Shown: piece after piece, positions 1 to 64,000 of the stretch | How positions within the stretch are numbered: position 1 is the stretch's first letter | How the letters are laid out: each line of letters starts with the position of its first letter | Assembly: GCA_963712695.1 (NCBI GenBank) | Contig: CAVQJD010000018.1 | Location: 5,720 to 69,719 of the forward strand | Origin: an uncultured Gammaproteobacteria bacterium | GTDB lineage: Bacteria > Pseudomonadota > Gammaproteobacteria > UBA9214 | Direction: 5' to 3' | Length of the DNA stretch: 64,000 bases | Notes under the pieces: generated by a model | Told to the model about the DNA's origin: nothing | What the model saw: only the letters and a program-made list of their open reading frames with translations | Databases searched by the model: none | Position numbers and translations under genes: made by a program

Positions 1-879
1 GCGATATCGGCGATCAGGCGCTGGTCGAGTCCCTGCTGTATGACGAGCGTATCGATTGCGTGGTCAACTTTGCCGCCGAGTCGCACGTCGACCGGTCGAT
101 CCTCGGACCGGAAGCCTTTATCACCACCAATATCATGGGGACCTTCTCGCTGCTGGAAGCCGCGAAGGCGGTGTGGGGCAATGCAACAGGCAAGCGGCGA
201 TTCCTGCATGTGTCGACCGACGAGGTGTATGGCAGTCTCGGACCGGATGAGCCGCCGTTCGACGAACGGCATCGCCTATGCGCCCAACAGCCCGTACTCG
301 GCCTCCAAGGCGGCATCCGACCACCTGGTGCGTGCCTATCACAAGACGTACGGCCTGCCGGTACTGACCACGAACTGTTCCAACAACTACGGGCCGTACC
401 AGTTTCCCGAAAAGCTCATTCCACTCACCATCCTCAATGCACTCGAGGGCAAGCCGATCCCGGTCTACGGCGACGGCAGGAATATGCGCGACTGGCTGTA
501 CGTCGAGGACCACTGCAGCGGCATCGAGGCCGTGCTGGATGGTGGTGAACCGGGCGAGGTGTTCAACATCGGCGGCATCAACGAGTGGCGCAATATCGAT
601 ATCGTGCAGCTCATCTGCGACCGGCTGGAGGAACTGCAGCCGGCTGACGCCTCCTACCGGGAGCTGATCACGTTTGTCAGGGACCGGCCCGGCCATGACC
701 AGCGCTATGCGATCGACGCCAGGCGCATGCGCGAACGGCTCGACTGGCGGCCGGCGCATGATTTCGAGTCGGGCATTACGGCCACCATCCGCTGGTATCT
801 CGAGCACCGCACCTGGTGCGACCGGGTGCGCAGTGGCGAGTACCGCAGCTACTACCAGCGCCAGTACGGCGCGGGTTGA
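1..879 (+). pseudogene. rfbB: dTDP-glucose 4,6-dehydratase, 5'-truncated by the window edge, with one reading-frame switch near 267-273
   Basis: The frame of ORF 60..548 gives [12 protein letters not shown]...[18 protein letters not shown]. The frame of ORF 40..879 continues [22 protein letters not shown]...[17 protein letters not shown]...[12 protein letters not shown] (SDR YxxxK and RmlB signatures). The junction FDER-(catc)-AYAPN needs one base removed. Confidence 0.85.
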
Positions 880-983
880 GCCAACGTGCTGCCGGCCATT
901 TGCACTGTAAACAGAGAGTTGGGCGGGGGTGTCTTGACTCCGGCCGGTTCAGCCGCTTTAATACGCCGCTTGCCTCCACGCAC

Positions 984-1059
984 GGCCAGGTAGCTCAGTT
1001 GGTAGAGCAGGGGACTGAAAATCCCCGTGTCGGCAGTTCGATTCTGTCCCTGGCCACCA
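984..1059 (+). tRNA. tRNA-Phe (anticodon GAA), 76 nt with encoded CCA
   Basis: GGCCAGG/CCTGGCC acceptor stem, GCTC-AGTTGGTA-GAGC D arm, GGGGA-CTGAAAA-TCCCC anticodon arm, GGCAG-TTCGATT-CTGTC T arm, and terminal ACCA. Confidence 0.95.
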
Positions 1060-1381
1060 TAAATACATTAATAAAAACAACTAGTTATTTATTTCTGTGA
1101 GCGCAGACCGGGCAAGGGATTACAGTCCCCGTGTCCGGTAGAAAGTCCCCTTACCGGCTTGACCTCTCAGCATGCCGGTGCTCTATTAAATAAATACAAA
1201 CAGGGCCTTACAGGTCTTCAGGTGTGATGCCTGAAGCGCGCTTCACGTCATGCGTGACTGTATCGTGACAATTGTTCTGTGTGCGTAGTGGGTTGATAGC
1301 TGCATCGTTATTGCAACAGAACTCAGGGATGAGATAGTCTATGTGGTGTATAAATAACCATTAGGTGGTGAATTATCCGCC

Positions 1382-2614
1382 ATGTATAAGCGAAATATCG
1401 AGTCAGAACTGCAAGCCGCAATCGCTGATACGCCAGTGGTGTTGTTAAACGGCGCCCGTCAGACAGGTAAGAGTACGCTGGCGCAGGAATTTGCACAGGC
1501 ACGTTCTATTCCTTACATCACCCTGGATGATGCAACGCAGTTAGCTGCGGCCAGTTCTGATGCCCAGGGCTTTCTTGCCGGGCTCGGTGATCGGGCGGTC
1601 ATTGATGAGGTGCAGAAAGCCCCGGGCTTGTTTCCCGCGATCAAGATGTCGGTGGATCGGGATCGTCGTCCTGGCCGTTATCTGCTGACCGGATCAGCAA
1701 ACGTGCTGCTGCTTCCGCAGATTTCCGAGTCTCTCGCGGGTCGTATGGAATTGATTACCCTGTTGCCACTCTCTCAGGGAGAATTGCACGGACAGCGGGA
1801 AAGGTTTCTTGACGGGATTTTTGCTGAAAGCTTGCCAGCATTGCAACCAGGTGATGCAATTGATCTGAAAGGCGCCGTCCTCGCGGGCGCGTATCCGGAG
1901 GTAATACAGCGCCCTGCGGGGAAACGTCGTGATGCCTGGTTTGCTGCCTATATAACGGCGTTACTGCAACGCGATGTGCGCGATCTGGCGAACATCGAGG
2001 GACTGACGGACATGCCGCGCCTGTTATCCCTGCTGGCTGCCCGTGTCGGTAGCTTGTTGAATATGTCGGAACTATCACGTAGTTCCGGCATCCCCGGCAG
2101 TACGCTCAAGCGTTACCTGAGTCTCTTGCAGGCCACTTTCCTGTTTCAGCCACTGCCAGCCTGGTCGTCTAATCTCGGGAAGCGGTTGATCAAGTCACCC
2201 AAGATTCATCTGATCGATTCCGGACTGACAGCCCACCTGGCAGGCGTTACTCGCCAGAGCCTGGATCGAGACCCCGTGTTTTTTGGTCATTTGTTTGAAA
2301 ACTTCGTTGTCAATGAACTGCGCAAACAGACTGGATGGTCGGACACCCGGGTGAACTTGCACCATTATCGGACGACTACAGGCAGGGAAGTGGATATCCT
2401 GCTTGAAGACGCAGCAGGTCGCCTGGTGGGCCTGGAGGTGAAAACCTCCGCAACTGTGGTGCGCAAAGACTTCTCCGGATTCGATGCGCTGTCGGAGGAT
2501 ACTGGCAGGCAGTTTCTGCGGGGAATCGTACTGTACACGGGGGACCAGCCCGTATCATTTGCAGAGAACTATATGGCATTGCCGGTTCGTGCGATGTGGC
2601 AAATGACGGGGTAG
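1382..2614 (+). CDS. AAA+ ATPase with C-terminal DUF4143-like (PD-(D/E)xK-like) domain
   Basis: 410-aa ORF. Walker A is GARQTGKST, Walker B is VIDEVQKAP, and the C-terminal motif GREVDILLED...GLEVKTS fits a restriction-endonuclease-like fold. Confidence 0.8.
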   Translation: MYKRNIESELQAAIADTPVVLLNGARQTGKSTLAQEFAQARSIPYITLDDATQLAAASSDAQGFLAGLGDRAVIDEVQKAPGLFPAIKMSVDRDRRPGRYLLTGSANVLLLPQISESLAGRMELITLLPLSQGELHGQRERFLDGIFAESLPALQPGDAIDLKGAVLAGAYPEVIQRPAGKRRDAWFAAYITALLQRDVRDLANIEGLTDMPRLLSLLAARVGSLLNMSELSRSSGIPGSTLKRYLSLLQATFLFQPLPAWSSNLGKRLIKSPKIHLIDSGLTAHLAGVTRQSLDRDPVFFGHLFENFVVNELRKQTGWSDTRVNLHHYRTTTGREVDILLEDAAGRLVGLEVKTSATVVRKDFSGFDALSEDTGRQFLRGIVLYTGDQPVSFAENYMALPVRAMWQMTG

Positions 2615-2804
2615 TCGTCAGGCGTGACCGTGCGGGAGAGTCTGGAGAACAGAATCGAGCAGCTTGAAGCCGAGTGTGACGGATTGCGTACGGAAGATTT
2701 GTCTTTTCTGAGGGTGAATGTAGTGGTAACTGTCAGATGAGGTCTGGACTACCACGCCTGATGTCACCGCGCCACTTCTCGACCCTGCCATCCGGAACTT
2801 CAAA

Positions 2805-3944
2805 TTAGCGCGGGTCGTCCTCAAACATTCGGAAGAAAAGTTCGTCGGGTAGTTCGAAGGGCAATTCGTAGGTTTTCAGCCAGTGCTTGACCTTGCGAAT
2901 ATCCTTGAAAAGCCTGAGATCTCTCTGGATTTCGAAAATCGCAAGTTCCAGTTGTTTCTTGTCCTTTCTCAGGGCTGAGAAAAGTTTTTTAGGCGTGAGT
3001 GATTCAAACGGGTCGATTCCGCCGGCAGCCTTCATGTGCAGTTCGACTTCCTCTATTTCCTGTTTCAGTTCCAGCGACTGGCGTTGCAGGATTTTGTTGA
3101 AATAGTTGAGGCGGTCTTCGTTGATCGAATCGATTGCGTTCTGGTCGATTTGCTCTACTGTGAGCTGCAGCTCCAGCAATTGCAGCAAGTTCCTGTTTTT
3201 ATAGGCGACGGTAACTTTTTGCATTAAATCGGTTTTGCGCTGGTGCTCCTCGGGATCTGTTTCCCTGTCCGGGTGCAATGCGCCGACCAGTTGCCGGTAG
3301 ACCGCCCGAATCGACTGGCTGATTTTGCTCTCTTCCTCTTTTTCGCGTTCTTCCCTGGCCAGTTGACGAGCGGTTTTCTTACGCCTGGGGCGCTGATCTT
3401 CCGCTTTGCGCTGCTGTTCTTCCAGAATGCTTCCCAGTTTCTCCGCCGTGCCATACGGGTCATCCATGTCCAGCTCAATATCGCCAGGATCAATGCCAAA
3501 CTCCGCTTCCAGCATCGCGCGGAGTACATCTCCGCCCATGGCCTTCATCTGTTCCTGCTGGTCATCGAAGTCTATATCGCTGTGGCGGTTCGCGATGGGT
3601 TTCAGGTCGTCCCGTCCATGATCGTTAATCAGCTCAAAACAGATATCCTTGATGATATGACTGACTTTTTCCTTTTGCAGCCGCGAAAATCTATTGTTGA
3701 CGCAGTGGCTGTCGAGCAGTTCAACCATCTGCGCCTGGAAACCGGCATAGCTGTCACGCAGCGGCTGGAAGGTTCTTAAGACCTCTTCCTGGTAAATTGG
3801 CATCATTTCCTGCCATTCCGCGAGCCGCTTGCGCTGGCGGTTGATCCTGCCGATCAGGGTGTTGAACTTTTTCTGCGCGGGGGTGAGCCTGGCCGCTTGC
3901 TTGCTGGTGCTGATCCGCAACGATTGGGAGGAAGATGTCGCCAT
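2805..3944 (-). CDS. J-domain-containing protein with unknown N- and C-terminal regions
   Basis: 379-aa ORF. The internal segment IRAVYRQLVGALHPDRETDPEEHQRKTDLMQKVTVAYKNRNLL has the HPD tripeptide between two helices, as in DnaJ J-domains. A Lys/Glu-rich linker lies upstream. Confidence 0.6.
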   Translation of the reverse strand: MATSSSQSLRISTSKQAARLTPAQKKFNTLIGRINRQRKRLAEWQEMMPIYQEEVLRTFQPLRDSYAGFQAQMVELLDSHCVNNRFSRLQKEKVSHIIKDICFELINDHGRDDLKPIANRHSDIDFDDQQEQMKAMGGDVLRAMLEAEFGIDPGDIELDMDDPYGTAEKLGSILEEQQRKAEDQRPRRKKTARQLAREEREKEEESKISQSIRAVYRQLVGALHPDRETDPEEHQRKTDLMQKVTVAYKNRNLLQLLELQLTVEQIDQNAIDSINEDRLNYFNKILQRQSLELKQEIEEVELHMKAAGGIDPFESLTPKKLFSALRKDKKQLELAIFEIQRDLRLFKDIRKVKHWLKTYELPFELPDELFFRMFEDDPR

Positions 3945-4092
3945 TGGGGATTCTTGAGTACCGTGGGTATGTTGTTGATCTGTGACGGTACACTATCTCA
4001 TTGAGCCTTCATAGGCAGACAGGATCGGGAGATTGGTATGAATTACCCTGGCCGCAACAGCCGGTATGACCGCCCATAGCAGCGTAAAGAAC

Positions 4093-4680
4093 CTAGCGGG
4101 CGTTATTGTCGTCATCAGGGGCCAGGTTGATGCAACTGTCCGTAAATAGTTCGATCTCTGCTGGTACAAATAGATCCCGCGCCTGTTCACCATCAATGAT
4201 GGTAAACAGCATGGAATAAGGCACGGCCCATATTCCTTGTCTGGTCTGGATCTTGGCCCGTTTCGGGTTGAGTTTGATTACGGCGCCAAACAATTCGCTG
4301 CCATCCTTGCCGGTAAATCCCACTTGATCACCGATTTTCAGTGACAGGCGGTCAACATGGTTTTTCTTCGGGGTGATGTCGGTGTCGGCGCCTTCAATAT
4401 TGATCATATAGAGGGGAACCGTCCAGCGTTTGCCGGTTGGCAGTTCCTGGATGGCTGCCCGGGTTCTGCGTATCTCCAGCACCTGGGCCGGAATTAAACG
4501 ATTCTCCTGCGGTTCAAAATAAGTGATTTCCATACCGGGTCTGAGCTGGCGTTTTATTGCATTCAGTCGCAGAGGATCGTCAAGTAAATGCCCAATGGCT
4601 GACTGTAGCCGATAGAGGTCGAAGGCCGAAGCCTTTTGCAATGCTGACACAATCAGTTCGTAATCCATTGGGGTGGTCAC
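4093..4680 (-). CDS. Hypothetical protein with an internal duplication (two beta-rich, SH3/KOW-like segments); start uncertain (GTG 4680 or ATG 4668)
   Basis: 195-aa ORF. GMEITYFEPQENRLIPAQVLEIRRTRAAIQELPTGKRWTVPLYMI aligns with GDQVGFTGKDGSELFGAVIKLNPKRAKIQTRQGIWAVPYSML. It is co-directional with its neighbours. Confidence 0.5.
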   Translation of the reverse strand: MTTPMDYELIVSALQKASAFDLYRLQSAIGHLLDDPLRLNAIKRQLRPGMEITYFEPQENRLIPAQVLEIRRTRAAIQELPTGKRWTVPLYMINIEGADTDITPKKNHVDRLSLKIGDQVGFTGKDGSELFGAVIKLNPKRAKIQTRQGIWAVPYSMLFTIIDGEQARDLFVPAEIELFTDSCINLAPDDDNNAR

Positions 4681-4734
4681 GTCATGTGCCGTTGGTCAAG
4701 TGATAGGTGCAAGGGCATCGTATGTGACTTTGAC

Positions 4735-5149
4735 TTAGTCGGATTGATCAAGGAACTCGGAGATAAATCCCTTTGGCGTTAAGACCCGGATATCGGCGTA
4801 TCCAGAAACCTTGAGCAAATCGCTATCGCCGCTGACAATTATACGGGTATTGCTTGCCAGTGCGCAGGCCAGGAATTTATCGTCGTCTGGATCTTCGCTT
4901 ACGGGTTCCGGCAAATCTGCAGCCTGAACCAGCTCGGCATTTTGAACGATCAGACCGAGGATTCCTTCGTATTCAACGCCGGTGTAGCGGTTTGCGAGCC
5001 GTTCGGCGACGTTGAGATATTCCTCAAGTATTTCAATTGACACGCTAGCTGGAGTTTCCCGAGCGTGCCAGGCCTGCCAGAATTCTGCTTGGTGGGCCGC
5101 TGAAGTAGATGCCGGAGATCAGTACATTCGTATCCAGTACGATCTTCAT
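4735..5149 (-). pseudogene. PIN-domain toxin, frameshifted near 5089
   Basis: ATG at 5149 overlaps the antitoxin stop (ATGA). The N-terminus MKIVLDTNVLISGIYFSGPP then stops after 34 codons. Dropping one base gives AEFWQAWHARETPASVSIEILEEY, which joins ORF 4735..5043 (...DDDKFLACALASNTRIIVSGDSDLL). Confidence 0.75.
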
Positions 5150-5409
5150 CGACGGCCGCGCACCTCGGCGACGGTCTTCTTAATATCCGAGCGCTTCATG
5201 CCAGCCTTGCGTGCCTGTTGCCGGGCCTTCCGGATCAACGAGTCGAATTCGTCCATTGAAGGCGGGGAGATTGTTTTCAGGATGACGGTATCCTTGCCGG
5301 CAACGACGATAAATTGCGAGCCTGCTTCAAGCCCCAGGCGCTTGCGAATTTCCTCGGGAATGACTACCTGGCCTTTCGAAGACATCCTGGTTGTTGCGAG
5401 TTCTGCCAT
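5146..5409 (-). CDS. AbrB/MazE/SpoVT-family antitoxin
   Basis: 87-aa ORF with MSSKGQVVIPEEIRKRLGLEAGSQFIV (SpoVT-AbrB swapped-hairpin motif). An AGGTG RBS lies 8 nt upstream, and the stop overlaps the PIN start. Confidence 0.8.
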   Translation of the reverse strand: MAELATTRMSSKGQVVIPEEIRKRLGLEAGSQFIVVAGKDTVILKTISPPSMDEFDSLIRKARQQARKAGMKRSDIKKTVAEVRGRR

Positions 5410-5608
5410 TGTGATGCACCTGTTAAATAATCTTACTGGTAAGAATATAGGGCAGGCATTTTATTCCAGTCAATGGAATTGCTGCGTGACCAGATCGTGA
5501 CCGACTCCTGTCATCTCGTGTCCACTCCTGTCCATTCCTGGCAACTTAGCGCGGGGCCGGCGTGCGTAAGTTGTTGAAAACAGGGAGGCCAGAAAACGCT
5601 ACCCGGGT

Positions 5609-5653
5609 CTGAAAATCCCCGTGTCGGCAGTTCGATTCTGTCCCTGGCCACCA
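5609..5653 (+). repeat. 45-bp direct repeat of the tRNA-Phe 3' half (att-like island boundary)
   Basis: CTGAAAATCCCCGTGTCGGCAGTTCGATTCTGTCCCTGGCCACCA is identical to 1015..1059. Confidence 0.9.
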
Positions 5654-5830
5654 ATTATATTTCAAACAAAAACAATCAGTAATCGGAAAGGCGAAGATCA
5701 TTCAACCAGCAAAAACCCGGGCAGGGGATTTTGGGTTGCCGTGCCGGCTTTTGCTCAGTTAACAATTCAGTCCATTCTATTGTCTGGTCTTGATAAGTAT
5801 CCGGCCCCACTGCTGTCCCGTATAGCCGTC

Positions 5831-5850
5831 ATTCCCGCGCAGGCGGGAAT
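5831..5850. repeat. REP-like perfect palindrome ATTCCCGC-GCAG-GCGGGAAT
   Basis: 8-bp arms seen directly. It translates as the VIPAQAGIQ artefact inside ORF 5621..5887. Confidence 0.55.
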
Positions 5851-6217
5851 CCAGGTATTTTTTGTGCCCCTGCCAATCAGTGACTGACTGGAAACCCGTC
5901 TCGGCTTTGGCTTCCTGCGTCGCTCTACCTCCTGCATGGCCCAGGCCAGTCTCTTGATCCGGGCTATGCCCGTAACAACGGTCTCACCTCCTCCATGCAG
6001 TCGTGCGCGGGTATGACGTTATTGTTGTTCTGGAAATTCATATCGACTGCCGGATTTTTTCTTCGCCGGTAAATTTTTCGTGTATCAGCTTGCCGGCGCT
6101 GATTGTCTTGCCGTCCCGTGTATAGCAGCCGCCTTCCTTGTCCGGTATGTCGGAGTAAGCAAGCGCAGTGTCGGGTTCGTGCATCAGCCAGGGCTCCAGT
6201 CGAGCCAGTTCCTGGGA

Positions 6218-6355
6218 TCACGTATTTTGTCGAACACTTTTTTCGGCTGACGCCGATTTCCAGTGACCGTTTGACAGCATAACTGCCATCCAGGGCTGCC
6301 AGTACAGTAATGGGGCAGCAATAACTACGGCCAGGACGTTGAGCACTATTGTCAT
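6218..6355 (-). CDS. Small membrane protein (45 aa), followed in the same frame by a further 59 codons after a single TGA
   Basis: A GGAGGAG RBS lies 8 nt upstream of ATG 6355. The product is MTIVLNVLAVVIAAPLLYWQPWMAVML..., with a stop at 6220..6218. The same frame continues SQELARLEPWLMHEPDTALAYSDIPDKEGGCYTRDGKTISAGKLIHEKF to the stop at 6040..6038. Confidence 0.4.
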   Translation of the reverse strand: MTIVLNVLAVVIAAPLLYWQPWMAVMLSNGHWKSASAEKSVRQNT

Positions 6356-6466
6356 ACCAGAGACTCCTCCCCCAATGGTTTTGTGCAATCTGTTGATAAT
6401 GCCGGGAACACCTGGAACGGGTGCAGGTATCTGACCGCAGCAGGGAAACAGGAGTATCATGCATGC

Positions 6467-9400
6467 ATGTCATCGCTCCGCTTTCACCCTGCTGTCACGG
6501 CATGGTTTGGCAGCCATTTCGGTACGCCTTCCGATGTCCAGGCACAGGCCTGGCCTGCGATTCAGGCCGGGCAGAACACGCTGATTTCGGCCCCGACCGG
6601 TTCCGGCAAGACCCTGGCCGCGTTCCTTGCGGCGATCGATCAGCTGGTGCACGAAGGGCTGCAGTTCCCGCTGGCTGACGAAACCTATGTTCTTTACATC
6701 TCGCCGCTGAAGGCACTGTCCAACGATATCCATAAAAACCTCGAGCTGCCGCTGAACGGCATTCGGGATGCGCTGCTGGAAAACGGTTTCCCGGACGTGC
6801 CGATCCGCGCCATGGTCCGCACCGGCGATACCACGCAGTCAGAACGCGCGATGATGAAGCGCACGCCGCCGCATATTCTGGTGACCACGCCGGAGTCATT
6901 GTATATCCTGCTGACTTCGGATTCGGGCCGTGAAATTCTCAAGACCGTACGCAGCGTGATCGTCGATGAAATCCATGCGCTGGCCGGTAACAAGCGCGGC
7001 GCGCACCTGATGCTGAGCCTGGAACGGCTCAACCAGCTGTGTGACAAACCGCCAGTTCGTATCGGCATCTCTGCGACACAGAAACCGATCGAGGGTATGG
7101 CGCTGTACCTGACCGGGCAGCATGATGATCCGGTACAGCGGGCATGCACCATTGTCGATACGGGTCATGTGCGCGTGCGTGATCTCGCAATCGAGATGAC
7201 CGGGTCCCCGCTGGAAGCGGTGATGGCGAACGAAGTCTGGGACGAGATCTACCGCCGGCTCGAACAGCTCATCGAGCAGCACCGCACCACGCTGATCTTT
7301 GTGAACACGCGCCGGCTTGCCGAGCGTGCGGCAGCGGCGCTGGCTGTAAAGCTGGGCAATGACGCCGTGACCTCGCACCATGGCAGTCTGGCGAAAGAGC
7401 ACCGGCTCGATGCCGAGCAGCGGCTGAAATCAGGATCACTGCGCGCACTGGTAGCGACCGCCTCGCTCGAGCTCGGTATTGATATCGGTGATGTCGATCT
7501 GGTGTGCCAGATGGGGTCGCCGCGCAGTATCGCCACCTTCCTGCAACGGGCAGGCCGTTCCGGGCATCACCTGACCGGCACGCCCAAGGCGAGATTGTTT
7601 CCGCTCAGCCGTGACGAACTGGTCGAGGCGGTCGCGATGCTCGATGCAATTCGAAGGGATGAACTCGACAGCATCCTGGTCCCCGAGCATCCGCTGGATG
7701 TGCTGGCGCAGCAGATCATCGCCGAGGTGTCCGGACGCGAGTGGGACGAGCAGGCGCTGTACCGGGTATTTAAATGCGCCCGCCCGTATAACAACCTCGA
7801 TGAGAAAGACTTCCTTGATGTAGTCAAAATGCTTGCGGACGGCTTCCATACGCGGCGCGGACGGCGCGGCGCTTACCTGCACCGCGATGCCGTGAATGGC
7901 GTGTTGCGTCCGCGCCGTAATGCACGCCTGACAGCGATAACCAACGGCGGCGCGATCCCCGACCAGTTTGACTATGATGTGATCCTGCAACCCGAAGGCC
8001 TGTTCGTCGGCAGCCTGAACGAGGATTTCGCATTTGAAAGCATGCCGGGTGATATCTTCCAGCTCGGCAATTTTTCCTACCGCATGCTGAAGATCGAACA
8101 GGGCCGGGTGTTCGTGGAAGATGCCCGCGGCCAGCCGCCAACGATTCCGTTCTGGTTCGGCGAGGCACCGGGACGCACCGATGAACTGTCTCACGCGGTT
8201 TCGCGTCTGCGTGAAACCATCGACAAGCTGCTTGCTGACAGTCAGCAGGCGGCACTGAATTACCTGGCGCAGGAACTGCAGCTTGACCCGGTAGCAGCTT
8301 CGCAGCTCGTTGAGTACCTTGCGGCAACAAAGGCTGTATTCGGCCTGATACCGAGTCAGAAGAACATCGTGTTCGAACGTTTCTTCGATGAAACCGGAGA
8401 CATGCATCTCGTAATCCATGCACCCTTCGGTTCCCGGGTGAACAAGGCCTGGGGCCTGGCGCTGCGCAAACGGTTCTGCCGCCGCTTCAATTTTGAACTG
8501 CAGGCGGCCGCCAACGAAGACAACCTGATCCTTTCGCTTGGGCCGACCCACAGTTTTCCGCTGGAGGAATCGGCCGGGTATCTGAAGGCGGACACTGCCG
8601 AGCACGTATTGATACAGGCCCTGCTCGATGCGCCAATGTTCCCGACCCGCTGGCGATGGGTGACCAATATCTCGCTGGCGGTTCCCCGCAGGCGCGGCGG
8701 CAGGAGAGTGCCTGCACCGTTCCAGCGCAACGATGCCGAAGACCTGGTGGCGCTGGTGTTCCCGGACCAGCTCGCCTGTCTAGAAAACATCCAGGGCGAA
8801 CGCGAAGTGCCGGATCATCCGCTGGTACACCAGGTGCTGTGGGATTGCCTGCACGAGCTGATGGACATCGATGGCCTGAAGCATGTCCTGGAAGATATCG
8901 AGAATGCGCGGATCAATGTGCTTGCGAAAGACCTGCCAACACCGTCGCCGATGGCACACGAGATACTGAACGCGAGACCCTACGCCTTCCTCGACGACAC
9001 GCCGGCCGAAGAGCGGCGTGTACTGGCGGTACAGCAGCGGCGGCATATGGATCCGCAGACCGCGACTGATATCGGCAGGCTGAACCCCGGTGCGATTCAA
9101 CAGGTGAAACAGGAAGCCTGGCCGCAGCCACGCAGCCCGGACGAACTGCACGATGCGCTGCTCATCACAGGCTTTATCACGGAAAGCGAAATCGCCGCGC
9201 ATGATCTTGAGCGCTGGCAGAAATACCTGGCGGAATTGCAACGACAGCAGCGTGCAACACGTTTGCTGTTTGACAGTGAGGTGTTGTGGGTCAGCGCGGA
9301 ACGGTTGCTGGCCACGCGGTTGATCTGTCCCGACAGCGAGATGTCCCCGGTGATTGTACCGTTGCCCGCTGAAGAAGCGGGATCTTTTGAAAAAGCCGTC

Positions 9401-10771
9401 ACCGAAATCATGCGCAGCCGGCTGGAAAGCCTGGGGCCTGTCACCGTTGACCAGCTTGCAAAGCCGGTTCGCCTGCCTGCAAGCGAGGTACAGCGGGCGT
9501 TATTGGTGCTGGAACAGGAAGGCTTCGTTATACAGGGCCACTTCGATCCGCATCGATCTGAAACCGAATGGTGCGAGCGTGGCCTGCTGGTACGCATTCA
9601 CCGCTATACGCTCAAGCATCTGCGCAGCGAAATCGAGCCTGTGAGTCCGGCGGATTTCATGCGCTTCCTGTTCAGCTGGCAGGGGCTGGAGGAACCTGCA
9701 GAAGGTATTGTTGCACTGGAACGCGTCATGCTGCAGCTCGAAGGTGTAAGCCTGCCAGCCGCCAGCTGGGAGGAGGACATCCTGCCAGCCCGGCTACAAC
9801 CGTATTTTTCAACCGAGCTGGATGAGCTGTGCAGCTCGGGCAGGCTCACCTGGCTGCGCTTGCATCCAGCCGGAGTTAAGGATAACAAATGCAGGAACCC
9901 GGCGATTAAATCCACGCCACTGGCATTCATCTTCCGGCCGCATCTGTCGGTATGGTGCCAGGCCGAAACGGCAGCACCTGAAGGGTTGAGCTCCGCAGCT
10001 GTAAAGGTGCTGGACGTGCTGAAACAATGGGGCGCCAGTTTCTTTGATGACCTGCAACAGCAAACCGGCCTGTTGAAAACGCAACTTGAGAATGCCCTGG
10101 GCGAACTGGTTGCCTGGGGGCTTGTCAACTCGGACCAGTACCAGGGCCTGCGTGCAATGATCACGCCACAGAAGACCCGGCAACACAGTCGCCGGCGCCG
10201 TCCGGCATTGCAGGCGCCGCTGGCTGCGGGTGGGCGCTGGTCACTGATACGACCACCGGTACAACATGAAGACGAGTCACAGCGTGTAGAACATGTTGCA
10301 CGAACACTGCTGACCCGTTACGGTGTTGTGTTCAGGAAGTTGCTCGAAAGAGAAAACGGTTTGCCGTCGTGGCGGGATCTGCTGTATGTCTTGCGCAGAT
10401 TCGAGGCGCGGGGTGAAATAAGGGGCGGCCGTTTCGTGCAGGGTTTTGCCGGCGAGCACTTCGCGTTACCCGAGGCGGTCAGCCTGATGCGCGAAATACG
10501 TAAAAAACAGGGTGCCGAACTGCTGATAACGATCAGCAGCGCAGATCCGTTGAATCTCACCGGTATCATCACGCCCGACAAGCGTATCGCCGCGCAGCCG
10601 GGTCATCGCATTCTCTACAAGAACGGCAAGCCCATCGCAACCAACCTGGGCGGTGATATCTCGATTGACGATGCCGTGCCGGACAGCCAGCACTGGCAGA
10701 TAAAGAATCTGCTGACGCGCAAACAGCATCCGGCGAATTACCACAAGCCGCACAATGGATCGCTGGTTTGA
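6467..10771 (+). CDS. lhr: Lhr-family large ATP-dependent DEAD/DEAH helicase
   Basis: The ORF has AWPAIQAGQNTLISAPTGSGKTLAAF (motif I), VIVDEIHAL (DExH), TASLELGIDIG, QRAGRSGH (motif VI) and a long Lhr-type C-terminal extension. The start was moved to ATG 6467 (MSSLRFHPAV) behind AGGAG. Confidence 0.9.
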   Translation: MSSLRFHPAVTAWFGSHFGTPSDVQAQAWPAIQAGQNTLISAPTGSGKTLAAFLAAIDQLVHEGLQFPLADETYVLYISPLKALSNDIHKNLELPLNGIRDALLENGFPDVPIRAMVRTGDTTQSERAMMKRTPPHILVTTPESLYILLTSDSGREILKTVRSVIVDEIHALAGNKRGAHLMLSLERLNQLCDKPPVRIGISATQKPIEGMALYLTGQHDDPVQRACTIVDTGHVRVRDLAIEMTGSPLEAVMANEVWDEIYRRLEQLIEQHRTTLIFVNTRRLAERAAAALAVKLGNDAVTSHHGSLAKEHRLDAEQRLKSGSLRALVATASLELGIDIGDVDLVCQMGSPRSIATFLQRAGRSGHHLTGTPKARLFPLSRDELVEAVAMLDAIRRDELDSILVPEHPLDVLAQQIIAEVSGREWDEQALYRVFKCARPYNNLDEKDFLDVVKMLADGFHTRRGRRGAYLHRDAVNGVLRPRRNARLTAITNGGAIPDQFDYDVILQPEGLFVGSLNEDFAFESMPGDIFQLGNFSYRMLKIEQGRVFVEDARGQPPTIPFWFGEAPGRTDELSHAVSRLRETIDKLLADSQQAALNYLAQELQLDPVAASQLVEYLAATKAVFGLIPSQKNIVFERFFDETGDMHLVIHAPFGSRVNKAWGLALRKRFCRRFNFELQAAANEDNLILSLGPTHSFPLEESAGYLKADTAEHVLIQALLDAPMFPTRWRWVTNISLAVPRRRGGRRVPAPFQRNDAEDLVALVFPDQLACLENIQGEREVPDHPLVHQVLWDCLHELMDIDGLKHVLEDIENARINVLAKDLPTPSPMAHEILNARPYAFLDDTPAEERRVLAVQQRRHMDPQTATDIGRLNPGAIQQVKQEAWPQPRSPDELHDALLITGFITESEIAAHDLERWQKYLAELQRQQRATRLLFDSEVLWVSAERLLATRLICPDSEMSPVIVPLPAEEAGSFEKAVTEIMRSRLESLGPVTVDQLAKPVRLPASEVQRALLVLEQEGFVIQGHFDPHRSETEWCERGLLVRIHRYTLKHLRSEIEPVSPADFMRFLFSWQGLEEPAEGIVALERVMLQLEGVSLPAASWEEDILPARLQPYFSTELDELCSSGRLTWLRLHPAGVKDNKCRNPAIKSTPLAFIFRPHLSVWCQAETAAPEGLSSAAVKVLDVLKQWGASFFDDLQQQTGLLKTQLENALGELVAWGLVNSDQYQGLRAMITPQKTRQHSRRRRPALQAPLAAGGRWSLIRPPVQHEDESQRVEHVARTLLTRYGVVFRKLLERENGLPSWRDLLYVLRRFEARGEIRGGRFVQGFAGEHFALPEAVSLMREIRKKQGAELLITISSADPLNLTGIITPDKRIAAQPGHRILYKNGKPIATNLGGDISIDDAVPDSQHWQIKNLLTRKQHPANYHKPHNGSLV

Positions 10772-10772
10772 A

Positions 10773-10832
10773 AACCGGGGTCAGAGCCCAATTAATTCTA
10801 ATATTAGAAGAAACTGTGCTCTGACCCCGGTT
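10773..10832. repeat. Nested inverted repeat: 15-bp perfect arms around an AT-rich loop that holds the palindrome TTCTAATATTAGAA
   Basis: AACCGGGGTCAGAGC (10773-10787) pairs with GCTCTGACCCCGGTT (10818-10832). It starts 2 nt after the lhr stop and has no T-tract on the plus strand. Confidence 0.6.
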
Positions 10833-11211
10833 GGCGATTGGCAATATCTATCGCCTGGATAGAAACAATAAAATATACAGACAAGCTGACCCTGCATATT
10901 CTGGCGACATGCAATCTGTTCCACTTGCTGGTTATTTTGTGCAGTAACAGGCAAATCGAAATGGAGTTGCAAGGCAGCAAAAACAGGGCAGTACATTAAA
11001 ATATTTTCGACGACGAATAACAGGCGAAGAGACGTTCTCTTCACTTCGCAGCCAAAGCCAATGTTGAGGGATATAACGATGTTGCCGTAGACTTCCGAAT
11101 CTGCGATGCGAGAAGAAACCGGCCACGCACAGAGTCACCTGGAGTGTTTCGAGGTTGATGCTGATCCAGTTTCTGATATTCAGGTTAAAAATGTGGAACA
11201 TTCTTACCTAA

Positions 11212-13452
<2,241 letters not shown>

Positions 13453-13560
13453 GTCCGGCACAACAAGGTGCTTGAAAGCTTCTGGAACGCAGCTGAATCC
13501 GAGCGCCTGGTCAGGTAGCGAAAAGAGCGGTAAAAGCTTTTCGAGACCCATGTAAACTCA

Positions 13561-13596
13561 ACACGGCGGCGTTTATAACGCCGCCGTGTTCTTTCT
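13561..13596 (+). terminator. Rho-independent terminator
   Basis: ACACGGCGGCGTT-tat-AACGCCGCCGTGT (13-bp stem) is followed by TCTTTCT. Confidence 0.8.
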
Positions 13597-13747
13597 GGCC
13601 CGCGCGCTGCACACCGGTTGAACCCGCCAAACTTAACGGACAGATCGGTATCAATCTGTCAACTCTGTCCCTCAAACATCACCTTTACCGGTTTGTCTGT
13701 TATCCGTTTCGGGTAAATTCCTGCGCAAGCTTGTTGTCGAGGTGTAT

Positions 13748-14401
13748 TCAATGTCGGGTGACTGATGTCGGCGGCCTCAGGGAGCGGTCCAGAATAGAAA
13801 TGAATGTGTTAAGCCGCTCAGCAGACTGAACCGTTTCCAGCAAGGCCTGCTTGTCTTGTACGCTGAGGGGTAAGGCCATGCTCATGCTGTTCATCAGTCT
13901 CACGGTAGACAGACTTTCGAGCATTGCCCAGTCGACATTCAGTCCGTTGGACTGTAAGTAACTTTTCAATTTTTCTATCAACAGTCTGCGCTCGGTGCCC
14001 GGCATGTCCTCGTGTTCGCTGTAATCCTCTGCGAAGCGGGACCAGCGCGGTACGATCAACCGATAGCCGCGGGTGGTCGGCAGCTCTTCGCCGAGGTCAT
14101 AGCGACATACGCCGCTCAGCAGCATTTCAATCCGGCCGTCATCAGTCTCACGATACTGTGTTATCCGTCCGGCACAACCGGTCTGGCAGAGTTGAGTGTT
14201 ACTTTTCGCGACCGGATCAGGCTGAATCATGCCGATCATGCGGTGCGTACCGAGTGCATCGCTGACCATATTCAGATAGCGAGGCTCGAAGATGTTCAAG
14301 GGCAGTTCAGTCCCGGGCATGAGGGTGGCTCCGGGTAACGGAAACACCGGCAGCGTGTCTGGCAACTGCTGATAGCGTGCAGTAAACGGATTGAGGCTCA
14401 T
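13748..14401 (-). CDS. LON N-terminal substrate-binding domain protein
   Basis: LPVFPLPGATLMPGTELPLNIFEPRYLNMV is a typical LON-N start. The start was set at ATG 14401 behind the CCAGGAGG RBS. Confidence 0.8.
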   Translation of the reverse strand: MSLNPFTARYQQLPDTLPVFPLPGATLMPGTELPLNIFEPRYLNMVSDALGTHRMIGMIQPDPVAKSNTQLCQTGCAGRITQYRETDDGRIEMLLSGVCRYDLGEELPTTRGYRLIVPRWSRFAEDYSEHEDMPGTERRLLIEKLKSYLQSNGLNVDWAMLESLSTVRLMNSMSMALPLSVQDKQALLETVQSAERLNTFISILDRSLRPPTSVTRH

Positions 14402-14585
14402 GGTCCACCTCCTGGGTGTCTGTTTCAGTGGCATCAATTGGTAGCGGTTTGATCACACAGTTACCCTGCGACTGCGATAAGGCGGTAAATTCGCGAGTAA
14501 CCCGGGCATAAGCAATGCGTTTTCCTGAATCTTGTGCTCCGCGTTCGCAGCTGCCATCAACGTGAACCAGTGTTGCAGTTTTCAT
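14307..14585 (-). CDS. Hypothetical small protein; the 3' end overlaps the LON-N gene by 95 nt, so the true stop is doubtful
   Basis: An AAAGGA RBS lies 8 nt upstream of ATG 14585. The product is MKTATLVHVDGSCERGAQDSGKRIAYARV... The tail reads through the neighbour's RBS and start. Confidence 0.3.
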   Translation of the reverse strand: MKTATLVHVDGSCERGAQDSGKRIAYARVTREFTALSQSQGNCVIKPLPIDATETDTQEVDHEPQSVYCTLSAVARHAAGVSVTRSHPHARD

Positions 14586-14646
14586 GGTGCAGATCCTTTC
14601 AGTTGCTGAGGCTGCCTCGCCGTATTGTTAGCAAATTTATCAGAGC

Positions 14647-14697
14647 TGTACAAGTATTGTACAAAAAAATTGACAATTACAGGGCTATTGTATAACT
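14647..14697 (+). promoter_or_regulatory. Sigma70-like promoter with phased TnnACA repeats (CarH/LitR-type operator candidate)
   Basis: TGTACA (14647), TGTACA (14658) and TTGACA (14670, the -35) are followed by TGTATAAC (extended -10, about 14689-14696), upstream of the 14844 gene. Confidence 0.6.
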
Positions 14698-14843
14698 TAC
14701 AGACAACTGCCCAACCTGCAATGTGATGAGGCTCCATGCAAACCAGATACCGCGGACTGAAGGAATGCGAGCATGGCCGTATGCCGCGGCTCGGGGTCGT
14801 GCTGGTCAACTGCGACAAACGACTATCCTGGAGGGAGTAAAAC

Positions 14844-16097
14844 ATGAGCGCTACCAGCCAGCATAATCCGGACCAGGACAGGGTGCTCGATAGCCAGGGG
14901 CTGGCATCAGTAACCTTCACCCTGCAATGGTCTGACGGTCGTTTTGAACATGAAGATCAAATGCACGTCGAAAAATTCAGTGTCTGGCGTGAAGCAGAGC
15001 TTCTGCCATCGGCAATCGGTTCGGAGATAATCGGCATGCGTGCCGGGGGATCTGCACTGGCCGCGTTGCCTCCCGGAGCGGCGACGGGCGCATGGAACGC
15101 TGGTCTGGAGATTACCGGAAGTCCCTCTGGATTTGACCGCTCCTACCGCCGTGGACTGCAGGTTGAACCGCGTTACGGACGGTTTTATCCCCGGGGATTT
15201 TTTCACGGTTTCAGGGAAATTGTCCGGGAAGCCGTCGAGCCTGCACGGATTACCGCGCTGGATGAACAGACGATGCGTGTGGATCTGAATCACCCGCTCG
15301 CCCGTTTTCCCCTGAATGTTTCCTGCAAGGTGGATCAGGTGCTGTCTGGTTCGGACTTGCATGGCGGGCGCTGTGTGAGCTCGGTCGACGAGCTTGTGCG
15401 CTATCCAGGCCTTGCTGCACCGGTTTATGACGGTCGTGATACCGATTACGGTGACGGGGCAGTTGGGATGGCGCGCATGGATGAGCGGGATGATGCTGTT
15501 TTTTATGCTCGTCCCCGTATGGTTCAACACCTCGATGAGCGTGCGCTGGCAACAGTCAATGCGCTTTATCGGCGGTTGATTCCCAAAGACGCTGATGTCC
15601 TTGATCTTATGGCAAGTTACGATTCACATCTGCACGGCTGTTCGATGCAAAGCCTGCGCGTGTTCGGCATGAATGCAGATGAACTCCAGGCCAACCGTCC
15701 GGCGACTGAACGGCAGGTGCAGGATCTGAACCAGGAGCAAACACTGCCTTTTGAAAATGCCAGTCTGGATGCGGTCGTCTGCACCGCATCTGTGGAATAC
15801 CTGATCCAGCCGCAAACTGTCATGGCCGAGGTAATGCGGGTGCTGCGCCCGGCTGGAATTTTTGTGCTTACCTTCAGTAACCGCTGGTTCCCCACCAAGG
15901 CCATCCAGGTCTGGGGCGAACTGCATGAGTTCGAGCGCGTGGGTATGGTTACGCAGTGGCTGCAGCAGACAGGCTTTATGGATTTGCATACATTCTCCTC
16001 CCGTGGCTGGCCGCGCCCGCCGGGCGACCCGCATGCCGGCACAGCCGCAATCTCGGACCCCGTCTATGCCGTCTGGGGTTTCAGGTCCGCAGCCTGA
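14844..16097 (+). CDS. FKBP/SlyD-like domain fused to a class I SAM-dependent methyltransferase
   Basis: The N-terminal part ends in VDLNHPLARFPLNVSCKVDQV (FKBP-type DxNHPLAG signature). The C-terminal part has VLDLMASYDSHL...LPFENASLDAVVCTASVEYLIQPQ...LRPAGIFVLTF (Methyltransf_11-like). Confidence 0.7.
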   Translation: MSATSQHNPDQDRVLDSQGLASVTFTLQWSDGRFEHEDQMHVEKFSVWREAELLPSAIGSEIIGMRAGGSALAALPPGAATGAWNAGLEITGSPSGFDRSYRRGLQVEPRYGRFYPRGFFHGFREIVREAVEPARITALDEQTMRVDLNHPLARFPLNVSCKVDQVLSGSDLHGGRCVSSVDELVRYPGLAAPVYDGRDTDYGDGAVGMARMDERDDAVFYARPRMVQHLDERALATVNALYRRLIPKDADVLDLMASYDSHLHGCSMQSLRVFGMNADELQANRPATERQVQDLNQEQTLPFENASLDAVVCTASVEYLIQPQTVMAEVMRVLRPAGIFVLTFSNRWFPTKAIQVWGELHEFERVGMVTQWLQQTGFMDLHTFSSRGWPRPPGDPHAGTAAISDPVYAVWGFRSAA

Positions 16098-16439
16098 CCT
16101 GATGCGACAGGGGTAACTCACACAGCTCCAGCAGCAGGACGCTGCTCGACTCCGTTGCGGTCCCCGATTCCGTACGTTCACGCTGTCAGGATACGAGGCG
16201 CACAACGCGATCAGAATCAAAACAGTAGCTAACGGTTGAAGTACGCAGGGCCGATAGGTGTGATTGGCGAGGGTTACTGTTTCCCGGGCATGCCGCCAGC
16301 GATCATGGATCAGGCATTGCCGGGTCGCGAGCAGCATGCTCGAATGCTCCGCGTATGCAGGCGGGTTGTATCCAGCGGGGTCGTGTGGATACAGTGACTG
16401 GCGCTGATGGAAGCCTGTCTTGTCATTTTAAACGGGTAA

Positions 16440-19295
16440 TTGGAGCTGTCAGCTGCAGACTGGAGTTGCATTCGGGCAGCTTCGGTTCAGGTTCACACAG
16501 GGAGGACTGGCCACTTGTCCACGGTGATTGGATGGATTGTGGTGCTGGCTGTCGTCGGAGCCGCTGGCTGGGGGGCGATCGGCCTGTGGATCGGGGGCGT
16601 GGTCGGCTGGTTGCTGGGCCTGATGGTCAGCAGGCGGGAGCAGCGGGTATCCCAGCAACGCCTGCACAGGGAACTGCAACCCCTGACAGACCGGATTGTC
16701 ACGCTTGAACAGCAGGTAACCCGGCTCGTTAAACACGTTCAGCCAGGCGATGATGACGCAGGGCCGGTCCAGGCAGAGGACCTGTCCGGGGCGGTGGAAT
16801 CTGAACCCCCGGTGCGCGATCAGGTGTATTCAGCTACAACCGGGCGATCCTTGCCGACGATTGAAGCCGGGGCGCAAACCGCTGCGGCGGCAGAGGCAGC
16901 GGAGCCCGTGACGGCAGGCGGCGGGTGGCCTGAGCACGACGCCACCGCGCGCCGCGCAAGACCGCGTTATCTGCAACAGCTTCTGGGCTTCTTTACCGGC
17001 GGCAATCTGGTGGTGCGCGTCGCTGTAGTGGTGCTGTTTTTCGGTGTCGCCTTCCTGATGCGTTACGCGGCCGAGCACAATCTCGTGCCGATCGAATTGC
17101 GCCTGGCCGGCATCGCCGTGACGGCAATCGCGGCGCTGGTGCTCGGCTGGCGCCTGCGCGAGCGGCCCGGACACTACGGGCTGGTGCTGCAGGGGGGTGC
17201 TATCGGTGTGCTGTACCTGACCATATATGGCGCCGCCAAGCTGTATGGCCTGCTCCCCATGGGTCTGGCGTTTGCCCTGATGGCAGGCATTGTCGCCTTT
17301 TCGGCCCTGCTGGCGGTGTTGCAGGATGCCAGGTCGCTCGCCCTGTTCGGAAGTGCGGGCGGTTTTCTTGCGCCGGTCCTGGCCTCGACGGGGGGCGGCA
17401 GCCATGTGGCCCTGTTCGGTTATTATGCATTCCTGAATGCCGGTATTCTCGCCATCGCCTGGTACCGCTCGTGGCGCGAGCTCAACCTGCTCGGTTTCGT
17501 GTTCACCTTCGTGATCGGCTCGGCCTGGGGCTATCACTATTACCGCCCCGAGCATTTCGCGACCACCGAACCGTTTCTGATTCTGTTCTTCCTCATGTAC
17601 GCCATTATTGCGCTGCTGTTCGCATCACGTCAGCCCCCGCGGTTGCGCGGCTATGTGGATGGCAGTCTGGTGTTCGGTGTGCCGATCGTGGCCTTTGCCC
17701 TGCAGGCTGCGCTGGTGCGCAATAGGGAATACGGCATGGCTATCAGTGCGCTGCTGGTATCCGGATTTTATATCGCGCTCGCGAGCCTGCTGTGGCGCCG
17801 CACGGGTGAAGGGCTGCGCATGCTGGTCGAAGCCTTTCTGGCGCTGGGTGTGGTGTTCGGCACGCTCGCGATACCCCTGGCACTGGATGGGCGCTGGACC
17901 GCGGCGGCCTGGGCCATGGAAGGCTCGGCGCTGGTGTGGGTGGGGATTCGGCAGCAGCGTCTGCTTGCGCAAGTCTCCGGTGTATTGCTTCAGTTCGCTG
18001 CAGGCACGGCCTTTCTGTTGTCGATCGATGTGCCTGCCGGTGCAACGCCTTTGTGGAACGGTGTCTGGCTGGGGTCTGTCGTGGTTGCTGCGTCCGCCCT
18101 GTTTTCGTCCTGGTTTTTATACCGGCATCCGGAGAGCCTCGGGCGGCAGGCCCGTGCGACAGGTATTGCACTGCTGCTCTGGGGGCTGGCGTGGTGGTTG
18201 AGTGCGGGTTTGCGTGAAATCGACGCACACCTTGCTGAAATCGATGCAGCCCATGCCAGTCTCCTGTTCATGTCGTTTACGACGCTGGTGCTGGGCTGGC
18301 TGGGACACCGGTTGCAGTGGCCGCCGGCGGGTTTCGCCACCATCGCCCTGCTGCCGGTACTGGTGCTGGCCCTGCTCGGCGAGTTCGGCTTCATGGACAT
18401 GCAACATGGCTTCCAGGGCTGGGGTCTGCTGGCCTGGGCGATCGCCCTGGCCGCGCATCTGCGGGTGTTATGGCGCGGTACCGGGATCTGGCCGCCGCTA
18501 GTCGTGCGCTACTGGCATCCGCTGGGACTCTGGTTGCTGGTGGGCCTGCTGACCTGGGAGCTGGACTGGCTGATTCGCGAGACGGTTTTCCAGTCCATGA
18601 CCTGGCACTGGATCGCGTGGGCGCTGGTCCCCGGGGCGACGGTCTATCTGCTGATGCGCTTCGGGAAGCATATCTCCTGGCCGGTGGCGGAATTCGCCGT
18701 CGAGTATCTCGGCATCGGGCTCGGCGCACTGGCGTTGTATCTGTGGCTCTGGGCCATGGCGGCGGCCTTGCATGCGGGCGACCCGGCGCCGCTGCCCTAC
18801 GTCGCGCTGCTTAACCCGATGGATATTGCGCAGTGCTTTGCCTGGCTGGCCGGTTTGCGCTGGGTATTGTGGTGGCGCAGCGCAGACACTGACCGGGCCC
18901 GCCTCGCTTTCGTGCCCGTGGCTCTGTCCGCTGTGGCGGCGGGGGCGTTTGTCTGGCTGAATTCGGTGCTGGCGCGTGCCGTGCATTTCTGGGGTGACGT
19001 GGCCTGGCATGCGTCTGCCATGCAGCATTCGGTCGTGTTTCAAACGGCTATCGCTATCCTCTGGACGCTGACGGCCATGATGGTCATGGTGATCGCGCGT
19101 CGTCGGGCGAGTCGCCGTGCCTGGTTTATCGGCGCAGGGCTGCTGGGCAGCGTGGTGTTGAAGCTTTTTTTGGTCGACCTGTCGGGCGCGGGTACGCTGG
19201 AACGGATAATATCTTTCCTCGGAGTGGGCGGGCTGATGCTGGTCATCGGGTATTACTCGCCACTGCCCCCGCGCAATCACAAGGAAGCGGCATGA
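16440..19295 (+). CDS. Large polytopic membrane protein, DUF2339-like; start uncertain (TTG 16440)
   Basis: 951-aa ORF. An N-terminal TM segment and coiled stretch (LQPLTDRIVTLEQQVTRL) are followed by many hydrophobic segments. Confidence 0.7.
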   Translation: MELSAADWSCIRAASVQVHTGRTGHLSTVIGWIVVLAVVGAAGWGAIGLWIGGVVGWLLGLMVSRREQRVSQQRLHRELQPLTDRIVTLEQQVTRLVKHVQPGDDDAGPVQAEDLSGAVESEPPVRDQVYSATTGRSLPTIEAGAQTAAAAEAAEPVTAGGGWPEHDATARRARPRYLQQLLGFFTGGNLVVRVAVVVLFFGVAFLMRYAAEHNLVPIELRLAGIAVTAIAALVLGWRLRERPGHYGLVLQGGAIGVLYLTIYGAAKLYGLLPMGLAFALMAGIVAFSALLAVLQDARSLALFGSAGGFLAPVLASTGGGSHVALFGYYAFLNAGILAIAWYRSWRELNLLGFVFTFVIGSAWGYHYYRPEHFATTEPFLILFFLMYAIIALLFASRQPPRLRGYVDGSLVFGVPIVAFALQAALVRNREYGMAISALLVSGFYIALASLLWRRTGEGLRMLVEAFLALGVVFGTLAIPLALDGRWTAAAWAMEGSALVWVGIRQQRLLAQVSGVLLQFAAGTAFLLSIDVPAGATPLWNGVWLGSVVVAASALFSSWFLYRHPESLGRQARATGIALLLWGLAWWLSAGLREIDAHLAEIDAAHASLLFMSFTTLVLGWLGHRLQWPPAGFATIALLPVLVLALLGEFGFMDMQHGFQGWGLLAWAIALAAHLRVLWRGTGIWPPLVVRYWHPLGLWLLVGLLTWELDWLIRETVFQSMTWHWIAWALVPGATVYLLMRFGKHISWPVAEFAVEYLGIGLGALALYLWLWAMAAALHAGDPAPLPYVALLNPMDIAQCFAWLAGLRWVLWWRSADTDRARLAFVPVALSAVAAGAFVWLNSVLARAVHFWGDVAWHASAMQHSVVFQTAIAILWTLTAMMVMVIARRRASRRAWFIGAGLLGSVVLKLFLVDLSGAGTLERIISFLGVGGLMLVIGYYSPLPPRNHKEAA

Positions 19296-20656
19296 TGAAG
19301 GTATGGTGGTGGTGTGGTCTGTGGCTGGGAGCCGCCAGCGTCTGTGCCGGTCAGGTGCCGGTGCACACGCAGGATTTCGCCTATGGCCTGCCCATGCAAA
19401 CCGCCGGGGAGGCGGCGATTTACCGGATCGTGTTACCCGAGATTGTGTACGCGCACCTGACCAGCAGCGATTACAGCGATCTGCGGGTATTCAATGCCGC
19501 GGGAGAAGTCGTGCCCCACAGCCTGCGGCGACCGGATGCGCTGCAAGGCGAGGCAGGGGAGCCGCAGCAGGTGCCGTTTTTCCCTTATTCGATTGTCAGG
19601 CCGGGAGACAGCGGTCCGGCCCGGGTGCAGGTTACCATCAATGATCAGGGTACCGTGGTCAGCTCCAGCACGAGTAACACAACAGACGGCGCAGAGCGGG
19701 TCAGTGCCTATCTGATCGATGGCAGTGCGCTGGAACAGGCGCCTTCCCGCCTGGTGCTTGACTGGGAAAGTCCGCAGGACAGTTTCGTCGCGCATGTCGG
19801 GATAGACGGCTCCGACGACCTCGATCACTGGCACACGCTGGTAGCGCAGGCAAGCCTGGTACGTTTAATGTTTGCCGGCCGTGAGCTGGGGCGTAATGGA
19901 ATCGATTTGCCGGGCAGGGCCTATAAATATCTCAGGATCAGCTGGCCAACAGCAACCGCTGGCGCACGCCTTACCGGGGTGAAGGTCCGTGTCGAACAGC
20001 AGGCAAAGCCTGTTGACACGCGCTGGGTGAAGCTGGGCGGAACCGCCGTTGAAAATGCACAGACGCTGTTTGACTACCGTGTCCGCGGGCACCTGCCCGT
20101 CGAGCGGGCAGAGGTCGAGCTGCCCGAACAGAACAGTCTGGTGGATGTGAAGCTGTTTTCCCGCGCTGCGGAAACAGCGCCGTGGCACATGCGCCATGCC
20201 GGCAGTTTTTACCGTTTGCAGGTCGAGGGTGCCGGCCTGGCGAGCGAGCCGGCGCGCTTCACGCAGGTGAATGATGCACTCTGGCGTCTCGAGGCGGTAT
20301 CGGACTTGTCAGGTATTGGCGTTGCCGTGCCGGTACTGAGGCTGGGTTACACGCCACATCATCTCTATTTCCTGGCGCGCGGCGAGCCGCCTTTTATGCT
20401 GGCCTTTGGCGCGTACCAGGTTCCGGGTCGGCAGGGAGAGATCAATGCGCTGCTTGCGCGCATTGACGACAGTAAAAACGATGCCTTCATCGCCGAGGCG
20501 CGCAGTGGTGAAATGATCACACTGGGCGGGCCGGGAAAGCTCGAGCCGCCACCGGCACCCTTTCCCTGGCAACGCTTCGCACTCTGGAGCGTGCTCATTA
20601 TCGGCGTGCTGGTGCTGGGCGTGCTGGCCTGGCGTCTGGGTAAACAGTTGCGCTAG
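19292..20656 (+). CDS. DUF3999-like exported protein with C-terminal TM anchor
   Basis: 454-aa ORF. The ATGA start/stop overlaps the upstream gene. It has a signal peptide MMKVWWWCGLWLGAASVCAGQ and a C-terminal FALWSVLIIGVLVLGVLAW. Confidence 0.65.
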   Translation: MMKVWWWCGLWLGAASVCAGQVPVHTQDFAYGLPMQTAGEAAIYRIVLPEIVYAHLTSSDYSDLRVFNAAGEVVPHSLRRPDALQGEAGEPQQVPFFPYSIVRPGDSGPARVQVTINDQGTVVSSSTSNTTDGAERVSAYLIDGSALEQAPSRLVLDWESPQDSFVAHVGIDGSDDLDHWHTLVAQASLVRLMFAGRELGRNGIDLPGRAYKYLRISWPTATAGARLTGVKVRVEQQAKPVDTRWVKLGGTAVENAQTLFDYRVRGHLPVERAEVELPEQNSLVDVKLFSRAAETAPWHMRHAGSFYRLQVEGAGLASEPARFTQVNDALWRLEAVSDLSGIGVAVPVLRLGYTPHHLYFLARGEPPFMLAFGAYQVPGRQGEINALLARIDDSKNDAFIAEARSGEMITLGGPGKLEPPPAPFPWQRFALWSVLIIGVLVLGVLAWRLGKQLR

Positions 20657-21407
20657 ATCATCCAGCAGACAGGAGCACAGGCCCAGTCTTGCTGCTGATG
20701 CATCGCGGAATTGAATCGATATCACGGGAAGCACGTGCGCCGCAGGTGGCGGGGCTGGTGTCCGTGGTGTGGCGACTCCAGCCGGTTTACAGCGCATCTT
20801 CATTCGCATACTGACTGATCATCATGTGCATTCGCTGCTGCGGATCCTCCATGGCGCAACTCCTTTGTGCCGGCAGGTCTTGAAAGCATGGCGCGCACAC
20901 TGCCGCTGTTGCCCGCGCGTTCACAGCACCTGCACTGCCACCCGTCACCCGCCGCAGGGTCGCCTCCCGCCTGCGGCGGCTGATATCCCCTGCAGGCTCA
21001 GTTCACCGTTACTGTCCGTCCCTGACCAGCGCGCGACATGCCGACATATCAAATATTTATATATATCAATAATATATTAGCTTTATGGCGGTGGTGGTCT
21101 GGTAACACCTGCGGGTTACACCCGTAACGAACCCGTCGCCTGGGTCGCAAATTTCGACATTGGGGGTTGCATTCTTTCAAATTTGGTACTACTGTCCCAA
21201 TTAGAGTGTTAGTGCCGAGTCGGTTTTTTGATTGGCACTGCTCCGTGGTTGATCAGAGCCAAGTTAATTGACTGTTTTTATTTGCGATTGTTATTTCTGT
21301 TAATGCTGGTGCCGCAGCCGGATTTGATATCGGGGTAAGGATTTGCAGGCGCCAGGCGATAGCGTGTGCGACCGGAATTCCGGCTTCTTGATTGTCAGGA
21401 GGGTTAT

Positions 21408-22832
21408 ATGTATATGAATTTATTGAAAAGAATGGTCCTGGTGCTGGCTGCCGGTGTAGTGGTGGCCTGTGGTGGTAGCAGCGGAGGGGGTGACGTGACG
21501 TTATCCGGGATCACGGCATCCGGCACCATCACGGGGTTTGGCAGTATTTTCGTCAACGGTATCGAGTTCGAAACCGGCGCGGCGAATGTCTCTATCGATG
21601 ATAATCCCGGCATTGAAAGTGACTTGCAGCTGGGCATGGTGGTCACCGTGAGCGGTTCGGTCAATTCCGACGGCAGAACAGGAACCGCCACCACGGTGAC
21701 GTTCGATGATGAGGTACAGGGACCGATTGCAACCGTACCGGTCGATCCGACCGGCGATGGCCTGGTGCTGCAGTTCACCGTGCTGGGTGTCACTGTTGTC
21801 GCCGACAGGACCTCGACGGTCTTTGATGACGGTGTGAGCTTTGCAACCCTGGCACAGGGAGATTTTGTCGAGGTGAGCGGTTTCATTGGTCAGGGCGGCC
21901 TGTTGAATGCCACCCGCATCGAAGGCAAGGGCGCGTTTACTCCGGGTATCAGCGAGATCGAGATCAAGGGGCTCGCCAGCAACGTGGTCGGCATAACGTT
22001 CAGCCTCGGAAGCTTTTCGGTCGACACGTCCGGTGCCGATCTGTCCGGTGTTCCGGGTGGCGTGGTTACCACGGGTATGGAGGTCGAGGTGAAGGGAACT
22101 TTGACCGGGACCAGCATCGCGGCCAGCCGTGTCAAACAGGAGGACGACCTGTTCGCTGCCAACGTCGACAAGGTCAGCCTGGAAGGTATCATCACCAGTT
22201 ACGTCAACGACGGTAACTTCCAGATCTCGGGCCAGCAGGTCGACGCCTCCAGTGCGTTGTTCTCGCCCGCGAACCTGGTACTGGCAAACGGTATCGAGGT
22301 CGAGGTGGAAGGTCCGGTCGTCAACGGCGTGCTGGTTGCCATCAAGGCTGAGGCGCGCGGTGGCAACATCAAGATCGCAGCGCGCGTGCTAAGTGTCGGC
22401 CAGAATTCCCTGACCCTGCAATTCAACGGTGGTACGGTCGATGTCGTGGTCGACAGCCAGACCAGCCTGCGCGACGATCTCGGGATTTTCGATCCCTATG
22501 CCCTGGGTAATGTTGTTGCTACGGATTTCCTGGAGATCAGCGGGTCGATCAACGGCAACGGCATTATCACTGCTGAAGAGATCCGTCGTGACAATGCCAG
22601 TGACGACATCCTGCAAGGCCCGGCGGACAGCTGTATCGGTACCACCCTGGCGGTGCTGGGTATCGACTTTACCCTGCAGGACGGTTTAACGACCTACCAG
22701 GACCAGCTCGACAACCCGATTGCAAATGCAGCGAATTTCTGTGCGGCAGTCAATGCGAGCAGCCTGTTCGTGAAAGTGAGGGACGACCTGAGTCCGAACG
22801 GTATCGCGGATGAGGCCGAACTCGAGAACTAG
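21408..22832 (+). CDS. Lipoprotein with repeated DUF5666-like beta domains
   Basis: An AGGAGG RBS precedes the start. The lipobox is LAAGVVVAC|GG. ITGFGSIFVNGIEFETGAANVSIDD...LGMVVTVSGS recurs as repeated V/G/T-rich modules. Confidence 0.7.
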   Translation: MYMNLLKRMVLVLAAGVVVACGGSSGGGDVTLSGITASGTITGFGSIFVNGIEFETGAANVSIDDNPGIESDLQLGMVVTVSGSVNSDGRTGTATTVTFDDEVQGPIATVPVDPTGDGLVLQFTVLGVTVVADRTSTVFDDGVSFATLAQGDFVEVSGFIGQGGLLNATRIEGKGAFTPGISEIEIKGLASNVVGITFSLGSFSVDTSGADLSGVPGGVVTTGMEVEVKGTLTGTSIAASRVKQEDDLFAANVDKVSLEGIITSYVNDGNFQISGQQVDASSALFSPANLVLANGIEVEVEGPVVNGVLVAIKAEARGGNIKIAARVLSVGQNSLTLQFNGGTVDVVVDSQTSLRDDLGIFDPYALGNVVATDFLEISGSINGNGIITAEEIRRDNASDDILQGPADSCIGTTLAVLGIDFTLQDGLTTYQDQLDNPIANAANFCAAVNASSLFVKVRDDLSPNGIADEAELEN

Positions 22833-22858
22833 GACGTTACTGCTTGGAATCCCCTTTC

Positions 22859-22883
22859 GGCGCCTTCGGGCGCCGCTTTTTTT
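22859..22883 (+). terminator. Rho-independent terminator
   Basis: GGCGCC-TTCG-GGCGCC is followed by GCTTTTTTT. Confidence 0.85.
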
Positions 22884-23228
22884 GTGGGCCGCGGGCCCGC
22901 GACCGCGGAAACCTCGCCAATTGCGCTATGTGTCAAGGGTAGTGCCGCGCTGCCATAATGTATAAGGCCTTCGGTTTTGCCGCCAATCACACGAGTCTGT
23001 GTAAGACCGGTCTCTGCGACTCGAGCTACTGTCGGGTGGCTTCTGTGACGGCGCGCGACCATGCATCGGGGTACAAAACATACCATCGTAATGAATTCCT
23101 TGAACAAGTGACTAACACAGGACAATTCACTCAAGCAGCATATGCTGGTGAATGAAAAATTTCCTGCTGGTCCTGGCCAACATGCCTTTGGGGTCTGCAG
23201 CGCTGCGTGGCGTTTTGGCGAGTGCGCG

Positions 23229-23459
23229 CTAGTTGATGGAACCGGTGTTCGGATTGTCCGCCATGTCGTCATAGATCCGCTTGAGGCCGGACATGCCATC
23301 CGAACTGTGTAGGGGAATTGCGAGATATTCCTGCTTGTTGGCCTCGGTCTCGAAGTAGATTTTCAGCGCGCTGCTGCCGTTTCCTTCGATGACATACGGT
23401 GCATTTTCCGTATCAGTGACATCTTTCATTGAAATCGGGTCAAGTGTCGATGTGATCAT
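23229..23459 (-). CDS. Small hypothetical protein (76 aa), last gene of the lipid-modification operon
   Basis: An AAAGGAGAA RBS lies upstream of ATG 23459 (MITSTLDPISMKDVTD...). The longer listed ORF 23229..23765 overlaps the cfa gene and was trimmed. Confidence 0.55.
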   Translation of the reverse strand: MITSTLDPISMKDVTDTENAPYVIEGNGSSALKIYFETEANKQEYLAIPLHSSDGMSGLKRIYDDMADNPNTGSIN

Positions 23460-23490
23460 GGCGTTCTCCTTTGTGTGACAGTGTATTTTG

Positions 23491-24771
23491 TTAATAATCG
23501 GTGGCTGCAAGTGGCTGGCGCCGGCAGTGCGGCTTGACGAGCAGCAGCTGAACGGTGCCGATAGCCTGCTGGCGAAATCCGCCCTCGCAATAGGCAAGAT
23601 AATATTCCCACATGCGAATGAAACGTTCCGGATAGCCGAGCTGGCGTACTTTTTCGATGTTGGCAAAAAAACGGTTGCGCCAGTGACGCAGGGTGGTGGC
23701 GTAGTGCGGGCCGATGTCATGCAGATGAAAGATGCGCATATCGGTATTGCGTGCGACCGCGTCACTCAGTACGGCGTTGGAAGGCAGGCAGCCGCCGGGA
23801 AAGATATAACGCTGGATGAAATCAATGGAATTTTTTGCAGCCTGGTAGCGCTGGTCGGCGATGGTGATGGACTGCAGCAGCATCATGCCGTCCTCTTTGA
23901 GCAGCTCACTGCATTTTCTGAAATAGGTGTCGAAGTAACGGTGGCCGATGGCCTCGATCATTTCTATGGACACCAGCTTGTCGTACCTGCCGTTCAGTTC
24001 CCGGTAGTCGTCGAACAGCAGTTCGATACGGTCTTCCAGGTCCGCGTGCCGTATCCTCTCCATGGCATAGTCATGCTGTTGTTTTGATATGGTGGTAGTT
24101 GTGACGCGGCAGCCGTAGTGTTTTGCCGCATACAGGGCGAAGCCTCCCCAGCCTGTGCCGATTTCCAGCACATGATCAGTAGGTTTGAGTTGCAGCTTCT
24201 GGCAAATGGCTTCCAGCTTGGCCTCCGAGGCTTCCTGCAGTGTAGTCTGCGGACGATGAAAAATTCCGCTGGAGTACATCATGGTCTTGTCCAGGAACAG
24301 TTCGAACAGCTCGTTGCCCAGGTCATAGTGTGCTTCGATATTGCGGCGGCTGCCTTGCAGTGTATTGCGTTGCATGAAACGCAGCAGTAACTGTGCCGGC
24401 TTTGCCAGCCAGCGCATGCCGGGACCGATTTTTCCGATATGCTGGCGGTTGCGGAGAAACAGTTCGACCATCAGGGTCAGGTCATCGCACAGCCAGTAGC
24501 CGTTCATGTAGGCTTCGCCGGCTCCAAGAGCACCGTGCGTCAGAACCCTGGTATACAAGGCGGCATTGGTGACTGTGACAGTGACCGGCTTCGGGAAGGT
24601 ATGGTCCTTGTTGCCGAAGACATACTGCTCGTCGCCGTCATTTACAATGAGTTGTCCATGACGCAGGTTCTTGAGCCGGCTCAGTATGACCCGCCTGGCG
24701 TGGTTGCTGAATATGCCGGTATCGCGTTCCTGCAGGGCAGACTTGTCTATACACATTGCAGCAGATTTCAT
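23491..24771 (-). CDS. cfa: Cyclopropane-fatty-acyl-phospholipid synthase family methyltransferase
   Basis: [55 protein letters not shown] and [14 protein letters not shown] are present. ATG 24771 overlaps the upstream stop (ATGA). Confidence 0.88.
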
Positions 24772-25547
24772 GGTTTTCTCACCGGATTCGGTGCCTCCTG
24801 TCTGTCGGGGTGAGGAAAAAACGGAACTCGCTTCAGCCAGAGACACAGCGCCTGGTAGTAAATGGCTGTAACGATCTTGACCGTCATGAAGGGGTAGCGG
24901 ATCAGCACGCTGGCAAGGCTGATGCCATTGATGGGGCGTTGCCGCAGCGCCAGTGTGGCATCAAACATCCTTTCACCATGCTGGTAGTTCTTCATATGAA
25001 CGGCGAGTTTTTCATCCGGCAGCGTGAACCGCCAGTCATAATCCATGTCCATGCCCATGAAGGGCGATACATGGAAGCGCTTGTCATGCAGAAAGCGTTT
25101 GGTATTTGCGTCACCCCGGTTACGTGATTCGGGCAGTACGTAGCAGTATTGCTGCCCCCAGGGCGTGTTGTTGACTTCTGCGACAATGACCTCGAGTTTT
25201 TCGCCGGTTTCGTCAAAACAGTAATAGAAACTGACCGGATTGAAGCCATGACCAAAATAGCGCAGGTTGGTCAGCAGCCGCACCGGACCGCTGAGTTTGA
25301 TGCCGGTTTCATCTTCAACGAGTCGGCGCACCGCTGTTGCCAGGTCGACAGATCTGTCGCCGAGATGATCCTCGCGCCTGAACCGCGCCAGGGCAGGTCG
25401 CGTGGCCGACCAGAGCCAGCGTTTGCGGAACAGGGTCGGCAGTTCGTCAAGATCGATATACAGCATGAACAACGCATATTGAAATGCGTGCTGCGTTGGC
25501 AGATAGCGGCGGTGGCTAACCTGTCCGACGTAGAGGGAGCTGTGCAT
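24768..25547 (-). CDS. DUF1365 family protein
   Basis: [36 protein letters not shown] is the typical DUF1365 N-terminus. The start was set at ATG 25547. Confidence 0.8.
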
Positions 25548-26793
25548 GATTGCTGTATTCCTTGAAGTCCTGCAGGGCATCGAGCGCGCTGACAACTCCA
25601 TCCTCGTGAAAACCGCTGCGCCAGTATGCGCCACAATACCAGGTGCGGCACTGGCCGTTGATGGCCTGCCTGCGCCGCTGGGCTGCAACACCCTGTGCAG
25701 TGTATACCGGGTGGTAATATTGCATGCGGCGGATGATCTTGTCGGGATCGATATGCCGGGTGTCGTTGAGTGTCACGCAGAAGGTCGATGCGGCGCTCAA
25801 CCCCTGCAGGATATTCATGTTGTAGGTGACCGAGACCCGCGTGCTGTCTGCATCCCTGCGCAGGTAATTCCACGCCGCCCACGCACGTCTGCTGGCGGGC
25901 AGCAGGGAGGTGTCAGTATGCAGTACGACGTCATTCTGCTGGTAGGGGATTGCACCAAGTACCTCCTGTTCGGGTCCGGTGGGGTCGGATAGCATGGCCA
26001 GCGCCTGATCGCTGTGGGCGGCGATGAACAGGCCGTCGAAATGTTCGCAATTTCCGGCAGAGGTGCGCAGTTCTACATGCGTGGGTCGTCTCTTCACCGA
26101 AACGACGGCTTCGTTGAGGCGGATCCTGTCCCTGAACGGCGCGATGAGCCGGGTGACATACTCGCGGGAGCCACCCTTGATTACCCGCCACTGCGGCCGG
26201 TTTCTGATGTTCAGCAAGCCGTGGTTGGCAAAAAAACGCACGAAGTAACAGGCCGGGAATTCCAGCATCTGTTGCGGATCTGTCGACCAGATGGCTGCGC
26301 CCATGGGTATGACGTAATTATCGATGAACAGGCGGCCGTATTTCATGTCCGTCAAATAACGGCCCAGGGTGAGCGACTCGTCATGACTGGCCAGCAATTC
26401 CGTGGCTTCACGGTTGAAGCGCAGGATGTCGCGAATCATGCTGTGAAAACGCGGGCTGAAAAGGTTGCGCCGCTGGGCAAATAATCCGTTCAGGGACGAA
26501 CCGTTGTATTCGATGCCGCTGGTTTCGCAGCGGCTGCTGAAGCTCATCGCCGTAGGCCGGGATTCCACGCCAAGCGCGTCGAGCAGGGCGATAAAATTCG
26601 GGTAGGTCCAGTCGTTATAGACGATGAATCCGGTATCGATGGCATATTGCCTGCCAGCATGAACGATATCATGGGTATGAGTGTGTCCGCCGGCATGGTC
26701 TGCGGATTCGAACACGGTGATATCGTGGTCTCTGCACAGATGCCAGGCGGCAACGTTGCCGGCTATGCCTGTTCCTATCACTGCAATCTTCAC
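25516..26793 (-). CDS. NAD(P)/FAD-dependent oxidoreductase (amine-oxidase/desaturase-like)
   Basis: [19 protein letters not shown] is a dinucleotide-binding fold. 425 aa, and the start overlaps the upstream stop. Confidence 0.85.
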
Positions 26794-27359
26794 AGCTCCA
26801 GTCCTCCGGTCTGCCCGCCACGCTGCGGTACGGTTTGTATTTTCGAAATATCGTAACCCTGTCTGGAAATTTCACCGAGAATGGCCAGGTAATTCGCTTC
26901 CGGAATCGAGGGCGTGCGCGCCATGATCCAGACAAAATCCCGTTTGTTACGGCCTATCACCGTCTGGGTATAGTCAGCATTCAGATAGATCACCCTGTAG
27001 TCCGCCTTGATCGGCCAGATGAACTGCATGCGCCAGATAGCATTCGACGGGTCATCGGTGACAAAGCCGGTCGGTTTATACGTCTTGAGCGGTCCATCGA
27101 AGGCGCCCTGGTTGAAACGGAATGTCGTGGCTACCCGTTTGCTGCCGACCAGTTCGTAGGATTCAATGGCATTGTGCGCCTTGCGTTCGATGAAGGTGGG
27201 TATGTTGGCGATCACATACCAGTCGCCCATGAAGCGTTCCAGGTCGAGCTGCGCAACGGTGCGCACGGGTGAATAAGTGCTGCAGGCCGCCAGTGTCATC
27301 ACAGGCAGGAGCCCTAGAAGGCGGGCCAGTCTGGCTATGTTCGAATTATTCTGCGACAT
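26790..27359 (-). CDS. Bacterial lipocalin (Blc-like) lipoprotein
   Basis: The lipobox is MTLAAC. DLERFMGDWYVIANIPTFIE and YVWIMARTP-like (FVWIMARTPSIPE) lipocalin signatures are present. Confidence 0.85.
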   Translation of the reverse strand: MSQNNSNIARLARLLGLLPVMTLAACSTYSPVRTVAQLDLERFMGDWYVIANIPTFIERKAHNAIESYELVGSKRVATTFRFNQGAFDGPLKTYKPTGFVTDDPSNAIWRMQFIWPIKADYRVIYLNADYTQTVIGRNKRDFVWIMARTPSIPEANYLAILGEISRQGYDISKIQTVPQRGGQTGGLEL

Positions 27360-28008
27360 AGCGCAGCCTGCTGCCATTGGTGGTCGTGGAGTTCAGGGCG
27401 AGCCATTCGTTGTCACTCGAGTACCAGACTTCGATATCAAGATCGTTCGCTGTGAGACGGTACTGGTGTGCCTGGATGACCGTTTCCCCGAGAGCAAGGG
27501 TATTTTCACCGAGGTAATTCACTTCGACATCCAGGTATTCACCGGTCTGTGAATTTAGCAATCTGCTGCGTTCGAGGAAGGATTTGTCCCAATAGGCAAA
27601 CGTGCTGATACAGGAGGGCAGGGTACGATCACCCGAGTTCGATGTGATCACAAAGCCAGTGTCACTGACCATGCCCGCTACCTGAAACTGCTTGCCGTTC
27701 TGGTCGGTATTTGACGAAATTTCCTGCAGGCACTTGCTGTTCCAGTGTTCGAGGCTGTTATGCCGGTAGCGGTAGAAAGGTATCTTCAGAAAAGTCACAT
27801 CAAACCTGGCTTCGGAGGCAAGTCGTTGCAAGCCTCCATCCTGTGCCAGTGTGAACTGGTGGTAGCCAATTTCCTTGTCATCCAGGTATACCCGGAAGCG
27901 CCATTCCTGTTCAGTCGTTGCGCTGGAAATGCAGGGCCGCAGCAGTAACAGGCCGCATACAGTACCTGCAGACAGATTACGAATCCTGTTGGCTATTTGG
28001 TTACGCAT
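27346..28008 (-). CDS. Exported protein of unknown function
   Basis: 220-aa ORF with a signal-like N-terminus (GTVCGLLLLRPCISSA), embedded in the operon. Confidence 0.6.
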   Translation of the reverse strand: MRNQIANRIRNLSAGTVCGLLLLRPCISSATTEQEWRFRVYLDDKEIGYHQFTLAQDGGLQRLASEARFDVTFLKIPFYRYRHNSLEHWNSKCLQEISSNTDQNGKQFQVAGMVSDTGFVITSNSGDRTLPSCISTFAYWDKSFLERSRLLNSQTGEYLDVEVNYLGENTLALGETVIQAHQYRLTANDLDIEVWYSSDNEWLALNSTTTNGSRLRYVAE

Positions 28009-28024
28009 GGTGCATCACCCGCCA

Positions 28025-28800
28025 CTAGGCGGCCCGCGGTGGGCCTGGAATGAAAGCATTGGTGCGCGCCATGTATTCGCGGTAGGCTGGACGTCGCTCG
28101 GCAATATCTTTTTCCAGGAGTGCCACGCCCGAAACGCGCAGCAGGAGCAAGGTCATCAGCAATGGCGAGATTACGGACCACCAGCCGCCGGCGGCAACTG
28201 CAAACAGGTAGAATCCCCACCAGACACAGCATTCCCCGAAGTAGTTCGGGTGTCTCGTATAGCGCCACAAGCCTTTGTCCATGACCTTGCCGCTGTTGTC
28301 CGGGAGGCCTTGAATGCAGCCAGCTGGGCATCTGCGATACTCTCGAAGAGAATGCCGAAGATCACCAGCGCAGCCGCGAGCAGGTCAATAAGGTTCAGCG
28401 GGATACTGCCGGTGGTAGCGCTGAGCAGCGGCAGGGAGATGATCCAGGCCAGCGTTCCCTGCAACAGGAAAACCAGACCCAGACTCTTGAGTGCGAAATT
28501 CGGTGAGTGCTTGCGCCGCATGGCCTGGTAACGGGCATCCTCGGGTTCTCCCAGATTGCGCCAGGTGATGTAGGCGGACAGCCGTATTGCCCATACAGCG
28601 ACCAGGGCCAGTACGATCACGCCGCGCTGTGTTTCAAACTCGTACATCAGAAAGTACGTCGAGCCGAGCGCGAGAAACGTCAGTGACCAGAGGCTGTCGA
28701 CAATGCTCACGTCCCGCTTGCGCAGGCTCACCAGCCACGCCAGCGTAGTCAGCAGCAGAGCGACCAGCAGGCCGGAGAAATATATATCAGTCACAAGCAC
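28025..28800 (-). pseudogene. DUF1295 (steroid 5-alpha-reductase-like) membrane protein, frameshifted near 28302-28304
   Basis: ORF 28171..28800 ends ...FESIADAQLAAFKAS and then runs off-frame. ORF 28025..28282 starts MDKGLWRYTRHPNYFGE. Restoring one C (tcccgg to tccccgg) gives KASPDNSGKVMDKGLWRY. Confidence 0.8.
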
Positions 28801-29896
28801 GGGTGCTCCACTCCATCACGACCGGATTGGACGGCACTGGCCTGAAGCCGACTGGCCTTTCCGAACAGGTAATGACCAACGTACCATTGCTGCCCGTTGT
28901 CAAAGGCAAACAGTTCGGCGCAGGCCATGAAAAACATGCGCCAGCGCATCCACCACTGCCGGGCGCTCTGTTCGCCGTAAGTCTGCTCCAGGAGGGGCCA
29001 GATGGCTGCCCTGTTGTCGTCCATGTTGCGCAACCAGCTATTAGCGGTCTTTTCATAATGCATGCCGTGCCACTGCCAGTGTTGCAGGATGCCAAGGTGA
29101 TCCTGAAACAACAGCGGCAGATCGTTGCTGGGCATCATGCCCCCGCTGAAGAAGTATCTCGCTCATCCAGTCGCTGGCATTATGCACTTCGAAGACATAG
29201 GGCGTATTGCGGATGCAGAAGATGTGCATGAAGAACTGGCCATCCGGCTTGAGCCAGCTGCTGATGCGCTCGAACAGTGCCCGATAGTTGCGCATGTGTT
29301 CGAACATCTCGACCGACACAATGCGGTCGTATGAGATTCCGGCTGCGTAATCGTTCATGTCGCAGGTGAGCACATCGAATGTTGGCAAGCTGCTCCGAAG
29401 CAGCCATTTTCATGATGTGGTGGCGTTGGGAGGAGGAATTGGAGACGGCGGTGATGTGGCTGTGCGGGTAGTGGCGGGCCATCCACAGTGTCAGCGAACC
29501 CCAGCCGCAACCCAGTTCCAGAATGTCCATGCCGTCCTGCAGGCCGGCATGCTCGCAGGTTATACGCAGTGCTTCACATTCGGCCGTATCGAGATCGCTG
29601 ACGCCGTTATCCCAGTAACAGCAACTGTACTTGCGGGACTTGCCAAGCACGTGGGTGAAAAAATCAGCCGGCACCTCATAGTGCTGTTCGTTGGCCAGGT
29701 GTGGCAGAGGCGCCAGGGGGGACATATCCATCATCCGGATGAAGCCGGACTTGCTGGCGGCGTTGGCTTCGCAGTCATCACCGGTGAGTGTGGCAAGCCG
29801 CCGCTTGAGCAGGCGTCTGATGCCGTGACGAATTACCGAATCGGGTACCAGGCCCTGCTCCGTCCAGTCAATGGCTCGTGCTGTGGTGTTTTCCAT
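28791..29896 (-). pseudogene. Second CFA-synthase-like SAM methyltransferase, with two frame switches (about 29389 and about 29157)
   Basis: Three ORF pieces join as ...ILELGCGWGSLTLWMARHYPHSHITAVSNSSSQRHHIMKMAASEQ|LPTFDVLTCDMNDY...FEVHNASDWMSE|YFFSGGMMPSNDLPLLFQ...QQWYVGHYLF. An AGGAG RBS lies before ATG 29896. Confidence 0.8.
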
Positions 29897-29920
29897 GCTG
29901 CCTGGCTCCTGTCCTTGCCG

Positions 29921-29969
29921 GTTTCATGTAATGTACAAAACTTATACATTCAACTCGATAAACTGTCAA
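29921..29969 (-). promoter_or_regulatory. Promoter of the lipid-modification operon with phased TnnACA repeats
   Basis: On the minus strand: TTGACA (29969-29964), a 17-nt spacer, TATAAG (29946-29941), then TGTATA (29948-43), TGTACA (29937-32) and TGAAAC (29926-21) at 11-bp spacing. Confidence 0.65.
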
Positions 29970-30074
29970 GTCCTGTCAGTCACGAAAATGAGCCAGCGAA
30001 CGGGAAAACCGTATAAACAATATTAAAAACAGTAAAATATAAACTATTTTAGCATCTCGACACGCCCTTAATAA

Positions 30075-30113
30075 GGAACAAAACTTGTACATTAAGCCCA
30101 AGTATCGTATAAG
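30075..30113 (+). promoter_or_regulatory. Promoter of the gpx operon containing a TGTACA element
   Basis: TTGTAC (30085-90), a 17-nt spacer and TATAAG (30108-13). GGAACA (30075) and TGTACA (30086) are 11 bp apart. The third repeat is poor. Confidence 0.45.
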
Positions 30114-30139
30114 ATAAGCTCACCAAGAGGGTGCCGTTC

Positions 30140-30694
30140 ATGTATCCGACCAATGCCGGTTTTTTGAAGATTGCAGCAGTCCTGTGGAGCCTGTCTGCGG
30201 GGGTGGCTGCCGCGGCGTGTCCCGACTCTCTGAATCACTTTAAGCGCCCCTTGTCCGGCCAGGATCCTGTCCACCTGTGCGATGTCATGCATGGCAAGGT
30301 GGTGCTGGTCGTCAACACGGCCAGCAAATGCGCCTACACGCCGCAGTACGACGGACTCGAAAAGCTCTATCAGCATTACCGTGCGCGCGGGCTGGTAGTG
30401 GTCGGTTTTCCGTCCAATGATTTTGCCGGTCAGGAACCGGGCACGGAAGCGCAGATCCAGAACTTCTGCCGCCTGACCTACGGTGTCGAGTTTCCGATGT
30501 TCGAAAAAATCCACGTCAAGGGAGCAGACGTAGATCCCTTCTATCAGTACCTCGCCGGCGCAACGGGCGAAGCGCCACGCTGGAATTTTCACAAATACCT
30601 TCTGGACCGGGATGGACGGGTGATCGCCAGCTTCCCGAGCCAGGTAACGCCCGATGATCCGCGCCTGATCGACAGGATCGAGGAGTTGTTATGA
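30140..30694 (+). CDS. Glutathione peroxidase with signal peptide
   Basis: GKVVLVVNTASKCAYTPQYDGLEKLY, VVGFPSNDFAGQEPG and WNFHKYLLDRDG are present. The N-terminal AAVLWSLSAGVAAAA is signal-like. The start could also be GTG 30131. Confidence 0.88.
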   Translation: MYPTNAGFLKIAAVLWSLSAGVAAAACPDSLNHFKRPLSGQDPVHLCDVMHGKVVLVVNTASKCAYTPQYDGLEKLYQHYRARGLVVVGFPSNDFAGQEPGTEAQIQNFCRLTYGVEFPMFEKIHVKGADVDPFYQYLAGATGEAPRWNFHKYLLDRDGRVIASFPSQVTPDDPRLIDRIEELL

Positions 30695-30895
30695 ATCACC
30701 CGATCATCGATTCACCTGTTGCCACGCGCAGAACGGGGTCGCGTGCCGCATTTGTCTGCCAGCGTAATGCTGCCAGGCTGGGCTATACCGGACTGATTCC
30801 GTCTGTTGCCGGTCGCTTGTATGGCGGCTTGCCGCGCTCGCAACCCTGTGCAAGATGGTTGCATTTTTTCCGCAGTTTTGAGTGAGGTTATCCAT

Positions 30896-31864
30896 ATGAA
30901 GAAAGAAATTACGGTAGTACCGGCCGGCATCAGGGTTGGTGTCAGTTCATGCCTGCTGGGAAAGGAAGTCCGTTTCGACGGTGGCCACAAGCGCAACCGG
31001 TTCGTGACCGAAGCGCTGGCGGACTATTTCGAGCTCGTGCCTTTCTGCCCGGAAGTTGCGATCGGAATGGGTATACCGCGGCAGCCAATCCGACTGGTGG
31101 GTAACCAGGACAGTCCGGAAGCTGTCGGGGTGAAGAATCCTGACCTGAATGTCACCCGGCCGCTCAGGGAGTACGGGCGAAAGGTTGCCGGCACGCTCGA
31201 CGGGCTATGCGGGTTCATCTTCAAAAAAGACTCGCCCAGTTGCGGCATGACACGAGTCAAGGTCTATAGCAGCCAGGGTATGGCTGTGCGGTCAGGTGCC
31301 GGATTGTTTGCCCGTGAAATCATGCGTGCTGATCCGTTGTTACCGGTTGAGGAGGAGGGGCGCCTTAACGATGCCGGATTGTGCGACAGTTTCATCACCC
31401 GCGTGTATGTCTATGCCCGCTGGAAAGCCCTGCGGCAGGCCGGCTTGAGCAAATCAGGTCTGGTTGAATTTCATGCCAGTCACAAGTTTCTCGTCATGGC
31501 GCACAGCAGCGCTGCATACAGGCAGCTGGGTCGGATGCTCTCCGACCTCGGCGGCGTGAACCTGCATGCAACAGCCGACTCGTATATCAGTCTGTTGCTT
31601 GAGACGCTGAAACGTCCCGCCACGCGCAAGCAGCATACCAACGTCCTGCAGCATCTGCTCGGTTATCTGAAAAATGATCTCGAATCACCGCGCCGCGCCG
31701 ACCTCGCCGGTGCTATCGATGCCTATCGCCGCGGCGATTTCCCGCTGGTGGTGCCCGTCAGGCTGCTGCAGCATTACTTCAGCTTGCATCTGCATCCGTA
31801 CATTAACCGGCAGGTGTACCTGAACCCCTACCCGCAGTCACTGCAGCTCAGAAACGTTTTGTGA
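30896..31864 (+). CDS. ybgA: YbgA-like protein (DUF523 + DUF1722)
   Basis: MKKEITVVPAGIRVGVSSCLLGKEVRFDGGHKRN (DUF523) is followed by a C-terminal helical DUF1722-like half. The start was trimmed to ATG 30896. Confidence 0.7.
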   Translation: MKKEITVVPAGIRVGVSSCLLGKEVRFDGGHKRNRFVTEALADYFELVPFCPEVAIGMGIPRQPIRLVGNQDSPEAVGVKNPDLNVTRPLREYGRKVAGTLDGLCGFIFKKDSPSCGMTRVKVYSSQGMAVRSGAGLFAREIMRADPLLPVEEEGRLNDAGLCDSFITRVYVYARWKALRQAGLSKSGLVEFHASHKFLVMAHSSAAYRQLGRMLSDLGGVNLHATADSYISLLLETLKRPATRKQHTNVLQHLLGYLKNDLESPRRADLAGAIDAYRRGDFPLVVPVRLLQHYFSLHLHPYINRQVYLNPYPQSLQLRNVL

Positions 31865-31875
31865 GATGAGCCCTG

Positions 31876-32631
31876 ATGGCCGCTGAATCCAGCTTTGGTG
31901 TCGTGATCGTGGGAGATGAAATACTCTCGGGTAAACGCAATGACAGGCACCTTCCGCATGTAATTGACACGCTGGCCGCGCGTGGTATCGAGGTCGCATG
32001 GTCGAGGATCGTGAGTGACAAACGCAGCCGGCTGGTGCACGAGCTCAGGCAGACCCAGCAGGATTCCGTGCCCGTGCTGTGCTTCGGTGGCATTGGTGCG
32101 ACGCCCGATGACCAGACCCGCCAGGCAGCCGGCGAGGCTTTTGGCTGGGCGTTGGCCAGGCACCCCGGCGTACTGGATATCATCGAGCGGCGCTTCGGGA
32201 GCGAGGCCTGGCCGATACGGGTGCGGATGGCGGATTTACCTGACGGCTGCCTGTTGATACCGCACCCCTCAGGCGGGATTCCCGGTTTTACCCTGTACAA
32301 CCATCACTTCTTTCCCGGGTTTCCAGAGCTAGCCTGGCCCATGCTGGACTGGGTGCTGGATACCTATTACCCGTCATGCGCCAGTCCGCGGCAGGAAAAG
32401 TCGGTCAGGGTCATTGCGGTGGCCGAATCGGAGCTGGTGGGGCTGATGGAAGCCCTGTCCAGGCGCCATCCCGGGGCACGATTATTCAGTCTGCCGCACA
32501 TGGGGATGATTAATTCCGTGGAAATCGGGTTTCGTGGTGAGCACCACAGTATCGAACCCGCCTTCTCGGAGCTTGTCGTTGCCCTGGATCGGCGTGCGCT
32601 GTGCTATGAACTGCCAGGCGGAGCAGTGTAA
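31876..32631 (+). CDS. CinA-like/MoCF-biosynthesis (molybdopterin-binding) domain protein
   Basis: FGVVIVGDEILSGKRNDRHLPHVIDTLAARGIEV...CFGGIGATPDDQTRQA is present. Confidence 0.7.
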   Translation: MAAESSFGVVIVGDEILSGKRNDRHLPHVIDTLAARGIEVAWSRIVSDKRSRLVHELRQTQQDSVPVLCFGGIGATPDDQTRQAAGEAFGWALARHPGVLDIIERRFGSEAWPIRVRMADLPDGCLLIPHPSGGIPGFTLYNHHFFPGFPELAWPMLDWVLDTYYPSCASPRQEKSVRVIAVAESELVGLMEALSRRHPGARLFSLPHMGMINSVEIGFRGEHHSIEPAFSELVVALDRRALCYELPGGAV

Positions 32632-32660
32632 AACGGGGCAATCCGGAAGACTGCCGTTTT
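32631..32660. terminator. Possible bidirectional terminator hairpin between convergent genes
   Basis: AAACGGGGCA...TGCCGTTTT forms an imperfect stem flanked by A/T runs. Confidence 0.4.
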
Positions 32661-32715
32661 AAGCTCTCTTGTCTGGTATCTGTCCCAGGTTTGACTGCGG
32701 CTGGATCAGTGGCGG

Positions 32716-33657
32716 TTACCCGGGTCGGTCTGTCTTCAGTTGCTTGCTGAGCAGTCTGAGTCCGGTGCCGATCGCTTCACCCAGGCAGATCGCGCCTGCG
32801 GCCTCGATTTTCTCCTGATGCCTGGCGGTGATCCTGCCGCCAACGAAGACCGGAACCGGGCTCTTGTTCACCAGCGCGGCCAATTCGTTTTCGAGTGCGC
32901 CGCGAACGGGCCGGGCCGATCCCGACAGGACGACGCCGGCACAGGTCCTCGCTCGCATGACACCGGGCAACTGGTCAAGTGGCATATTGGATCCGAGGAC
33001 CAGGACCCGGAAACCAAAATTCACGGCCGCGAGGGCAAACAGCAGCAGGCCAATTTCATGGAAATCACCTGGCAGGCAGGCGAGCAGCAGCATGGGCCCG
33101 TTGCTGCGCTGATTCATGTGGTGGATGCGGGTCCCCAGCTTGTTGCGCAGATAGACAGTAAAGAAATGTTCCTCGGCAATGCCGGTTTCGCGCTCATTCC
33201 AGCGTTCACCGAATATACGCAACAAGGGCGAAACCAGACGTTGAATGACTACATCGACCGGATACAGTGACAGGACGTCGTTATAAAGGGTGTCCAGCGC
33301 ATGCTCGTCGAAATGTTCCACGGCCTGGAGCATTTTGCGCTGATAGGCGCGCCAGACCTCCCCGGGATCTGTCACAGCTGCAGCCTGCTCCTGGCCCGGC
33401 GCCTGCTCCAGCACGGGTTTAACCTGGCTGATCGAGATGCCCTGTTCGAGTAACTCGAGGACATGTCTGATGTGTTCGACATCCTCCTCGGTATATAAAC
33501 GGTGTCCTTTGGGTGTGCGTTGCGGGGTAATCAGGTTGTAACGACGCTCCCATGCGCGCAGGGTTACCGGGTTAACGCCGGTCAGATCCGCGACGGTGCG
33601 AATGGGCAGCAGGCTCCCGGGGGCAATGGTTTTTTCTGCGGGTTGTGATTGCGGCAT
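32716..33657 (-). CDS. MerR-family, cobalamin-binding photoreceptor regulator (CarH/LitR type)
   Basis: The MerR HTH is IRTVADLTGVNPVTLRAWERRYNLITPQRTPKGHRLYTEEDV. The Wx9EH motif is WNERETGIAEEH and the B12-binding DxHxxG is GDFHEIG. The listed 450-aa ORF was trimmed to ATG 33657 (MPQSQPAEK). Confidence 0.85.
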   Translation of the reverse strand: MPQSQPAEKTIAPGSLLPIRTVADLTGVNPVTLRAWERRYNLITPQRTPKGHRLYTEEDVEHIRHVLELLEQGISISQVKPVLEQAPGQEQAAAVTDPGEVWRAYQRKMLQAVEHFDEHALDTLYNDVLSLYPVDVVIQRLVSPLLRIFGERWNERETGIAEEHFFTVYLRNKLGTRIHHMNQRSNGPMLLLACLPGDFHEIGLLLFALAAVNFGFRVLVLGSNMPLDQLPGVMRARTCAGVVLSGSARPVRGALENELAALVNKSPVPVFVGGRITARHQEKIEAAGAICLGEAIGTGLRLLSKQLKTDRPG

Positions 33658-33676
33658 AGGGATTACTCTCGCTATT

Positions 33677-33704
33677 TGTACAACAATTGTACTGCCTTGG
33701 TGAA
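33677..33704 (-). promoter_or_regulatory. Candidate autoregulatory operator upstream of the photoreceptor gene
   Basis: On the minus strand, TTCACC (33704-699), AGTACA (33693-88) and TGTACA (33682-77) are spaced at 11 bp, ending 20 nt upstream of the start codon. Confidence 0.55.
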
Positions 33705-34074
33705 GGTTTTGTCTGCTCCATGCATGCCACGGGGCATCCGCTGCGCATGGGGCTCCCGCGCATGGAAAACGTTGCTGGTCCAGGTCTGGACAGGGTTTTG
33801 CAGACGCAGATCTAACGCGAGTGCCTGCATTCGCCATTGCGGAATATTCACTGGCGGTGTTCCTTGCAGTGAGGCTGGCCAGATCGTGAATGACTCCGGT
33901 TACTGCGTCTCTGCGCCGGTAAAATCCGCAAATCCCGGCTCCCAGGCTTTGCATATCCGCCGGGATCAGAGTTGCGGCAGGAAGCTGGGGGCGTGTAACG
34001 CAAGGCTGTGGTTCAGGTTTGTTGATACGAAGGCGGTTGCCGTCTAATCGCTGTCCGAGCCGCCGCAACGAAGG

Positions 34075-34227
34075 CTACATCCGCCAGGGTTTACCGTTGC
34101 AGTACCCGTAATTGCCGCAGTGACGGGTGCAGCCACGACATGGCAGTCTTTCGTTGACTTTGTTTTGCCGTAATCCAGCGAGAGCCTGGACGGTGTATTT
34201 CAGCGGTAAAGGTGAGCCTGCATTCAT
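34075..34227 (-). CDS. Small Cys-rich ORF (50 aa from ATG 34227; the longer ORF runs to 34344)
   Basis: The C-terminus is LPCRGCTRHCGNYGYCNGKPWRM (CxxCxxxCxxxxxC). The RBS is weak. It lies downstream of the 54-aa ORF on the same strand. Confidence 0.3.
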   Translation of the reverse strand: MNAGSPLPLKYTVQALAGLRQNKVNERLPCRGCTRHCGNYGYCNGKPWRM

Positions 34228-34347
34228 GATGCTCAACTTCAGAAAAAAAGCCGGGATGGTGGGACATCCATCCCGGACGTCCATCCCCGAAAACTGCCGA
34301 CCCGCCTGCTGGCGGATCGGCAGAGATGGAATGGATAAAATCATTGC

Positions 34348-34512
34348 CTACCCTTCATCAATACCACTGTCGATGGGGTTGTTGATGATTTCGTGCAGAT
34401 TGCTGCCGGGTACCACGGAGTGGAGTATTTCGATGTTTTCGCGTTCGGCCGCACGCATGGCCTCATCGTAGAATTGTCCGGTTTTGCGTATTTGCAGTTC
34501 ATAGGCGCTCAT
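34348..34512 (-). CDS. Small hypothetical protein (54 aa)
   Basis: An AGGAGA RBS lies 6 nt upstream of ATG 34512. The product is MSAYELQIRKTGQFYDEAMRAAERENIEILHSVVPGSNLHEIINNPIDSGIDEG. Confidence 0.45.
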   Translation of the reverse strand: MSAYELQIRKTGQFYDEAMRAAERENIEILHSVVPGSNLHEIINNPIDSGIDEG

Positions 34513-34620
34513 GGCTGTTCTCCTGTGTGCAGGTTCAAGTGATACGGGTTGTTGCACCCGTGTGACGGGATTCCATTAATCTGATGCCGATTCAGTTCCG
34601 CAGCGTGTGCACGTGACGGT

Positions 34621-34665
34621 AAAGATAGTTGCCCCGGCTTTTGGCTAGGGGGGTGCCGGGGCAAC
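34621..34665 (-). terminator. Terminator/attenuator-like hairpin inside a leader of about 290 nt
   Basis: On the minus strand, GTTGCCCCGGC-(16 nt)-GCCGGGGCAAC is followed by TATCTTT. It lies between the promoter at 34848 and the ORF at 34512. Confidence 0.4.
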
Positions 34666-34814
34666 CAGTGCGGAGAGTCGTTTGCTGCCCTGCAGAGTCT
34701 GCTGTGTGTGCAAGCGCGCTGGTGCTGCATGGTTGTTGTGCGCTCAGTCTGCAACAGCGGATTTTCGTATGCCGGGCTCATGCTTTACAAATCCATTACA
34801 TTGGTTAAATATTG

Positions 34815-34848
34815 TGTACAAATATACTACAAAATTTGTACATGTCAA
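34815..34848 (-). promoter_or_regulatory. Promoter with three 11-bp-phased TnnACA repeats (best operator candidate)
   Basis: On the minus strand: TTGACA (34848-43), then TGTACA (34842-37), TGTAGT (34831-26) and TGTACA (34820-15). The -10 TATATT (34826-21) is embedded in the repeats. Confidence 0.65.
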
Positions 34849-35042
34849 GCATTATTTGTCGATAGTTGCCATCTTTCGGGATTTGCTGGAAATTTCCCGA
34901 CGGCCCGGGTGTGCGGACTGCCCGGCACTATCGATGCGGGCCGATCTTTGCCCAGATTGCTGGCCTGGTTGCGTGATATATGCTCTCCGATGCCTGTGAT
35001 CGGCGGTCAGCTTATGAAGGCCATGAGCCACCCGCTGGCTGC

Positions 35043-35093
35043 CGTACAATAATTATACAAAAGCTTGACAATTAGTGTTATTAGGCTTATACA
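35043..35093 (+). promoter_or_regulatory. Divergent promoter with three 11-bp-phased TnnACA repeats
   Basis: CGTACA (35043), TATACA (35054) and TTGACA (35065, the -35) are followed by a 17-nt spacer and TATACA (35088, the -10). Confidence 0.6.
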
Positions 35094-35134
35094 AAAGTGG
35101 CAGTGTTTTTCAACCCGCAATGGAGCTTATGAAT

Positions 35135-35263
35135 ATGTCTAACTACACACAGCACAGGGCACAGGCTCAGGATCTGGTGCTCGCGAAAGTAGTATTCGGT
35201 TTTCTGCTGACACCGCTGGTCATCATGTTCGCCATCGCCGGTGCGATGTTGGCGGTTGCCTGA
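35135..35263 (+). CDS. Small single-TM peptide (42 aa)
   Basis: A GGAG RBS lies 9 nt upstream of ATG 35135. The product is MSNYTQHRAQAQDLVLAKVVFGFLLTPLVIMFAIAGAMLAVA. Confidence 0.35.
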   Translation: MSNYTQHRAQAQDLVLAKVVFGFLLTPLVIMFAIAGAMLAVA

Positions 35264-35544
35264 ATCACGTCCTGGCTGGAGAGTGCGCAAGCCACACACT
35301 CACAAGCCCCTTCTTGAGTGCCGCCCCCGGGTAACTACCGGTTAACCCGAGCGGGGCGGCACGGTGTTTTGTGCCGAGCCCATCACACGCCACTGGCAAC
35401 CACCTGCAAATACATTCCGATTGGTTGTGCAATTAACCAACGCTGTCCTGTGACCCGGCATCAGGCCCGGATCGCGGCGCAAGTCATTGTTTCGCTGGGC
35501 TACCTTGTGCTGCCGGGCGGAATGGGTCTATGCTGTGAGTCAGT

Positions 35545-35937
35545 ATGCGTAAGCGCTTCGAACAATGCCTGCTGATCCTGCTCACCCTTGCCCTGGTGGC
35601 TGCGCCCCTGCGCGGCGCTGTTGCACTGCCGGCGCCGACCGGCGCTGACCAGGTCTCGCACTGTGACCACATGCAGGCTGGTATGCAGGCCATGGATCAT
35701 GCATCTGGCCAGCACGAAACTGGCGCAGTCCGGCCGGGTCAACGCTGTGACCACGGCTGTTCCGGCGATTGCTGTCATGGCGACTGTGGCACGTGTGCGC
35801 ATGTGTCGATTGCATTACCCGGCATCACAGCCGGCCTGGCGGTACGCTACAGTAATTTTCTGAGCACACCGCTAACGCAGCACTTTGCCGGACGCACCAC
35901 CCACCCCCCGTTCCGACCCCCCATCGATCTCTGCTGA
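35545..35937 (+). CDS. Exported His/Cys-rich protein (CzcI/DUF2946-like) preceding the efflux genes
   Basis: The signal peptide is MRKRFEQCLLILLTLALVAAPLRGA. SHCDHMQAGMQAMDHASGQHE and CDHGCSGDCCHGDCGTCAH are present. Confidence 0.55.
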   Translation: MRKRFEQCLLILLTLALVAAPLRGAVALPAPTGADQVSHCDHMQAGMQAMDHASGQHETGAVRPGQRCDHGCSGDCCHGDCGTCAHVSIALPGITAGLAVRYSNFLSTPLTQHFAGRTTHPPFRPPIDLC

Positions 35938-36083
35938 GCCGTTCCGGCACGACGGGTCGCCGATCCGCTTCGTGGTGTGTGTCATGCAAATGGTTCTGGA
36001 GAGTCGCCATGTATTACTACCGGAGTTCTGTCCTGCATTCATGTTCTGGCGCTGAACAGTTTCGCTATCATCTGCGGGTGTTG

Positions 36084-37355
36084 ATGCGCGCCTTGCTGCT
36101 GCTGGTTCTGTCAGGGCCAGTGCCAGCGGCCGCGGATCCGTCTGCAGGAATACTCGCACTGGAGGATGCCGTTGCCCTGGCAATCGAGGGCAATCCGGGG
36201 CTGGCCGGCACGCAGGCGCGTGCGGCGGCGCTGGCGGCAATTCCGTCACAGGCCGGCACCCTGCCTGATCCCATGCTCAGCCTGAATGCCCTGAACCTGC
36301 CAACCGACACCTTCGATCTCGACCAGGAACCCATGACCCAGCTGCAAATCGGGATCGACCAGGCGCTGCCGTTTCCGGGCAAACTGGGTCTGCAGGAACG
36401 TGCTGCCGAATTCGATGCCACTGCTGCAGCCAGCAATGTCGATGAGGCCCGCTTACAGCTGATCGACAAGGTGAAGCAGGGCTGGTGGCAGATTTTTTAT
36501 CTTGACCGGGCGCTGGAGATTGTTTCCGGCAACCAGGACCTGCTGCGCCAGTTTGTGGAGATCGCCCAGACCAAGTACAAGGTGGGAGAGGGCCTGCAAC
36601 AGGAGGTGCTGCTGGCACAGGTTGAGTTGTCCCGGTTGCTTGACCGCCACATCGAACTGCAGGGAATGCGTCGCCAGCAGTCTGCACGTCTCAATGCGTT
36701 GCTCTACCGTAATGCAGGTACTGCGGTGGTATTGCAGGAACAGGTTGACGAGCGGCTACCCGTGCTGCGTCCGGAACAGGAACTCTATGCACGTGCCGCG
36801 GCGGCCAGGCCGTTGCTGGAACTGAAACGGCAGGAGGTCGAAGCGGCGCGAACGCGTCACGAGCTTGCCAGACGTGATCGTTACCCCGACTTCAAGCTGG
36901 GTGCAGCCTACGGCTTCCGGCAGGGAGATAACACGGATGGCAGCGCGCGTGCCGATTTTGCCTCGCTGCGCCTGGGTGTGAGTCTGCCACTCTTTGCCGG
37001 CCGCAAGCAGGACCGGGCAGTGGATCAGCGTTCCAGCGAACTCCAGCAAAAGCAGTACGCCCTGCAGGATGAACTTGCCGCTGTGCAGGCAGCAATTTCC
37101 GCCGCCTTTGCGGATTACCAGCGCGCCAGCGAGCAGGTGGAGTTGTTCAGGACCGGAATCATCCCGCAGGCGCAGCAATCGGTCGCCTCCATGTTGTCCG
37201 GCTACCAGGTCAACAAGGTGGATTTTCTCAACCTCGTGCGCGCCCAGATTACGCTGTATGACCATGAAACCCGGTACTGGAAATCGTTCAGTGAGGCGCA
37301 TCAGGCACTGGCACGTCTGGCGGCTGCCGTGGGCGAGGAGGTGATCGGTGAATAG
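36084..37355 (+). CDS. cusC: Outer-membrane efflux protein (TolC family) of a heavy-metal RND system
   Basis: It has the TolC-family two-repeat coiled architecture (LEDAVALAIEGNPGLAG...). The start was trimmed to ATG 36084 (MRALLLLVLSG). Confidence 0.75.
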   Translation: MRALLLLVLSGPVPAAADPSAGILALEDAVALAIEGNPGLAGTQARAAALAAIPSQAGTLPDPMLSLNALNLPTDTFDLDQEPMTQLQIGIDQALPFPGKLGLQERAAEFDATAAASNVDEARLQLIDKVKQGWWQIFYLDRALEIVSGNQDLLRQFVEIAQTKYKVGEGLQQEVLLAQVELSRLLDRHIELQGMRRQQSARLNALLYRNAGTAVVLQEQVDERLPVLRPEQELYARAAAARPLLELKRQEVEAARTRHELARRDRYPDFKLGAAYGFRQGDNTDGSARADFASLRLGVSLPLFAGRKQDRAVDQRSSELQQKQYALQDELAAVQAAISAAFADYQRASEQVELFRTGIIPQAQQSVASMLSGYQVNKVDFLNLVRAQITLYDHETRYWKSFSEAHQALARLAAAVGEEVIGE

Positions 37356-38664
37356 GCAAACAGTGATCGGAGTACTGATTGCGCTGGCACTCGGTGGCGG
37401 TGGCGGGTACTGGGTTGCAAACACCCTGACCAGCGAAGGTGCGGCACCCGCTGTTGATGCCGGCATGACAAGCGCCGGGCCCACGGCGCTGTTCTACCGC
37501 AATCCCATGAATCCGGCGATCACCTCGCCGGTGCCGGCGCAGGATGAGATGGGCATGGATTACATACCGGTGTATGCCGAGATAGACACCGGCAGCGACG
37601 ACAGCCTGGCAGGCACGGTCAGGATCGATCCGGTGACCGTGCAGAATATCGGGGTCCGCACGGCAGTAGCCAGGCGGGAATCACTCAGCCGGCATATCCG
37701 CAGCGTGGGTCGTGTCGACTTCGACGAAGAGCGGCTGTCGAGCCTGCATCCAAAGACGGAAGGCTGGATCGAGCAGCTGTATATCGACAAGACGGGCGAA
37801 CAGATCGACAAGGACGCGATACTGCTGAATATCTACTCGCCGCAACTGGTAACCAGCCAGCAGGAATACCTGCTTGCGCTGAACAACCTGGACGTGCTGA
37901 ATAAAAGTCCGTACCAGGAAATTCGCCAGGGTGCAAAAGATCTCATCAGCAGTGCGCGCGAACGGCTCGAGCTGCTGGATGTGCCGGAGCACCAGATCCG
38001 CGAGCTGGAGCGCACCCGCAAGATCAAAAAGAGCCTGCACATTCATTCACCCTTCGACGGAGTGATCATGAATATCGGTGCGCGCGAAGGCCAGTATGTC
38101 ACCCCGAGCACCGAACTCTACAAGATTGCCGACCTGACACGGGTCTGGGTGTTCGCGGACGTCTACGAGACAGAAGTGTCCTGGATCCAAGCCGGCGATC
38201 CTGTAGAAATGAAGCTCGCGGCGATCCCGGGCAGGGTATTCACCGGGCGTGTCGGTTACGTCTATCCCTATGCCGAAGCCAGGACGCGCACCATCAAGGT
38301 TCGTCTTGAGTTCGATAACACGGACCTGCTGCTCAAGCCGGACATGTTTGCCGATGTCACCATCCACGCCCAGCGCACGGTCGATGCCCTGGTGATACCG
38401 GCTGAAGCGGTAGTGCGTTCCGGCGAGCGGGACCAGGTTTTCGTGGTACGCGCCCCCGGCAAGTTCGAACCGCGCGTGGTCGGGCTGGGCGTGAGTTCAA
38501 GAGGGATGGTGCAGGTCATCGACGGGCTTGCCGCCGGTGAGGTGGTGGTCACTTCCAGCCAGTTCCTGATTGATTCCGAGTCCAAGCTGCGCGAGGCGAC
38601 GGCGAAGATGCTGGAGACGATGTCAACAGGACAGGGAGGCGCTGATGATCAGGGCAATCATTGA
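37348..38664 (+). CDS. cusB: RND periplasmic adaptor (membrane fusion protein), heavy-metal type
   Basis: FYRNPMNPAITSPVPAQDEMGMDYIPVY (metal-type MFP N-terminus) and barrel-sandwich/hairpin segments are present. The GTG start overlaps the cusC stop. Confidence 0.8.
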   Translation: MNRQTVIGVLIALALGGGGGYWVANTLTSEGAAPAVDAGMTSAGPTALFYRNPMNPAITSPVPAQDEMGMDYIPVYAEIDTGSDDSLAGTVRIDPVTVQNIGVRTAVARRESLSRHIRSVGRVDFDEERLSSLHPKTEGWIEQLYIDKTGEQIDKDAILLNIYSPQLVTSQQEYLLALNNLDVLNKSPYQEIRQGAKDLISSARERLELLDVPEHQIRELERTRKIKKSLHIHSPFDGVIMNIGAREGQYVTPSTELYKIADLTRVWVFADVYETEVSWIQAGDPVEMKLAAIPGRVFTGRVGYVYPYAEARTRTIKVRLEFDNTDLLLKPDMFADVTIHAQRTVDALVIPAEAVVRSGERDQVFVVRAPGKFEPRVVGLGVSSRGMVQVIDGLAAGEVVVTSSQFLIDSESKLREATAKMLETMSTGQGGADDQGNH

Positions 38665-41600
38665 TGCGTCGCTGCGTAACCGGTTCCTGGTCATCATTGC
38701 CACGCTGATCATCGTGGCGGCAGGTCTCTGGGCGCTCAGAAACATTCCTCTCGATGCGATACCCGACCTTTCGGATGTGCAGGTCATCGTATTTACCAGG
38801 TATCCGGGCCAGGCACCACAGGTGGTCGAGGACCAGGTAACCTATCCGCTCACCACGGCCATGCTGGCAGTCCCCGGCGCCAGGGTCGTGCGCGGGTATT
38901 CCTTTTTCGGATTTTCATTTGTCTACATCATCTTCAATGATGGCATCGACATGTACTGGGCGCGTTCCCGGGTGCTGGAGTACCTCAACTATGTGAGCAG
39001 CCGCCTGCCGGCAGGCGTTTCACCCAGTCTCGGACCGGATGCGACAGGTGTCGGCTGGATCTATGAGTACGCACTGGTCGACCGCACGGGCCAGCATGAT
39101 CTGGCCGAACTGCGCTCCATCCAGGACTGGTACCTGCGCTATCCGCTGCAGACGGTGCAGGGAGTTTCCGAGGTCGCCTCGGTGGGCGGTTTCGTCAAAC
39201 AGTACCAGGTCGAGGTAGACCCCAATCTCCTGCAGGCCTATGACGTCTCGCTCGAGAAGGTGGAGCGTGCGATTCAGCGTTCCAACCAGGATGTCGGCGG
39301 CCGGCTGGTAGAGCTGGCCGAGACCGAATACATGGTGCGCGGCCGGGGGTATATACAGGGCATCGAGGACCTAAAAAAGATACCGGTCGGGGTGGATGCC
39401 AGGGGCACACCGATTCGGCTGGTGGACGTCGCCAACGTCCACCTGGGGCCGGAGTTGCGGCGTGGCCTGGTGGAACTCGACGGAGAGGGCGAAGTGGCCG
39501 GTGGTGTTGTCGTCATGCGCTACGGGGAAAATGCCCTGGCTACCATCGAAGGGGTGCGCGAGAAACTCGGGGAGCTGAAAAAGGGCTTACCCGCGGGTGT
39601 GGAGATCGTAACGGTCTATGATCGCGGTGACCTCATTGAACGGGCGGTAGATAATCTCGAGGAGAAGCTGGTCGAGGAATCCATCGTGGTCAGCCTGATC
39701 ACGATTCTGTTCCTGTTGCATGCCCGTTCTGCACTGGTCGCGATTGTGTCGCTGCCGGTCGGCATCCTGATGGCGTTCGGTGTCATGTACTGGCAGGGGA
39801 TCAATGCCAACATCATGTCACTGGGCGGGATTGCCATCGCCATCGGTGCCATGGTCGACGGCGCCATCGTCATGATCGAGAATGCGCACAAACACCTCGA
39901 ACACAGTGCCGTCAGCAAGGGGCATCCGCTGACGCTGGACGAGCGCTGGGACGCCGTGGCAGAGGCCGCCCGGGAAGTCGGGCCGGCACTGTTCTTCTCC
40001 CTGCTGATCATTACCGTGTCCTTTCTGCCGGTGTTCACCTTGCAGGCCCAGGAGGGGCGCCTGTTTGCACCGCTGGCCTTCACCAAGACCTTCGCCATGG
40101 CCGCGGCCGCCGTGCTGGCCATTACGCTGGTGCCGGTGCTGATGGGGTACTTCATTCGCGGCAAGATTTTGCCGGAGGCGAAAAATCCCGTGAACCGGGT
40201 GCTGCACACCCTGCACGCACCGGTATTGCGTATCGCCCTCAGCTGGCGCTGGCTTACGCTGTTGCTGGCCGTGCTGTTGCTGGGTGGGAGCCTGTACCCT
40301 GTGATGAAACTGGGCAGCGAGTTCATGCCGCCGCTCGATGAAGGCGACATCCTGTATATGCCGACCACCTATCCAGGACTTTCCATCGCCAAGGCGAAGG
40401 AACTGTTGCAACAGACTGATAAAATCCTGAAGACCTTCCCCGAGGTCGAGTCGGTATTTGGCAAGGTAGGGCGTGCCGATACGGCGACCGATCCGGCACC
40501 ATTGTCCATGCTGGAAACCACGGTCAGGCTCAGGCACAGGGATGAGTGGCCGGATCCCGGTAAATCAACCAGGGACCTGATGAGTGAAATGGACCTTGCG
40601 ATCCGTTTCCCGGGGCTGGCCAATGCCTGGACCATGCCGATCAAGACCCGCATCGATATGCTGTCGACCGGCATCAAGACACCGATCGGTATCAAGGTCA
40701 GCGGGCCTGATTTGCAGGTGCTGGAACAGCTGGCCAGCGACATCGAGCAGGTAGTCAAGCAACTGCCCGAAACGCTCTCGGCCTTTGGCGACAAGGCGGC
40801 CGGCGGCTACTACCTGGATTTCGATCTCCGCCGGGAGGACGCGGCACGCTACGGCCTGACCGTCGGCGACATTCAGGATGTCATTCAGACCGCGATAGGT
40901 GGCATGAACATCACCTGGACGGTGGAAGGCCTGGAGCGCTACCCGGTCAATCTGCGTTATCCACGCGAGCTGCGTGACAACCTCGAGGATCTCAAGCGGG
41001 TGCTGATATCGACCCCGACGGGCACCCAGATCCCGCTGTCCCTGGTGGCCGATCTGCACATGCGGCGCGGGCCGCCCGTGATCAAGACGGAGGACTCACG
41101 GCCCAATGCCTGGGTGTATGTCGACATCACCACGGCGGACATCGGTGGTTATGTGGCACAAGCCAAACGGATCGTGGAACAGGAGGTCAAGCTGCCGCCG
41201 GGATATACGCTGGCCTGGTCGGGCCAGTTCGAATACATGGAACGCGCCGCGCAACGCCTGCGTATCGTGGTGCCGGTGACCTTGCTGATTATCTTTCTGC
41301 TGCTGTATTTCAATTTTCGCAACATTGCCGAGCCGCTGGTGGTCATGTTGTCCATCCCCTTCGGGCTCGTTGGTGGCTTCTGGCTGGTGTACTGGCTGGG
41401 CTTCAACCTGTCCGTGGCAGTGGCGGTGGGTTTCATCGCACTCGCGGGCGTGGCCGCCGAAATCGGCGTGCTGGTGCTGACCTTCATCGACCACGAAGTG
41501 GCGCGCTGTCGACAGGCACATGCACGCCTGACGGCCGGCGACATCATACAGGCGGTACACAAGGGTACCTCGGAGCGTGTACGGCCGATCGCGATGACGG

Positions 41601-41809
41601 CAACGGCCATTATCGGTGGTCTGCTGCCGATCATGTGGGGCAGCGGAACCGGTTCCGAGGTCATGCAGCGCATCGCCGCACCGATGGTGGGCGGGATGGT
41701 AACAGTGACTATACTCAGTTTGCTGGTGCTGCCGGTGGTATATGGACTTGTCTTGCAATGGCGTGAACGTTCATTGCCGGGGGAGCCGGCGGGTGATACC
41801 AGTGCGTGA
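38645..41809 (+). CDS. cusA: Heavy-metal efflux RND permease (CusA/CzcA family)
   Basis: MIRAIIDASLRNRFLVIIATLII...DAIPDLSDVQVIVFTRYPGQAP. About 1054 aa with a 12-TM pattern. The start was trimmed to ATG 38645. Confidence 0.88.
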   Translation: MIRAIIDASLRNRFLVIIATLIIVAAGLWALRNIPLDAIPDLSDVQVIVFTRYPGQAPQVVEDQVTYPLTTAMLAVPGARVVRGYSFFGFSFVYIIFNDGIDMYWARSRVLEYLNYVSSRLPAGVSPSLGPDATGVGWIYEYALVDRTGQHDLAELRSIQDWYLRYPLQTVQGVSEVASVGGFVKQYQVEVDPNLLQAYDVSLEKVERAIQRSNQDVGGRLVELAETEYMVRGRGYIQGIEDLKKIPVGVDARGTPIRLVDVANVHLGPELRRGLVELDGEGEVAGGVVVMRYGENALATIEGVREKLGELKKGLPAGVEIVTVYDRGDLIERAVDNLEEKLVEESIVVSLITILFLLHARSALVAIVSLPVGILMAFGVMYWQGINANIMSLGGIAIAIGAMVDGAIVMIENAHKHLEHSAVSKGHPLTLDERWDAVAEAAREVGPALFFSLLIITVSFLPVFTLQAQEGRLFAPLAFTKTFAMAAAAVLAITLVPVLMGYFIRGKILPEAKNPVNRVLHTLHAPVLRIALSWRWLTLLLAVLLLGGSLYPVMKLGSEFMPPLDEGDILYMPTTYPGLSIAKAKELLQQTDKILKTFPEVESVFGKVGRADTATDPAPLSMLETTVRLRHRDEWPDPGKSTRDLMSEMDLAIRFPGLANAWTMPIKTRIDMLSTGIKTPIGIKVSGPDLQVLEQLASDIEQVVKQLPETLSAFGDKAAGGYYLDFDLRREDAARYGLTVGDIQDVIQTAIGGMNITWTVEGLERYPVNLRYPRELRDNLEDLKRVLISTPTGTQIPLSLVADLHMRRGPPVIKTEDSRPNAWVYVDITTADIGGYVAQAKRIVEQEVKLPPGYTLAWSGQFEYMERAAQRLRIVVPVTLLIIFLLLYFNFRNIAEPLVVMLSIPFGLVGGFWLVYWLGFNLSVAVAVGFIALAGVAAEIGVLVLTFIDHEVARCRQAHARLTAGDIIQAVHKGTSERVRPIAMTATAIIGGLLPIMWGSGTGSEVMQRIAAPMVGGMVTVTILSLLVLPVVYGLVLQWRERSLPGEPAGDTSA

Positions 41810-42154
41810 GACGTGAGACGTGAGACGTGAGACGTGATACGTGAGACGTGAAACGTGAAACGTGGAAAGAAGAATGGCCACGGAATCCACGGAAGAACAC
41901 GGAAAAATAAAACAGTAGGTAGGGTGCGTTTTACGCACCGGGAACGGCGTCCGGGGTGCCTCTCGCGGCTGATGTGATGCGTGCAAAGAACAATGGCCAC
42001 GGAATCCACGGAAGAACACGGAAAAATTAAACATTAGGTAGGGTGCGTTTTACGCACCGGGAACGGCGTGCGAGGTGCCTCTACGATCTGTTGCTGCAAA
42101 AGCGATGCGTGCAAGAACAATGGCCACGGAATCCACGGAAGAACACGGAAAAAT
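41805..42154 (+). repeat. Composite repeat locus A: 9 CGTGAGA-type heptamers, three 36-bp triple-CACGGAA modules and two GTAG-headed REP hairpins
   Basis: Heptamers span 41805-41867. AATGGCCACGGAATCCACGGAAGAACACGGAAAAAT occurs at 41873, 41992 and 42119. GTAGGGTGCGTTTTACGCACC occurs at 41919 and 42039 region. Confidence 0.9.
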
Positions 42155-42185
42155 AATAATTGTGGGTCGTACCGATGGGTGATAG

Positions 42186-44659
42186 GTGAAATGTGCATGC
42201 GTGATGATGAATCTCACCAGGGAGATGCCTGTGACAATCGCAACTGATCCCGTGTGCGGTATGCAGGTCAGCAGCGACAGCCCGCACCGCTATAGCTACG
42301 CCGGCAGTGACTACTATTTCTGCTGTGCCGGCTGCCTGGAAAAATTCCGTGCCACGCCCGACCGCTATCTGCAGCCACAGCCGCTGGATGCGTCTCACGC
42401 CGGCACGCGCGCCGCTGCAAGCTGCAGCATCGATGCATCGCCTATACCTGCCCCATGCATCCGGAGGTCGAGCAGGCCGCTCCCGGTTCATGCCCGAAAT
42501 GCGGCATGGCGCTGGAGCCGGCAGCCGGGATGCTGCCGGTTGCGCGTACCGTGTATACCTGCCCCATGCATCCGGAGGTCGAGCAGGATCACCCGGGCAG
42601 CTGCCCGAAATGCGGTATGGCACTGGAGCCCCGCACCCACGCTGCGCGTGAGGATACCAGCGAACTGGATGCAATGACGCGGCGCTTGTGGGTCACGGCC
42701 CTGCTGGCTCTGCCGGTATTCGTGCTGGCCATGGTGGCGGATATGGCTCCCGCAGCGCTGCCTGAGGCATTGTCCATGCGGAGTGTGCAATGGATCGAGT
42801 GCGTACTGGCGACACCGGTCGTGCTGTGGGGTGGCTGGCCGTTCTTCGTGCGCGGCTGGCAATCCGTGGTGAGCTGGAACCTCAACATGTTCACCCTGAT
42901 CGGCCTGGGCGTGGCAGTTGCCTGGAGCTACAGCATCGTGGCCCTGCTGCTGCCACAGTGGTTCCCGCCGGCCATGCAGCATGCGGACGGCACCGTACCG
43001 GTCTACTTCGAGGCCGCTGCCGTCATCACCGCGCTGGTACTGCTTGGACAGGTACTCGAATTACGTGCCCGCAGCCGGACCAATGCGGCCATTAAGCTGT
43101 TGCTGGGGCTGGCGCCGAACAGCGCGCGCATCGTGCAGGCTGACGGGAGCGAGCAGGACATTGCACTGGAGCAGGTACAGCCCGGCAACATCTTGCGTAT
43201 TCGCCCGGGTGAAAAAATACCGGTGGACGGGGTGGTCACCGACGGCAGCAGCGCGGTGGATGAATCGATGGTGACCGGCGAACCGCTACCGGTGGAAAAG
43301 CACGCCGGCGAGCCGCTGATCGGAGCGACACTGAATGGTACCGGCAGTCTGCTGATGCGCGCGGAAAAAGTCGGCGCCGATACCCTGCTGGCGCAGATCG
43401 TGCGTATGGTCAGCGCGGCACAGCGTTCACGTGCCCCGATACAGAAACTGGCAGACAGCGTGGCCGGATATTTCGTGCCGACGGTGGTCATTGTCGCTGT
43501 CATTACCCTCGTTGCCTGGGGGTTCTGGGGGCCTGAGCCACGCCTGGCACATGCCATCGTCAATGCCGTTGCCGTGTTGATCATTGCCTGCCCCTGCGCG
43601 CTCGGACTGGCTACTCCCATGTCGATCATGGTCGGCACCGGCAGGGGCGCACTGCTTGGCGTGCTGATCAAGAATGCCGAGGCACTGGAGATCATGGAGC
43701 AGGTCGACACACTTGTGGTGGACAAGACCGGCACCCTGACCGAGGGAAAACCGGAACTGGTCGCGGTACAGGCCGCCCGCGGATTTATTGCTGATGAGAT
43801 GCTGCAACTGGCGGCCAGTCTGGAGCGCGCCAGTGAACACCCGCTGGCCGAGGCGATTGTGCGCGGTGCGCAAGACCGCGGCCTGATCCTGGGTCAGGCC
43901 GATGACTTCGAGTCTGCGACTGGCCAGGGTGTGACCGGAAAAGTCAATGGACGCAGGGTGGCGTTGGGCAACATCAGGCTGCTGGAAGCGCTTGGTATCG
44001 ATCCGGGTGATCTGGCGCACCAGGCCGAGGCCGGACGTACCGAGGGCCAGACCGTCATGTTTGTCGCTGTCGACGGCCGGGCCGCCGGGCTGATCGGCGT
44101 CGCCGATCCCGTCAAGGCCTCTACTGCAGAGGCCATTCGTGATCTGCATGCCGCAGGTGTCCAGGTCGTCATGCTGACCGGCGACAACCGGATCACGGCC
44201 GGGGCCGTGGCGCGCAAGCTCGGCATCGACCGTATCGAAGCCGAGGTATTACCGGCCCGGAAGGCAGAAATCGTCGGCAAGCTGCAGGCCGAGGGGCACA
44301 TCGTGGCCATGGCCGGCGATGGCATCAACGACGCCCCGGCGCTGGCCCGGGCTCATGTGGGTATCGCCATGGGTACCGGAACGGATATCGCCATGGAAAG
44401 CGCGGCTATCACGCTGGTCAAGGGCGACCTGCGCGGCATAGTGCGGGCACGGCGCCTGAGTCGCGAGGTGATGCGCAACATCCGTCAAAACCTGTTCTTT
44501 GCCTTTGTCTACAACTCGCTGGGCGTCCCGCTGGCAGCCGGGGTGCTGTACCCGGTGTTCGGGCTGCTGCTGTCGCCGATGATTGCGGCCGCCGCCATGA
44601 GTTTCAGCTCGGTGTCGGTGATCGCGAATGCGCTGCGCCTGCGCAAGGCGCATATCTGA
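42186..44659 (+). pseudogene. copA: Copper-translocating P1B-type ATPase with N-terminal TRASH/YHS domain and two CPMHPEV metal-binding modules; frame switch between about 42370 and 42440
   Basis: The frame of ORF 42186..42677 gives [34 protein letters not shown]. The frame of ORF 42455..44659 gives YTCPMHPEV (x2), [18 protein letters not shown] and the rest. The two frames overlap 42311-42677. Confidence 0.85.
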
Positions 44660-44758
44660 ACCACAGCGATACCCACCTGGCGAGGTGAAGGCGCAGGCCC
44701 GGCCCCGGGTCAATGTGAGGGGTATCCGTACAAGTCGGGTTGAGAGGCAGGAGGTGAC

Positions 44759-47666
44759 GTGATGGCCGTTCCCGAGGCGCAAATCCAGTTGCAGGGAAAC
44801 CGGCTGCTTGCCCGGATCGACCGGGAAGTGCAAGCGGCACGCCATGGCTGGCTCGACGCGCTGATCGAGCGCTCCATCCAGGATCGCGCATTCCGCCTGC
44901 AGACGCTGCGTTTTGTCGATGTACTTCCGGTGCTGCAGGATGATGCGGTGCTGGTTGCGCACCTGAAGGAATATTTCGCCGATGTCGAGTTGCCGTGGCC
45001 GTCCGTCAGCCACTGGAGCCTGCGCCACAGTGATGCCCCCTGGGCCGCGCCGATTGCTGCTCCGCTGGTGCGCATCACGCTGCGTGGCCTGTCGCGGCGC
45101 TTCATGGGCGGGAGTACCCTGCCGCAGGCAGTCGGCACCATCGCACGGCTGCGCCGCCTTGGCATGAACTACAGCATTGACCTGCTGGGTGAGGCCGTGC
45201 ACAGCGAACGCGAGGCAGATGCCTACCAGCAGGCCTATCTCGACCTGCTGTCGGGTCTGCCCGACGCCGGCGATGCGGCAGGCCAGCCCGAGGTCTCGCT
45301 GAAGCTCACCTCCCTCAGTTCCCGCATCCACCCGGCCGATCCGCGCGGCAGTGTCGCGGCCATTGCTGCGCGCCTGCGTCCGATCCTGGCACAGGCACGT
45401 GCGCGACAGATCGCGGTGACATTCGATATGGAACACTATGATGCCAGTCACATCATCCTGCAGTGTTTCAGGGAGCTGCTCATGGAACCGGAGTTGCGCG
45501 ACTGGCCGCACGCCGGGATCGCCGTCCAGACCTACCTGCGGGAGGCGCCGGACATCCTGCAGGGTTTGCTGGACTGGACCGGGGCGCGCGGCGTTCCGAT
45601 CAAGGTGCGCCTGGTACGCGGAGCCTACTGGGATGCGGAGTCCATACTCGCGCACCAGCAAGGCTGGGCGCTGCCGGTGTGGTCACACAAGGCGCAGACC
45701 GATGTCTGTTTCGAGTCCTGCCTCGATCGGCTGTTCGCACATCACGGTTTGATATACCCGGCGGTGGCCACACACAACATCCGCAGCCTGGCCTGTGCCA
45801 TGGCGCTGGCGGAGCAGCATGGCCTGTCCGCCGGCGATTACGAGTTCCAGATGCTTTACGGCATGGCGGACGACCTCAAGCGTGCACTGGTCGCGCTGGG
45901 TTACCCGTTGCGCGTATACGTCCCGTACGGTGCCACGCTACCGGGCATGGCCTACCTGGTACGCCGTCTGCTGGAGAACACCAGCGGCCAGACCATCCTG
46001 GATACCGGCATGGGACGTGTCGAGCAGGATGCACGCGTTCTGCTCCCGCCGGTGCCGCCAGCCGAGTCCGGGAAGGCGCCCGTCGAGCGCGCCTTCCGCA
46101 ACCAGCCGCTGCATCGCTTTGTCGCTGCCGGCGAGCGCAGCGCCTTTCGCGCGGCCATCAGTGCGGTGCATGCCGAACTGGGCCATGACTATCCGCTGGT
46201 AATCGACAACGCACCCGTTGCAGGTGACGGTCAAATCATCTCGATCAACCCGGCTCAACCCGATCAGATCATCGGCACAGTGGCCAGTGCCGGCCGGGAA
46301 CAGGCGGACCGGGCGCTGGCGGCGGCGCGCACGGCCTTTCCGGCCTGGCGCGCACTCACGGCAGACGTGCGGGCCGGGTATCTGCGTCGTCTCGCCGCCT
46401 TGCTGGTCGAACGGGACGTGACGTTTTGCTGCCTGGCAGGTGCTGGAGGCCGGCAAGCACTGGTGCGAGGCGGATGCCGATGTCTGCGAGGCTGTGGATT
46501 TTCTGAACTACTATGCGCTGCAGGCGCAGCGACTGGCCGCGGAAACGGTTGTCGAGCTCGGTGGCGAACATAATGCCGTGTCCTGCCGTGCGCGCGGTGT
46601 CGGGCTGGTACTCGCGCCGTGGAATTTTCCACTGGCCATTCTCACCGGCATGCTGTCCGCGATGATTGTCACAGGCAATACCGCCATCCTGAAACCGTCC
46701 TCGCTGACGCCGGTGATCGCCGCGCGCTTCATGGATCTGCTCATGCAGGCCGGTATCCCTCCGGGTGTGGTCAATTTCCTGCCGGGTCCGGGTCACGACA
46801 CCGGTGCCTACCTGGCCGCGCATCCCGAGGTCGCCATCATCGCCTTCACCGGCTCGCGCGAGGTGGGCACGCAACTGATCCGGACCGGGGCGCAGATCAG
46901 GCCGGAACAGTGCCATATCAAGCGCGTGATTGCCGAGCTGGGCGGCAAGAACGCCATCATCATCGATGACGATGCCGACCTCGATGCGGCCATACCGGGC
47001 GTGCTGCAGTCCGCCTTCGGTTTCCAGGGGCAGAAATGCAGTGCGGCGTCGCGGCTTATCGTGGTCGGGAGCATCTATCAGGCCTGTCTGGAGCGGCTGT
47101 GTGCCGCGACGGCCAGTCTGGCGATCGGTGATCCGTGTGATCCCGGCAATCTGCTCGGTCCGGTTATTGACGCCGTCGCACAACAGCGCATTGCAGCAGT
47201 AATCGAAAACGGCAAGTCCACGGCCCGGCTGGTCACGCCGGCACGCGTTGACTTGCCTGCCAGCGGGTATTATCAGTCGCCGGCAATCTTCACCGAGGTC
47301 GCGGCGGATGACCCCCTGGCGCAGGATGAGATCTTCGGACCGGTGCTGGCCGTGTTGCGTGCAGACTCGTTCGAGCAGGCCGTTGAACTGGCCAACAGTA
47401 CCCGGTATGCCCTCACGGGTGGTGTGTATTCACGCCGGCCGGTACACCTTGACTACGCGCGCAAGGCATTCCAGGCCGGCAACCTGTATCTCAACCGCAA
47501 GATCACCGGCGCACTGGTTTCACGACAGCCCTTCGGCGGTTTTCGCCTGAGCGGCTCTGGCAGCAAGGCCGGCGGGCCGGATTATCTCAGGCAGTTCACC
47601 GATACGGTCTGCGTTACTGAAAATACACTGCGGCGCGGGTTTGCACCCGAGGTGAAGGATGACTGA
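44759..47666 (+). pseudogene. putA: Bifunctional proline dehydrogenase / L-glutamate-gamma-semialdehyde dehydrogenase, frameshifted in a T-run at 46424-46427
   Basis: ORF 44759..46573 is PRODH plus the start of the ALDH domain (...LAALLVERDVTF). ORF 46440..47666 continues (AAWQ)VLEAGKHWCEADADVCEAVDFLNYY...EIFGPVL...GGFRLSGSGSKAG. One extra T separates them. Confidence 0.88.
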
Positions 47667-47892
47667 CGCAGGCTGGCCGCAGCACGGGTTTGTCGGCGGG
47701 ACCATTCACACCGAGAATTCCTGCAAGTATTCAATCGGGCAATTTCACGCACTGGCGGCAACAGCGGATTTCGTCCCGCTCCGCACCTGGGCTGACAGCG
47801 CCGGGTTGTTCAGCGTGCATTATCTGACGGTAAAGCAGCTGGCGCGAGTGCATCCACCGGGACAACCGCAGGGCTTGAAACGGGCCGGGTAA
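47659..47892 (+). pseudogene. C-terminal fragment of an EgtD-like histidine N-methyltransferase
   Basis: GGTIHTENSCKYSIGQFHALAATADFVPLRTWADSAGLFSVHYL matches the IHTENSYKY...WTD...FSVHYL C-terminus of EgtD-family enzymes. No N-terminal part is present, and the fragment overlaps the putA stop. Confidence 0.5.
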
Positions 47893-48014
47893 CTCCCCAA
47901 TTACGATGTGGAAGCGGATTCAGGCTCGAGAGTGAACCTGCGCCCGTGCACGCAGGATGCGGCAGGGCAGGTATGCACGGGTGACTCCGCCGCCGGACCA
48001 GAGAGGATTCCGTG

Positions 48015-49391
48015 ATGAGACCAGAAATACCATGCTGCAACCGACCGGTTCTGCCTGCGGCCCTTCTGCTGTGGGTGACCATGTTCTGCGCCGTGCACTG
48101 GGTACAGGCCGCACCGCCCCCGCCCGGCGCAAGTCTTGCGCCCATGCTGGAGCAGGTGCTCCCGGCCGTGGTCAACATCTCAACGCGCACCCGCGTCCAG
48201 CTGCAACACAATCCGCTGCTGGATGACCCGTTTTTCCGGCGCTTCTTCGATCTGCCGGATGTCCAGCCGCGCGCAAGGCAGGCCCAGAGCCGGGGTTCCG
48301 GCGTGATTGTCGATGCGGCGCAAGGCTATGTCCTGACCAATCATCACGTCGTCGACGATGCCGATGAAATCACCGTGACCCTGCGCGATCAGCGCACGCT
48401 GCCCGCACGCGTGGTGGGCCAGGATCCCGAGGTGGATATCGCGCTGCTGCAGATCGAGGCCGCCGACCTGACGGCGCTGCCGATTGCCGATTCCGACGCG
48501 CTGCGGGTGGGTGACTTTGTGGTCGCCATCGGCAACCCGTTCGGGCTGGGCCAGACCGTAACCTATGGCATTGTCAGCGCCCTGGGGCGCAGCGGGCTGG
48601 GCATCGAGGGCTTCGAGAACTTTATCCAGACCGATGCCTCCATCAATCCGGGCAATTCGGGCGGCGCGCTGGTAACGACGCAGGGTGAACTGGTCGGGAT
48701 CAATACCGCCATCCTCGGCCCGTCAGGGGCCAACATCGGGATCGGCTTCGCCATCCCCAGCAATATGGCGCAGGCTATCGTGCGGCAACTCGCCGAGCAC
48801 GGTGAAGTGCGGCGCGGGGAACTCGGCGTGGTGATCCAGGACCTGACCCCGGAGCTGGCCAGTGCGTTTGGCCTGCAGAACAGCGGCGCTGCACTGCTTG
48901 CGCAGGTACTGCCCGGTTCGGCAGCTGACCGGGCCGGGCTGGCGGCCGGCGATATCGTCGTCGCTGCCAACGGCCGGCCGATTCGCAGTGGCAGCGCATT
49001 GCGCAATGCCGTCGGACTGCTGTCGGTGGGAGACAGCCTGGCACTAGACATCATCCGCAACGGCCGGCCCCTGAGCCTGCGCGCCACCATCGCCAGCAGC
49101 GCCACGCTGCAGGGGGACGATGCGGGCCGGCTGAGTGACCGGCTTGCCGGTGCGGTGCTCGGTGAGCTGCCACCTGGACAGGCCGGCCGAGGTGTACAGG
49201 TGCTCGAGGTGGAACGCGGCAGCCCGGCCTGGCGAACCGGTTTGCGGCCGGGTGATATCATTGTCGCGATGAATCGCCAGGCGCTGGCTGGCATGGCGGA
49301 TGTCCCCGCGGCATTGCAGCGTGCGCCGGACAGCCTGCAACTGAATATCCAGCGCGGCAATGCGACACTGTCCATCTACATTCGGGACTGA
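48015..49391 (+). CDS. Periplasmic serine endoprotease, DegP/DegQ (HtrA) family with two PDZ domains
   Basis: GSGVIVDAAQGYVLTNHHVV, DIALLQI, TDASINPGNSGGALV and two PDZ-like segments are present, with a signal-like N-terminus. Confidence 0.9.
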   Translation: MRPEIPCCNRPVLPAALLLWVTMFCAVHWVQAAPPPPGASLAPMLEQVLPAVVNISTRTRVQLQHNPLLDDPFFRRFFDLPDVQPRARQAQSRGSGVIVDAAQGYVLTNHHVVDDADEITVTLRDQRTLPARVVGQDPEVDIALLQIEAADLTALPIADSDALRVGDFVVAIGNPFGLGQTVTYGIVSALGRSGLGIEGFENFIQTDASINPGNSGGALVTTQGELVGINTAILGPSGANIGIGFAIPSNMAQAIVRQLAEHGEVRRGELGVVIQDLTPELASAFGLQNSGAALLAQVLPGSAADRAGLAAGDIVVAANGRPIRSGSALRNAVGLLSVGDSLALDIIRNGRPLSLRATIASSATLQGDDAGRLSDRLAGAVLGELPPGQAGRGVQVLEVERGSPAWRTGLRPGDIIVAMNRQALAGMADVPAALQRAPDSLQLNIQRGNATLSIYIRD

Positions 49392-49515
49392 TGATGCGTC
49401 ACTGTTGTATCAGTGAACAGGGTCGACTGCGCTAGCCGCTTCCACCATGCTGACTGAAGCTTGCCTGCCGGTTCAAAACGTGGTCTGACCCTGGATGTGG
49501 AAAGGAGATAACTGA

Positions 49516-49632
49516 ATGTCGACATTGCAGCAATTTCGTAGCGGCCTGAATGAGGCCTGGGATTCCCTTGAGGAAGGCCGGCAGCGACTGTATCGACGCA
49601 CCACCGGCGCGAAACGATCAAGGTCGAAGTGA
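49516..49632 (+). pseudogene. Deletion remnant of an Hsp20-family gene
   Basis: An AAAGGAGA RBS precedes MSTLQQFRSGLNEAWDSLEEGRQRLYRRTTGA, the N-terminus typical of gammaproteobacterial Hsp20-like proteins. A different frame then reads RETIKVEVK-stop, like the ...RQIEVK ends of the hsp20 genes at 51217 and 51712. The alpha-crystallin core is missing. Confidence 0.45.
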
Positions 49633-49743
49633 AATGAGGAGAATCAAGTGACCAGCCAGCGGCTGTTGTGCATGGCAGCTGTTGCTGGCCCGCAAGGGAG
49701 AAATGCAATGCCATGTCGTGCTGCGGTGGTAAACTGAGCGGCT

Positions 49744-50688
49744 ATGGAATTCAGGGACTATTACCAGATCATGGGCGTCAAACGCGACGCCACCCAGGAC
49801 GAGATCAAGCGTGCTTACCGCAAGCTGGCCCGTAAATACCACCCGGACGTCAGCAAGGAACCGGACGCGGAGCAGCGCTTCAAGGAAGTTGGCGAGGCCT
49901 ACGAAGTCCTGAAGGACCCCGAGAAACGTACTGCCTACGACCAGCTTGGCGCCAGCTGGAAGGATGGGCAGGAATTCCGGCCGCCACCCAACTGGGACCA
50001 GGGTTTCGAGTTTCATGGCGGGGGCTTCACGGGTGCCGATGCCGCCGGTTTCAGCGACTTCTTCGAGAGCCTGTTCGGGCGCGGGTTTGCACCCGGCGGC
50101 CGGACCCGGGCCGGTTTCCATGCGCGCGGCGAGGATACCCATGCCCGGGTGCTCATCGACCTCGAGGACGCCTACCACGGCGCGACCCGTACCCTGACGC
50201 TGAAGCACAGTGAGCTGGGTGCCGATGGCCGGCCGCAACTCAAGGAGCGCACGCTCAATGTGCGCATTCCGAAAGGCGTCAGCCAGCACCAGCACATCCG
50301 CCTGGCCGGTCAGGGCGGGGCGGGCATCGGCAAGGGCGAAGCAGGCGATCTTTATCTGGAGATTGAATTCCGGCCCCATCCGTTCTATCACGTGGAGAGC
50401 CGGGACGTATTTCTGGACCTGCCGGTGGCACCCTGGGAGGCGGCGCTGGGCGCCACCGTCAAGGCGCCCACACCGGCCGGTGCGGTGGACCTGAAAATAC
50501 CGGCCGGGTCCAGCAGTGGCCGCAAGCTGCGACTCAAGGGGCGCGGTATTCCGGGCCAGCCGCCAGGTGACCTGTATGTCGTGCTGCAGATTACCCTGCC
50601 GCCCGCCGAGTCACAGGCCGCCCGGGCCGCCTGGCTTGAGCTGGAACAGAAACTCAAATTCAACCCGCGCGCACGCCTGGGGGTCTGA
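49744..50688 (+). CDS. cbpA: Curved-DNA-binding protein CbpA (DnaJ-like co-chaperone)
   Basis: The J-domain is [52 protein letters not shown], followed by DnaJ C-terminal domains and no zinc finger. Confidence 0.9.
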
Positions 50689-50694
50689 GCGGTC

Positions 50695-51009
50695 ATGACT
50701 GACGATTTGATTACTTTGTTGAGCGGCGAAGTGCTGGAAGAGGATGTGGAGCTCACCCTGGCCGAGTTGTGCCACCGCTGCCGGCTGCAAACCGAACAGC
50801 TGATCGAGCTGGTTGAGGAGGGTGTGGTCGAACCGCTCGGCCGTGATCCGGCGCAATGGCGCTTCCGCGGCGTCAGCGTGCGCCGGGTGCGCTGTGCGCT
50901 GCGCCTGGAACGCGACCTCGGCGTCAATGTGGCCGGCGCGGCGCTGGCGCTGGACCTGCTCGAAGAGCTCGAGCTCATGCGCACGCGCCTGCGCCGCTTC
51001 GGCGCCTGA
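50695..51009 (+). CDS. cbpM: Chaperone modulatory protein CbpM
   Basis: 104-aa MerR-like-fold protein immediately downstream of cbpA (LTLAELCHRCRLQTEQLIELVEEGVVEP). Confidence 0.8.
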   Translation: MTDDLITLLSGEVLEEDVELTLAELCHRCRLQTEQLIELVEEGVVEPLGRDPAQWRFRGVSVRRVRCALRLERDLGVNVAGAALALDLLEELELMRTRLRRFGA

Positions 51010-51045
51010 GCGCGCGCCGGCCTGCCGAAACTACGCATACAGAAT

Positions 51046-51093
51046 GCAGGGTGCGCTTTGCGCACCATCATCGGTGCGTGAAACGCACCCTAC
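51046..51093. repeat. Solitary REP doublet (REPIN-like), 48 bp
   Basis: GCAGGGTGCGC-TTT-GCGCACC atcatc GGTGCG-TGAAA-CGCACCCTAC has the same length and layout as the doublets at 57818 and 57984. Confidence 0.75.
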
Positions 51094-51216
51094 ACCTATC
51101 TCCATTTATCGCGATACTGCGGCGGCTGATTCCTTGATCTGGGGGCTTGAAACTGTCGCGGGCGTCCCTATATCGAAGAGTGACCAACACTCACTGATTG
51201 AACTGGAGGTGCTGAC

Positions 51217-51660
51217 ATGTTTGGCAGTCTGACCAATTACGGTGACAGCGTGTTCGACGATTTCAGGCGCATGCAGGACGAGCTGAACGAGGCGTTCGGC
51301 CGCTCGTCCTGGCCGGTGGGTATCCGCTCCGTGACGCGCGGGACCTACCCGCCGATCAACGTCGGCGCGACAGCCGAGCGGGTGGATGTGTACCTGTTCG
51401 CCGCCGGGCTGGATCCCAAGACACTCGATATTTCCATGCAGCAAAACCTGCTGACCGTTGCCGGGGAGCGCAAGGCGCCCGCCGAGAAAGACGCCAGCTA
51501 TTACCGCAAGGAGCGCTACGATGGTGCCTTCCGGCGGGTGATTACCCTGCCGGAGGATGTTGATCCGGAACACGTGGAGGCACGCTATCGCGATGGTGTG
51601 CTGCAGATACAGGTGCAGCGGCGTGAGGCGGCGCGGCCCCGGCAGATCGAGGTGAAATAG
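51217..51660 (+). CDS. Hsp20/alpha-crystallin small heat-shock protein
   Basis: A GGAGG RBS is present, with YPPINVGATAERVDVYLFAAGLDP...GVLQIQVQRRE. Confidence 0.88.
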   Translation: MFGSLTNYGDSVFDDFRRMQDELNEAFGRSSWPVGIRSVTRGTYPPINVGATAERVDVYLFAAGLDPKTLDISMQQNLLTVAGERKAPAEKDASYYRKERYDGAFRRVITLPEDVDPEHVEARYRDGVLQIQVQRREAARPRQIEVK

Positions 51661-51711
51661 GCACTGTGCCGGCAATACGGCGAACTGAATAACCTGTTAT
51701 GGAGGTGTTAA

Positions 51712-52116
51712 ATGGCAGAAACCAGGACCGAGGCTAAAGATGTGACCAGCCGCGCAACCGGCGCCATACCGCAGCGCGAATCAGAGCTGGTGCTGCGCCC
51801 CGCAATCGATATTTATGAAGATGCCGAGGGGATCACCCTGTTGGCGGACATGCCCGGTGTCAGCCGGGAACGGCTGAATCTCGAGGTGGACAGCGAGGCG
51901 CTGACCATCGAGGGTGATGCCGTGATCGAAGCACCCGAGGGCATGGAGGCGCTGTACGCGGATGTGCGCTCGACCCGTTACCGGCGCAGCTTCGCCCTGA
52001 GCGGCGAACTCGATGCGGATGCGATCAAGGCGAGTCTGCGCGATGGCGTGCTGAATGTGCATATCCCGAAACGTGCCGAGGTACGCCCACGCAAGATCGA
52101 GGTGCACGTGGATTAA
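51712..52116 (+). CDS. Hsp20/alpha-crystallin small heat-shock protein
   Basis: A GGAGG RBS is present, with PAIDIYEDAEGITLLADMPGVSRERLNLEVD...GVLNVHIPKR. Confidence 0.88.
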   Translation: MAETRTEAKDVTSRATGAIPQRESELVLRPAIDIYEDAEGITLLADMPGVSRERLNLEVDSEALTIEGDAVIEAPEGMEALYADVRSTRYRRSFALSGELDADAIKASLRDGVLNVHIPKRAEVRPRKIEVHVD

Positions 52117-52258
52117 CTGCGCAGGGGTCAGGCTCGGTTGAGTGCCGGCGACTGCGCGTTCGCATGAACGGGCAACCCGTGAAGCGAGCCTGGCCCATGC
52201 AGTTGTGCGCGTGGATGACAGCTACATGTACGGTAGTGAATGACGCTGTCTGATCAGT

Positions 52259-52552
52259 TCAAACGCAGCCGGTCGGCTTGGGCAGTCCGCCGTACTTGGT
52301 GATTGGCTTCATCGGGCCGCTCATCCACATTTTGAACATCTCTTTCTGGTCTGCGCCAAGGTACTTGGAGAATTTACGGATCGGGGGGACGACGGCATGT
52401 TCCTCGTAGTACTCGCGTGCCTTGAGTATCTGCTGCCACTTGACGTCATCCAGCTGCACGCCGTCGGCTTCCGCCATGGCGCGTGCAATCTCCGGTGTCC
52501 AGAGACTGCTGTCGACCAGGTAACCGTCACCGTCGCGTTCTGGTAAATCCAT
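52259..52552 (-). CDS. TusE/DsrC-family sulfur-relay protein (single C-terminal Cys)
   Basis: 97-aa ORF with an AAGGAG RBS and the C-terminus KYGGLPKPTGCV. No second Cys lies about 10-11 residues upstream, so it is TusE-like rather than canonical DsrC. Confidence 0.8.
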   Translation of the reverse strand: MDLPERDGDGYLVDSSLWTPEIARAMAEADGVQLDDVKWQQILKAREYYEEHAVVPPIRKFSKYLGADQKEMFKMWMSGPMKPITKYGGLPKPTGCV

Positions 52553-52909
52553 TGTGTACTCCTTGGTAAATTTTAAAAAGGTGGGAATATTGACTGATGC
52601 CGACAGCGTTTGTTCAAAAAAACGCTTTGGAACATAAGGAAAACAAGATGCCGGGCAGAGCCGCGGCTGCTGAAGCCTGCGCCAGTCAGGCAGTCAAAGT
52701 CAACTCGTCGCGATCTGACAGGTACGCCAGCCCGCAGATCCAAACTGGGTCCCGCCCTGCCGGAATTCAACTATTTTTTCCACAGGGTTATACACAGGAC
52801 CGCGCGTCCGGGGCGAAACACAGACGGCCGGACATCTCTCCATGGTGCTGTTGAAATTAATTCCAAAGGGTGCATACTCTGCAATACCTGAGTAAATCAG
52901 TCAGGAATT

Positions 52910-54376
<1,467 letters not shown>

Positions 54377-54400
54377 CCACGTAAACGGAGACAATGACAC

Positions 54401-55153
54401 ATGCTTGCTATCAGTAATCTGCACGTTGCCATCGAGGACAAGCCGGTGCTGCGCGGCCTGAACCTGAACATCGCGGCCGGCGAAGTGCATGCCATTATGG
54501 GGCCGAACGGGTCCGGCAAAAGTACCCTGGCTCATGTCCTGGCCGGGCGCGAGGGCTATGAACTCAGTGCGGGTGAGGTGTTGTTCGAGGGCGCAGACCT
54601 GCTGGCGCTGGCACCCGAGGAACGCGCGCACCGGGGCATTTTCCTCGGCATGCAGTATCCGGTCGAGTTGCCGGGTGTGAACAACATGACATTCATGCGC
54701 GAGGCTGTGAATGCGGGGCGGCGTGCGCGCGGTGAGCCGGAGCTGGATGCGGTGGACTTCCTGCGCGAGGTACGCAAGCAGGCCGGGCTGCTGGAACTCG
54801 ACGAGGCGCTGCTTAAGCGCAACGTCAATGCGGGATTTTCCGGTGGCGAGAAAAAGCGCAACGAGATCCTGCAAATGGCCATGCTGCAACCAAAGCTTGC
54901 CATCCTGGACGAAACCGACTCCGGCCTGGACATCGATGCCCTGCGGGTCATCGCCGGGGGGGTCAATGCCCTGCGCAGTCCGCAGCGATCAATCCTGCTG
55001 ATCACGCATTACCAGCGCCTGCTCGACTATATCCAGCCCGATTATGTGCATGTGCTGGCGGAGGGTCGGATTGTCCGTTCCGGCGACAGGCAGCTGGCAC
55101 TGGAGCTGGAAGCCAAGGGCTATGGCTGGATTACCGGGGAGGTCGCGGCATGA
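54401..55153 (+). CDS. sufC: Fe-S cluster assembly ATPase SufC
   Basis: GPNGSGKSTL, GFSGGEKKRNEILQ and LAILDETDSGLDIDAL are present. Confidence 0.93.
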   Translation: MLAISNLHVAIEDKPVLRGLNLNIAAGEVHAIMGPNGSGKSTLAHVLAGREGYELSAGEVLFEGADLLALAPEERAHRGIFLGMQYPVELPGVNNMTFMREAVNAGRRARGEPELDAVDFLREVRKQAGLLELDEALLKRNVNAGFSGGEKKRNEILQMAMLQPKLAILDETDSGLDIDALRVIAGGVNALRSPQRSILLITHYQRLLDYIQPDYVHVLAEGRIVRSGDRQLALELEAKGYGWITGEVAA

Positions 55154-56484
55154 TCACCCGGGATCAGCAGCGCGACTGGGCACAGCAGCTGGTAGCGTCA
55201 GCAGCGGCCGGAGTGGCCGTTGCGCAGCCGGACTGGATGGGCGCGGCCCGCGACGCGGCCGTGCGGGCACTGGATACACTGCCACTGCTCGATCGCAAGC
55301 AGGAAGCCTGGCGCTACACCCGCATCGATTCCCTGCTGGAGGAGCAGTTTTTGCCGGCGGCCGATGCCCCCGAGGTGTCAACGGCGATGCTGGATGACTG
55401 TTTATTGCCGGCATTTGATGCGTCGCGGCTGGTGTTCGCCAACGGGCGCTTTATGCCCTGGCTGTCCAATTTGTATGATTTGCCGGCGGGTGCGCAACTG
55501 TGCAGCCTGCGCCAGGCACTGACGACAAATCCCCAACAGCTGGCGACCTGGTTTGGCCAGTCCGCACAGCATGGCGGGCATGTATTCACGGCACTGAATA
55601 CCGCGCTGGCGAATGACGGGGTCTATCTGCACATTGAAAACGGTGTACAGCTGGAGCGGCCCATCGAGGTGATTTACTTCAACCAGTGTCCGGACGCGCC
55701 GCTGCTGCTGCAGCCGCGCAGCCTGGTTGTGCTCGGGTCCGATGCAAAAGCGACGCTGGTCGAGCGCTTCATCAGTCCGGACCAGTCCGTGTATTTGCAC
55801 AACACACTCACCGAGATCGCGCTGGGTGCGGGCGCTGCCCTGAGCCACTACCGGATGCAGGATGAGAGCCGCCGTGCCTTTCACCTCGGCAGCGTGTACC
55901 TGCAACAGCAACAGCACAGCCGTTACCATGGCACTACCCTGGCGTTTGGCGGGCGCTGGGCCAGGACGGAATACAACACGACCTTCAGACAGGAGGGTGC
56001 GGAGTGTGCGCTGAACGGGCTGTACACCGTGGGCGATCAGCAGCTGAATGACTTTCACCTGGATGTGCGACACACGGTGCCCGGCTGTACCAGCCGCGAA
56101 CAGTTCAGAGGTGTGCTGTATGGCAAGGGACGCGCGGTGTTCGATGGTCGTATCCTGGTCGAGAAACAGGCGCAGCACAGCGATGCAGTCCTCACCAATG
56201 ACAATCTCGTGCTGTCCCGGGACGCCGAGGTCGACACCAAGCCGCAGCTGGAGATCCATGCCGATGATGTCAAATGCAGTCACGGTACCACCGTTGGCCA
56301 GCTCGATCCGCAACAGGTGTACTACCTGCGTTCGCGCGGTATCGATGCGGTGACTGCACGCAAGATGCTGTGCCTCGGGTTTGCCGGTGAGGTCCTCGAT
56401 ACGATCGATGTGCCGGTCCTGCGTGATCTGGCAGCCAACCGACTGGTGGAAATTCTCGGCAGCGCCGTGACGGCGGCGGAGTAG
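55150..56484 (+). CDS. sufD: Fe-S cluster assembly protein SufD
   Basis: 444-aa ORF with an ATGA overlap to sufC and C-terminal LEIHADDVKCSHGTTVGQLDPQQVYYLRSRGI. Confidence 0.9.
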   Translation: MITRDQQRDWAQQLVASAAAGVAVAQPDWMGAARDAAVRALDTLPLLDRKQEAWRYTRIDSLLEEQFLPAADAPEVSTAMLDDCLLPAFDASRLVFANGRFMPWLSNLYDLPAGAQLCSLRQALTTNPQQLATWFGQSAQHGGHVFTALNTALANDGVYLHIENGVQLERPIEVIYFNQCPDAPLLLQPRSLVVLGSDAKATLVERFISPDQSVYLHNTLTEIALGAGAALSHYRMQDESRRAFHLGSVYLQQQQHSRYHGTTLAFGGRWARTEYNTTFRQEGAECALNGLYTVGDQQLNDFHLDVRHTVPGCTSREQFRGVLYGKGRAVFDGRILVEKQAQHSDAVLTNDNLVLSRDAEVDTKPQLEIHADDVKCSHGTTVGQLDPQQVYYLRSRGIDAVTARKMLCLGFAGEVLDTIDVPVLRDLAANRLVEILGSAVTAAE

Positions 56485-56490
56485 CGGGCG

Positions 56491-56859
56491 ATGAACGAAA
56501 AGACTGCCGAACGGATAGAACAGCCCGCACTCGAGGCGGATACCCTGTCAGCGGATGCCGCGCTGGAGGCGCGCATTATCGCGGCCATGCGCAGCGTCTA
56601 CGACCCGGAAATCCCGGTGAACATCTACGATCTCGGCCTGATCTACGGGCTGGACATCAGCGCAGACGCCGAGGTGTCCGTGCGCATGACACTCACGGCG
56701 CCGGGCTGCCCGGTGGCCGGCATCCTGCCGGACCAGGTAGCTGCCGCCATCCGCGCGGTTGACGGCGTGAACGCCGTGCAGGTCGGCCTGGTCTGGGATC
56801 CGCCCTGGAGCCAGGACTGCATGAGTGACGAGGCCAGACTGACACTCGGCCTGTTCTGA
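56491..56859 (+). CDS. sufT: SUF-associated DUF59 (SufT/PaaD-like) Fe-S assembly protein
   Basis: VYDPEIPVNIYDLGLIYGLDI...VRMTLTAPGCPVAG is present. Confidence 0.8.
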   Translation: MNEKTAERIEQPALEADTLSADAALEARIIAAMRSVYDPEIPVNIYDLGLIYGLDISADAEVSVRMTLTAPGCPVAGILPDQVAAAIRAVDGVNAVQVGLVWDPPWSQDCMSDEARLTLGLF

Positions 56860-56872
56860 ACATGAGGAGTCA

Positions 56873-57205
56873 ATGACGATGGCTGTAGTACTGACGGAAA
56901 GCGCCGCCATGCACATCGAAACCATGCTGCACAGGCGTGGTCATGGCCTGGGTCTGCGCCTGGGCACAAAAAAATCGGGGTGCAGCGGCTTTTCCTATGT
57001 GATCGACTATGCCGATACGGCCGGCGACGACGATGTCGTATTCGAAAGCCACGGGGTCAAAGTCGTGGTAAACAAACAGAGCCTGCCGCAGCTGGACGGG
57101 CTCGAGATTGATTATCTCACTGATAATGCGCTTAACCAGGGCTTTGAATTCCGCAATCCAAACGTCAAGGATGCGTGCGGTTGTGGCGAATCTTTCAGTG
57201 TGTGA
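56873..57205 (+). CDS. sufA: A-type Fe-S carrier (IscA/SufA/HesB family)
   Basis: GLRLGTKKSGCSGFSY...FEFRNPNVKDACGCGESF is present. Confidence 0.88.
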   Translation: MTMAVVLTESAAMHIETMLHRRGHGLGLRLGTKKSGCSGFSYVIDYADTAGDDDVVFESHGVKVVVNKQSLPQLDGLEIDYLTDNALNQGFEFRNPNVKDACGCGESFSV

Positions 57206-57223
57206 TCAGGTGCGGCAATCATC

Positions 57224-57682
57224 ATGACCCGTCTGGATGACATCGTCGATATCTTCGAGCTGCTCGGCGACTGGGAGCAGCGCTACCAGTACCTGACCGA
57301 GCTGGGTGAGAAACTGCCCGCCATGCCGGAGGCGCTCAGGACGGAGGAGAACAAGGTCAGGGGCTGCATGAGTCAGGTCTGGGTGTGTGCCTGTCGTGAC
57401 GAGCACAATCCGGAAATCATCCATTTCTACGGGGACTGCGATACCAGCATCATCAAGGGCGTGCTGGCCGTGCTGATCCAGCTGACTTCCGGCAAGACGG
57501 TCGCAGAAGTGGAGCAGCTGGATGTCGACGTGCTGTTCAGTCGTCTGGGCCTCGATGAGCATCTCTCACCCAATCGCCATGTCGGTGTGTATGCCATCGT
57601 GGAACTGATGAAGCAGCAGGCCCGCAACCTGCAGTCTTCCCGCGTCAGTCACCTGACCGGGCAGTCCAGCGTCGGCTGCTGA
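57224..57682 (+). CDS. sufE: Cysteine desulfuration (sulfur acceptor) protein SufE
   Basis: WEQRYQYLTELGEKLP...KVRGCMSQVWV...FYGDCDTSIIKG is present. Confidence 0.88.
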   Translation: MTRLDDIVDIFELLGDWEQRYQYLTELGEKLPAMPEALRTEENKVRGCMSQVWVCACRDEHNPEIIHFYGDCDTSIIKGVLAVLIQLTSGKTVAEVEQLDVDVLFSRLGLDEHLSPNRHVGVYAIVELMKQQARNLQSSRVSHLTGQSSVGC

Positions 57683-57702
57683 CTGCACGGGGCAAGCCAT
57701 CG

Positions 57703-58315
57703 CGTGAAACGTGAGACGTGAGACGTGAGACGTGAAGCGTGAAGCGTGAGACGTGAAGCGTGGGCCTTGAAAAGAAGAGTAGCCGCGGAATCCACGGAAG
57801 AACACGGAAAAATTAATGTAGGGTGCGTTTTACGCACCGGCAGCGGTGCGCAGAGCGCACCCTACAACTGCGGGATGTTCCATTGCGTGAAACGTGAAAC
57901 GTGAGACGTGAAACGTGAAGGGTGAATTTAAACTCCGAATGATAATGGCCACGGAATCCACGGAAGAACACGGAAAAATTAATGTAGGGTGCGTTTTACG
58001 CACCGGCAGCGGTGCGCAGAGCGCACCCTACAACTGCGGGATGTTCCATTGCGTGAAACGTGAAGGGTGAATTTAAACTCCGAATGATAATGGCCACGGA
58101 ATCCACGGAAGAACACGGAAAGGATTTGAAAATTGTATACGAGTGAATCGTTCACTCCGGCAGAATGTCATGCATGGCAACTATGCCTGTAATGGTATCT
58201 AGTTAATGTTGTTTTTATTTTTCCGTGTTCTTCCGTGGATTCCGTGGCCATTAAATACAGCCCATTATTCACGTCTCACGTCTCACGTCTCACGTCTCAC
58301 GTCTCACGTTTCACG
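57703..58315. repeat. Composite repeat locus B: three forward units (heptamers, 36-bp module, REP doublet), a core of about 95 bp, then an inverted 36-bp module and inverted heptamers
   Basis: Forward heptamers lie at 57703-57765, 57886-57927 and 58052-58072. The 36-bp module lies at about 57778, 57944 and 58089. REP doublets lie at 57818-57865 and 57984-58031. The inverted module is at 58217-58252 and (CACGTCT)n at 58270-58315. Confidence 0.92.
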
Positions 58316-58386
58316 CAATGGTGTACAGAGCGTACCCGGCGTCTGCTGTCTCTGTCCCCTGATCTAAGCGGTGCTGCGAAATACGC

Positions 58387-59208
58387 CTATGCCTCGTCCT
58401 CGCGGTTGAGTTCCTTGATGATGTAGCCGCCGGATTTTTCGTCCAGCTGCAGTGACAGGAGCTTGCGTGCCTGTGCCTCTTCCAGCAGTTGCCCGAAGTT
58501 GCGAAATCCGTGGTAGGTCTCGTCGAAGCCGGGTTTGCGGCGTTTCAGGGTCTGCTTGACCATCGAGCCCCAGACCTTTTCCTGTTCGCCGCGTTCCTTG
58601 AGCAGGGCCTCGACCGTTTCCAGCACCAGATCCAGCGCCTCCTGCTGCTTGTCATCGTCGGTCTTCGTAGTGCTTTTCTTGTCCGCCTTCTTCACGCCGG
58701 CCTTGCGGCGCGCACGCCGTGGCTTGACAGATTCGCGTACCAGGTCGTCGTAGAAGATGAACTCGTCGCAGTTGGCAATCAGCAGGTCGGAGGTCGAACT
58801 CTTCACGCCGACCCCGATGACCACCTTGTCGTTTTCGCGCAGCTTGCTGACCAGTGGCGAGAAGTCCGAGTCGCCGCTGATAATCACAAACGTGTCGACA
58901 TGCGACTTGGTATAGCAGAGGTCCAGCGCGTCGACGACCATGCGGATGTCAGCGGAGTTCTTGCCTGACATGCGCACGTGGGGAATCTCGATCAGCTCGA
59001 AGGCCGCCTCGTGCATGGCCTTCTTGAAATCCTTGTAGCGATCCCAGTCGCAGTAGGCCTTCTTGACCACGATGCTGCCCTTGAGCAGCAGACGTTCCTG
59101 TACCTTCTGGATATCGAAGGCGGCGTACTTGGCATCGCGCACGCCCAGTGCGACATTTTCGAAGTCGCAGAACAGCGCCATATTACGGGTTTCGTTTTTT
59201 TCGTTCAT
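58387..59208 (-). CDS. NYN (LabA-like) nuclease domain protein with C-terminal OST-HTH/LOTUS domain
   Basis: ALFCDFENVALGV...GKNSADIRMVVDALDL...VIISGDSDFSPLVSKLRE (NYN) is followed by the C-terminal VWGSMVKQTLKRRKPGFDETYHGFRNFGQLLEEA (LOTUS). The start was trimmed to ATG 59208 (MNEKNETRN) behind AGGA. Confidence 0.8.
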   Translation of the reverse strand: MNEKNETRNMALFCDFENVALGVRDAKYAAFDIQKVQERLLLKGSIVVKKAYCDWDRYKDFKKAMHEAAFELIEIPHVRMSGKNSADIRMVVDALDLCYTKSHVDTFVIISGDSDFSPLVSKLRENDKVVIGVGVKSSTSDLLIANCDEFIFYDDLVRESVKPRRARRKAGVKKADKKSTTKTDDDKQQEALDLVLETVEALLKERGEQEKVWGSMVKQTLKRRKPGFDETYHGFRNFGQLLEEAQARKLLSLQLDEKSGGYIIKELNREDEA

Positions 59209-59371
59209 AACATCCTGTGTTGTCTGCTGCGTGGCCCCGGTCTCACCTTCATCCTGCGCGCAGGCCTGGTGAAATTCAGGCACAAGATAAGCGCCTGGCC
59301 GGAGACTTGCAATGATTACCTGCGGGTTACAGCTGTTCGCCGACGATAACCGCAGTTTCATGTCAGTCATT

Positions 59372-59876
59372 CAGGGTGCGTTTTACGCACCAGCGGCTGA
59401 TTTTATGAGACGTGAAAAGATAAAGAATGATGGCCACGGAATCCACGGAAGAACACGGAAAAATTTCCATCAGAAATCGTTTGGCTTGAAGGGTACACAA
59501 TGCATGCCTGCTTTGATTGGTTTTCAATTGACCGGGCGTTTGTTATACCCGAGACATTCCGTGTATTTCCGTGGCCATTTTCATTCGCACATGAGATGTG
59601 CTCAAAAGAATGTTTTCACGACTCAATTCCGTCACATTGCGCATTTATTTTTCCGTGTTCTTCCGTGGATTCCGTGGCCATTATCTTTCGCGCATGAGTT
59701 GCGCTCTTAAAGCAATGATGTCACGCCTCAGCTTTATAACATTGCGGTTTTATTTTTCCGTGTTCTTCCGTGGATTCCGTGGCCATTAAATACAGCGCCC
59801 ATTCACGTCTCACCTTTCACGTCTCACGCAGTAACGCACATGGTGAACCCAGCATTGCTCCTCTTCCGTGCCCATT
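59372..59876. repeat. Composite repeat locus C: forward REP, short heptamer and 39-bp module, a core of about 90 bp, then three inverted modules, inverted heptamers and a degenerate end module
   Basis: The REP is CAGGGTGCGTTTTACGCACC (59372-59391). The forward module is at 59426-59464. Inverted modules are at about 59555-59580, 59647-59682 and 59752-59787. Inverted heptamers span 59804-59828. Confidence 0.9.
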
Positions 59877-59996
59877 GGCAATTGAATTTCGATCGCGGAG
59901 CGTGACGACGCCCGGCAATCTGCCCGGGAGTGTCAGGGCCGGGAAACGGCGTGCTAACATCGGTGCTCGCTTCCGGCTCACGGACATCAGACGCAT

Positions 59997-60488
59997 ATGG
60001 CGCTTTCCCGCCGCAGATTTCTGCAGATCACCGCGGCCGGCCTGGCGGCCGGGCCGCTGGGCTGCGCCGGGCCGCAGTTGCAGGAATCCGGTGCGTTGGC
60101 CGGCGTGCTGGATGCCTACATCGATACCCTGCTGCCGGCCGACAGTGCCCCCGGGGCCGTGGAGCTGGGGGTGCCGGCGCAGGTGCGTGCCCTGGTGCGT
60201 TACAAACGCGCGCTGGTGCCCGTCTACAACAGCGGGCTCGCCTGGCTCGCGGCACAGGCGCAACTGCAGCAGGGCAAGCCGTTCGCGGCACTGGCGCTGG
60301 ACGGGCGCGATGCCCTGGTTTTGCTGCTCAGCGAACAGACCGATGAGTCACTGGCGCGTTTTTTTCACAAGAGCCTGCATCACGCCATGATGTTCTATTA
60401 CAGCCAGCCGGCCACCTGGCCAGCGCTCGGGCTGACCGGCACGCCGCAGCCGGCTGGCTTCATGGACTACGCGCAGGCCCCCGGCTGA
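59997..60488 (+). CDS. Tat-exported small subunit (gluconate 2-dehydrogenase subunit-3-like) of a GMC-type dehydrogenase
   Basis: MALSRRRFLQITAAGLAAG carries a twin-arginine motif. 163 aa, and the stop lies 3 nt before the GMC ATG. Confidence 0.65.
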   Translation: MALSRRRFLQITAAGLAAGPLGCAGPQLQESGALAGVLDAYIDTLLPADSAPGAVELGVPAQVRALVRYKRALVPVYNSGLAWLAAQAQLQQGKPFAALALDGRDALVLLLSEQTDESLARFFHKSLHHAMMFYYSQPATWPALGLTGTPQPAGFMDYAQAPG

Positions 60489-60490
60489 CC

Positions 60491-62131
60491 ATGGCTGACG
60501 GTTAATATGATGTCGTGATCATCGGCGCCGGCGCCGGGGGCGGCAGTGTTGCCTGGGGCCTGGCGCGTGCCGGTGTCCGGGTGCTGTTGCTGGAGGCCGG
60601 ACCGCGCTTCGATCCGGTCAGCGACTTCCGCCTCGATCTGCCGGCCTGGGAGCTGACGCGCTTTCCGGACAAGCCAGGCTCACGTGGCCGCTACAGCTAC
60701 GCCGAACTGCAGCCGCTCGATCCGCACCGCCAGCACCTGCGCTCCTACAACATCCACACCGGCCGCTATGCGCCGGGCGAGCGGCGCCACGCCCAGGGCT
60801 ATCAGCATGTGCGCGGTGTCGGTGGCAGCACGCTGCATTTCACCGGTGAGGCGCACCGGCTCAATCCGCGCGCCATGCGCCTGCACAGCGAGTACGGGGT
60901 TGGTGCCGACTGGCCACTGGATTACGCCGCACTGGAGCCCTGGTACGAGCAGGCCGAGCAGGTGATCGGCGTCGCCGGGCCGGTACAGACTGCGCAGCGG
61001 CCGCGCCGCACGCCCTGTCCGTTACCGGCGCATCCCCTGTCCTGGGCGAGCCAAAAGCTGGCCGACGGAGCGGCCTTCCTGGGCTGGGGCTGGGAGCCCA
61101 ACACCCTGGCTGCGCTGTCCCGGCCCTATGAGGGACGGCCGGGCTGCAACTACTGCCTGCAATGCAACCGCGGTTGCCCGCGCGGCGACAAGGGTAGTGT
61201 CGATGTCACCTTCCTGCGTGCCGCCGTGGCCAGCGGCAATTGCACCATCCAGACCGGTGTCCAGGTCACGCGCCTGCTGGCCGGCGACAACGATCGCGTG
61301 AGCGGGGTGGAGGTCCATGACGGCAGGGGCGAGCAGCGCCTGACCGCCCCGGTGGTGGTGTTGTGCGCCGGCAGCATCGAGACGCCGCGTCTGCTGCTGG
61401 CCTCCGACGGGCTCGGCAACGAGAGCGGCCAGGTCGGACGCAATTTCCTCGAGACCCTGAGCTGGGCCAGCATCGGGCTGCACCCGGAGCCGTTGGGTAG
61501 TCACCGCGGCCTGCCCTCGGACAGTATCTGCTGGGATTTCAATGCGCCGGACGCCATTCCCGGTGCGGTCGGCGGTATGCGCCTGAGCCCGGTGGTGGGC
61601 GAGGCCGATCTGTCCGGCGCCTTCAACTATGCCACGCGCGTGGTGGGTGGCTGGGGCCTGCGCCACAAGCAGGCCATGCGTGCGCGCTTCGGGCATGCGC
61701 TGGGCGTCGGGGCGATCGGAGAATGTCTACCTGATACAGGTAGTTACGTCGATCTGGATGCGGAGCAGCGCGATGCCGCCGGTATGCCCCTGGCGCGCAT
61801 CCACAGTCACCTGGGCGACATGGCGGTGCGCCGGCTCGAGTTCATGGCCGGACGCTGCCGCGAGTTGCTCATCGCCAGCGGAGTGGATACGCTGGTCGAG
61901 GAATATGGCAGTTACGACCTGTTCAGCGCCACGCACGTGTTCGGCACCTGCCGCATGGGGCATGACCCGGCACAGTCCGTGGTCAATGCCGACTGCCGTA
62001 GCCACCGCTGGCGCAACCTGTACATCGTCGATGGCAGCGTGTTTCCCAGTACGGGTGGCGGCGAAGCGCCGTCATTGACCATCGAGGCGCTGGGCCTGCG
62101 TGCCGCCGACCATATTCGCACCCGGGCATGA
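60491..62131 (+). pseudogene. GMC-family FAD oxidoreductase with an in-frame TAA at codon 5 (or a truncated GTG start at 60515)
   Basis: The start reads ATG GCT GAC GGT TAA TAT GAT GTC GTG ATC ATC GGC, that is MADG*YDVVIIGAGAGGGSVA. The Rossmann beta1-GxGxxG begins right after the stop. The C-terminal part has TCRMGHD...NLYIVDGSVFPS. Confidence 0.75.
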
Positions 62132-62244
62132 TCGGGGCAGCAGAATCGCTGTGTGCGTGACTATAATGACAGCACGTTGAATACAATAATGTGAATGCCG
62201 GCAGCGCGGCTGCAGCGAGCGCCGGCGTCATGAAGGAGCAAAAC

Positions 62245-63138
62245 ATGCAAGCACCCAGGACAACGAAAGTTATTTTCCTGCTGGCGATGACGATGGCCAC
62301 GGTCGATGTGGCCCAGGCCTTCGGTTTCGGCAATATGATGAACCCGTCCCGCTGGATGGGTGGTGACCGCGATCGTGACGACGACTATTACGGCGCGGCG
62401 CCGTACGGTTACGGCTATCCCGGCGGCTATGCCGCGCCGGGCTATGCGCCGCCCGGCTATGTGCAACCAGGCTACGCGGCACCCGGTTACGGTTACGGTT
62501 ACGGTGCACCGGTCTATCCGGCCCCGGTTATCGCTGCCCCCGCGCCCGCCGCTGTGCCGGCTCCGGTAGTCGCCGCCCCGGCCCCGGCCGCGAAGGCGGC
62601 TGCCGCCAAGCCGCCACCCGTATTGACCGCCGACGAGGCGGAAATCGCGCGGCTGCAAAAGCGCATCCGCGAACTGGAAGCCGCCGGTGAAACACCGGTC
62701 TACACCGTGCCGACCGGCACGGGTTCGGCTGGCAGTGCGACCAGCGCATATCCCGACAGCTCGCCCTACAACCAGGACTACCGCTTCCCGGACAGCACCC
62801 AGGGGCATGCTGCCCCCGCGGCGGCTGAAGCGGCGCCCCGGGCCGTCAAGGCGCAGCCCGAATACCCGGTCTATTCACCCTTTGGCCCGCCCGCGGAGTT
62901 CCCGCCACTGGAGCCGGAGCCGGCTGCAGCGACTGAGGACAAGGCGGTTGCGGCGCCTGTGGCCGCGCCGGCTGCATCCGCCGCGCCGGTCGCAGCGAAA
63001 AGCGTGGAAGTCGAGGCACCGCCTGCAGCGGAGCCGACAGTGCCAGCCGGTGTGGTCAACTTCACGCCCGGCAACCCGGCGGCGTACGTCCCACCCATGC
63101 AGAACACCGGCCAGCGGGTGTACGAACTGGGACGCTGA
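62245..63138 (+). CDS. Exported low-complexity Gly/Tyr/Pro/Ala-rich protein (possible sulfur-globule-envelope-like structural protein)
   Basis: An AAGGAG RBS lies 6 nt upstream of ATG 62245. The signal peptide is MQAPRTTKVIFLLAMTMATVDVAQA. YYGAAPYGYGYPGGYAAPGYAPPGYVQPGYAAPGYGYGYGAP is followed by Ala/Pro-rich tracts. Confidence 0.6.
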   Translation: MQAPRTTKVIFLLAMTMATVDVAQAFGFGNMMNPSRWMGGDRDRDDDYYGAAPYGYGYPGGYAAPGYAPPGYVQPGYAAPGYGYGYGAPVYPAPVIAAPAPAAVPAPVVAAPAPAAKAAAAKPPPVLTADEAEIARLQKRIRELEAAGETPVYTVPTGTGSAGSATSAYPDSSPYNQDYRFPDSTQGHAAPAAAEAAPRAVKAQPEYPVYSPFGPPAEFPPLEPEPAAATEDKAVAAPVAAPAASAAPVAAKSVEVEAPPAAEPTVPAGVVNFTPGNPAAYVPPMQNTGQRVYELGR

Positions 63139-63169
63139 GGAAACCGTGGGGGCAGGGCAGGTTTGTATT

Positions 63170-63650
63170 AATGGCCAAGGAAGCACACGGAAATGCACGG
63201 AAAAATGCTGGGTGCACTCTGTGCACCAGCGCGTGAGAGTGAGACGTGAGACGTGAGACGTGAGACGTGAGACGTGAGACGTGAGACGTGAAGCGTGAGA
63301 CGTGAAATGTGAGACGTGAAACGTGAGACGTGAGACGTGAAACGTGAATGATGGGCTGTGTCATATTTAATGGCCACGGAAGCACACGGAATGGAATCCA
63401 TGTATGCACAGGAACGATTCGCTCTGCCCGGCTGTGTGCCGAGGCATAGCGCTGGCATATGATAGCTCTTTGTTATTATTGTTTTATTTTTCCGTGTTCT
63501 TCCGTGGATTCCGTGGCCATTTAATACACCCCGTCATTCACGTTTCACATTTCACGTCTCACGTCTCACGTCTCACGTCTCACGTCTCACGTCTCACGCA
63601 GCAACGCTCAGATTGCACCCAGCATTTTTCCGTGTGCTTCCGTGGCCATT
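63170..63650. repeat. Composite repeat locus D: imperfect palindrome of about 480 bp built from the same modules (17 forward and 8.5 inverted heptamers)
   Basis: A variant module is at 63170-63206 and a hairpin at 63207-63230. Heptamers span 63232-63349. A variant module is at 63369-63402. The inverted module is at 63486-63521 and inverted heptamers at 63539-63598. The inverted end module is at 63615-63650. Confidence 0.92.
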
Positions 63651-63846
63651 AAAATCGCGCGTGCCTTTGCTCCGGCCCCAAAAAGAGGCCAGTAGCCTGT
63701 TTGTTGTATAGAATGCCCGCTGCGGGTAAAACGAGCTGCTCTCTGCCGCCGTTACCGACCTTGGTACTATTTATAACCGTCAGAAATGCAAGTAGATTAT
63801 CGTTTGCTGCTGTTTCCGGGCGCCGAATCGAGGATAACGAACCACT

Positions 63847-64000
63847 ATGGAACATCTGATTGCGCCGCACGGCGGGACGCTGTGCAACCTGGTCGTCGAT
63901 GAGGAGCGCGCCGAGGACCTCAAGATCACCTCCGCCGACGCACTCTCCGTCACCCTGAACGAACGCCAGACCTGTGACCTCGAGCTGCTGATGAACGGCG
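63847..64000 (+). CDS. sat: Sulfate adenylyltransferase (ATP sulfurylase), 5' part only
   Basis: MEHLIAPHGGTLCNLVVDEERAEDLKITSADALSVTLNERQTCDLELLMNG matches the Sat N-terminus. It is truncated by the window end. Confidence 0.8.
   Translation, partial: MEHLIAPHGGTLCNLVVDEERAEDLKITSADALSVTLNERQTCDLELLMNG

Follow-up and report, generated by a model that had tools for sequence, protein, structure and literature searches.

Phased TnnACA repeats at six promoters beside a CarH/LitR-type gene predict a light-switched protective regulon in an uncultured gammaproteobacterium

The closest described regulators are the class I CarH proteins of Thermus thermophilus, Bacillus megaterium and Myxococcales. 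Their operators are tandem 11-bp repeats, nnnnTnnACAn, lying over the -35 or the -10 element, with three copies in Thermus and four in Bacillus, and degenerate repeats, named dr, are tolerated (PMC9304148). The motifs that define these proteins, including RxWERRY in the recognition helix, are given in the same work: Wx9EH contacts the upper axial adenosyl group and separates CarH from CarA, the His of the Rossmann motif D/ExHx2G-x41-SxT/V-x22-27-GG is the lower axial ligand, and in Thermus CarH the His that follows the Trp of Wx9EH forms the bis-His photoproduct (PMC9304148). A second group, class II LitR, contains PplR1-3 of Pseudomonas putida and PmlR1-2 of P. mendocina. These proteins have a four-helix bundle only, without a Rossmann B12 module (PMC9758184). 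They sense light via a partner short-LOV protein and repress at sites overlapping the -35 element, T(G/A)TACA-N12-TGTA(C/T)A, with an 18-bp step; their light-induced regulon includes ufaM and phrB. The third system, the SigmaE-ChrR regulon of Rhodobacter sphaeroides (RSP1087-1091, ufaM), is under an ECF sigma/anti-sigma pair, which responds to singlet oxygen, in place of a repressor and operator; it also serves photo-oxidative protection. It contains a lipid cluster with an FAD desaturase (UfaD), a DUF1365 protein (UfaO) and CFA-synthase-like methyltransferases. The functions of UfaD, UfaO and UfaM are described for the furan fatty-acid cluster, which combines a CFA-synthase-like SAM methylase, an FAD desaturase and a DUF1365 oxygenase (PMC7380195). 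RudS, a tRNA 4-thiouridine desulfidase, is found in light operons (PMC11417400).

The window, a stretch of 64 kb from an uncultured gammaproteobacterium, contains a carH/litR gene (Table 1) whose product shares the domain architecture of class I CarH. Pfam recognises MerR_1 (3.4e-18, residues 18-85) and B12-binding_2 (5.1e-10), and the Rossmann module matches B12-binding with 27.4 bits, below the gathering cut-off of 32.1. The top PDB matches are T. thermophilus CarH/LitR 5c8d and 3whp (E about 1e-29), and the alignment with 5c8d covers residues 16-276, including Wx9EH and the His-loop. RxWERRY is present as LRAWERRY, Wx9EH is intact (W153-x9-E163-H164) and aligned with the T. thermophilus motif, and the B12 loop D198-x-H200-x-x-G203 is aligned in the same way. 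Counted by hand, the Rossmann motif reads D198-F-H-E-I-G203, 41 residues, S245-G-S247, 25 residues and G273-G274, and agrees with the published motif except that S replaces T/V. A further difference from Thermus CarH is that the Trp of Wx9EH precedes Asn, not His. The best NCBIfam family is TransRegCarH (NF052513), with 137 bits against an equivalog cut-off of 400; the protein is a divergent homologue rather than a close orthologue of the curated seeds. The initial annotation had proposed this product as the regulator of the repeats described below; its motifs, together with the match of the repeats to the published CarH operator, point to the same assignment, and the sequence places it in class I of CarH/LitR. 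It differs from class II LitR in having the Rossmann module and the His loop. No gene for B12 synthesis or uptake is seen in the window.

Six promoters of the window carry tandem repeats of the CarH-operator type (Table 1), all of them where the initial annotation had reported phased TnnACA/TGTACA repeats, and the autoregulation of class I regulators has its parallel in the site in front of carH. The repeat core is here extended and near-palindromic, T(G/A)TACAA, which distinguishes it from the class I repeats. In the methyltransferase promoter, the 11- and 12-bp steps first described were confirmed; an A7 run (14663-14669) lies within the 12-bp step. TGTATA (14689) overlaps the -10 element TATAAC (14691-14696); this promoter, with a 15-bp spacer, fails a consensus promoter scan. 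On the gene strand of the lipid operon, the -35 element TTGACA (29969-29964) is followed by a 17-bp spacer and the -10 element TATAAG (29946-29941), and TATACA (29943) and TGTACA (29932) cover the -10 and start region. The gpx promoter reads TTGTAC-17-TATAAG, with the -35 element (30085) overlapped by the repeats and the -10 element at 30108; its third repeat is poor, as had been noted. The carH operator reads CAGACA / TTCACC / AGTACA / TGTACA on the gene strand, every step being 11 bp, and spans the -35 (CAGACA), the -10 (TACAAT, 33691-33696) and the likely transcription start. Of all promoter-like matches in the region, that of the small-protein unit scores highest (11/12), with TTGACA (34848-34843), a 16-bp spacer and TATATT (34826-34821), and an additional repeat pair, TTTACA 34784 and ATTACA 34795, lies beside its three main repeats. 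The site at 35043 reads CGTACA-N5-TATACA-N5-TTGACA, the last hexamer being the -35 element, followed by a 17-bp spacer and TATACA as -10 (35088). An Rfam scan of the whole window found tRNA-Phe alone; the long leaders match no RNA family, cobalamin riboswitches included.

Table 1. Positions in the window of the repeat-bearing promoters, the carH/litR gene and the predicted target genes
Feature	Position	Strand	Description
Methyltransferase operator/promoter	14647..14696	+	TGTACA 14647, TGTACA 14658 (step 11), TTGACA 14670 = -35 (step 12)
34-codon leader ORF	14736..14840	+	MQTRYRGLKECEHGRMPRLGVVLVNC...; relic of ferrochelatase (hemH) N-terminus
417-aa methyltransferase	14844..16097	+	Beta-rich N-terminal domain and class I SAM methyltransferase domain
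Lipid-modification operon, furan-fatty-acid type	23491..29896	-	7 genes; Pfam; synteny in L003
Lipid-operon operator/promoter	29921..29969	-	GTTTCA 29921 (weak), TGTACA 29932, TATACA 29943; steps 11 and 11
gpx operator/promoter	30075..30113	+	GGAACA 30075, TGTACA 30086, CCCAAG 30097 (degenerate third repeat)
gpx-rudS-cinA-like operon	30131..32631	+	Pfam; synteny in L003, L004, L005 and L059
carH/litR	32716..33657	-	313 aa; MerR-type DNA-binding domain, B12-binding four-helix bundle, Rossmann module
carH operator/promoter	33677..33715	-	TGTACA 33677, TGTACT 33688, GGTGAA 33699, TGTCTG 33710
Cys-rich peptide	34075..34227	-	50 aa; invariant RLPCRGC-x3-C-x5-C-x-G-x-PWR
Terminator-like hairpin	34251..34276	-	9 pairs, 7 G-C, then T-run; CTTTTTTTCT
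54-aa acidic protein (small54)	34348..34512	-	N-terminal helix, invariant C-terminal tail LHEIINNPIDSGIDEG
Small-protein-unit operator/promoter	34784..34848	-	TGTACA 34815, ACTACA 34826, TGTACA 34837; exact 11-bp steps
Short-transcript operator/promoter	35043..35093	+	CGTACA 35043, TATACA 35054, TTGACA 35065
42-codon hydrophobic ORF (tm42)	35135..35263	+	Called by gene callers on other assemblies

Phased hexamers might arise by chance where promoter DNA is AT-rich: ACA or TA is already part of TTGACA and of TATA-type elements, and the sites at 29921 and 30075 show two good repeats each, no more. The counts speak against this. TACA-N7-TACA, with its 11-bp step, occurs eight times in the 64-kb window, every time inside one of the six promoters, while pairs at other steps from 5 to 26 bp occur zero to two times each (once at 18 bp) and show no excess. 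For AT-rich promoters, shuffling dinucleotides globally sets a weak null; shuffles within 50-bp blocks, which keep local composition and AT-rich islands, and a comparison of AT-rich segments were used in its place. In 300 block shuffles such pairs numbered 0.90 on average and 5 at most, so that none reached 8. Among 34 AT-rich segments, the four with claimed sites hold nine phased ACA pairs and the other 30 hold two. Both copies of ACA-N8-ACA-N8-ACA in the window (both strands searched) lie in claimed sites, one of them at 35043. A model taken from the literature, independent of the window, required three TnnACA units 11 bp apart with 10 or more of 12 positions matching; it found nine matches in the window against a null of 2.1 +/- 1.7. 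Eight are in the claimed region, seven of these within five of the six sites and one at the extra pair at 34784; the lone match outside the regulon (52542, minus strand) shows no TGTACA-type core and is regarded as chance. The sites are also kept across orthologues while their flanks have diverged. A chance origin is thus already refuted, with a negligible probability left to it.

Conservation in orthologous promoters, which the initial annotation had proposed as a check, is found at the carH, lipid-operon and gpx sites. All 17 loci whose upstream DNA could be read have sites in front of carH (the protein identities that were measured are 58-80%), and in ten aligned orthologous upstream regions (58-80% identity) CTnACA..GTACAAT-N4-T(G/A)TACA is the only conserved block, with CTnACA as a -35 element 22 bp upstream. 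The lipid-operon and gpx sites are found as identical 14-15-mers in the related loci L003 and L005: ACAAAACTTATACA is identical in the orthologous lipid-operon intergenic region of L003, whose carH product is 61% identical, and ACAAAACTTGTACAT of gpx is identical in L005, which has one further upstream repeat, and is kept in part in L003 and L004. Orthologues of the methyltransferase, small54 and the Cys-rich peptide cluster with carH elsewhere and show TGTACA/TATACA boxes at their promoters; in other genomes, about 5 kb at most separates those of the methyltransferase and of small54 from carH. Orthologous methyltransferase promoters show T(G/A)TACA-N13-TGTACA-N7-TGTATAAC, and L004 has TATACA-N5-TATACA upstream of its methyltransferase orthologue. 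Since the steps in the former are 19 and 13 bp, not 11, the operator grammar is looser than a strict 11-bp array. This looser spacing resembles the N12 of the Pseudomonas class II LitR.

The same hexamer is recognised by the Pseudomonas class II LitRs (PMC9758184), and the boxes of the window might therefore be bound by, or shared with, a different regulator of the LitR family encoded outside it, such as a B12-independent paralogue or one linked to a LOV protein or to singlet oxygen. The 19-bp steps of the orthologous methyltransferase promoters are near the N12 spacing, and in L059 a second paralogue, with MerR and B12-binding_2 domains only, is located beside carH. This is unlikely, however: the window ORFs scanned include one such regulator and no LOV/PAS protein, carH's own promoter has a conserved site in every orthologue examined, and N5 (11 bp), the CarH signature, dominates in the window over N12 (eight pairs at 11 bp against one at 18 bp).

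The preferred reading, to which a probability of about four in five is given, is that the repeats are operators of the neighbouring AdoCbl-using class I CarH/LitR photoreceptor repressor, with dark repression released by light. The repeats match known CarH/LitR binding sites and the regulator adjoins them, and a light-switched protective regulon is therefore predicted. In the dark, AdoCbl-bound CarH would oligomerise (it is a tetramer in Thermus), and its MerR-type domains would be arrayed on a single face of the DNA, over three or four consecutive 11-bp units, nnnnTnnACAn, here mostly T(G/A)TACAA. At each of six sigma70-type promoters the repeats overlap the -35 element, the -10 element or the transcription start, which would keep RNA polymerase off. 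Light would cut the Co-C bond, the oligomer would break up and the promoters would fire. The predicted targets are the lipid operon, the gpx-rudS-cinA-like operon, the methyltransferase unit, the two small proteins, a short orphan transcript and carH itself, which would be under negative autoregulation, and the derepressed set would guard against photo-oxidative and UVA damage. For this CarH, AdoCbl binding, oligomeric state, repression and light response are all predicted from sequence.

The lipid operon, annotated at first with eight genes, shows seven recognised genes, two of them split by frameshifts. Their order is a CMAS-like methyltransferase (frameshifted), DUF1295 (frameshifted), DUF6134, a lipocalin, an FAD amine-oxidase-like protein (UfaD-like), DUF1365 (UfaO-like) and a CFA-synthase-like protein (UfaM-like). 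Adjacent genes match Pfam CMAS (8.7e-90), Amino_oxidase (8e-16) and DUF1365 (6.8e-86), so that probable counterparts of UfaM, UfaD and UfaO are all three encoded together, as in the furan fatty-acid cluster. The second operon contains gpx (glutathione peroxidase), rudS (TudS+DUF1722) and a cinA-like gene (MoCF_biosynth). These operons, the methyltransferase and the small proteins take the place of the carotenoid genes of class I CarH regulons, which are absent from the regulon found here. The initial annotation had judged the targets coherent, and they do match the light-induced LitR and singlet-oxygen regulons of the literature (PMC9758184, PMC11417400, PMC7380195). With class II LitR, whose hosts are likewise gammaproteobacteria, the overlap consists of an ufaM-type lipid cluster, RudS/ybgA and genes whose function is unknown. 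phrB, folE and cryB are absent from the window. The lipid cluster is of the same kind as that of R. sphaeroides, but a scan of some 45 ORFs of the window detected neither a sigma nor an anti-sigma domain, and no promoter of the SigmaE-ChrR type is seen here.

DNA binding by CarH requires AdoCbl, so that its targets are also derepressed without B12, and the regulator might be mainly a sensor of cobalamin availability, repressing its targets when AdoCbl is present and leaving them expressed when it is absent; the lineage of the organism (Ectothiorhodospiraceae-like MAGs, sediment metagenomes) may see little light. This is highly improbable given that the targets are photoprotective (furan-fatty-acid-type operon, RudS, Gpx) and not B12-related, that the relatives L063 and L064 contain a photolyase and that Wx9EH, the motif defining photoreceptor function, is intact.

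Two predicted members had been proposed as new to such regulons, an FKBP-methyltransferase fusion and the small ORFs. For the first, orthologues near carH with the same hexamers uphold membership, and the FKBP label is weakly supported. Pfam assigns Methyltransf_11 to the 417-aa protein, and its AF2 model has a pLDDT of 83. The N-terminal domain is possibly FKBP/SlpA-like: JGI names on two homologues carry the label, the FkpB/SlpA profile gives E about 0.3 and the NCBIfam FKBP model E 0.018. Pfam gives no match within the first 249 residues, even with the threshold relaxed to E <= 1, a PDB sequence search with the 417-aa protein returned methyltransferases only and no FKBP, and a Foldseek search with the whole model was swamped by methyltransferases. 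In L016, a full-length hemH starts with MNTRYRGLREFEHGRMPRLGIVLVNLGTPE (Pfam Ferrochelatase, 8.5e-110); the methyltransferase unit derives from a hemH operon and was ancestrally co-transcribed with ferrochelatase.

The proposal that the small ORFs are new members is borne out for small54 by its orthologues close to carH, which carry the same hexamers. This protein has 44 homologue clusters (76-100% identity, nearly all of 54 aa) and one weak 30-aa match, and adjoins carH-type genes in independent contigs. Its AF2 model is of low confidence (pLDDT 61) except for helix 3-24, and the invariant tail is disordered. The terminator-like hairpin sits between its gene and that of the Cys-rich peptide, which is found near small54 and carH in ten other loci and in relatives shows its own promoter, TTGACA-N5-TATACA-N5-TTACAC. 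The Cys-rich motif is common to about 100 representative clusters of 45-75-aa proteins, and in a single protein, P0174, it is joined to the N-terminus of small54. Both small proteins are always found beside carH in this gammaproteobacterial lineage, under CarH-type operators and with one fusion. They might be accessory parts of the CarH circuit, for example an anti-repressor, like CarS of Myxococcus, or a metal/redox-sensing modulator, a proposal that is rather doubtful; if true, the two would define a new CarH partner module. For the 42-aa TM peptide of the initial annotation, the promoter was upheld and the coding status was not. The ORF has no homologue but itself among 5.8 billion proteins and none in the fetched related loci, so that the promoter alone is supported; the coding status is uncertain, and the transcript may be a small RNA. 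Two other ORFs, of 90 aa (34509-34781) and 156 aa (22829-23299), were taken as non-coding, having no homologues in related loci and an unnatural composition.

The regulatory system is of a known kind and not new, with some uncharacterised members, and its most novel part is the two carH-linked small proteins, neither of which is annotated. To our knowledge, work on the B12-dependent CarH switch has dealt almost exclusively with its control of carotenoid genes. The locus extends this switch to an uncultured lineage of gammaproteobacteria related to Ectothiorhodospiraceae, where CarH appears directly to control a protective set (furan-fatty-acid-type lipid operon, RudS and glutathione peroxidase) that is run elsewhere by B12-independent LitRs, in Pseudomonas, or by sigmaE-ChrR, in Rhodobacter. 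The six sites are natural operator variants that differ in repeat number, orientation and position, from the -35 element to past the start site, and could help studies of CarH operator plasticity and the design of optogenetic promoters. Two conserved, unannotated families of small proteins and a possibly FKBP-like methyltransferase become candidates for light-related functions.

TGTACA-type hexamers are present in the window at all six sites of the initial annotation (the operators in the table). The sites upstream of the small-protein unit and of tm42, a hydrophobic ORF, show exact triples with 11-bp steps, TGTACA-N5-ACTACA-N5-TGTACA and CGTACA-N5-TATACA-N5-TTGACA, respectively, which are the only matches to ACA-N8-ACA-N8-ACA on both strands of the 64-kb window. 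The site proximal to carH, the regulator gene, contains four 11-bp-phased hexamers (CAGACA, TTCACC, AGTACA and TGTACA on the gene strand), the lipid operon and gpx sites show two good repeats and a degenerate one each, and at the methyltransferase site one step is 11 bp and the other 12 bp, as annotated initially. The 12-bp step, from 14658 to 14670 and the only one of this length in the operators, spans an A7 homopolymer, where an indel error would make 11 into 12. TACA-N7-TACA shows eight copies in the window, all inside the claimed sites, and TACA pairs at every other step from 5 to 26 bp show 0-2 copies; shuffles within 50-bp blocks, which preserve AT-rich islands, give 0.90 ± 0.97 copies, with at least eight in 0 of 300. 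A literature-derived operator model independent of the window (TnnACA three times at 11 bp, with 10 or more of the 12 positions matched) has nine matches against 2.1 ± 1.7 in the null, eight of them in the claimed region, where five of the six sites account for seven and an extra repeat pair for one. This pair (TTTACA-N5-ATTACA, 11-bp step, repeats at 34795 and 34784), absent from the initial annotation, adjoins the small-protein unit operator downstream of its main array and, lying 20 bp from it, is out of register with it. The sole match outside the regulon, in AT-rich DNA upstream of sufB, lacks a TGTACA-type core and probably arose by chance. Phased ACA pairs number nine in the four AT-rich segments with claimed sites versus two in the other 30 (34 segments in the window), so such phased hexamers are not equally frequent in the other AT-rich segments of the window, and the 11-bp phasing is not a by-product of AT-rich promoters. 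Chance phasing is extremely improbable and effectively refuted.

The carH product shows Pfam MerR_1, B12-binding_2 and B12-binding domains, and the solved structures nearest to it are 5c8d and 3whp, both of Thermus thermophilus CarH/LitR (E ~1e-29, residues 16-276). All the CarH-defining motifs given in PMC9304148 (RxWERRY, Wx9EH and the B12 loop) are present, as LRAWERRY, W153...E163-H164, and D198-F-H200-E-I-G203 followed after 41 residues by S245-G-S247 and after another 25 by G273-G274. Deviations are an Asn instead of His after the Trp of Wx9EH, an S in place of T/V in the SxT/V element and a Rossmann (B12-binding) Pfam score below the gathering cut-off; the best NCBIfam match, CarH, reaches 137 bits, a long way short of the 400 that the equivalog cut-off requires. 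Judged by sequence, it is a divergent class I CarH/LitR and not class II, because class II LitR lacks the Rossmann module (PMC9758184). In Thermus and Bacillus, the adenosylcobalamin (AdoCbl)-bound CarH tetramer binds in the dark three to four tandem 11-bp direct repeats, nnnnTnnACAn, that overlap the -35 or -10 element (PMC9304148), and the predicted operators of the window show exactly that design. The repeats are assigned as operators of the adjacent CarH with a probability of about 0.8. Most likely, AdoCbl-CarH oligomers on the 11-bp arrays would repress in the dark and light would relieve this repression; light induction of the regulon as such is predicted with somewhat lower confidence. 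Neighbouring stress genes, encoding KatG, the Lhr helicase and the efflux system, show no CarH-type site.

Features of the window (strand in brackets)
Feature	Position	Description
Lhr helicase	6383-10771 (+)	large
katG	11227-13452 (+)	catalase-peroxidase
Methyltransferase unit operator	14647	third repeat is -35 TTGACA; TGTATA overlaps -10
Leader ORF	14736-14840 (+)	34 codons, relic of ferrochelatase (hemH) N-terminus
Methyltransferase	14844-16097 (+)	417 aa
DUF1295 gene	28025-28800 (-)	looks frameshift-split
First CMAS-like gene	28791-29896 (-)	looks frameshift-split
Lipid operon operator	29921	promoter TTGACA-17-TATAAG (-); repeats over -10 and start region
gpx operon operator	30075	TGTACA overlaps -35 TTGTAC
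carH	32716-33657 (-)	313 aa
carH operator	33715-33677	repeats over -35 (CAGACA), -10 (TACAAT) and start
Cys-rich peptide	34075-34227 (-)	50 aa
small54	34348-34512 (-)	54 aa
small54 leader	34513-34812 (-)	untranslated, ~300 nt
Extra repeat pair	34784-34800 (+)
Small-protein unit operator	34815-34842	TTGACA-16-TATATT, 11/12 match; repeats from just downstream of -35 through -10 to start
tm42 unit operator	35043-35070	third repeat is -35 TTGACA
tm42	35135-35263 (+)	42 codons
Hairpin and T-rich stretch	~35318-35375
Efflux system	35979-44659 (+)	CusCBA-like, with heavy-metal P-type ATPase
putA	44759-47666 (+)	looks frameshift-split
Model match	52542-52569 (-)	upstream of sufB

The loci compared contain CarH orthologues of 58-80% identity from gammaproteobacterial MAGs, two labelled Ectothiorhodospiraceae, and additional carH genes came from loci of methyltransferase and 54-aa-protein orthologues. 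Ten aligned carH upstream regions show a single conserved block, CTnACA...GTACAAT-N4-T(G/A)TACA, which is the same array of direct (DR) and degenerate (dr) repeats, DR-dr-DR-DR, over -35, -10 and start. The lipid operon site ACAAAACTTATACA is identical in locus L003 and the gpx site ACAAAACTTGTACAT in L005, both in syntenic divergent intergenic regions, so that conservation in orthologous promoters, which the initial annotation proposed to check, is found at all three. In L004, the methyltransferase orthologue is divergent from gpx, behind TATACA-N5-TATACA. In seven metagenomic loci it is located at most about 5 kb from a carH orthologue (71-75% identity), in four of them (L018, L021, L023 and L032) directly downstream of a T(G/A)TACA / TGTACA / TGTATAAC promoter; in L016 this promoter precedes hemH and then the methyltransferase, which is directly behind hemH also in L014 and L034. 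The arrangement T(G/A)TACA-N13-TGTACA-N7-TGTATAAC is strongly conserved ~40-230 bp upstream of the orthologue in L018, L022-L024, L026 and L031-L035. Around a TTGAC(A/T) -35 element it steps by 19 and 13 bp instead of 11; CarH-type operator grammar is therefore plastic, and in spacing these promoters resemble the N12 sites of class II LitR in Pseudomonas more than the 11-bp array. Use of the boxes by another LitR-family paralogue, to which such spacing might point, is unlikely beside the 11-bp operators of the window, and control by the adjacent CarH is preferred. Additional light-related genes beside carH in relatives encode a second, 387-aa MerR paralogue with B12-binding_2 only (L059, 6604-7767) and a DNA photolyase (L063, 7534-8985; L064, 2174-3625); neither is in the 64-kb window.

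The predicted regulon contains the lipid operon, gpx-rudS-cinA-like, carH itself, the methyltransferase unit, the small-protein unit and the tm42 transcript. The lipid-modification operon, initially given eight genes, has seven: by domain, a CMAS-like methyltransferase, DUF1295, DUF6134, a lipocalin, an FAD amine-oxidase-like protein, DUF1365 and a CFA-synthase-like protein, the last three being, from their domains, the putative equivalents of the furan-fatty-acid synthesis proteins UfaD, UfaO and UfaM (PMC7380195). In the next operon gpx and cinA-like stand as annotated, and 'ybgA' is actually a TudS-DUF1722 fusion, RudS, a tRNA 4-thiouridine desulfidase that lessens UVA-induced growth delay and is often located in light-responsive operons (PMC11417400). 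The light-induced LitR regulon of Pseudomonas contains phrB, ufaM and genes of unknown function (PMC9758184), and the predicted target set overlaps it; that the regulator senses B12 rather than light is quite improbable, and light remains the preferred signal. Among the split genes, DUF1295 has its match to the Pfam profile divided between two frames (positions 1-154 and 156-235), the first CMAS-like gene matches only positions 11-113 of its profile, its L003 orthologue continuing in another frame, and putA consists of two overlapping ORFs, which suggests assembly indel errors or pseudogenes.

The 'FKBP-methyltransferase' keeps its second half, a C-terminal class I SAM methyltransferase domain (AF2 model, pLDDT 83, confident); the N-terminal domain, rich in beta structure, bears only a weak resemblance to FKBP/SlpA. 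The CarH-type promoter of the unit is followed in relatives by full hemH and then the methyltransferase, with a cbiX-like chelatase gene in divergent orientation, a context that may connect the methyltransferase with tetrapyrroles or photosensitisers. The tm42 unit has the best promoter and operator in the set, and its annotation as a TM peptide is unsupported: protein searches gave no homologue anywhere. Downstream of the ORF are a GC-rich hairpin, GCCGCCCCG...CGGGGCGGC, and a stretch rich in T; instead of a protein, the unit may encode a short RNA of ~270 nt.

The 54-aa ORF, proposed as a new member, is a real gene, with 44 homologue clusters and an invariant C-terminal tail, and adjoins carH-type genes in independent contigs. 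Between it and carH is a second conserved gene, encoding a Cys-rich peptide whose motif, RLPCRGC-x3-C-x5-C-x-G-x-PWR, is found in ten other loci and in ~100 representative clusters of small proteins; the named members looked up are all called 'hypothetical', and no Pfam or NCBIfam model matches the peptide. In relatives it is behind its own CarH-type promoter, such as TTGACA-N5-TATACA-N5-TTACAC in L026, and one metagenomic protein (P0174) has the small54 N-terminus fused to the Cys motif. The leader between the predicted CarH-controlled promoter and the 54-aa gene is unusually long (only ~65 nt in L018) and has no Rfam match; a 90-aa ORF inside it looks non-coding, and relatives have a small hairpin in common, immediately before the ribosome-binding site. 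The regulatory system and its operator are known already; new are the host lineage, a non-carotenoid regulon under direct control of a B12-type CarH, a set of natural operator variants and the carH-linked small-protein pair.

Follow-up and report, generated by a model that had tools for sequence, protein, structure and literature searches.

The BIMEs of E. coli combine REP/PU units with fixed extra motifs and are amplified in tandem. The ERIC/IRU elements of enterobacteria and vibrios are imperfect palindromes of ~127 bp that are conserved across genera, and the STRR heptamers of cyanobacteria are long simple repeats of 7-nt units. PMC3733652 deals with GTAG REPs, with REP dimers and with TIR families that are linked to tyrosine transposases. 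In its remarks on simple repeats, which cite Mrazek 2007, PMC4679880 names heptanucleotide repeats as the most frequent of the long simple repeats of bacteria and ascribes them to slippage; for the intergenic TAACTGA arrays of Beggiatoaceae a post-transcriptional binder is proposed (PMC4679880). Four intergenic loci in a 64-kb stretch of gammaproteobacterial DNA (the window) resemble these systems in part. They are built of a 36-bp module with three heptads (M), heptamer arrays (H) and GTAG-headed hairpins. A sequence-only reading had picked out the four loci, and they are real where it placed them, with corrections to their architecture and grouping; their combined size, put at ~2 kb, is ~1.95 kb. 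We consider these non-coding mosaics to be, more likely than not, three separate repeat systems piled into the same gaps, non-autonomous, palindromic and BIME-like.

Locus 1 begins with the leader ACCAGTG and an H array of 8.6 units of CGTGAGA/CGTGAAA (41798..41864, + strand), which gives cusA its last codons and its TGA. The ORF ends at 41809, and the stop codon (41807-41809) is in the first heptamer, just as had been noticed. An exact M module (41873..41908, +) is followed by a GTAG-headed REP hairpin, GTAGGGTGCG-TTTTA-CGCACC (41919..41939, +). The next exact M (41992..42027, +) opens the second 119/127-bp tandem unit, which has its own GTAG-headed REP hairpin (42038..42058, +), and the last exact M (42119..42154, +) is ~30 nt upstream of a YHS/copZ-like ORF.

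Locus 2 starts 20 nt past the sufE stop with the leader CCATCG and an H array of 8 units (57697..57758, +). It continues with an M module carrying 3 mismatches at its outer end (57778..57813, +), a REPIN-like doublet of two inverted GTAG REPs (57818..57865), an H array of 6 units (57886..57927, +), an exact M (57944..57979, +), the second copy of the doublet (57984..58031) and an H array of 3 units (58052..58072, +), 21 bp shorter than that of the preceding unit. The following M (58089..58124, +), with 3 mismatches at its inner end, forms the left arm of a central palindrome, and an exact M on the other strand (58217..58252, −) forms the right arm; the centre (58125..58216) is non-repeated. 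An H array of 7 units with the leader CCATTG (58267..58321, −) faces the 3' end of an NYN gene. Homologues of the NYN protein are ~90% identical across lineages and are not syntenic, so they are of no use for orthologous comparison. The adjacent units with 6 and 3 heptamers had been given other boundaries: 57984-58121 is 138 bp long, and the true units span 57778-57943 (166 bp) and 57944-58088 (145 bp). Their length difference is one 21-bp gap of exactly three heptamers, as had been proposed; the units are not otherwise identical, with 3 substitutions also present.

Locus 3 opens with a single REP hairpin (CAGGGTGCGTTTTACGCACC; 59372..59391, +), an H remnant (TGAGACGTGAAAA; 59406..59418, +) and an M module with 1 mismatch (59429..59464, +). 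Beyond a non-repeated centre (59465..59555) the modules are on the − strand. They comprise a two-heptad M variant (59556..59579), a second REP-type hairpin (GCACATctcATGTGC; 59580..59606) directly 5' of M in M's orientation, an exact M belonging to a 105-bp tandem unit (59647..59682), a further hairpin of the second REP type (GAGCGCAACTCATGCGCGAA; 59683..59712) homologous to GTAGGAGCGCATCTCATGCGCGAT beside M in L044, another exact M (59752..59787) and an H array of ~4 units plus leader (59801..59835), which faces a gluconate-dehydrogenase subunit gene. Locus 4 has an M variant (AATGGCCAAGGAAGCACACGGAAATGCACGGAAAAAT; 63170..63206, +), a variant hairpin GGTGCACTCTGTGCACC (63211..63227), the longest H array of the window with 16.7 units (63232..63349, +) and a two-heptad M variant (63369..63391, +). 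After a non-repeated centre (63392..63485) it returns through an exact M (63486..63521, −) and an H array of ~9 units (63536..63598, −) to a two-heptad M variant (63624..63650, −), the outer end of a 480-bp palindrome.

M is the core and the only one of the three modules that is widely shared. The 36-bp sequence AATGGCCACGGAATCCACGGAAGAACACGGAAAAAT has 11 copies in the window and none in 100 shuffles (≤3 mismatches), which bears out the module as first described; all copies are inside 41873-63521, 7 on the + and 4 on the − strand. The window has 49 occurrences of CACGGAA versus 8.4 expected. The consensus of 27-36 bp is T-N-G-CCACGRAA-TC-CACGRAA-GAA-CACGRAA-AAA; its three heptads follow one another at a spacing of 9-10 bp, which puts all of them on one helix face. 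Variant modules (CACGAAA, CACGGAC, CGCGGAA) carry the same change in all three heptads at once. Extending the search to relatives, as had been suggested, recovers the exact 27-mer in more than 117 stretches from ~35 genomes among the matches listed. The hosts include isolates of two orders (Marinobacter, Tamilnaduibacter, Oceanisphaera) and MAGs labelled as two further orders (Ectothiorhodospiraceae, Lysobacteraceae). REP-like DNA is normally species-specific, and a core identical letter for letter across orders amid differing surroundings is unusual for it.

A repressor-like platform offers one way to read these heptads. The omega repressor of pSM19035 binds contiguous 7-bp heptads, and by analogy H and the M heptads could be cooperative protein-binding platforms and the loci regulatory or nucleoid-organising. 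The 9-10 bp spacing, the concerted change of all three heptads in the variants and the invariance of the 27-mer across orders are consistent with such binding, and intergenic heptamer arrays with proposed binders are a precedent (PMC4679880). However, neither a recurring protein family nor any candidate protein or linked gene was found beside M in 117 loci, where the recurrent neighbours are unrelated housekeeping genes; array length is unconstrained (2 to 18 units), and H is missing from most M-bearing genomes. We find this platform very doubtful.

H arrays are satellites of M, in the same orientation and on its outer side. Among 41 arrays, 24 have a co-oriented M within 80 bp after the array and 1 has an opposite M; loci not chosen for M (411 kb) hold only 1 array. 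H is (CGTGARA)n, an intergenic run of head-to-tail 7-nt units, 2 to 17 in the window and up to 18 in relatives. The double heptamer CGTGARACGTGARA is found 32 times in the window versus 0 expected, and TRF detects heptamer arrays of 3.7-16.7 units at all four loci. H agrees with the heptanucleotide LSSR/STRR type of microsatellite in its head-to-tail 7-nt units, its length beyond chance and its variable number. Behind sufE the window has an array of 8 units and a 98%-identical relative one of 18, and five tandem units of L037 have heptad counts of 5, 4, 2, 4 and 2. Length variation of heptamer number, which had been proposed, is thus seen between relatives as well as within locus 2.

The third component, the GTAG hairpin, is an ordinary, independent and already known kind of repeat, a REP present as REPIN-like doublets. 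Its sequence GTAG-GGTGCG-TTTTA-CGCACC places an unpaired GTAG tag at one end of an imperfect palindrome, and GGTGCGTTTTACGCACC is found at 41923, 42042, 57822, 57988 and 59375, in the module order first given. Inverted doublets, foldable into a larger hairpin, are at 57818-57865, 57984-58031 and 51047-51093. Because the last is a solo doublet with no M or H nearby, the hairpin is an independent family. The tagged palindrome and the inverted doublets are REP/REPIN features that M and H do not have. In relatives the GTAG hairpin is swapped for other hairpins; a second REP-type hairpin (GCGCAnnnnnTGCGC) stands in for it in the right half of locus 3, and a second GTAG REP family also adjoins M. 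One family of three modules, as first proposed, is therefore not upheld, since the GTAG hairpin occurs without the other modules and is replaced in relatives, and H is a satellite of M.

A single REP/RAYT system would join them again, with M as the TIR family of a RAYT/TIRYT tyrosine (HUH) transposase, moved single-stranded together with the GTAG REPs. GTAG REPs and REPIN-like doublets do stand directly beside M here and in relatives, there is no consistent target duplication, as HUH enzymes would give, and TIR dimers and clusters tied to TIRYT genes are known (PMC3733652). M, however, has no GTAG or CGTC tag and alone is neither palindromic nor self-complementary; many M genomes are without these REPs, the REPs also occur without M, and a crude query found no Y1 transposase in 0.9 Mb of M-adjacent DNA. 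A single system seems improbable to us. For RAYT itself, tblastn with an approximate query gave no match in the 64-kb window and the 117 loci.

Loci 2, 3 and 4 each have one + half and one − half and are large imperfect palindromes, H-M...centre...M-H (folding z = -20 and -25). The same modules in cyclic direct order had been reported for all four loci; the order holds, but loci 2-4 are inverted, locus 4 contains variants and locus 3 has another hairpin. The orientation rule was drawn from 283 M sites of 118 sources. Adjacent sites in the order + then − form 85 pairs, all less than 700 bp apart and with no ORF between; the order − then + is found in 22 pairs, all but one at least 780 bp apart, and the DNA between these holds ordinary housekeeping genes. 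The dominant architecture of M is inverted, or palindromic, and not merely cyclic-direct; with inverted pairs dominant across the 283 sites, direct order alone does not describe it. No gene is present inside any M inverted pair, in keeping with the non-coding, modular character assigned to the loci before. In these pairs the GGCC ends point outward and the AAAAAT ends inward, around a short centre, and T/A runs beside M extend the palindrome and do not trail it. The simplest form, seen in many MAGs, is a hairpin of ~85 bp with 27-bp arms and a ~24-nt loop, while Marinobacter and Tamilnaduibacter have nested composites, M1-M2...M2'-M1'.

Matched changes in the two arms are enriched (51 vs 22 expected), yet one-sided changes dominate (278), so M is conserved as sequence rather than as pairing, and conservation of structure alone was rejected. 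M sites are kept at orthologous positions between species whose flanking proteins are 73-93% identical, and the arms are far better conserved than loops and flanks. Such retention is more in line with selection or concerted evolution than with neutral junk.

The 98 classifiable M sites are between tandem (56), convergent (32) or divergent (10) genes; 5 sites are inside called ORFs. M is found after gene 3' ends in 133 cases versus 73, and 36 of the 133 are 20 nt or less from the stop codon. In four Marinobacter species M is in transcribed leaders, between the cobalamin riboswitch aptamer and the RBS hairpin. As to orientation relative to genes, raised earlier as a question, M is turned according to the palindrome centre and not according to the direction of the neighbouring gene. 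Long M/H hairpins could be structural elements selected by the host and acting in transcripts or DNA, and they may serve in mRNA 3'-end protection, in RNase III processing between cistrons or as a barrier to convergent or antisense transcription; for a barrier, H read antisense, (UCUCACG)n, would resemble a Rho loading site in being rich in C and poor in G. The enrichment after 3' ends, the over-represented convergent sites, the copies inside the riboswitch leaders, the extremely stable predicted folds and the orthologous retention with arms conserved above flanks all agree with host selection. It is harder to reconcile with an orientation that ignores the neighbour gene, with presence and absence of sites between close species, with freely varying unit and heptad numbers, and with a conserved feature that is sequence and not pairing. 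A terminator and promoter scan gave no excess of consensus signals over shuffles and no U-tract signature, and the place within operons and leaders speaks against termination; an intrinsic terminator was rejected on the U-tract result and on the M copies between a riboswitch and its gene. Overall, host selection for structure appears rather unlikely.

A related proposal, which we judge unlikely, makes M the recognition array of a conserved sequence-specific protein and the M/H palindromes functional boundary elements at gene ends, not selfish DNA. The protein would hold the 27-nt M invariant across at least two, probably four, gammaproteobacterial orders, the palindromes would load or block it on DNA or RNA, and the variants changed in all three heptads would mark paralogous protein-site pairs.

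Occupied M sites differ between relatives. L090 versus L088 shows a clean 95-bp M insert at an orthologous site, with an imperfect 11-12-bp direct repeat, AACTGCRTTTT. M presence and absence at an orthologous site also separates L003 and L010 from L024, and downstream of sufE M is present in L137 and the window versus L135 and L138-140. Target-site duplication is not visible at L003/L010/L024 or in 23 aligned hairpin copies, and over the compared sites, TA included, it gives no consistent signal. No transposase or mobilising gene was found between any M pair. An rve transposase adjoining M in L134 was dismissed, its ends being unrelated.

On the preferred reading of three separate systems, an M inverted pair around a short centre would be a small palindrome, non-autonomous and comparable in kind to MITE and ERIC elements. 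Its arms may be recognition sites for a trans-acting protein, either a DDE or HUH/TIRYT transposase or a host factor, by which M copies would have spread. H would be a heptanucleotide microsatellite outside M whose length is altered by replication slippage, and the GTAG hairpins would be ordinary REP/REPIN elements beside M. Composite units of M, hairpin and H, 100-200 bp long, were presumably duplicated in tandem by unequal recombination or slippage, giving BIME-like arrays and palindromes of up to 600 bp. Host effects such as mRNA structure and gene-end protection are probably secondary.

A search of Rfam 15, permissive in its thresholds for the window and at the gathering thresholds for 21 loci, gave no match at M, H or REP. 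Elsewhere in the loci its matches are riboswitches and a tRNA only. M has no match in PLSDB, INPHARED or IMG/VR, and a plasmid or phage origin was rejected on that basis; blastn against 5,426 complete E. coli genomes and literature searches by exact sequence and by topic returned nothing, the latter for M or H. The combination of repeats appears undescribed as a family, but it is DNA of the REP/BIME, ERIC and MITE sort. The first reading had not recognised it either, and that impression stands for Rfam, E. coli repeats, plasmids, phages and the searchable literature; as to a catalogued family, the GTAG hairpin is of a known REP kind, and M and H are without match. A CRISPR array was rejected, as the heptamers are contiguous and the 100-200-bp units repeat the "spacers" too (93-98% identity), and integron attC was ruled out on anatomy. 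CANGGANG is a CsrA-type GGA motif, which CACGGAAG fits. We did not retain a CsrA-type GGA sponge, since the stem of the usual inverted pair buries these motifs and both strands carry them. Sites for MetJ, DnaA, sigma-54 and SlmA, compared by eye with consensus sequences, do not fit.

Assembly artefact is an unlikely source of the arrays. The contig that holds the window is 78 kb long and metagenome-derived, short reads size pure 7-bp arrays poorly, which puts only the exact heptad counts at risk, and L134 is possibly chimeric across H. But dozens of independent assemblies, complete isolate genomes and contigs of 290-640 kb among them, show the same modules in the same order and with the same junctions; metagenome contig L134, from an independent sample, repeats the sufE-H-M junction, and other MAGs have similar arrays on contigs of 290-500 kb (L037). 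We give short-read mis-assembly over low-complexity sequence hardly any credence.

If as widespread as the matches listed suggest, these repeats would be an unannotated class with a sizeable intergenic share in Marinobacter and many uncultured sediment and soil Gammaproteobacteria. They break short-read assemblies, create false ORFs, supply stop codons to genes such as cusA and lodge inside riboswitch leaders and operons. The identity of M across orders points to a conserved putative partner protein, and the family, as a natural system, lends itself to clean study of how bacterial heptanucleotide arrays slip, how higher-order units are amplified and how palindromes grow.

Like BIMEs, the loci are extragenic mosaics in which a REP hairpin and other short motifs follow a regular order; the composite unit is tandemly amplified to variable copy number, and the location is mostly after genes and between convergent genes. 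They differ in having no sequence relation to E. coli or enterobacterial PU/REP motifs by blastn and in their constant partner, a 36-bp triple-heptad module that stands alone in many genera. From one unit to the next the REPs keep the same direction, alternating only within each doublet, the M-REP-H order is regular, and heptamer microsatellites are part of the unit. ERIC shares the small, imperfect, non-coding, intergenic and often transcribed palindromes, the sequence kept across genera with differing copy number and occupied sites, and the longer variants made by internal insertions. The likeness is by behaviour only: the sequence is unrelated, since the ERIC-carrying E. coli genomes gave no match, the M arms are three direct heptads and the centre is not kept from one lineage to the next. 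MITEs such as Correia/NEMIS of Neisseria have terminal inverted repeats of ~30 bp (arms here 27-36 bp), small size, no ORF, polymorphism in presence and absence, and numerous copies close to the ends of genes, but here there is no consistent target-site duplication, the DNA near M yielded no parent IS with matching ends, and M often occurs as solo arms or in tandem direct arrays. The GTAG hairpin shares with GTAG REPs and REPINs (PMC3733652, PMC3116915) the GTAG head, the 6-7-bp GC-rich stem, the inverted doublets and the extragenic position; unlike these and the TIR families, M and H are untagged and M is not self-complementary. H, finally, is like the Beggiatoaceae TAACTGA arrays (PMC4679880) and STRR a pure intergenic heptanucleotide array, 2-18 units long and variable between relatives, but its sequence is different, it is tied to M in fixed orientation, and it mostly follows stop codons instead of standing immediately ahead of start codons.

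The four intergenic repeat clusters of the window (loci 1-4, at 41805-42154, 57703-58315, 59372-59876 and 63170-63650) share three kinds of module. The 36-bp module M, AATGGCCACGGAATCCACGGAAGAACACGGAAAAAT, occurs in 11 copies at three or fewer mismatches, against none in shuffled sequence, and all of them are confined to 41873-63521. Its heptad CACGGAA is found 49 times in the window where 8.4 are expected, and the double heptamer CGTGARACGTGARA 32 times where none is expected. Tandem arrays of CGTGAGA (H arrays, with variants CGTGAAA and CGTGAAG) are sized by Tandem Repeats Finder at 3.7 to 16.7 units, and the program also detects tandem units of a higher order, 119 and 105 bp long. The GTAG-headed hairpin (REP) GTAGGGTGCG-TTTTA-CGCACC lies at 41919, 42038, 57818 and 57984, and also at 59372 without the full head. 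Every H array has a short leader in front, either CCAT(T/C)G or a variant of it. The final codons of cusA, ACC AGT GCG TGA, constitute leader plus first heptamer, and the stop TGA at 41807-41809 lies within the first heptamer of locus 1. Repeated CGTGAGA carries TGA in all three forward frames and leaves the opposite strand stop-free, which explains why spurious ORFs such as SRLTSHV are called. Between the adjacent units 57778-57943 and 57944-58088, with six and three heptads, there are three substitutions and a single gap of 21 bp, which is exactly three heptamers. Reading of the loci and the count of M thus uphold the four-locus description of the sequence-only reading, and its claims of a heptamer-number difference between adjacent units and of a cusA stop inside the repeat are also correct.

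That description is largely right but missed the palindromic organization. The minus strand of the window holds four M copies and three H arrays, and each of loci 2, 3 and 4 is organised as a large imperfect palindrome, H-M-...-centre-...-M-H. The predicted single-strand folds are -295 kcal/mol for 63165-63655 (z = -19.9) and -326 kcal/mol for 57690-58330 (z = -24.9). The GTAG hairpins of locus 2 form a REPIN-like doublet of two inverted REPs, and another GTAG hairpin doublet occurs at 51047-51093 without M or H. In the right half of locus 3 a different hairpin, GAGCGCAACTCATGCGCGAA, lies immediately 5' of M; the corresponding position in a related MAG is occupied by GTAGGAGCGCATCTCATGCGCGAT, a second GTAG REP family. 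Locus 4 contains two-heptad M variants and the hairpin GGTGCACTCTGTGCACC.

The genes around the four loci are ordinary chromosomal genes. The cusCBA genes precede locus 1; a YHS protein gene, copA, putA, degP, cbpA, two hsp20 genes and sufBCD-T-A-E lie between loci 1 and 2; a minus-strand NYN-domain gene lies between loci 2 and 3; and genes for gluconate dehydrogenase subunit 3, a GMC oxidoreductase and a low-complexity protein separate loci 3 and 4. The NYN-domain ORF at 58387-59370 encodes 327 aa from its first ATG, and homologues about 90% identical have 271 aa, so the true gene is probably 58387-59202 and the gap containing locus 3 nearly 800 bp. The ORF at 62191-63138 encodes a low-complexity protein rich in Gly/Tyr/Pro/Ala (GYGYPGGYAAPGYAPPGY...) without a Pfam match, and its DNA has 15-bp and 39-bp tandem repeats at 62412-62601. 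The putA region (44759-47666) is split into two overlapping ORFs, 44759-46573 with PutA_N, Pro_dh and the beginning of Aldedh, and 46440-47666 with the remainder of Aldedh; either putA is a pseudogene with a frameshift or the sequence contains an error. A 77-bp direct repeat at 42443-42630 (84% identical) encodes two heavy-metal-binding (HMBD) motifs at the N-terminus of the CopA-type ATPase. Elsewhere, a tRNA-Phe is located at 984-1059, and 67 bp from its 3' part recur as a direct repeat (1011-1077 and 5605-5671, 87% identical). Between the two copies lies a 4.6-kb insert of lower GC with a gene for a DUF4143/AAA_14 ATPase; it looks like a small islet integrated at the tRNA.

The sequence-only reading had proposed searching relatives for the 36-bp module, and an exact scan with its inner 27-mer (one genome per species) finds it in at least 117 stretches. 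Among the matches listed, the carriers include at least 12 Marinobacter genomes, Tamilnaduibacter salinus and Oceanisphaera, isolates among them, as well as MAGs labelled Ectothiorhodospiraceae and Lysobacteraceae and many unclassified Gammaproteobacteria. In the NCBI taxonomy these names fall into Pseudomonadales, Aeromonadales, Chromatiales and Lysobacterales; the MAG labels may be unreliable, and the isolates represent two orders. The unit of M is an inverted pair with the GGCC ends outward, because among the 283 M sites in the matches listed all 85 adjacent '+ then -' pairs have a separation below 700 bp, while the 22 '- then +' pairs are at least 780 bp apart, with one exception, and have housekeeping genes between the copies. 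In low-GC MAGs the unit is a hairpin of about 85 bp whose 24-nt loop is loosely conserved. Marinobacter has a nested composite of about 200 bp, M1-spacer-M2-loop-M2'-spacer-M1', in which M2 has CACGAAA in all three heptads. Tamilnaduibacter has a CGCGGAA variant outside M1, and Oceanisphaera an element of about 300 bp headed by M. The logo of 152 secondary copies reads T-N-G-CCACGRAATCCACGRAAGAACACGRAA-AAA, and the copies vary mainly by an A in place of the second G of each heptad.

M sites are intergenic. Among the matches listed, 98 are classifiable (56 between tandem, 32 between convergent and 10 between divergent genes) and five sites lie inside called ORFs; the outer end of M points to the 3' end of a gene in 133 cases, 36 of them with the stop codon within 20 nt, and to a 5' end in 73. 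A given site can be occupied in one species and empty in another. M. nauticus carries a clean 95-bp hairpin, bordered by an imperfect AACTGCRTTTT direct repeat, at a site where M. persicus has none. The gap from a stop codon to the following RBS is 30 bp in M. vinifirmus, and in two other Marinobacter species it holds a 250-300-bp composite. M is present 3' of sufE in the window and two relatives and absent in five others. Nevertheless, many M sites are shared by species with no more than 73-93% identity between their flanking proteins, and conservation is much higher in the arms than in the loops and outer flanks. In 95 distinct M pairs among the matches listed, 278 arm changes are one-sided and 51 are identical in both arms (22 expected). 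One-sided changes far exceed matched ones, so the conservation is of sequence, not of pairing alone.

In four Marinobacter species an M1-M2 palindrome of about 200 bp lies between a cobalamin riboswitch aptamer and the RBS-sequestering hairpin of the regulated gene, and therefore inside the expression platform (L116 2040-2503, minus strand; also L024 1441-1900, L093 and L010). Consensus promoter and terminator scans of M loci give nothing exceeding shuffles. From the leader position and the terminator scan, M can be read as transcribed and non-terminating. In Marinobacter sp. OP 3.4 (L077 535-3300) small accessory genes are separated by M hairpins; judged by eye, their products include a 121-aa GxxExxY/PD-(D/E)XK-like protein and a 181-aa protein resembling a GNAT toxin. 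Superficially the arrangement recalls a cassette array, but attC-type core sites are absent. One convergent gap holds an H/M palindrome in the MAG L017 (5950-6300) and an unrelated GTAG REP doublet, GTAGGAGCGCC..., in another MAG, L048 (1400-1570); one site is colonised by different repeat families.

H arrays with three or more units go together with M: a co-oriented M follows within 80 bp in 24 of 41 arrays and an opposite M in only one, and 411 kb of loci not selected for M contain a single H array, the orthologue of locus 2. The heptad number is variable at all levels. In a 290-kb MAG contig (L037), five tandem H-M-REP units of about 200 bp have 5, 4, 2, 4 and 2 heptads. The comparison of heptamer counts between relatives, also suggested earlier, gives 8 units after sufE in the window versus 18 in L134, a metagenome contig of a close relative (SufE 98% identical), the latter count uncertain in a short-read assembly. 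In L134 the H-M junction is of the type that the window has on the opposite arm. A frameshifted rve-type (integrase core) transposase comes immediately after the sufE-H-M arm (4160-4707). This arrangement suggests inversion between inverted H arrays, or a chimeric join in assembly. A more distant relative (SufE 84% identical) has three tandem 105-bp units after sufE, with M and a different hairpin. M is the constant part, with its partners exchanged.

The sequence-only reading did not recognise a described element, and the searches agree. Rfam has no family matching the M, H or REP repeats, M is without match in plasmid collections, phage collections and IMG/VR, and M/H sequences are found in no paper of the searchable literature. 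The 5,426 E. coli genomes give no match, which rules out the catalogued E. coli families REP/BIME, ERIC, RSA and Box C for M/H. Among the matches listed, M pairs enclose no gene and their neighbours include no recurrent protein family. An approximate probe for the REP-associated transposase RAYT found no match in the window or in 117 M loci, a weak negative.

The finding is real, and the repeats are non-coding DNA of a familiar general kind. The best-supported account is a mosaic of three systems: a small non-autonomous palindromic element with M as its arms, a heptanucleotide microsatellite on the outer side of M that would change length by slippage, and ordinary GTAG REP/REPIN elements, the composite units then multiplying in tandem. 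The 9-10-bp spacing of the three phased heptads, their concerted change in variants and a sequence conservation exceeding pairing point to a putative protein recognition array, and a protein recognizing these heptads would mobilise the element. That M is kept at orthologous sites, and that the 27-mer is invariant across orders, is not predicted for neutral selfish DNA, which keeps functional readings alive. The specific family, comprising the triple-heptad core, attached heptamer arrays, nested variants and cross-order spread, appears uncatalogued within everything searched. Each ingredient belongs to a kind already known from the literature: GTAG REPs, REP dimers, mosaic intergenic regions and TIR families linked to tyrosine transposases have been described (PMC3733652), and heptanucleotide repeats are the commonest long simple repeats, attributed to slippage, with intergenic TAACTGA arrays in Beggiatoaceae (PMC4679880). 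In architecture the mosaic resembles a BIME, while in behaviour the M core resembles ERIC or a MITE.

What the first reader, a model, noticed from the sequence alone, without database searches (positions are those of the whole stretch)
63170..63650. A 480-bp imperfect palindrome of repeat modules around a unique core; the same layout recurs at loci B and C
Locus D reads: variant module, hairpin, 17 heptamers, module, 83-bp core (63403-63485), inverted module, 8.5 inverted heptamers, half hairpin, inverted end module. It can therefore fold as a very long cruciform or RNA hairpin with unequal arms. Loci B (core 58122-58216) and C (core 59465-59554) likewise have forward modules facing inverted modules across cores of 90-95 bp. 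The cores share short motifs: GAGTGAATCGTTCACTC at 58141-58157, AAATCGTTT at about 59472, and GAACGATTCGC (the reverse complement of GCGAATCGTTC) at about 63411, which suggests the D core is flipped. The cores could be the functional payload (small RNA, binding site or recombination site) of a non-autonomous element whose ends are the modules.
Basis: seen in the sequence. Interest (0 to 1): 0.6.

Follow-up and report, generated by a model that had tools for sequence, protein, structure and literature searches.

The report
Orphan nuclease-cassette arms form giant palindrome
The 480-base mirror-image block of repeats between two housekeeping genes is real, but its unique middle is not a shared payload: the repeats are the empty, locally multiplied arms of a small, widespread nuclease-gene cassette for which I found no published description.

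Summary
Locus D (63168-63652) is a nested imperfect palindrome (RNA fold -296 kcal/mol against -162 for shuffles, z -19.7), and loci B and C have the same forward-facing-inverted layout.

The payload idea is mostly not supported. Cores B, C and D are locus-specific. They match none of 374 module-adjacent flanks from 26 assemblies. C resembles neither B nor D, and B and D share only weak colinear similarity. There is no covariation, no target-site duplication, and only trace RNA, for D alone.

The 36-nt module (three CACGGAA units spaced 9-10 nt) matches the arm of cassettes that carry a ~125-aa GxxExxY (PF13366, Cas4/RecB-like) nuclease gene. In relatives the same module brackets that gene. 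Across phyla, 37 of 53 such genes lie between inverted arms of CRCRGA units phased 9-10 nt.

Modules obey a strict polarity: 84 facing pairs against 2 diverging. They stay 94-97% identical where the enclosed gene has fallen to 60-67%. Unit numbers change quickly at orthologous loci, while whole loci were neither gained nor lost.

D is best read as a gene-less cassette whose arms grew in place by accreting heptamers and REP-like hairpins. Its centre is inverted in a sister species.

The nuclease's role is inferred.

The parts
63168..63207 (+). Outer variant module of the left arm (TTAATGGCCAAGGAAGCACACGGAAATGCACGGAAAAATG; three degenerate CACGGAA-type units)
   Evidence: Read. 2-mismatch match to the module core. 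Clusters with 14 other variant-module-plus-hairpin-plus-heptamer flanks (class 2).
63208..63229 (+). REP-like hairpin GGGTGCACTCTGTGCACC. It is a degenerate relative of the GTAG-headed hairpins of loci A-C; here the head reads GCTG instead of GTAG.
   Evidence: (family D10). Relatives carry GTAGGGTGCACTCCGTGCACC at the same place.
63232..63347 (+). Left heptamer array, CGTGAGA and variants, 16.7 copies
   Evidence: TRF. Heptamers are strictly co-oriented with modules family-wide (140 co-oriented against 1 reversed).
63366..63392 (+). Inner left module, a 2-unit variant (TTAATGGCCACGGAAGCACACGGAAT)
   Evidence: The same 2-unit variant sits on the same side of the homologous centre in L086.
63393..63485 (.). 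The last ~24 nt are the AT-rich inner extension of the module. It contains a sigma-70-like site at 63452-63479 pointing towards sat.
   Evidence: Singleton among 374 flanks. About 72% identical to L086 588-662. Inverted in the ortholog L051. No GxxExxY remnant. Folds better than shuffles on both strands (z about -3.9). Promoter-like site, where the count of such sites was not above chance.
63486..63521 (-). Canonical 36-nt module, inverted (three CACGGAA units spaced 9 and 10 nt)
   Evidence: The exact 34-mer occurs in 26 assemblies.
63538..63598 (-). Right heptamer array, inverted, 8.7 copies
   Evidence: TRF. The ortholog L051 has only about 1.5 copies at this place.
63599..63623 (-). Half of the REP-like hairpin (…GATTGCACCCAGC). 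The ortholog keeps the full hairpin.
63624..63652 (-). Outer inverted end module, 2 units (ATTTTTCCGTGTGCTTCCGTGGCCATTAA)
   Evidence: 1 mismatch. The ortholog has a 3-unit version.
57703..58315 (.). Locus B. The left arm has three units (heptamers, module, GTAG hairpin pair; 166-nt tandem unit). The centre is 58122-58216. The right arm has one inverted module plus 6.7 inverted heptamers. It lies between the 3' ends of sufE and an NYN-domain gene.
59369..59876 (.). Locus C. It holds a hairpin, a short heptamer remnant, a forward module, the centre 59465-59554, and three inverted modules (including a 105-nt tandem duplication) with inverted heptamers. It lies between the 5' regions of the NYN gene and a gluconate-dehydrogenase-type operon.
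41805..42154 (+). Locus A, a one-armed array (heptamers, then three forward modules with two GTAG hairpins) with no inverted partner. The first heptamer supplies the TGA stop of the RND transporter gene.

Best explanation
**What it is.** Locus D is a gene-less, locally expanded copy of a repeat-armed cassette family. The full-length members of this family carry one small PD-(D/E)XK nuclease gene (GxxExxY, PF13366/TIGR04256).

**The arm.** The arm is the 36-nt module AATGGCCACGGAATCCACGGAAGAACACGGAAAAAT. It holds three CACGGAA units phased 9-10 nt, roughly the helical repeat of B-DNA, so the units would face one side of the helix (this reading of the geometry is inferred). A tandem heptamer array sits on its outer side, always in the same polarity. 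Two arms face each other, and the gene, where present, sits between them. At D, B and C that space is filled by unrelated, locus-specific DNA.

**Shown here.**
- The arms are conserved as sequence, not as a pairing partner, and far more strongly than the enclosed gene or spacers.
- Module polarity is strict.
- Arms gain and lose whole units (heptamers + module + REP-like hairpin) at the module boundary between closely related species. Occupancy of loci stays stable over the same distance.
- The D centre lies in opposite orientation in a sister species.
- There is no target-site duplication.

**Inferred.**
- The phased units are docking sites for a sequence-specific protein. The best candidate is a GxxExxY nuclease supplied in trans from elsewhere in the genome (my odds about 0.4).
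- The palindromic layout is inherited from the cassette (arm-gene-arm) after loss or absence of the gene.
- The 480-bp size comes from unequal recombination or slippage among tandem units.
- The centre flipped by recombination between the inverted arms.

On this reading the element is now largely sedentary selfish or neutral DNA. A transcript crossing it would contain a ~200-bp hairpin. Any effect of that hairpin on the upstream gene or on sat is untested.
For: **Anatomy and significance of D:**

**Family-wide polarity.** Among neighbouring modules less than 600 nt apart in 89 loci plus the window, there are 84 facing (+-) pairs, 2 diverging (-+), 52 ++ and 89 --. The minimal form is module, ~24-nt loop, inverted module.

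**Link to the nuclease gene.**
- In three relatives the exact module brackets a GxxExxY gene at the orthologous gmd-fcl gap.
- In Marinobacter persicus a GxxExxY gene abuts a module pair, and a gene remnant lies in the centre of L070.
- In 80 loci fetched by the protein across phyla, 12 carry copies of the window's 18-mer with 3 or fewer mismatches. About 0.2 such copies are expected by chance, by my own calculation. Most of them lie within about 100 nt of the gene's ends.
- 37 of 53 genes have flanking inverted repeats scoring 16 or more, against 0 of 53 displaced controls.
- CRCRGA units average 2.0 per side in the inward polarity, against 0.5-0.66 on the wrong strand.
- Unit spacing is 9 nt (23 cases) or 10 nt (77 cases) out of 119, the same as in the window's module.

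**Conservation.** At the gmd-fcl locus the right module is 94-97% identical and the left 80-91%, while the ORF is 60-67% and the spacers 13-39%.

**Arms do not covary.** There are 230 one-arm variants against 21 shared; shuffled partners give 16 +/- 3.6 shared.

**Heptamers belong to the arm.** 140 are co-oriented with their module and 1 is reversed.

**Turnover.**
- An extra unit was added exactly at ...GGCCATT|flank in L085 relative to L022.
- 26 of 26 directional comparisons of orthologous blocks (about 12 loci) are occupied in both of two genomes that are 93-95% identical, but most differ in unit number.
- The D ortholog has 1.5 heptamers where the window has 8.7.

**Centre inversion:**

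**The nuclease looks active.** G, E, Y, D, E-x-K positions are invariant or nearly so in 25 sequences. The model has pLDDT 95, and its best PDB matches are Cas4 SSO0001, MGME1 and lambda exonuclease.
Against: - No GxxExxY gene lies in the 64-kb window, and none of the 61 centres of 60 nt or more shows a gene remnant apart from the three intact genes. Descent of D from a gene-bearing copy is therefore not shown.
- I could not search the window's own genome for the gene.
- None of about 37 loci (about 250 kb) from the three species DATKZN, CAVVHS and JBATJF holds the gene. JBATJF is about 82-83% identical to the window in the two aligned stretches; the other two are 93-95% identical to JBATJF.
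- The three gene-bearing loci with the exact module are orthologous, so they count as one event.
- In Marinobacter the gene lies beside the module pair, not inside it.
- No binding, cutting or movement was observed. No locus was gained or lost among the orthologous blocks compared (26 directional comparisons, about 12 loci).
- The syntenic relative L091 lacks modules at the C and D sites, but it has other genes there, so no clean empty site exists.
- The very high conservation of the module could equally reflect a host function.
Confidence: 0.6

Rival explanations
1. The modules, hairpins and heptamers are a host-maintained REP/BIME- or ERIC-like mosaic. It would work on its own as a transcript hairpin (terminator, mRNA stabiliser, RNase III or RNase E site) or as a binding array for a nucleoid protein. 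The nearby GxxExxY genes would be mere passengers that prefer such palindromes as landing sites.
For: - Always intergenic, between housekeeping operons.
- Modules are much better conserved than neighbouring coding DNA.
- Occupancy of loci is stable between species, and there is no TSD.
- Module and heptamer contigs are present in metatranscriptomes.
- GTAG-tagged REPs are known to sit inside larger palindromes and in mosaic intergenic regions (PMC3733652).
Against: - A purely structural RNA stem should show compensatory change, and it does not.
- BIME units alternate in orientation, whereas these arms are unidirectional up to the centre.
- The same unit type, phase and polarity brackets GxxExxY genes in many phyla. 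That is hard to explain if the gene were a random passenger.
Confidence: 0.2
2. Each locus would be a non-autonomous element whose ends are the modules and whose 83-95-bp core is the functional payload (a small RNA, binding site or recombination site).
For: - The D core with its modules lies on RNA-run contigs in two independent metatranscriptomes: 138 nt at depth 2.5 in X1, and 174 nt at depth 3 in X26, where it was the only contig laid on window 62000-64000 at 97% likeness.
- The D core folds better than shuffles (z about -3.9).
- A homologous core with the same asymmetric pair (2-unit module on one side, canonical module on the other) sits at a different locus in another genome, L086.
- In other genomes some module-core-module units are duplicated: L035/L063 are 96% identical and L046/L073 are 95%.
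Against: - Cores B, C and D are not a family.
- C has no relative anywhere in 1.3 Mb of element-rich loci.
- There is no covariation, no Rfam hit and no TSD.
- B and C cores are absent from the RNA runs examined, and the D core is absent from five other metatranscriptomes that do hold the flanking genes.
- Depth of the D core equals that of its neighbours, so read-through or DNA carry-over explains it.
- The D-type centre was not found in a metagenome scan.
- Only L086 matched in the species-representative genomes.
- In the ortholog the core is only about 70% identical, interrupted by a 68-nt insertion, and inverted.
Confidence: 0.07
3. The palindromes are ordinary MITEs. The module would be the terminal inverted repeat of an unidentified transposase-encoding insertion sequence or transposon with multi-site ends (Tn7-, Mu- or IS21-like), which mobilises them in trans.
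For: - 36-nt inverted ends built from repeated sub-sites.
- Exact 34-mer shared by 26 assemblies from several genera.
- Presence/absence differences between genera.
- Duplicated module-core-module units within a genome.
Against: - No TSD.
- No homologous internal sequence or uniform size.
- No transposase between any facing pair up to 600 nt. The only protein gene found there is the GxxExxY nuclease gene.
- No copy on phage contigs or plasmids.
- No locus gain or loss among the orthologous blocks compared (26 directional comparisons, about 12 loci).
Confidence: 0.08
4. Locus D is an invertible switch (an inverton). The facing modules would be recombination sites, and flipping the centre, which carries a promoter-like site, would turn transcription towards sat on or off.
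For: - The centre is inverted relative to sat between the window and its ortholog L051.
- A sigma-70-like site with an extended -10 lies at 63452-63479 and points towards sat.
Against: - Promoter-like sites are not above chance in the region (3 found against 1.8 expected).
- The conserved sat upstream block lies outside the palindrome and is present in L091, which has no palindrome.
- Contigs from three independent samples (X1, X25, X26) all show the window's orientation. Contigs do drop rare variants, so this is not decisive.
- I did not look for an invertase gene near the locus.
- One inversion over about 18% divergence fits rare homologous recombination.
Confidence: 0.05

Closest known systems
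Ssn nucleases with their NTS/SRM hairpin repeats (Neisseria and many other bacteria; PMC11893778)
   Same: - A small stand-alone nuclease gene is typically flanked on both sides by copies of a short hairpin-forming repeat.
- The same repeat is also scattered in hundreds of gene-less copies and clusters around other genes.
- This is the same overall logic as GxxExxY genes between CACGGAA-type arms plus many orphan arms.
   Different: - Ssn is a GIY-YIG enzyme, whereas GxxExxY is a PD-(D/E)XK, Cas4/RecB-like fold.
- The NTS is a single ~30-nt hairpin, whereas these arms are arrays of 7-nt units phased 9-10 nt, and only the two arms together form the hairpin.
- Binding and cutting are demonstrated for Ssn. 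Nothing is demonstrated here.
REP/REPIN elements with RAYT transposases, and GTAG-tagged REP families (PMC3733652)
   Same: - Short extragenic palindromes in high copy, often paired in opposite orientation and able to fold into larger structures.
- The mobilising gene is itself flanked by the repeats.
- The hairpin modules of loci A-C are GTAG-headed (GTAGGGTGCGTTTTACGCACC) and fit that super-family's description.
   Different: - The CACGGAA module is not itself a palindrome and has no GTAG head.
- Its associated gene is not a Y1/HUH transposase.
- Whether a RAYT exists in this genome could not be tested.
BIMEs (bacterial interspersed mosaic elements) of E. coli (from my own knowledge)
   Same: Intergenic mosaics built from a few short module types in fixed relative order, with variable copy number between strains.
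   Different: - BIME palindromic units alternate in orientation along the array.
- Here all units of one arm point the same way and the polarity switches once, at the centre.
ERIC/IRU and Correia (CREE) elements: MITE-like imperfect palindromes of enterobacteria and Neisseria (from my own knowledge)
   Same: - Imperfect palindromes of 100-150 bp in transcribed intergenic DNA.
- Strikingly conserved across genera.
- Some copies are enlarged by internal insertions.
- Their hairpins are processed in RNA.
   Different: - Correia elements make a TA duplication and have a homologous interior.
- Here there is no TSD and the interiors are unrelated.
- The arms here are built of phased sub-repeats and are linked to a nuclease gene.
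Foldback (FB) transposons of Drosophila (from my own knowledge; a working analogy only)
   Same: - Long inverted arms made of tandem arrays of short sub-repeats.
- Arms of unequal and variable length.
- A central loop that differs from copy to copy.
   Different: These are eukaryotic, with no sequence or protein relationship. No membership is claimed.

Membership tests
GxxExxY (PF13366) repeat-armed cassette, gene-less form (a grouping from this scan, not a published family) | Arms built of CRCRGA(W)-type 7-nt units | tested here: met
   The module holds three CACGGAA units. CACGGAA, CACGGAT and CACAGAT are among the commonest units beside GxxExxY genes across phyla.
GxxExxY (PF13366) repeat-armed cassette, gene-less form (a grouping from this scan, not a published family) | Units phased 9-10 nt, 2-3 per arm | tested here: met
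   Spacing is 9 and 10 nt in the window's module (consensus). It is 9 or 10 nt in 100 of 119 unit pairs beside GxxExxY genes.
GxxExxY (PF13366) repeat-armed cassette, gene-less form (a grouping from this scan, not a published family) | Two arms in inverted, inward-facing orientation | tested here: met
   84 facing against 2 diverging neighbour pairs. D, B and C all face inward.
GxxExxY (PF13366) repeat-armed cassette, gene-less form (a grouping from this scan, not a published family) | A GxxExxY gene, or a remnant of one, between the arms | tested here: not met
   No tblastn hit in the window. No profile hit in centres B, C or D. D is therefore filed only as a gene-less form.
GxxExxY (PF13366) repeat-armed cassette, gene-less form (a grouping from this scan, not a published family) | The same arm sequence brackets a GxxExxY gene in the same genome | not testable with these tools
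The feature is met in relatives: L054, L082 and L084, with the gene adjacent in L036.
MITE | Terminal inverted repeats | tested here: met
MITE | Target-site duplication of fixed length | tested here: not met
   In 40 solitary palindromes the distribution of flanking direct repeats equals that of shuffled flank pairs. At D the flanks are ...TTGTA and AATCG....
MITE | Copies share a homologous interior and a uniform size | tested here: not met
   Centres range from 13 to 528 nt. The inner flanks of B, C and D are singletons among 374.
MITE | A parent element with the same ends that encodes a transposase | not tested
   Whole genomes were not searchable. No transposase was seen between facing pairs up to 600 nt apart.
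REP / REPIN (RAYT-associated) | A short (20-40 nt) palindrome with an unpaired GTAG (or CGTC) tag | tested here: inconclusive
   The hairpin modules of loci A-C meet it (GTAGGGTGCG...). D's hairpin has GCTG instead of GTAG. The CACGGAA module itself does not meet it.
REP / REPIN (RAYT-associated) | A RAYT gene in the genome, flanked by the repeat | not testable with these tools
BIME | Palindromic units alternating in orientation, separated by fixed linker motifs | tested here: not met
   Units of one arm are all co-oriented, and the polarity changes once per locus.
Ssn-NTS system | The nuclease belongs to the GIY-YIG superfamily | tested here: not met
   The associated gene is PF13366/TIGR04256 with a Cas4/RecB-like fold.
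Invertible promoter switch (inverton) | Both orientations coexist in one population | tested here: inconclusive
   Contigs from three runs all show one orientation, but contigs hide rare variants. The orientation does differ between species.

The most novel reading that the evidence does not exclude
GxxExxY nucleases and their phased-unit arms would form an undescribed nuclease-plus-repeat system. It would parallel RAYT-REP and Ssn-NTS but use a minimal Cas4/RecB-like enzyme that reads arrays of 7-nt units spaced one helical turn apart.

Locus D would then show what the gene-less arms do when left in a chromosome. They seed foldback arrays that grow by unit accretion, recruit REP hairpins and stop-rich heptamers, stay under sequence constraint through the trans-acting nuclease, and let the enclosed DNA flip.
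Probability: 0.2. Interest if true: 0.8.

Novelty: new variant of a known kind. Interest (0 to 1): 0.5.

Why it matters
PF13366/GxxExxY is a very large protein family with no assigned function. The 2012 survey of PD-(D/E)XK enzymes lists it as unknown (PMC3424549), and I found no paper linking it to repeats.

This locus ties a conspicuous, multi-genus intergenic repeat to that family, which gives a concrete test: does the nuclease bind or cut the triple-CACGGAA module? It also explains why short-read assemblies of these gammaproteobacteria break at such sites. Contigs L051 and L048 both end inside arrays.

Finally, it shows that a non-coding 36-mer can remain 94-97% identical while the gene it brackets drifts to 60-67%. 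That calls for a trans-acting reader or continuous homogenisation.

Tried and rejected
- **Known RNA families.** Rfam found nothing in the window's loci or in 18 loci with large centres. There were only sub-threshold chance hits, for example DUF3800-VII at 25 bits against a cut-off of 36.
- **Core homology.** blastn, local alignment with shuffles, and nhmmer with a B/D/L086 profile found no further members in 1.3 Mb.
- **Consensus fold of the cores.** -8.25 kcal/mol, with no useful covariation.
- **Gene remnants in centres.** None.
- **TSD search.** Equal to the null.
- **Empty-site comparison with the syntenic relative L091.** Other genes occupy the C and D positions there, so no clean junction exists.
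- **D-type centre in public data.** Only L086 in species-representative genomes (the seven other matches did not resemble the element). Zero in metagenome contigs.
- **Vector for spread.** No copy on viral contigs or plasmids.
- **CsrA sponge idea** (ACGGA fits the ANGGA motif). Rejected because the homologous units in other phyla are CACAGAT or CACGAAA, which lack GGA.
- **DnaA box, sigma-54 promoter, NtrC or AlgR site.** These resemblances were recalled from memory. Each fits only 4-6 bases or has the wrong half-site order, so all were dropped.
- **Integron attC or CRISPR array.** Wrong orientation pattern and irregular spacing.
- **Sequence search of the nuclease against PDB.** No hit. Only the fold search was informative.
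Full report
**1. The observation**

- an outer variant module (63168-63207);
- a small hairpin (63210-63227);
- 16.7 CGTGAGA heptamers (63232-63347);
- a 2-unit module (63366-63392);
- a unique centre (63393-63485);
- the canonical inverted module (63486-63521);
- 8.7 inverted heptamers (63538-63598);
- half a hairpin;
- an inverted end module (63624-63652).

The two arms are true inverted copies. Even the spacer between heptamers and module is shared: GTGAATGAYGGG...TTAATGGCC. As single-stranded RNA the 501 nt fold at -296 kcal/mol against -162 +/- 7 for shuffles (z -19.7). The module core occurs 16 times in the window against 0.01 expected. Loci B and C have the same forward-facing-inverted layout, and locus A (41805-42154) is a one-armed version.

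**2. The repeat family outside the window**

An exact 34-mer of the module occurs in 89 stretches from 26 assemblies. Most are uncultured Gammaproteobacteria, but Marinobacter, Oceanisphaera and Natronospirillum are also represented. None is on viral contigs or plasmids.

Conservation defines a 36-nt module, AATGGCCACGGAATCCACGGAAGAACACGGAAAAAT, with three CACGGAA units spaced 9 and 10 nt.

The main organising rule is polarity. Among neighbouring modules less than 600 nt apart there are 84 facing pairs and only 2 diverging pairs. Every intergenic block reads (+)n(-)m.

The distance between facing modules runs continuously from 13 to 528 nt. The simplest members, common in more distant genomes, are module, ~24-nt loop, inverted module.

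Heptamers of the GTGA-N3 type sit on the outer side of modules and are co-oriented with them 140 times to 1. Heptamers and module are therefore one polar arm, not independent repeats.

**3. Are the cores a payload?**

- **Similarity.** blastn finds no B-C, B-D or C-D match. A more sensitive local alignment gives B-D a colinear score of 17 against 8.8 +/- 1.5. About a third of that is the AT-rich inner extension of the module, and without it the score is 11 (14 of 500 shuffles reach it). C is at background. The orientation is the same in B and D, so the suggestion that D is flipped relative to B is not borne out.
- **Shared motif.** The 7-mer AATCGTT is marginal: a shared word of 7 or more appeared in 21 of 2000 shuffles, and the motif was picked after the fact.
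- **Uniqueness.** Clustering the 130 nt inside every one of 374 modules gives big classes for module followed by GTAG hairpin (106) and minimal hairpins (41). All the flanks facing the B, C and D cores, and the downstream flank of locus A's last module, are singletons.
- **Relatives of the D core.** The D core has exactly two relatives. One is a paralogue in another genome at another locus (L086, 72% over 77-83 nt), which has the same asymmetric pair of a 2-unit module on one side and the canonical module on the other. The other is its ortholog in a sister species (L051). A profile of B, D and L086 finds nothing more in 1.3 Mb of element-rich DNA. A pattern scan of species-representative genomes returned only L086, and a metagenome scan returned nothing.
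- **Structure.** The consensus fold is weak and without informative covariation. Rfam has no family for any centre.
- **Target-site duplication.** Flank direct repeats of 40 solitary palindromes match the shuffled-partner null.

Transcripts:
- Contigs covering module-centre-module of D occur in two metatranscriptomes: X1 (138 nt, depth 2.5) and X26 (174 nt, depth 3). In X26 this was the only contig laid on window 62000-64000.
- Five other metatranscriptomes that contain the neighbouring genes lack the D centre.
- The B and C centres were not seen in the three RNA runs laid on that stretch (X26, X1, X3).
- These are unstranded assembler contigs at the same depth as the flanking genes. Read-through or DNA carry-over is as good an explanation as a discrete RNA.

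**4. What sits between the arms when something recognisable does**

All-against-all comparison of centres turned up three centres of 430-530 nt that encode a protein. NCBIfam and Pfam call it GxxExxY (TIGR04256) / PDDEXK_3 (PF13366) at E 1e-37 to 1e-40. The three are one orthologous locus, gmd-[module, gene, inverted module]-fcl, in three genomes.

The alignment is instructive:

| Region | Pairwise identity |
|---|---|
| ORF | 60-67% |
| Spacers | 13-39% |
| Right module | 94-97% |
| Left module | 80-91% |

Further cases: a fourth gene lies immediately beside a module pair in Marinobacter persicus, and a 24-residue remnant lies in the 712-nt centre of L070.

I then sampled from the protein side. 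Of 80 loci fetched with the protein from at least ten phyla:
- 12 carry copies of the window's 18-mer with 3 or fewer mismatches. About 0.2 are expected by chance, by my own calculation. Most lie within about 100 nt of the gene's ends.
- 37 of 53 usable loci have flanking inverted repeats scoring 16 or more, against 0 of 53 for windows displaced by 700 nt.
- CRCRGA units average 2.0 per side in the inward polarity against 0.5-0.66 on the wrong strand.
- Consecutive units are 9 or 10 nt apart in 100 of 119 cases.

The window's module thus has the unit type, number, phase and polarity of a GxxExxY cassette arm.

The protein keeps the G-x-G-x-L-E-x-x-Y, D and E-x-K positions in 25 diverse sequences. 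Its model has pLDDT 95. Its closest solved folds are Cas4 SSO0001, MGME1 and lambda exonuclease, and sequence search of the PDB finds nothing.

I reached this link before reading earlier notes of this scan. Those notes report the same gene-plus-arms design in other genomes, and none of them concerns this genome.

**5. How the arms evolve**

- **No covariation.** Facing arms do not covary: 230 variant positions are confined to one arm and 21 are shared, against 16 +/- 3.6 for random partners. It is the sequence, not the pairing, that is kept.
- **Stable occupancy, fast unit turnover.** Three congeneric genomes (93-95% identical in syntenic DNA) give 26 directional comparisons of orthologous blocks, about 12 loci. 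All 26 are occupied in both genomes, but most differ in number of units, for example 6 against 1, or 1+3 against 4+3.
- **A dissected case.** In L022 versus L085, one extra unit (short heptamer, REP hairpin, module) is added exactly between ...CCGTGGCCATT and the unique flank. The breakpoints are ambiguous over the shared module end. That is what unequal recombination between direct module copies predicts, and no TSD is present.
- **The window versus a more distant relative (JBATJF).** The two aligned stretches are 82-83% identical. The order of parts in D's right arm is conserved, but there are 1.5 heptamers instead of 8.7, a full instead of a half hairpin, and a 3-unit instead of a 2-unit end module. 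Locus B is likewise occupied but differently composed.
- **A syntenic genome without the palindromes.** L091 (74-89% identical to the window across the aligned stretches, genes 83-89%) has no modules at the C and D positions, but it has other genes there, so no clean empty site exists. The conserved sat upstream block lies to the right of the palindrome in all three genomes. The D centre is therefore not needed for sat expression in relatives.

**6. Inversion**

Aligned against L051, the D centre is colinear only as its reverse complement, while sat lies on the same side in both. L051 also has a 68-nt insertion made of two other small hairpin repeats. The simplest reading is one recombination between the inverted arms since the two species split.

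Contigs from three independent samples all show the window's orientation. There is therefore no sign of an active switch, although contigs would hide a minority form.

**7. Best explanation and rivals**

I read D as a gene-less GxxExxY-type cassette whose arms expanded in place.

Shown:
- the arm identity;
- the polarity;
- the sequence constraint;
- the unit turnover;
- the inversion;
- the lack of TSD and of locus turnover.

Inferred:
- a GxxExxY nuclease encoded elsewhere reads the phased units;
- D descends from a gene-bearing or minimal hairpin copy;
- growth was by unequal recombination.

The main rival is a host-maintained REP/BIME/ERIC-like element in which the nuclease genes are only lodgers. 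This cannot be excluded without biochemistry or whole-genome statistics. The payload-MITE, classical-MITE and invertible-switch readings each fail at least one direct test.

**8. Comparison with known systems**

- The nearest printed analogue in logic is Ssn with its NTS repeats: a small nuclease gene flanked by the hairpin repeat it recognises, with hundreds of orphan repeats (PMC11893778). Next is RAYT with REP/REPIN; the GTAG-tagged hairpins of loci A-C fit that super-family as described in PMC3733652.
- It differs from both in enzyme fold and in arm architecture.
- The mosaic, variable arrays recall BIMEs, and the cross-genus conservation recalls ERIC.
- Arms of tandem sub-repeats around a variable loop recall Drosophila foldback elements. 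That is a working analogy only.
- In the paper library GxxExxY/PF13366 is listed as of unknown function, and no paper connects it with repeats.

**9. Limits**

I have no copy count for the window's own genome and no check for its GxxExxY or RAYT genes.
- All sequencing runs were available only as assembler contigs.
- The gene-bearing loci with the exact module amount to two independent cases.

Noticed in passing
window 41805-41811 and 38570-41809: The TGA stop codon of the AcrB/CzcA-type RND transporter gene lies inside the first CGTGAGA heptamer of locus A. The repeat array abuts the coding sequence with no spacer.
   Followed up: partly
window 42186-42677 and 42455-44659: A YHS-domain ORF overlaps, in another frame, the start of a heavy-metal P-type ATPase ORF that has two HMBD repeats. 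This looks like one gene split by a frameshift or an assembly error.
   Followed up: no
window 59557-59788: A 105-nt tandem duplication (2.2 copies, 83% identical) in the right arm of locus C. It carries a further small hairpin repeat (CGCACATGAGATGTGCTC / CGCGCATGAGTTGCGCTC) that recurs beside modules in related genomes.
   Followed up: partly
L051 60-130, L048 2440-2520, L087, L009 and L076 centres: Two more hairpin repeat types travel with the modules in relatives: GGAGCGGACnnnGTCCGCGA and GCGCATCTCATGCGCGA. Together they make up the 68-nt insertion in the inverted D centre of L051.
   Followed up: partly
window 62191-63138: A 315-aa Pro/Ala-rich ORF full of 6-, 15- and 39-nt tandem repeats and with no Pfam match. 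It is transcribed in several metatranscriptomes (contigs at 99-100% identity).
   Followed up: no
L027 and L090 (JABDRC010000144.1, JABDRC010000176.1): Contigs of a MAG labelled Halobacteria archaeon carry the gammaproteobacterial module and a GMC oxidoreductase 81% identical to the window's. This is probably a binning contaminant.
   Followed up: no
L070 1468-2215: A 712-nt centre between a forward and an inverted module holds a 24-residue GxxExxY remnant and what look, on reading the sequence, like further short coding stretches on the minus strand (not checked). This suggests centres can accumulate and degrade genes.
   Followed up: partly
L082 6640-6665, L084 and L054 (gmd-fcl locus): The inverted module ends only 5-8 nt before the ATG of fcl, leaving no room for a normal ribosome-binding site. 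How fcl is translated there is unexplained.
   Followed up: no
L035 and L063 (one contig, about 15 kb apart); L046 and L073 (about 1.2 kb apart): Pairs of module-centre-module units with 95-96% identical centres within one genome, in opposite orientation. This is the best hint in the data that whole gene-less units can be copied.
   Followed up: partly
L058, L072, L014, L006 solitary hairpins: Minimal hairpins have asymmetric conserved outer flanks: ...TGRTAAAGACAGATAT on one side and TTAATAA-N-ACTGGCAC on the other. The unit is therefore longer than the palindrome and has its own polarity.
   Followed up: no
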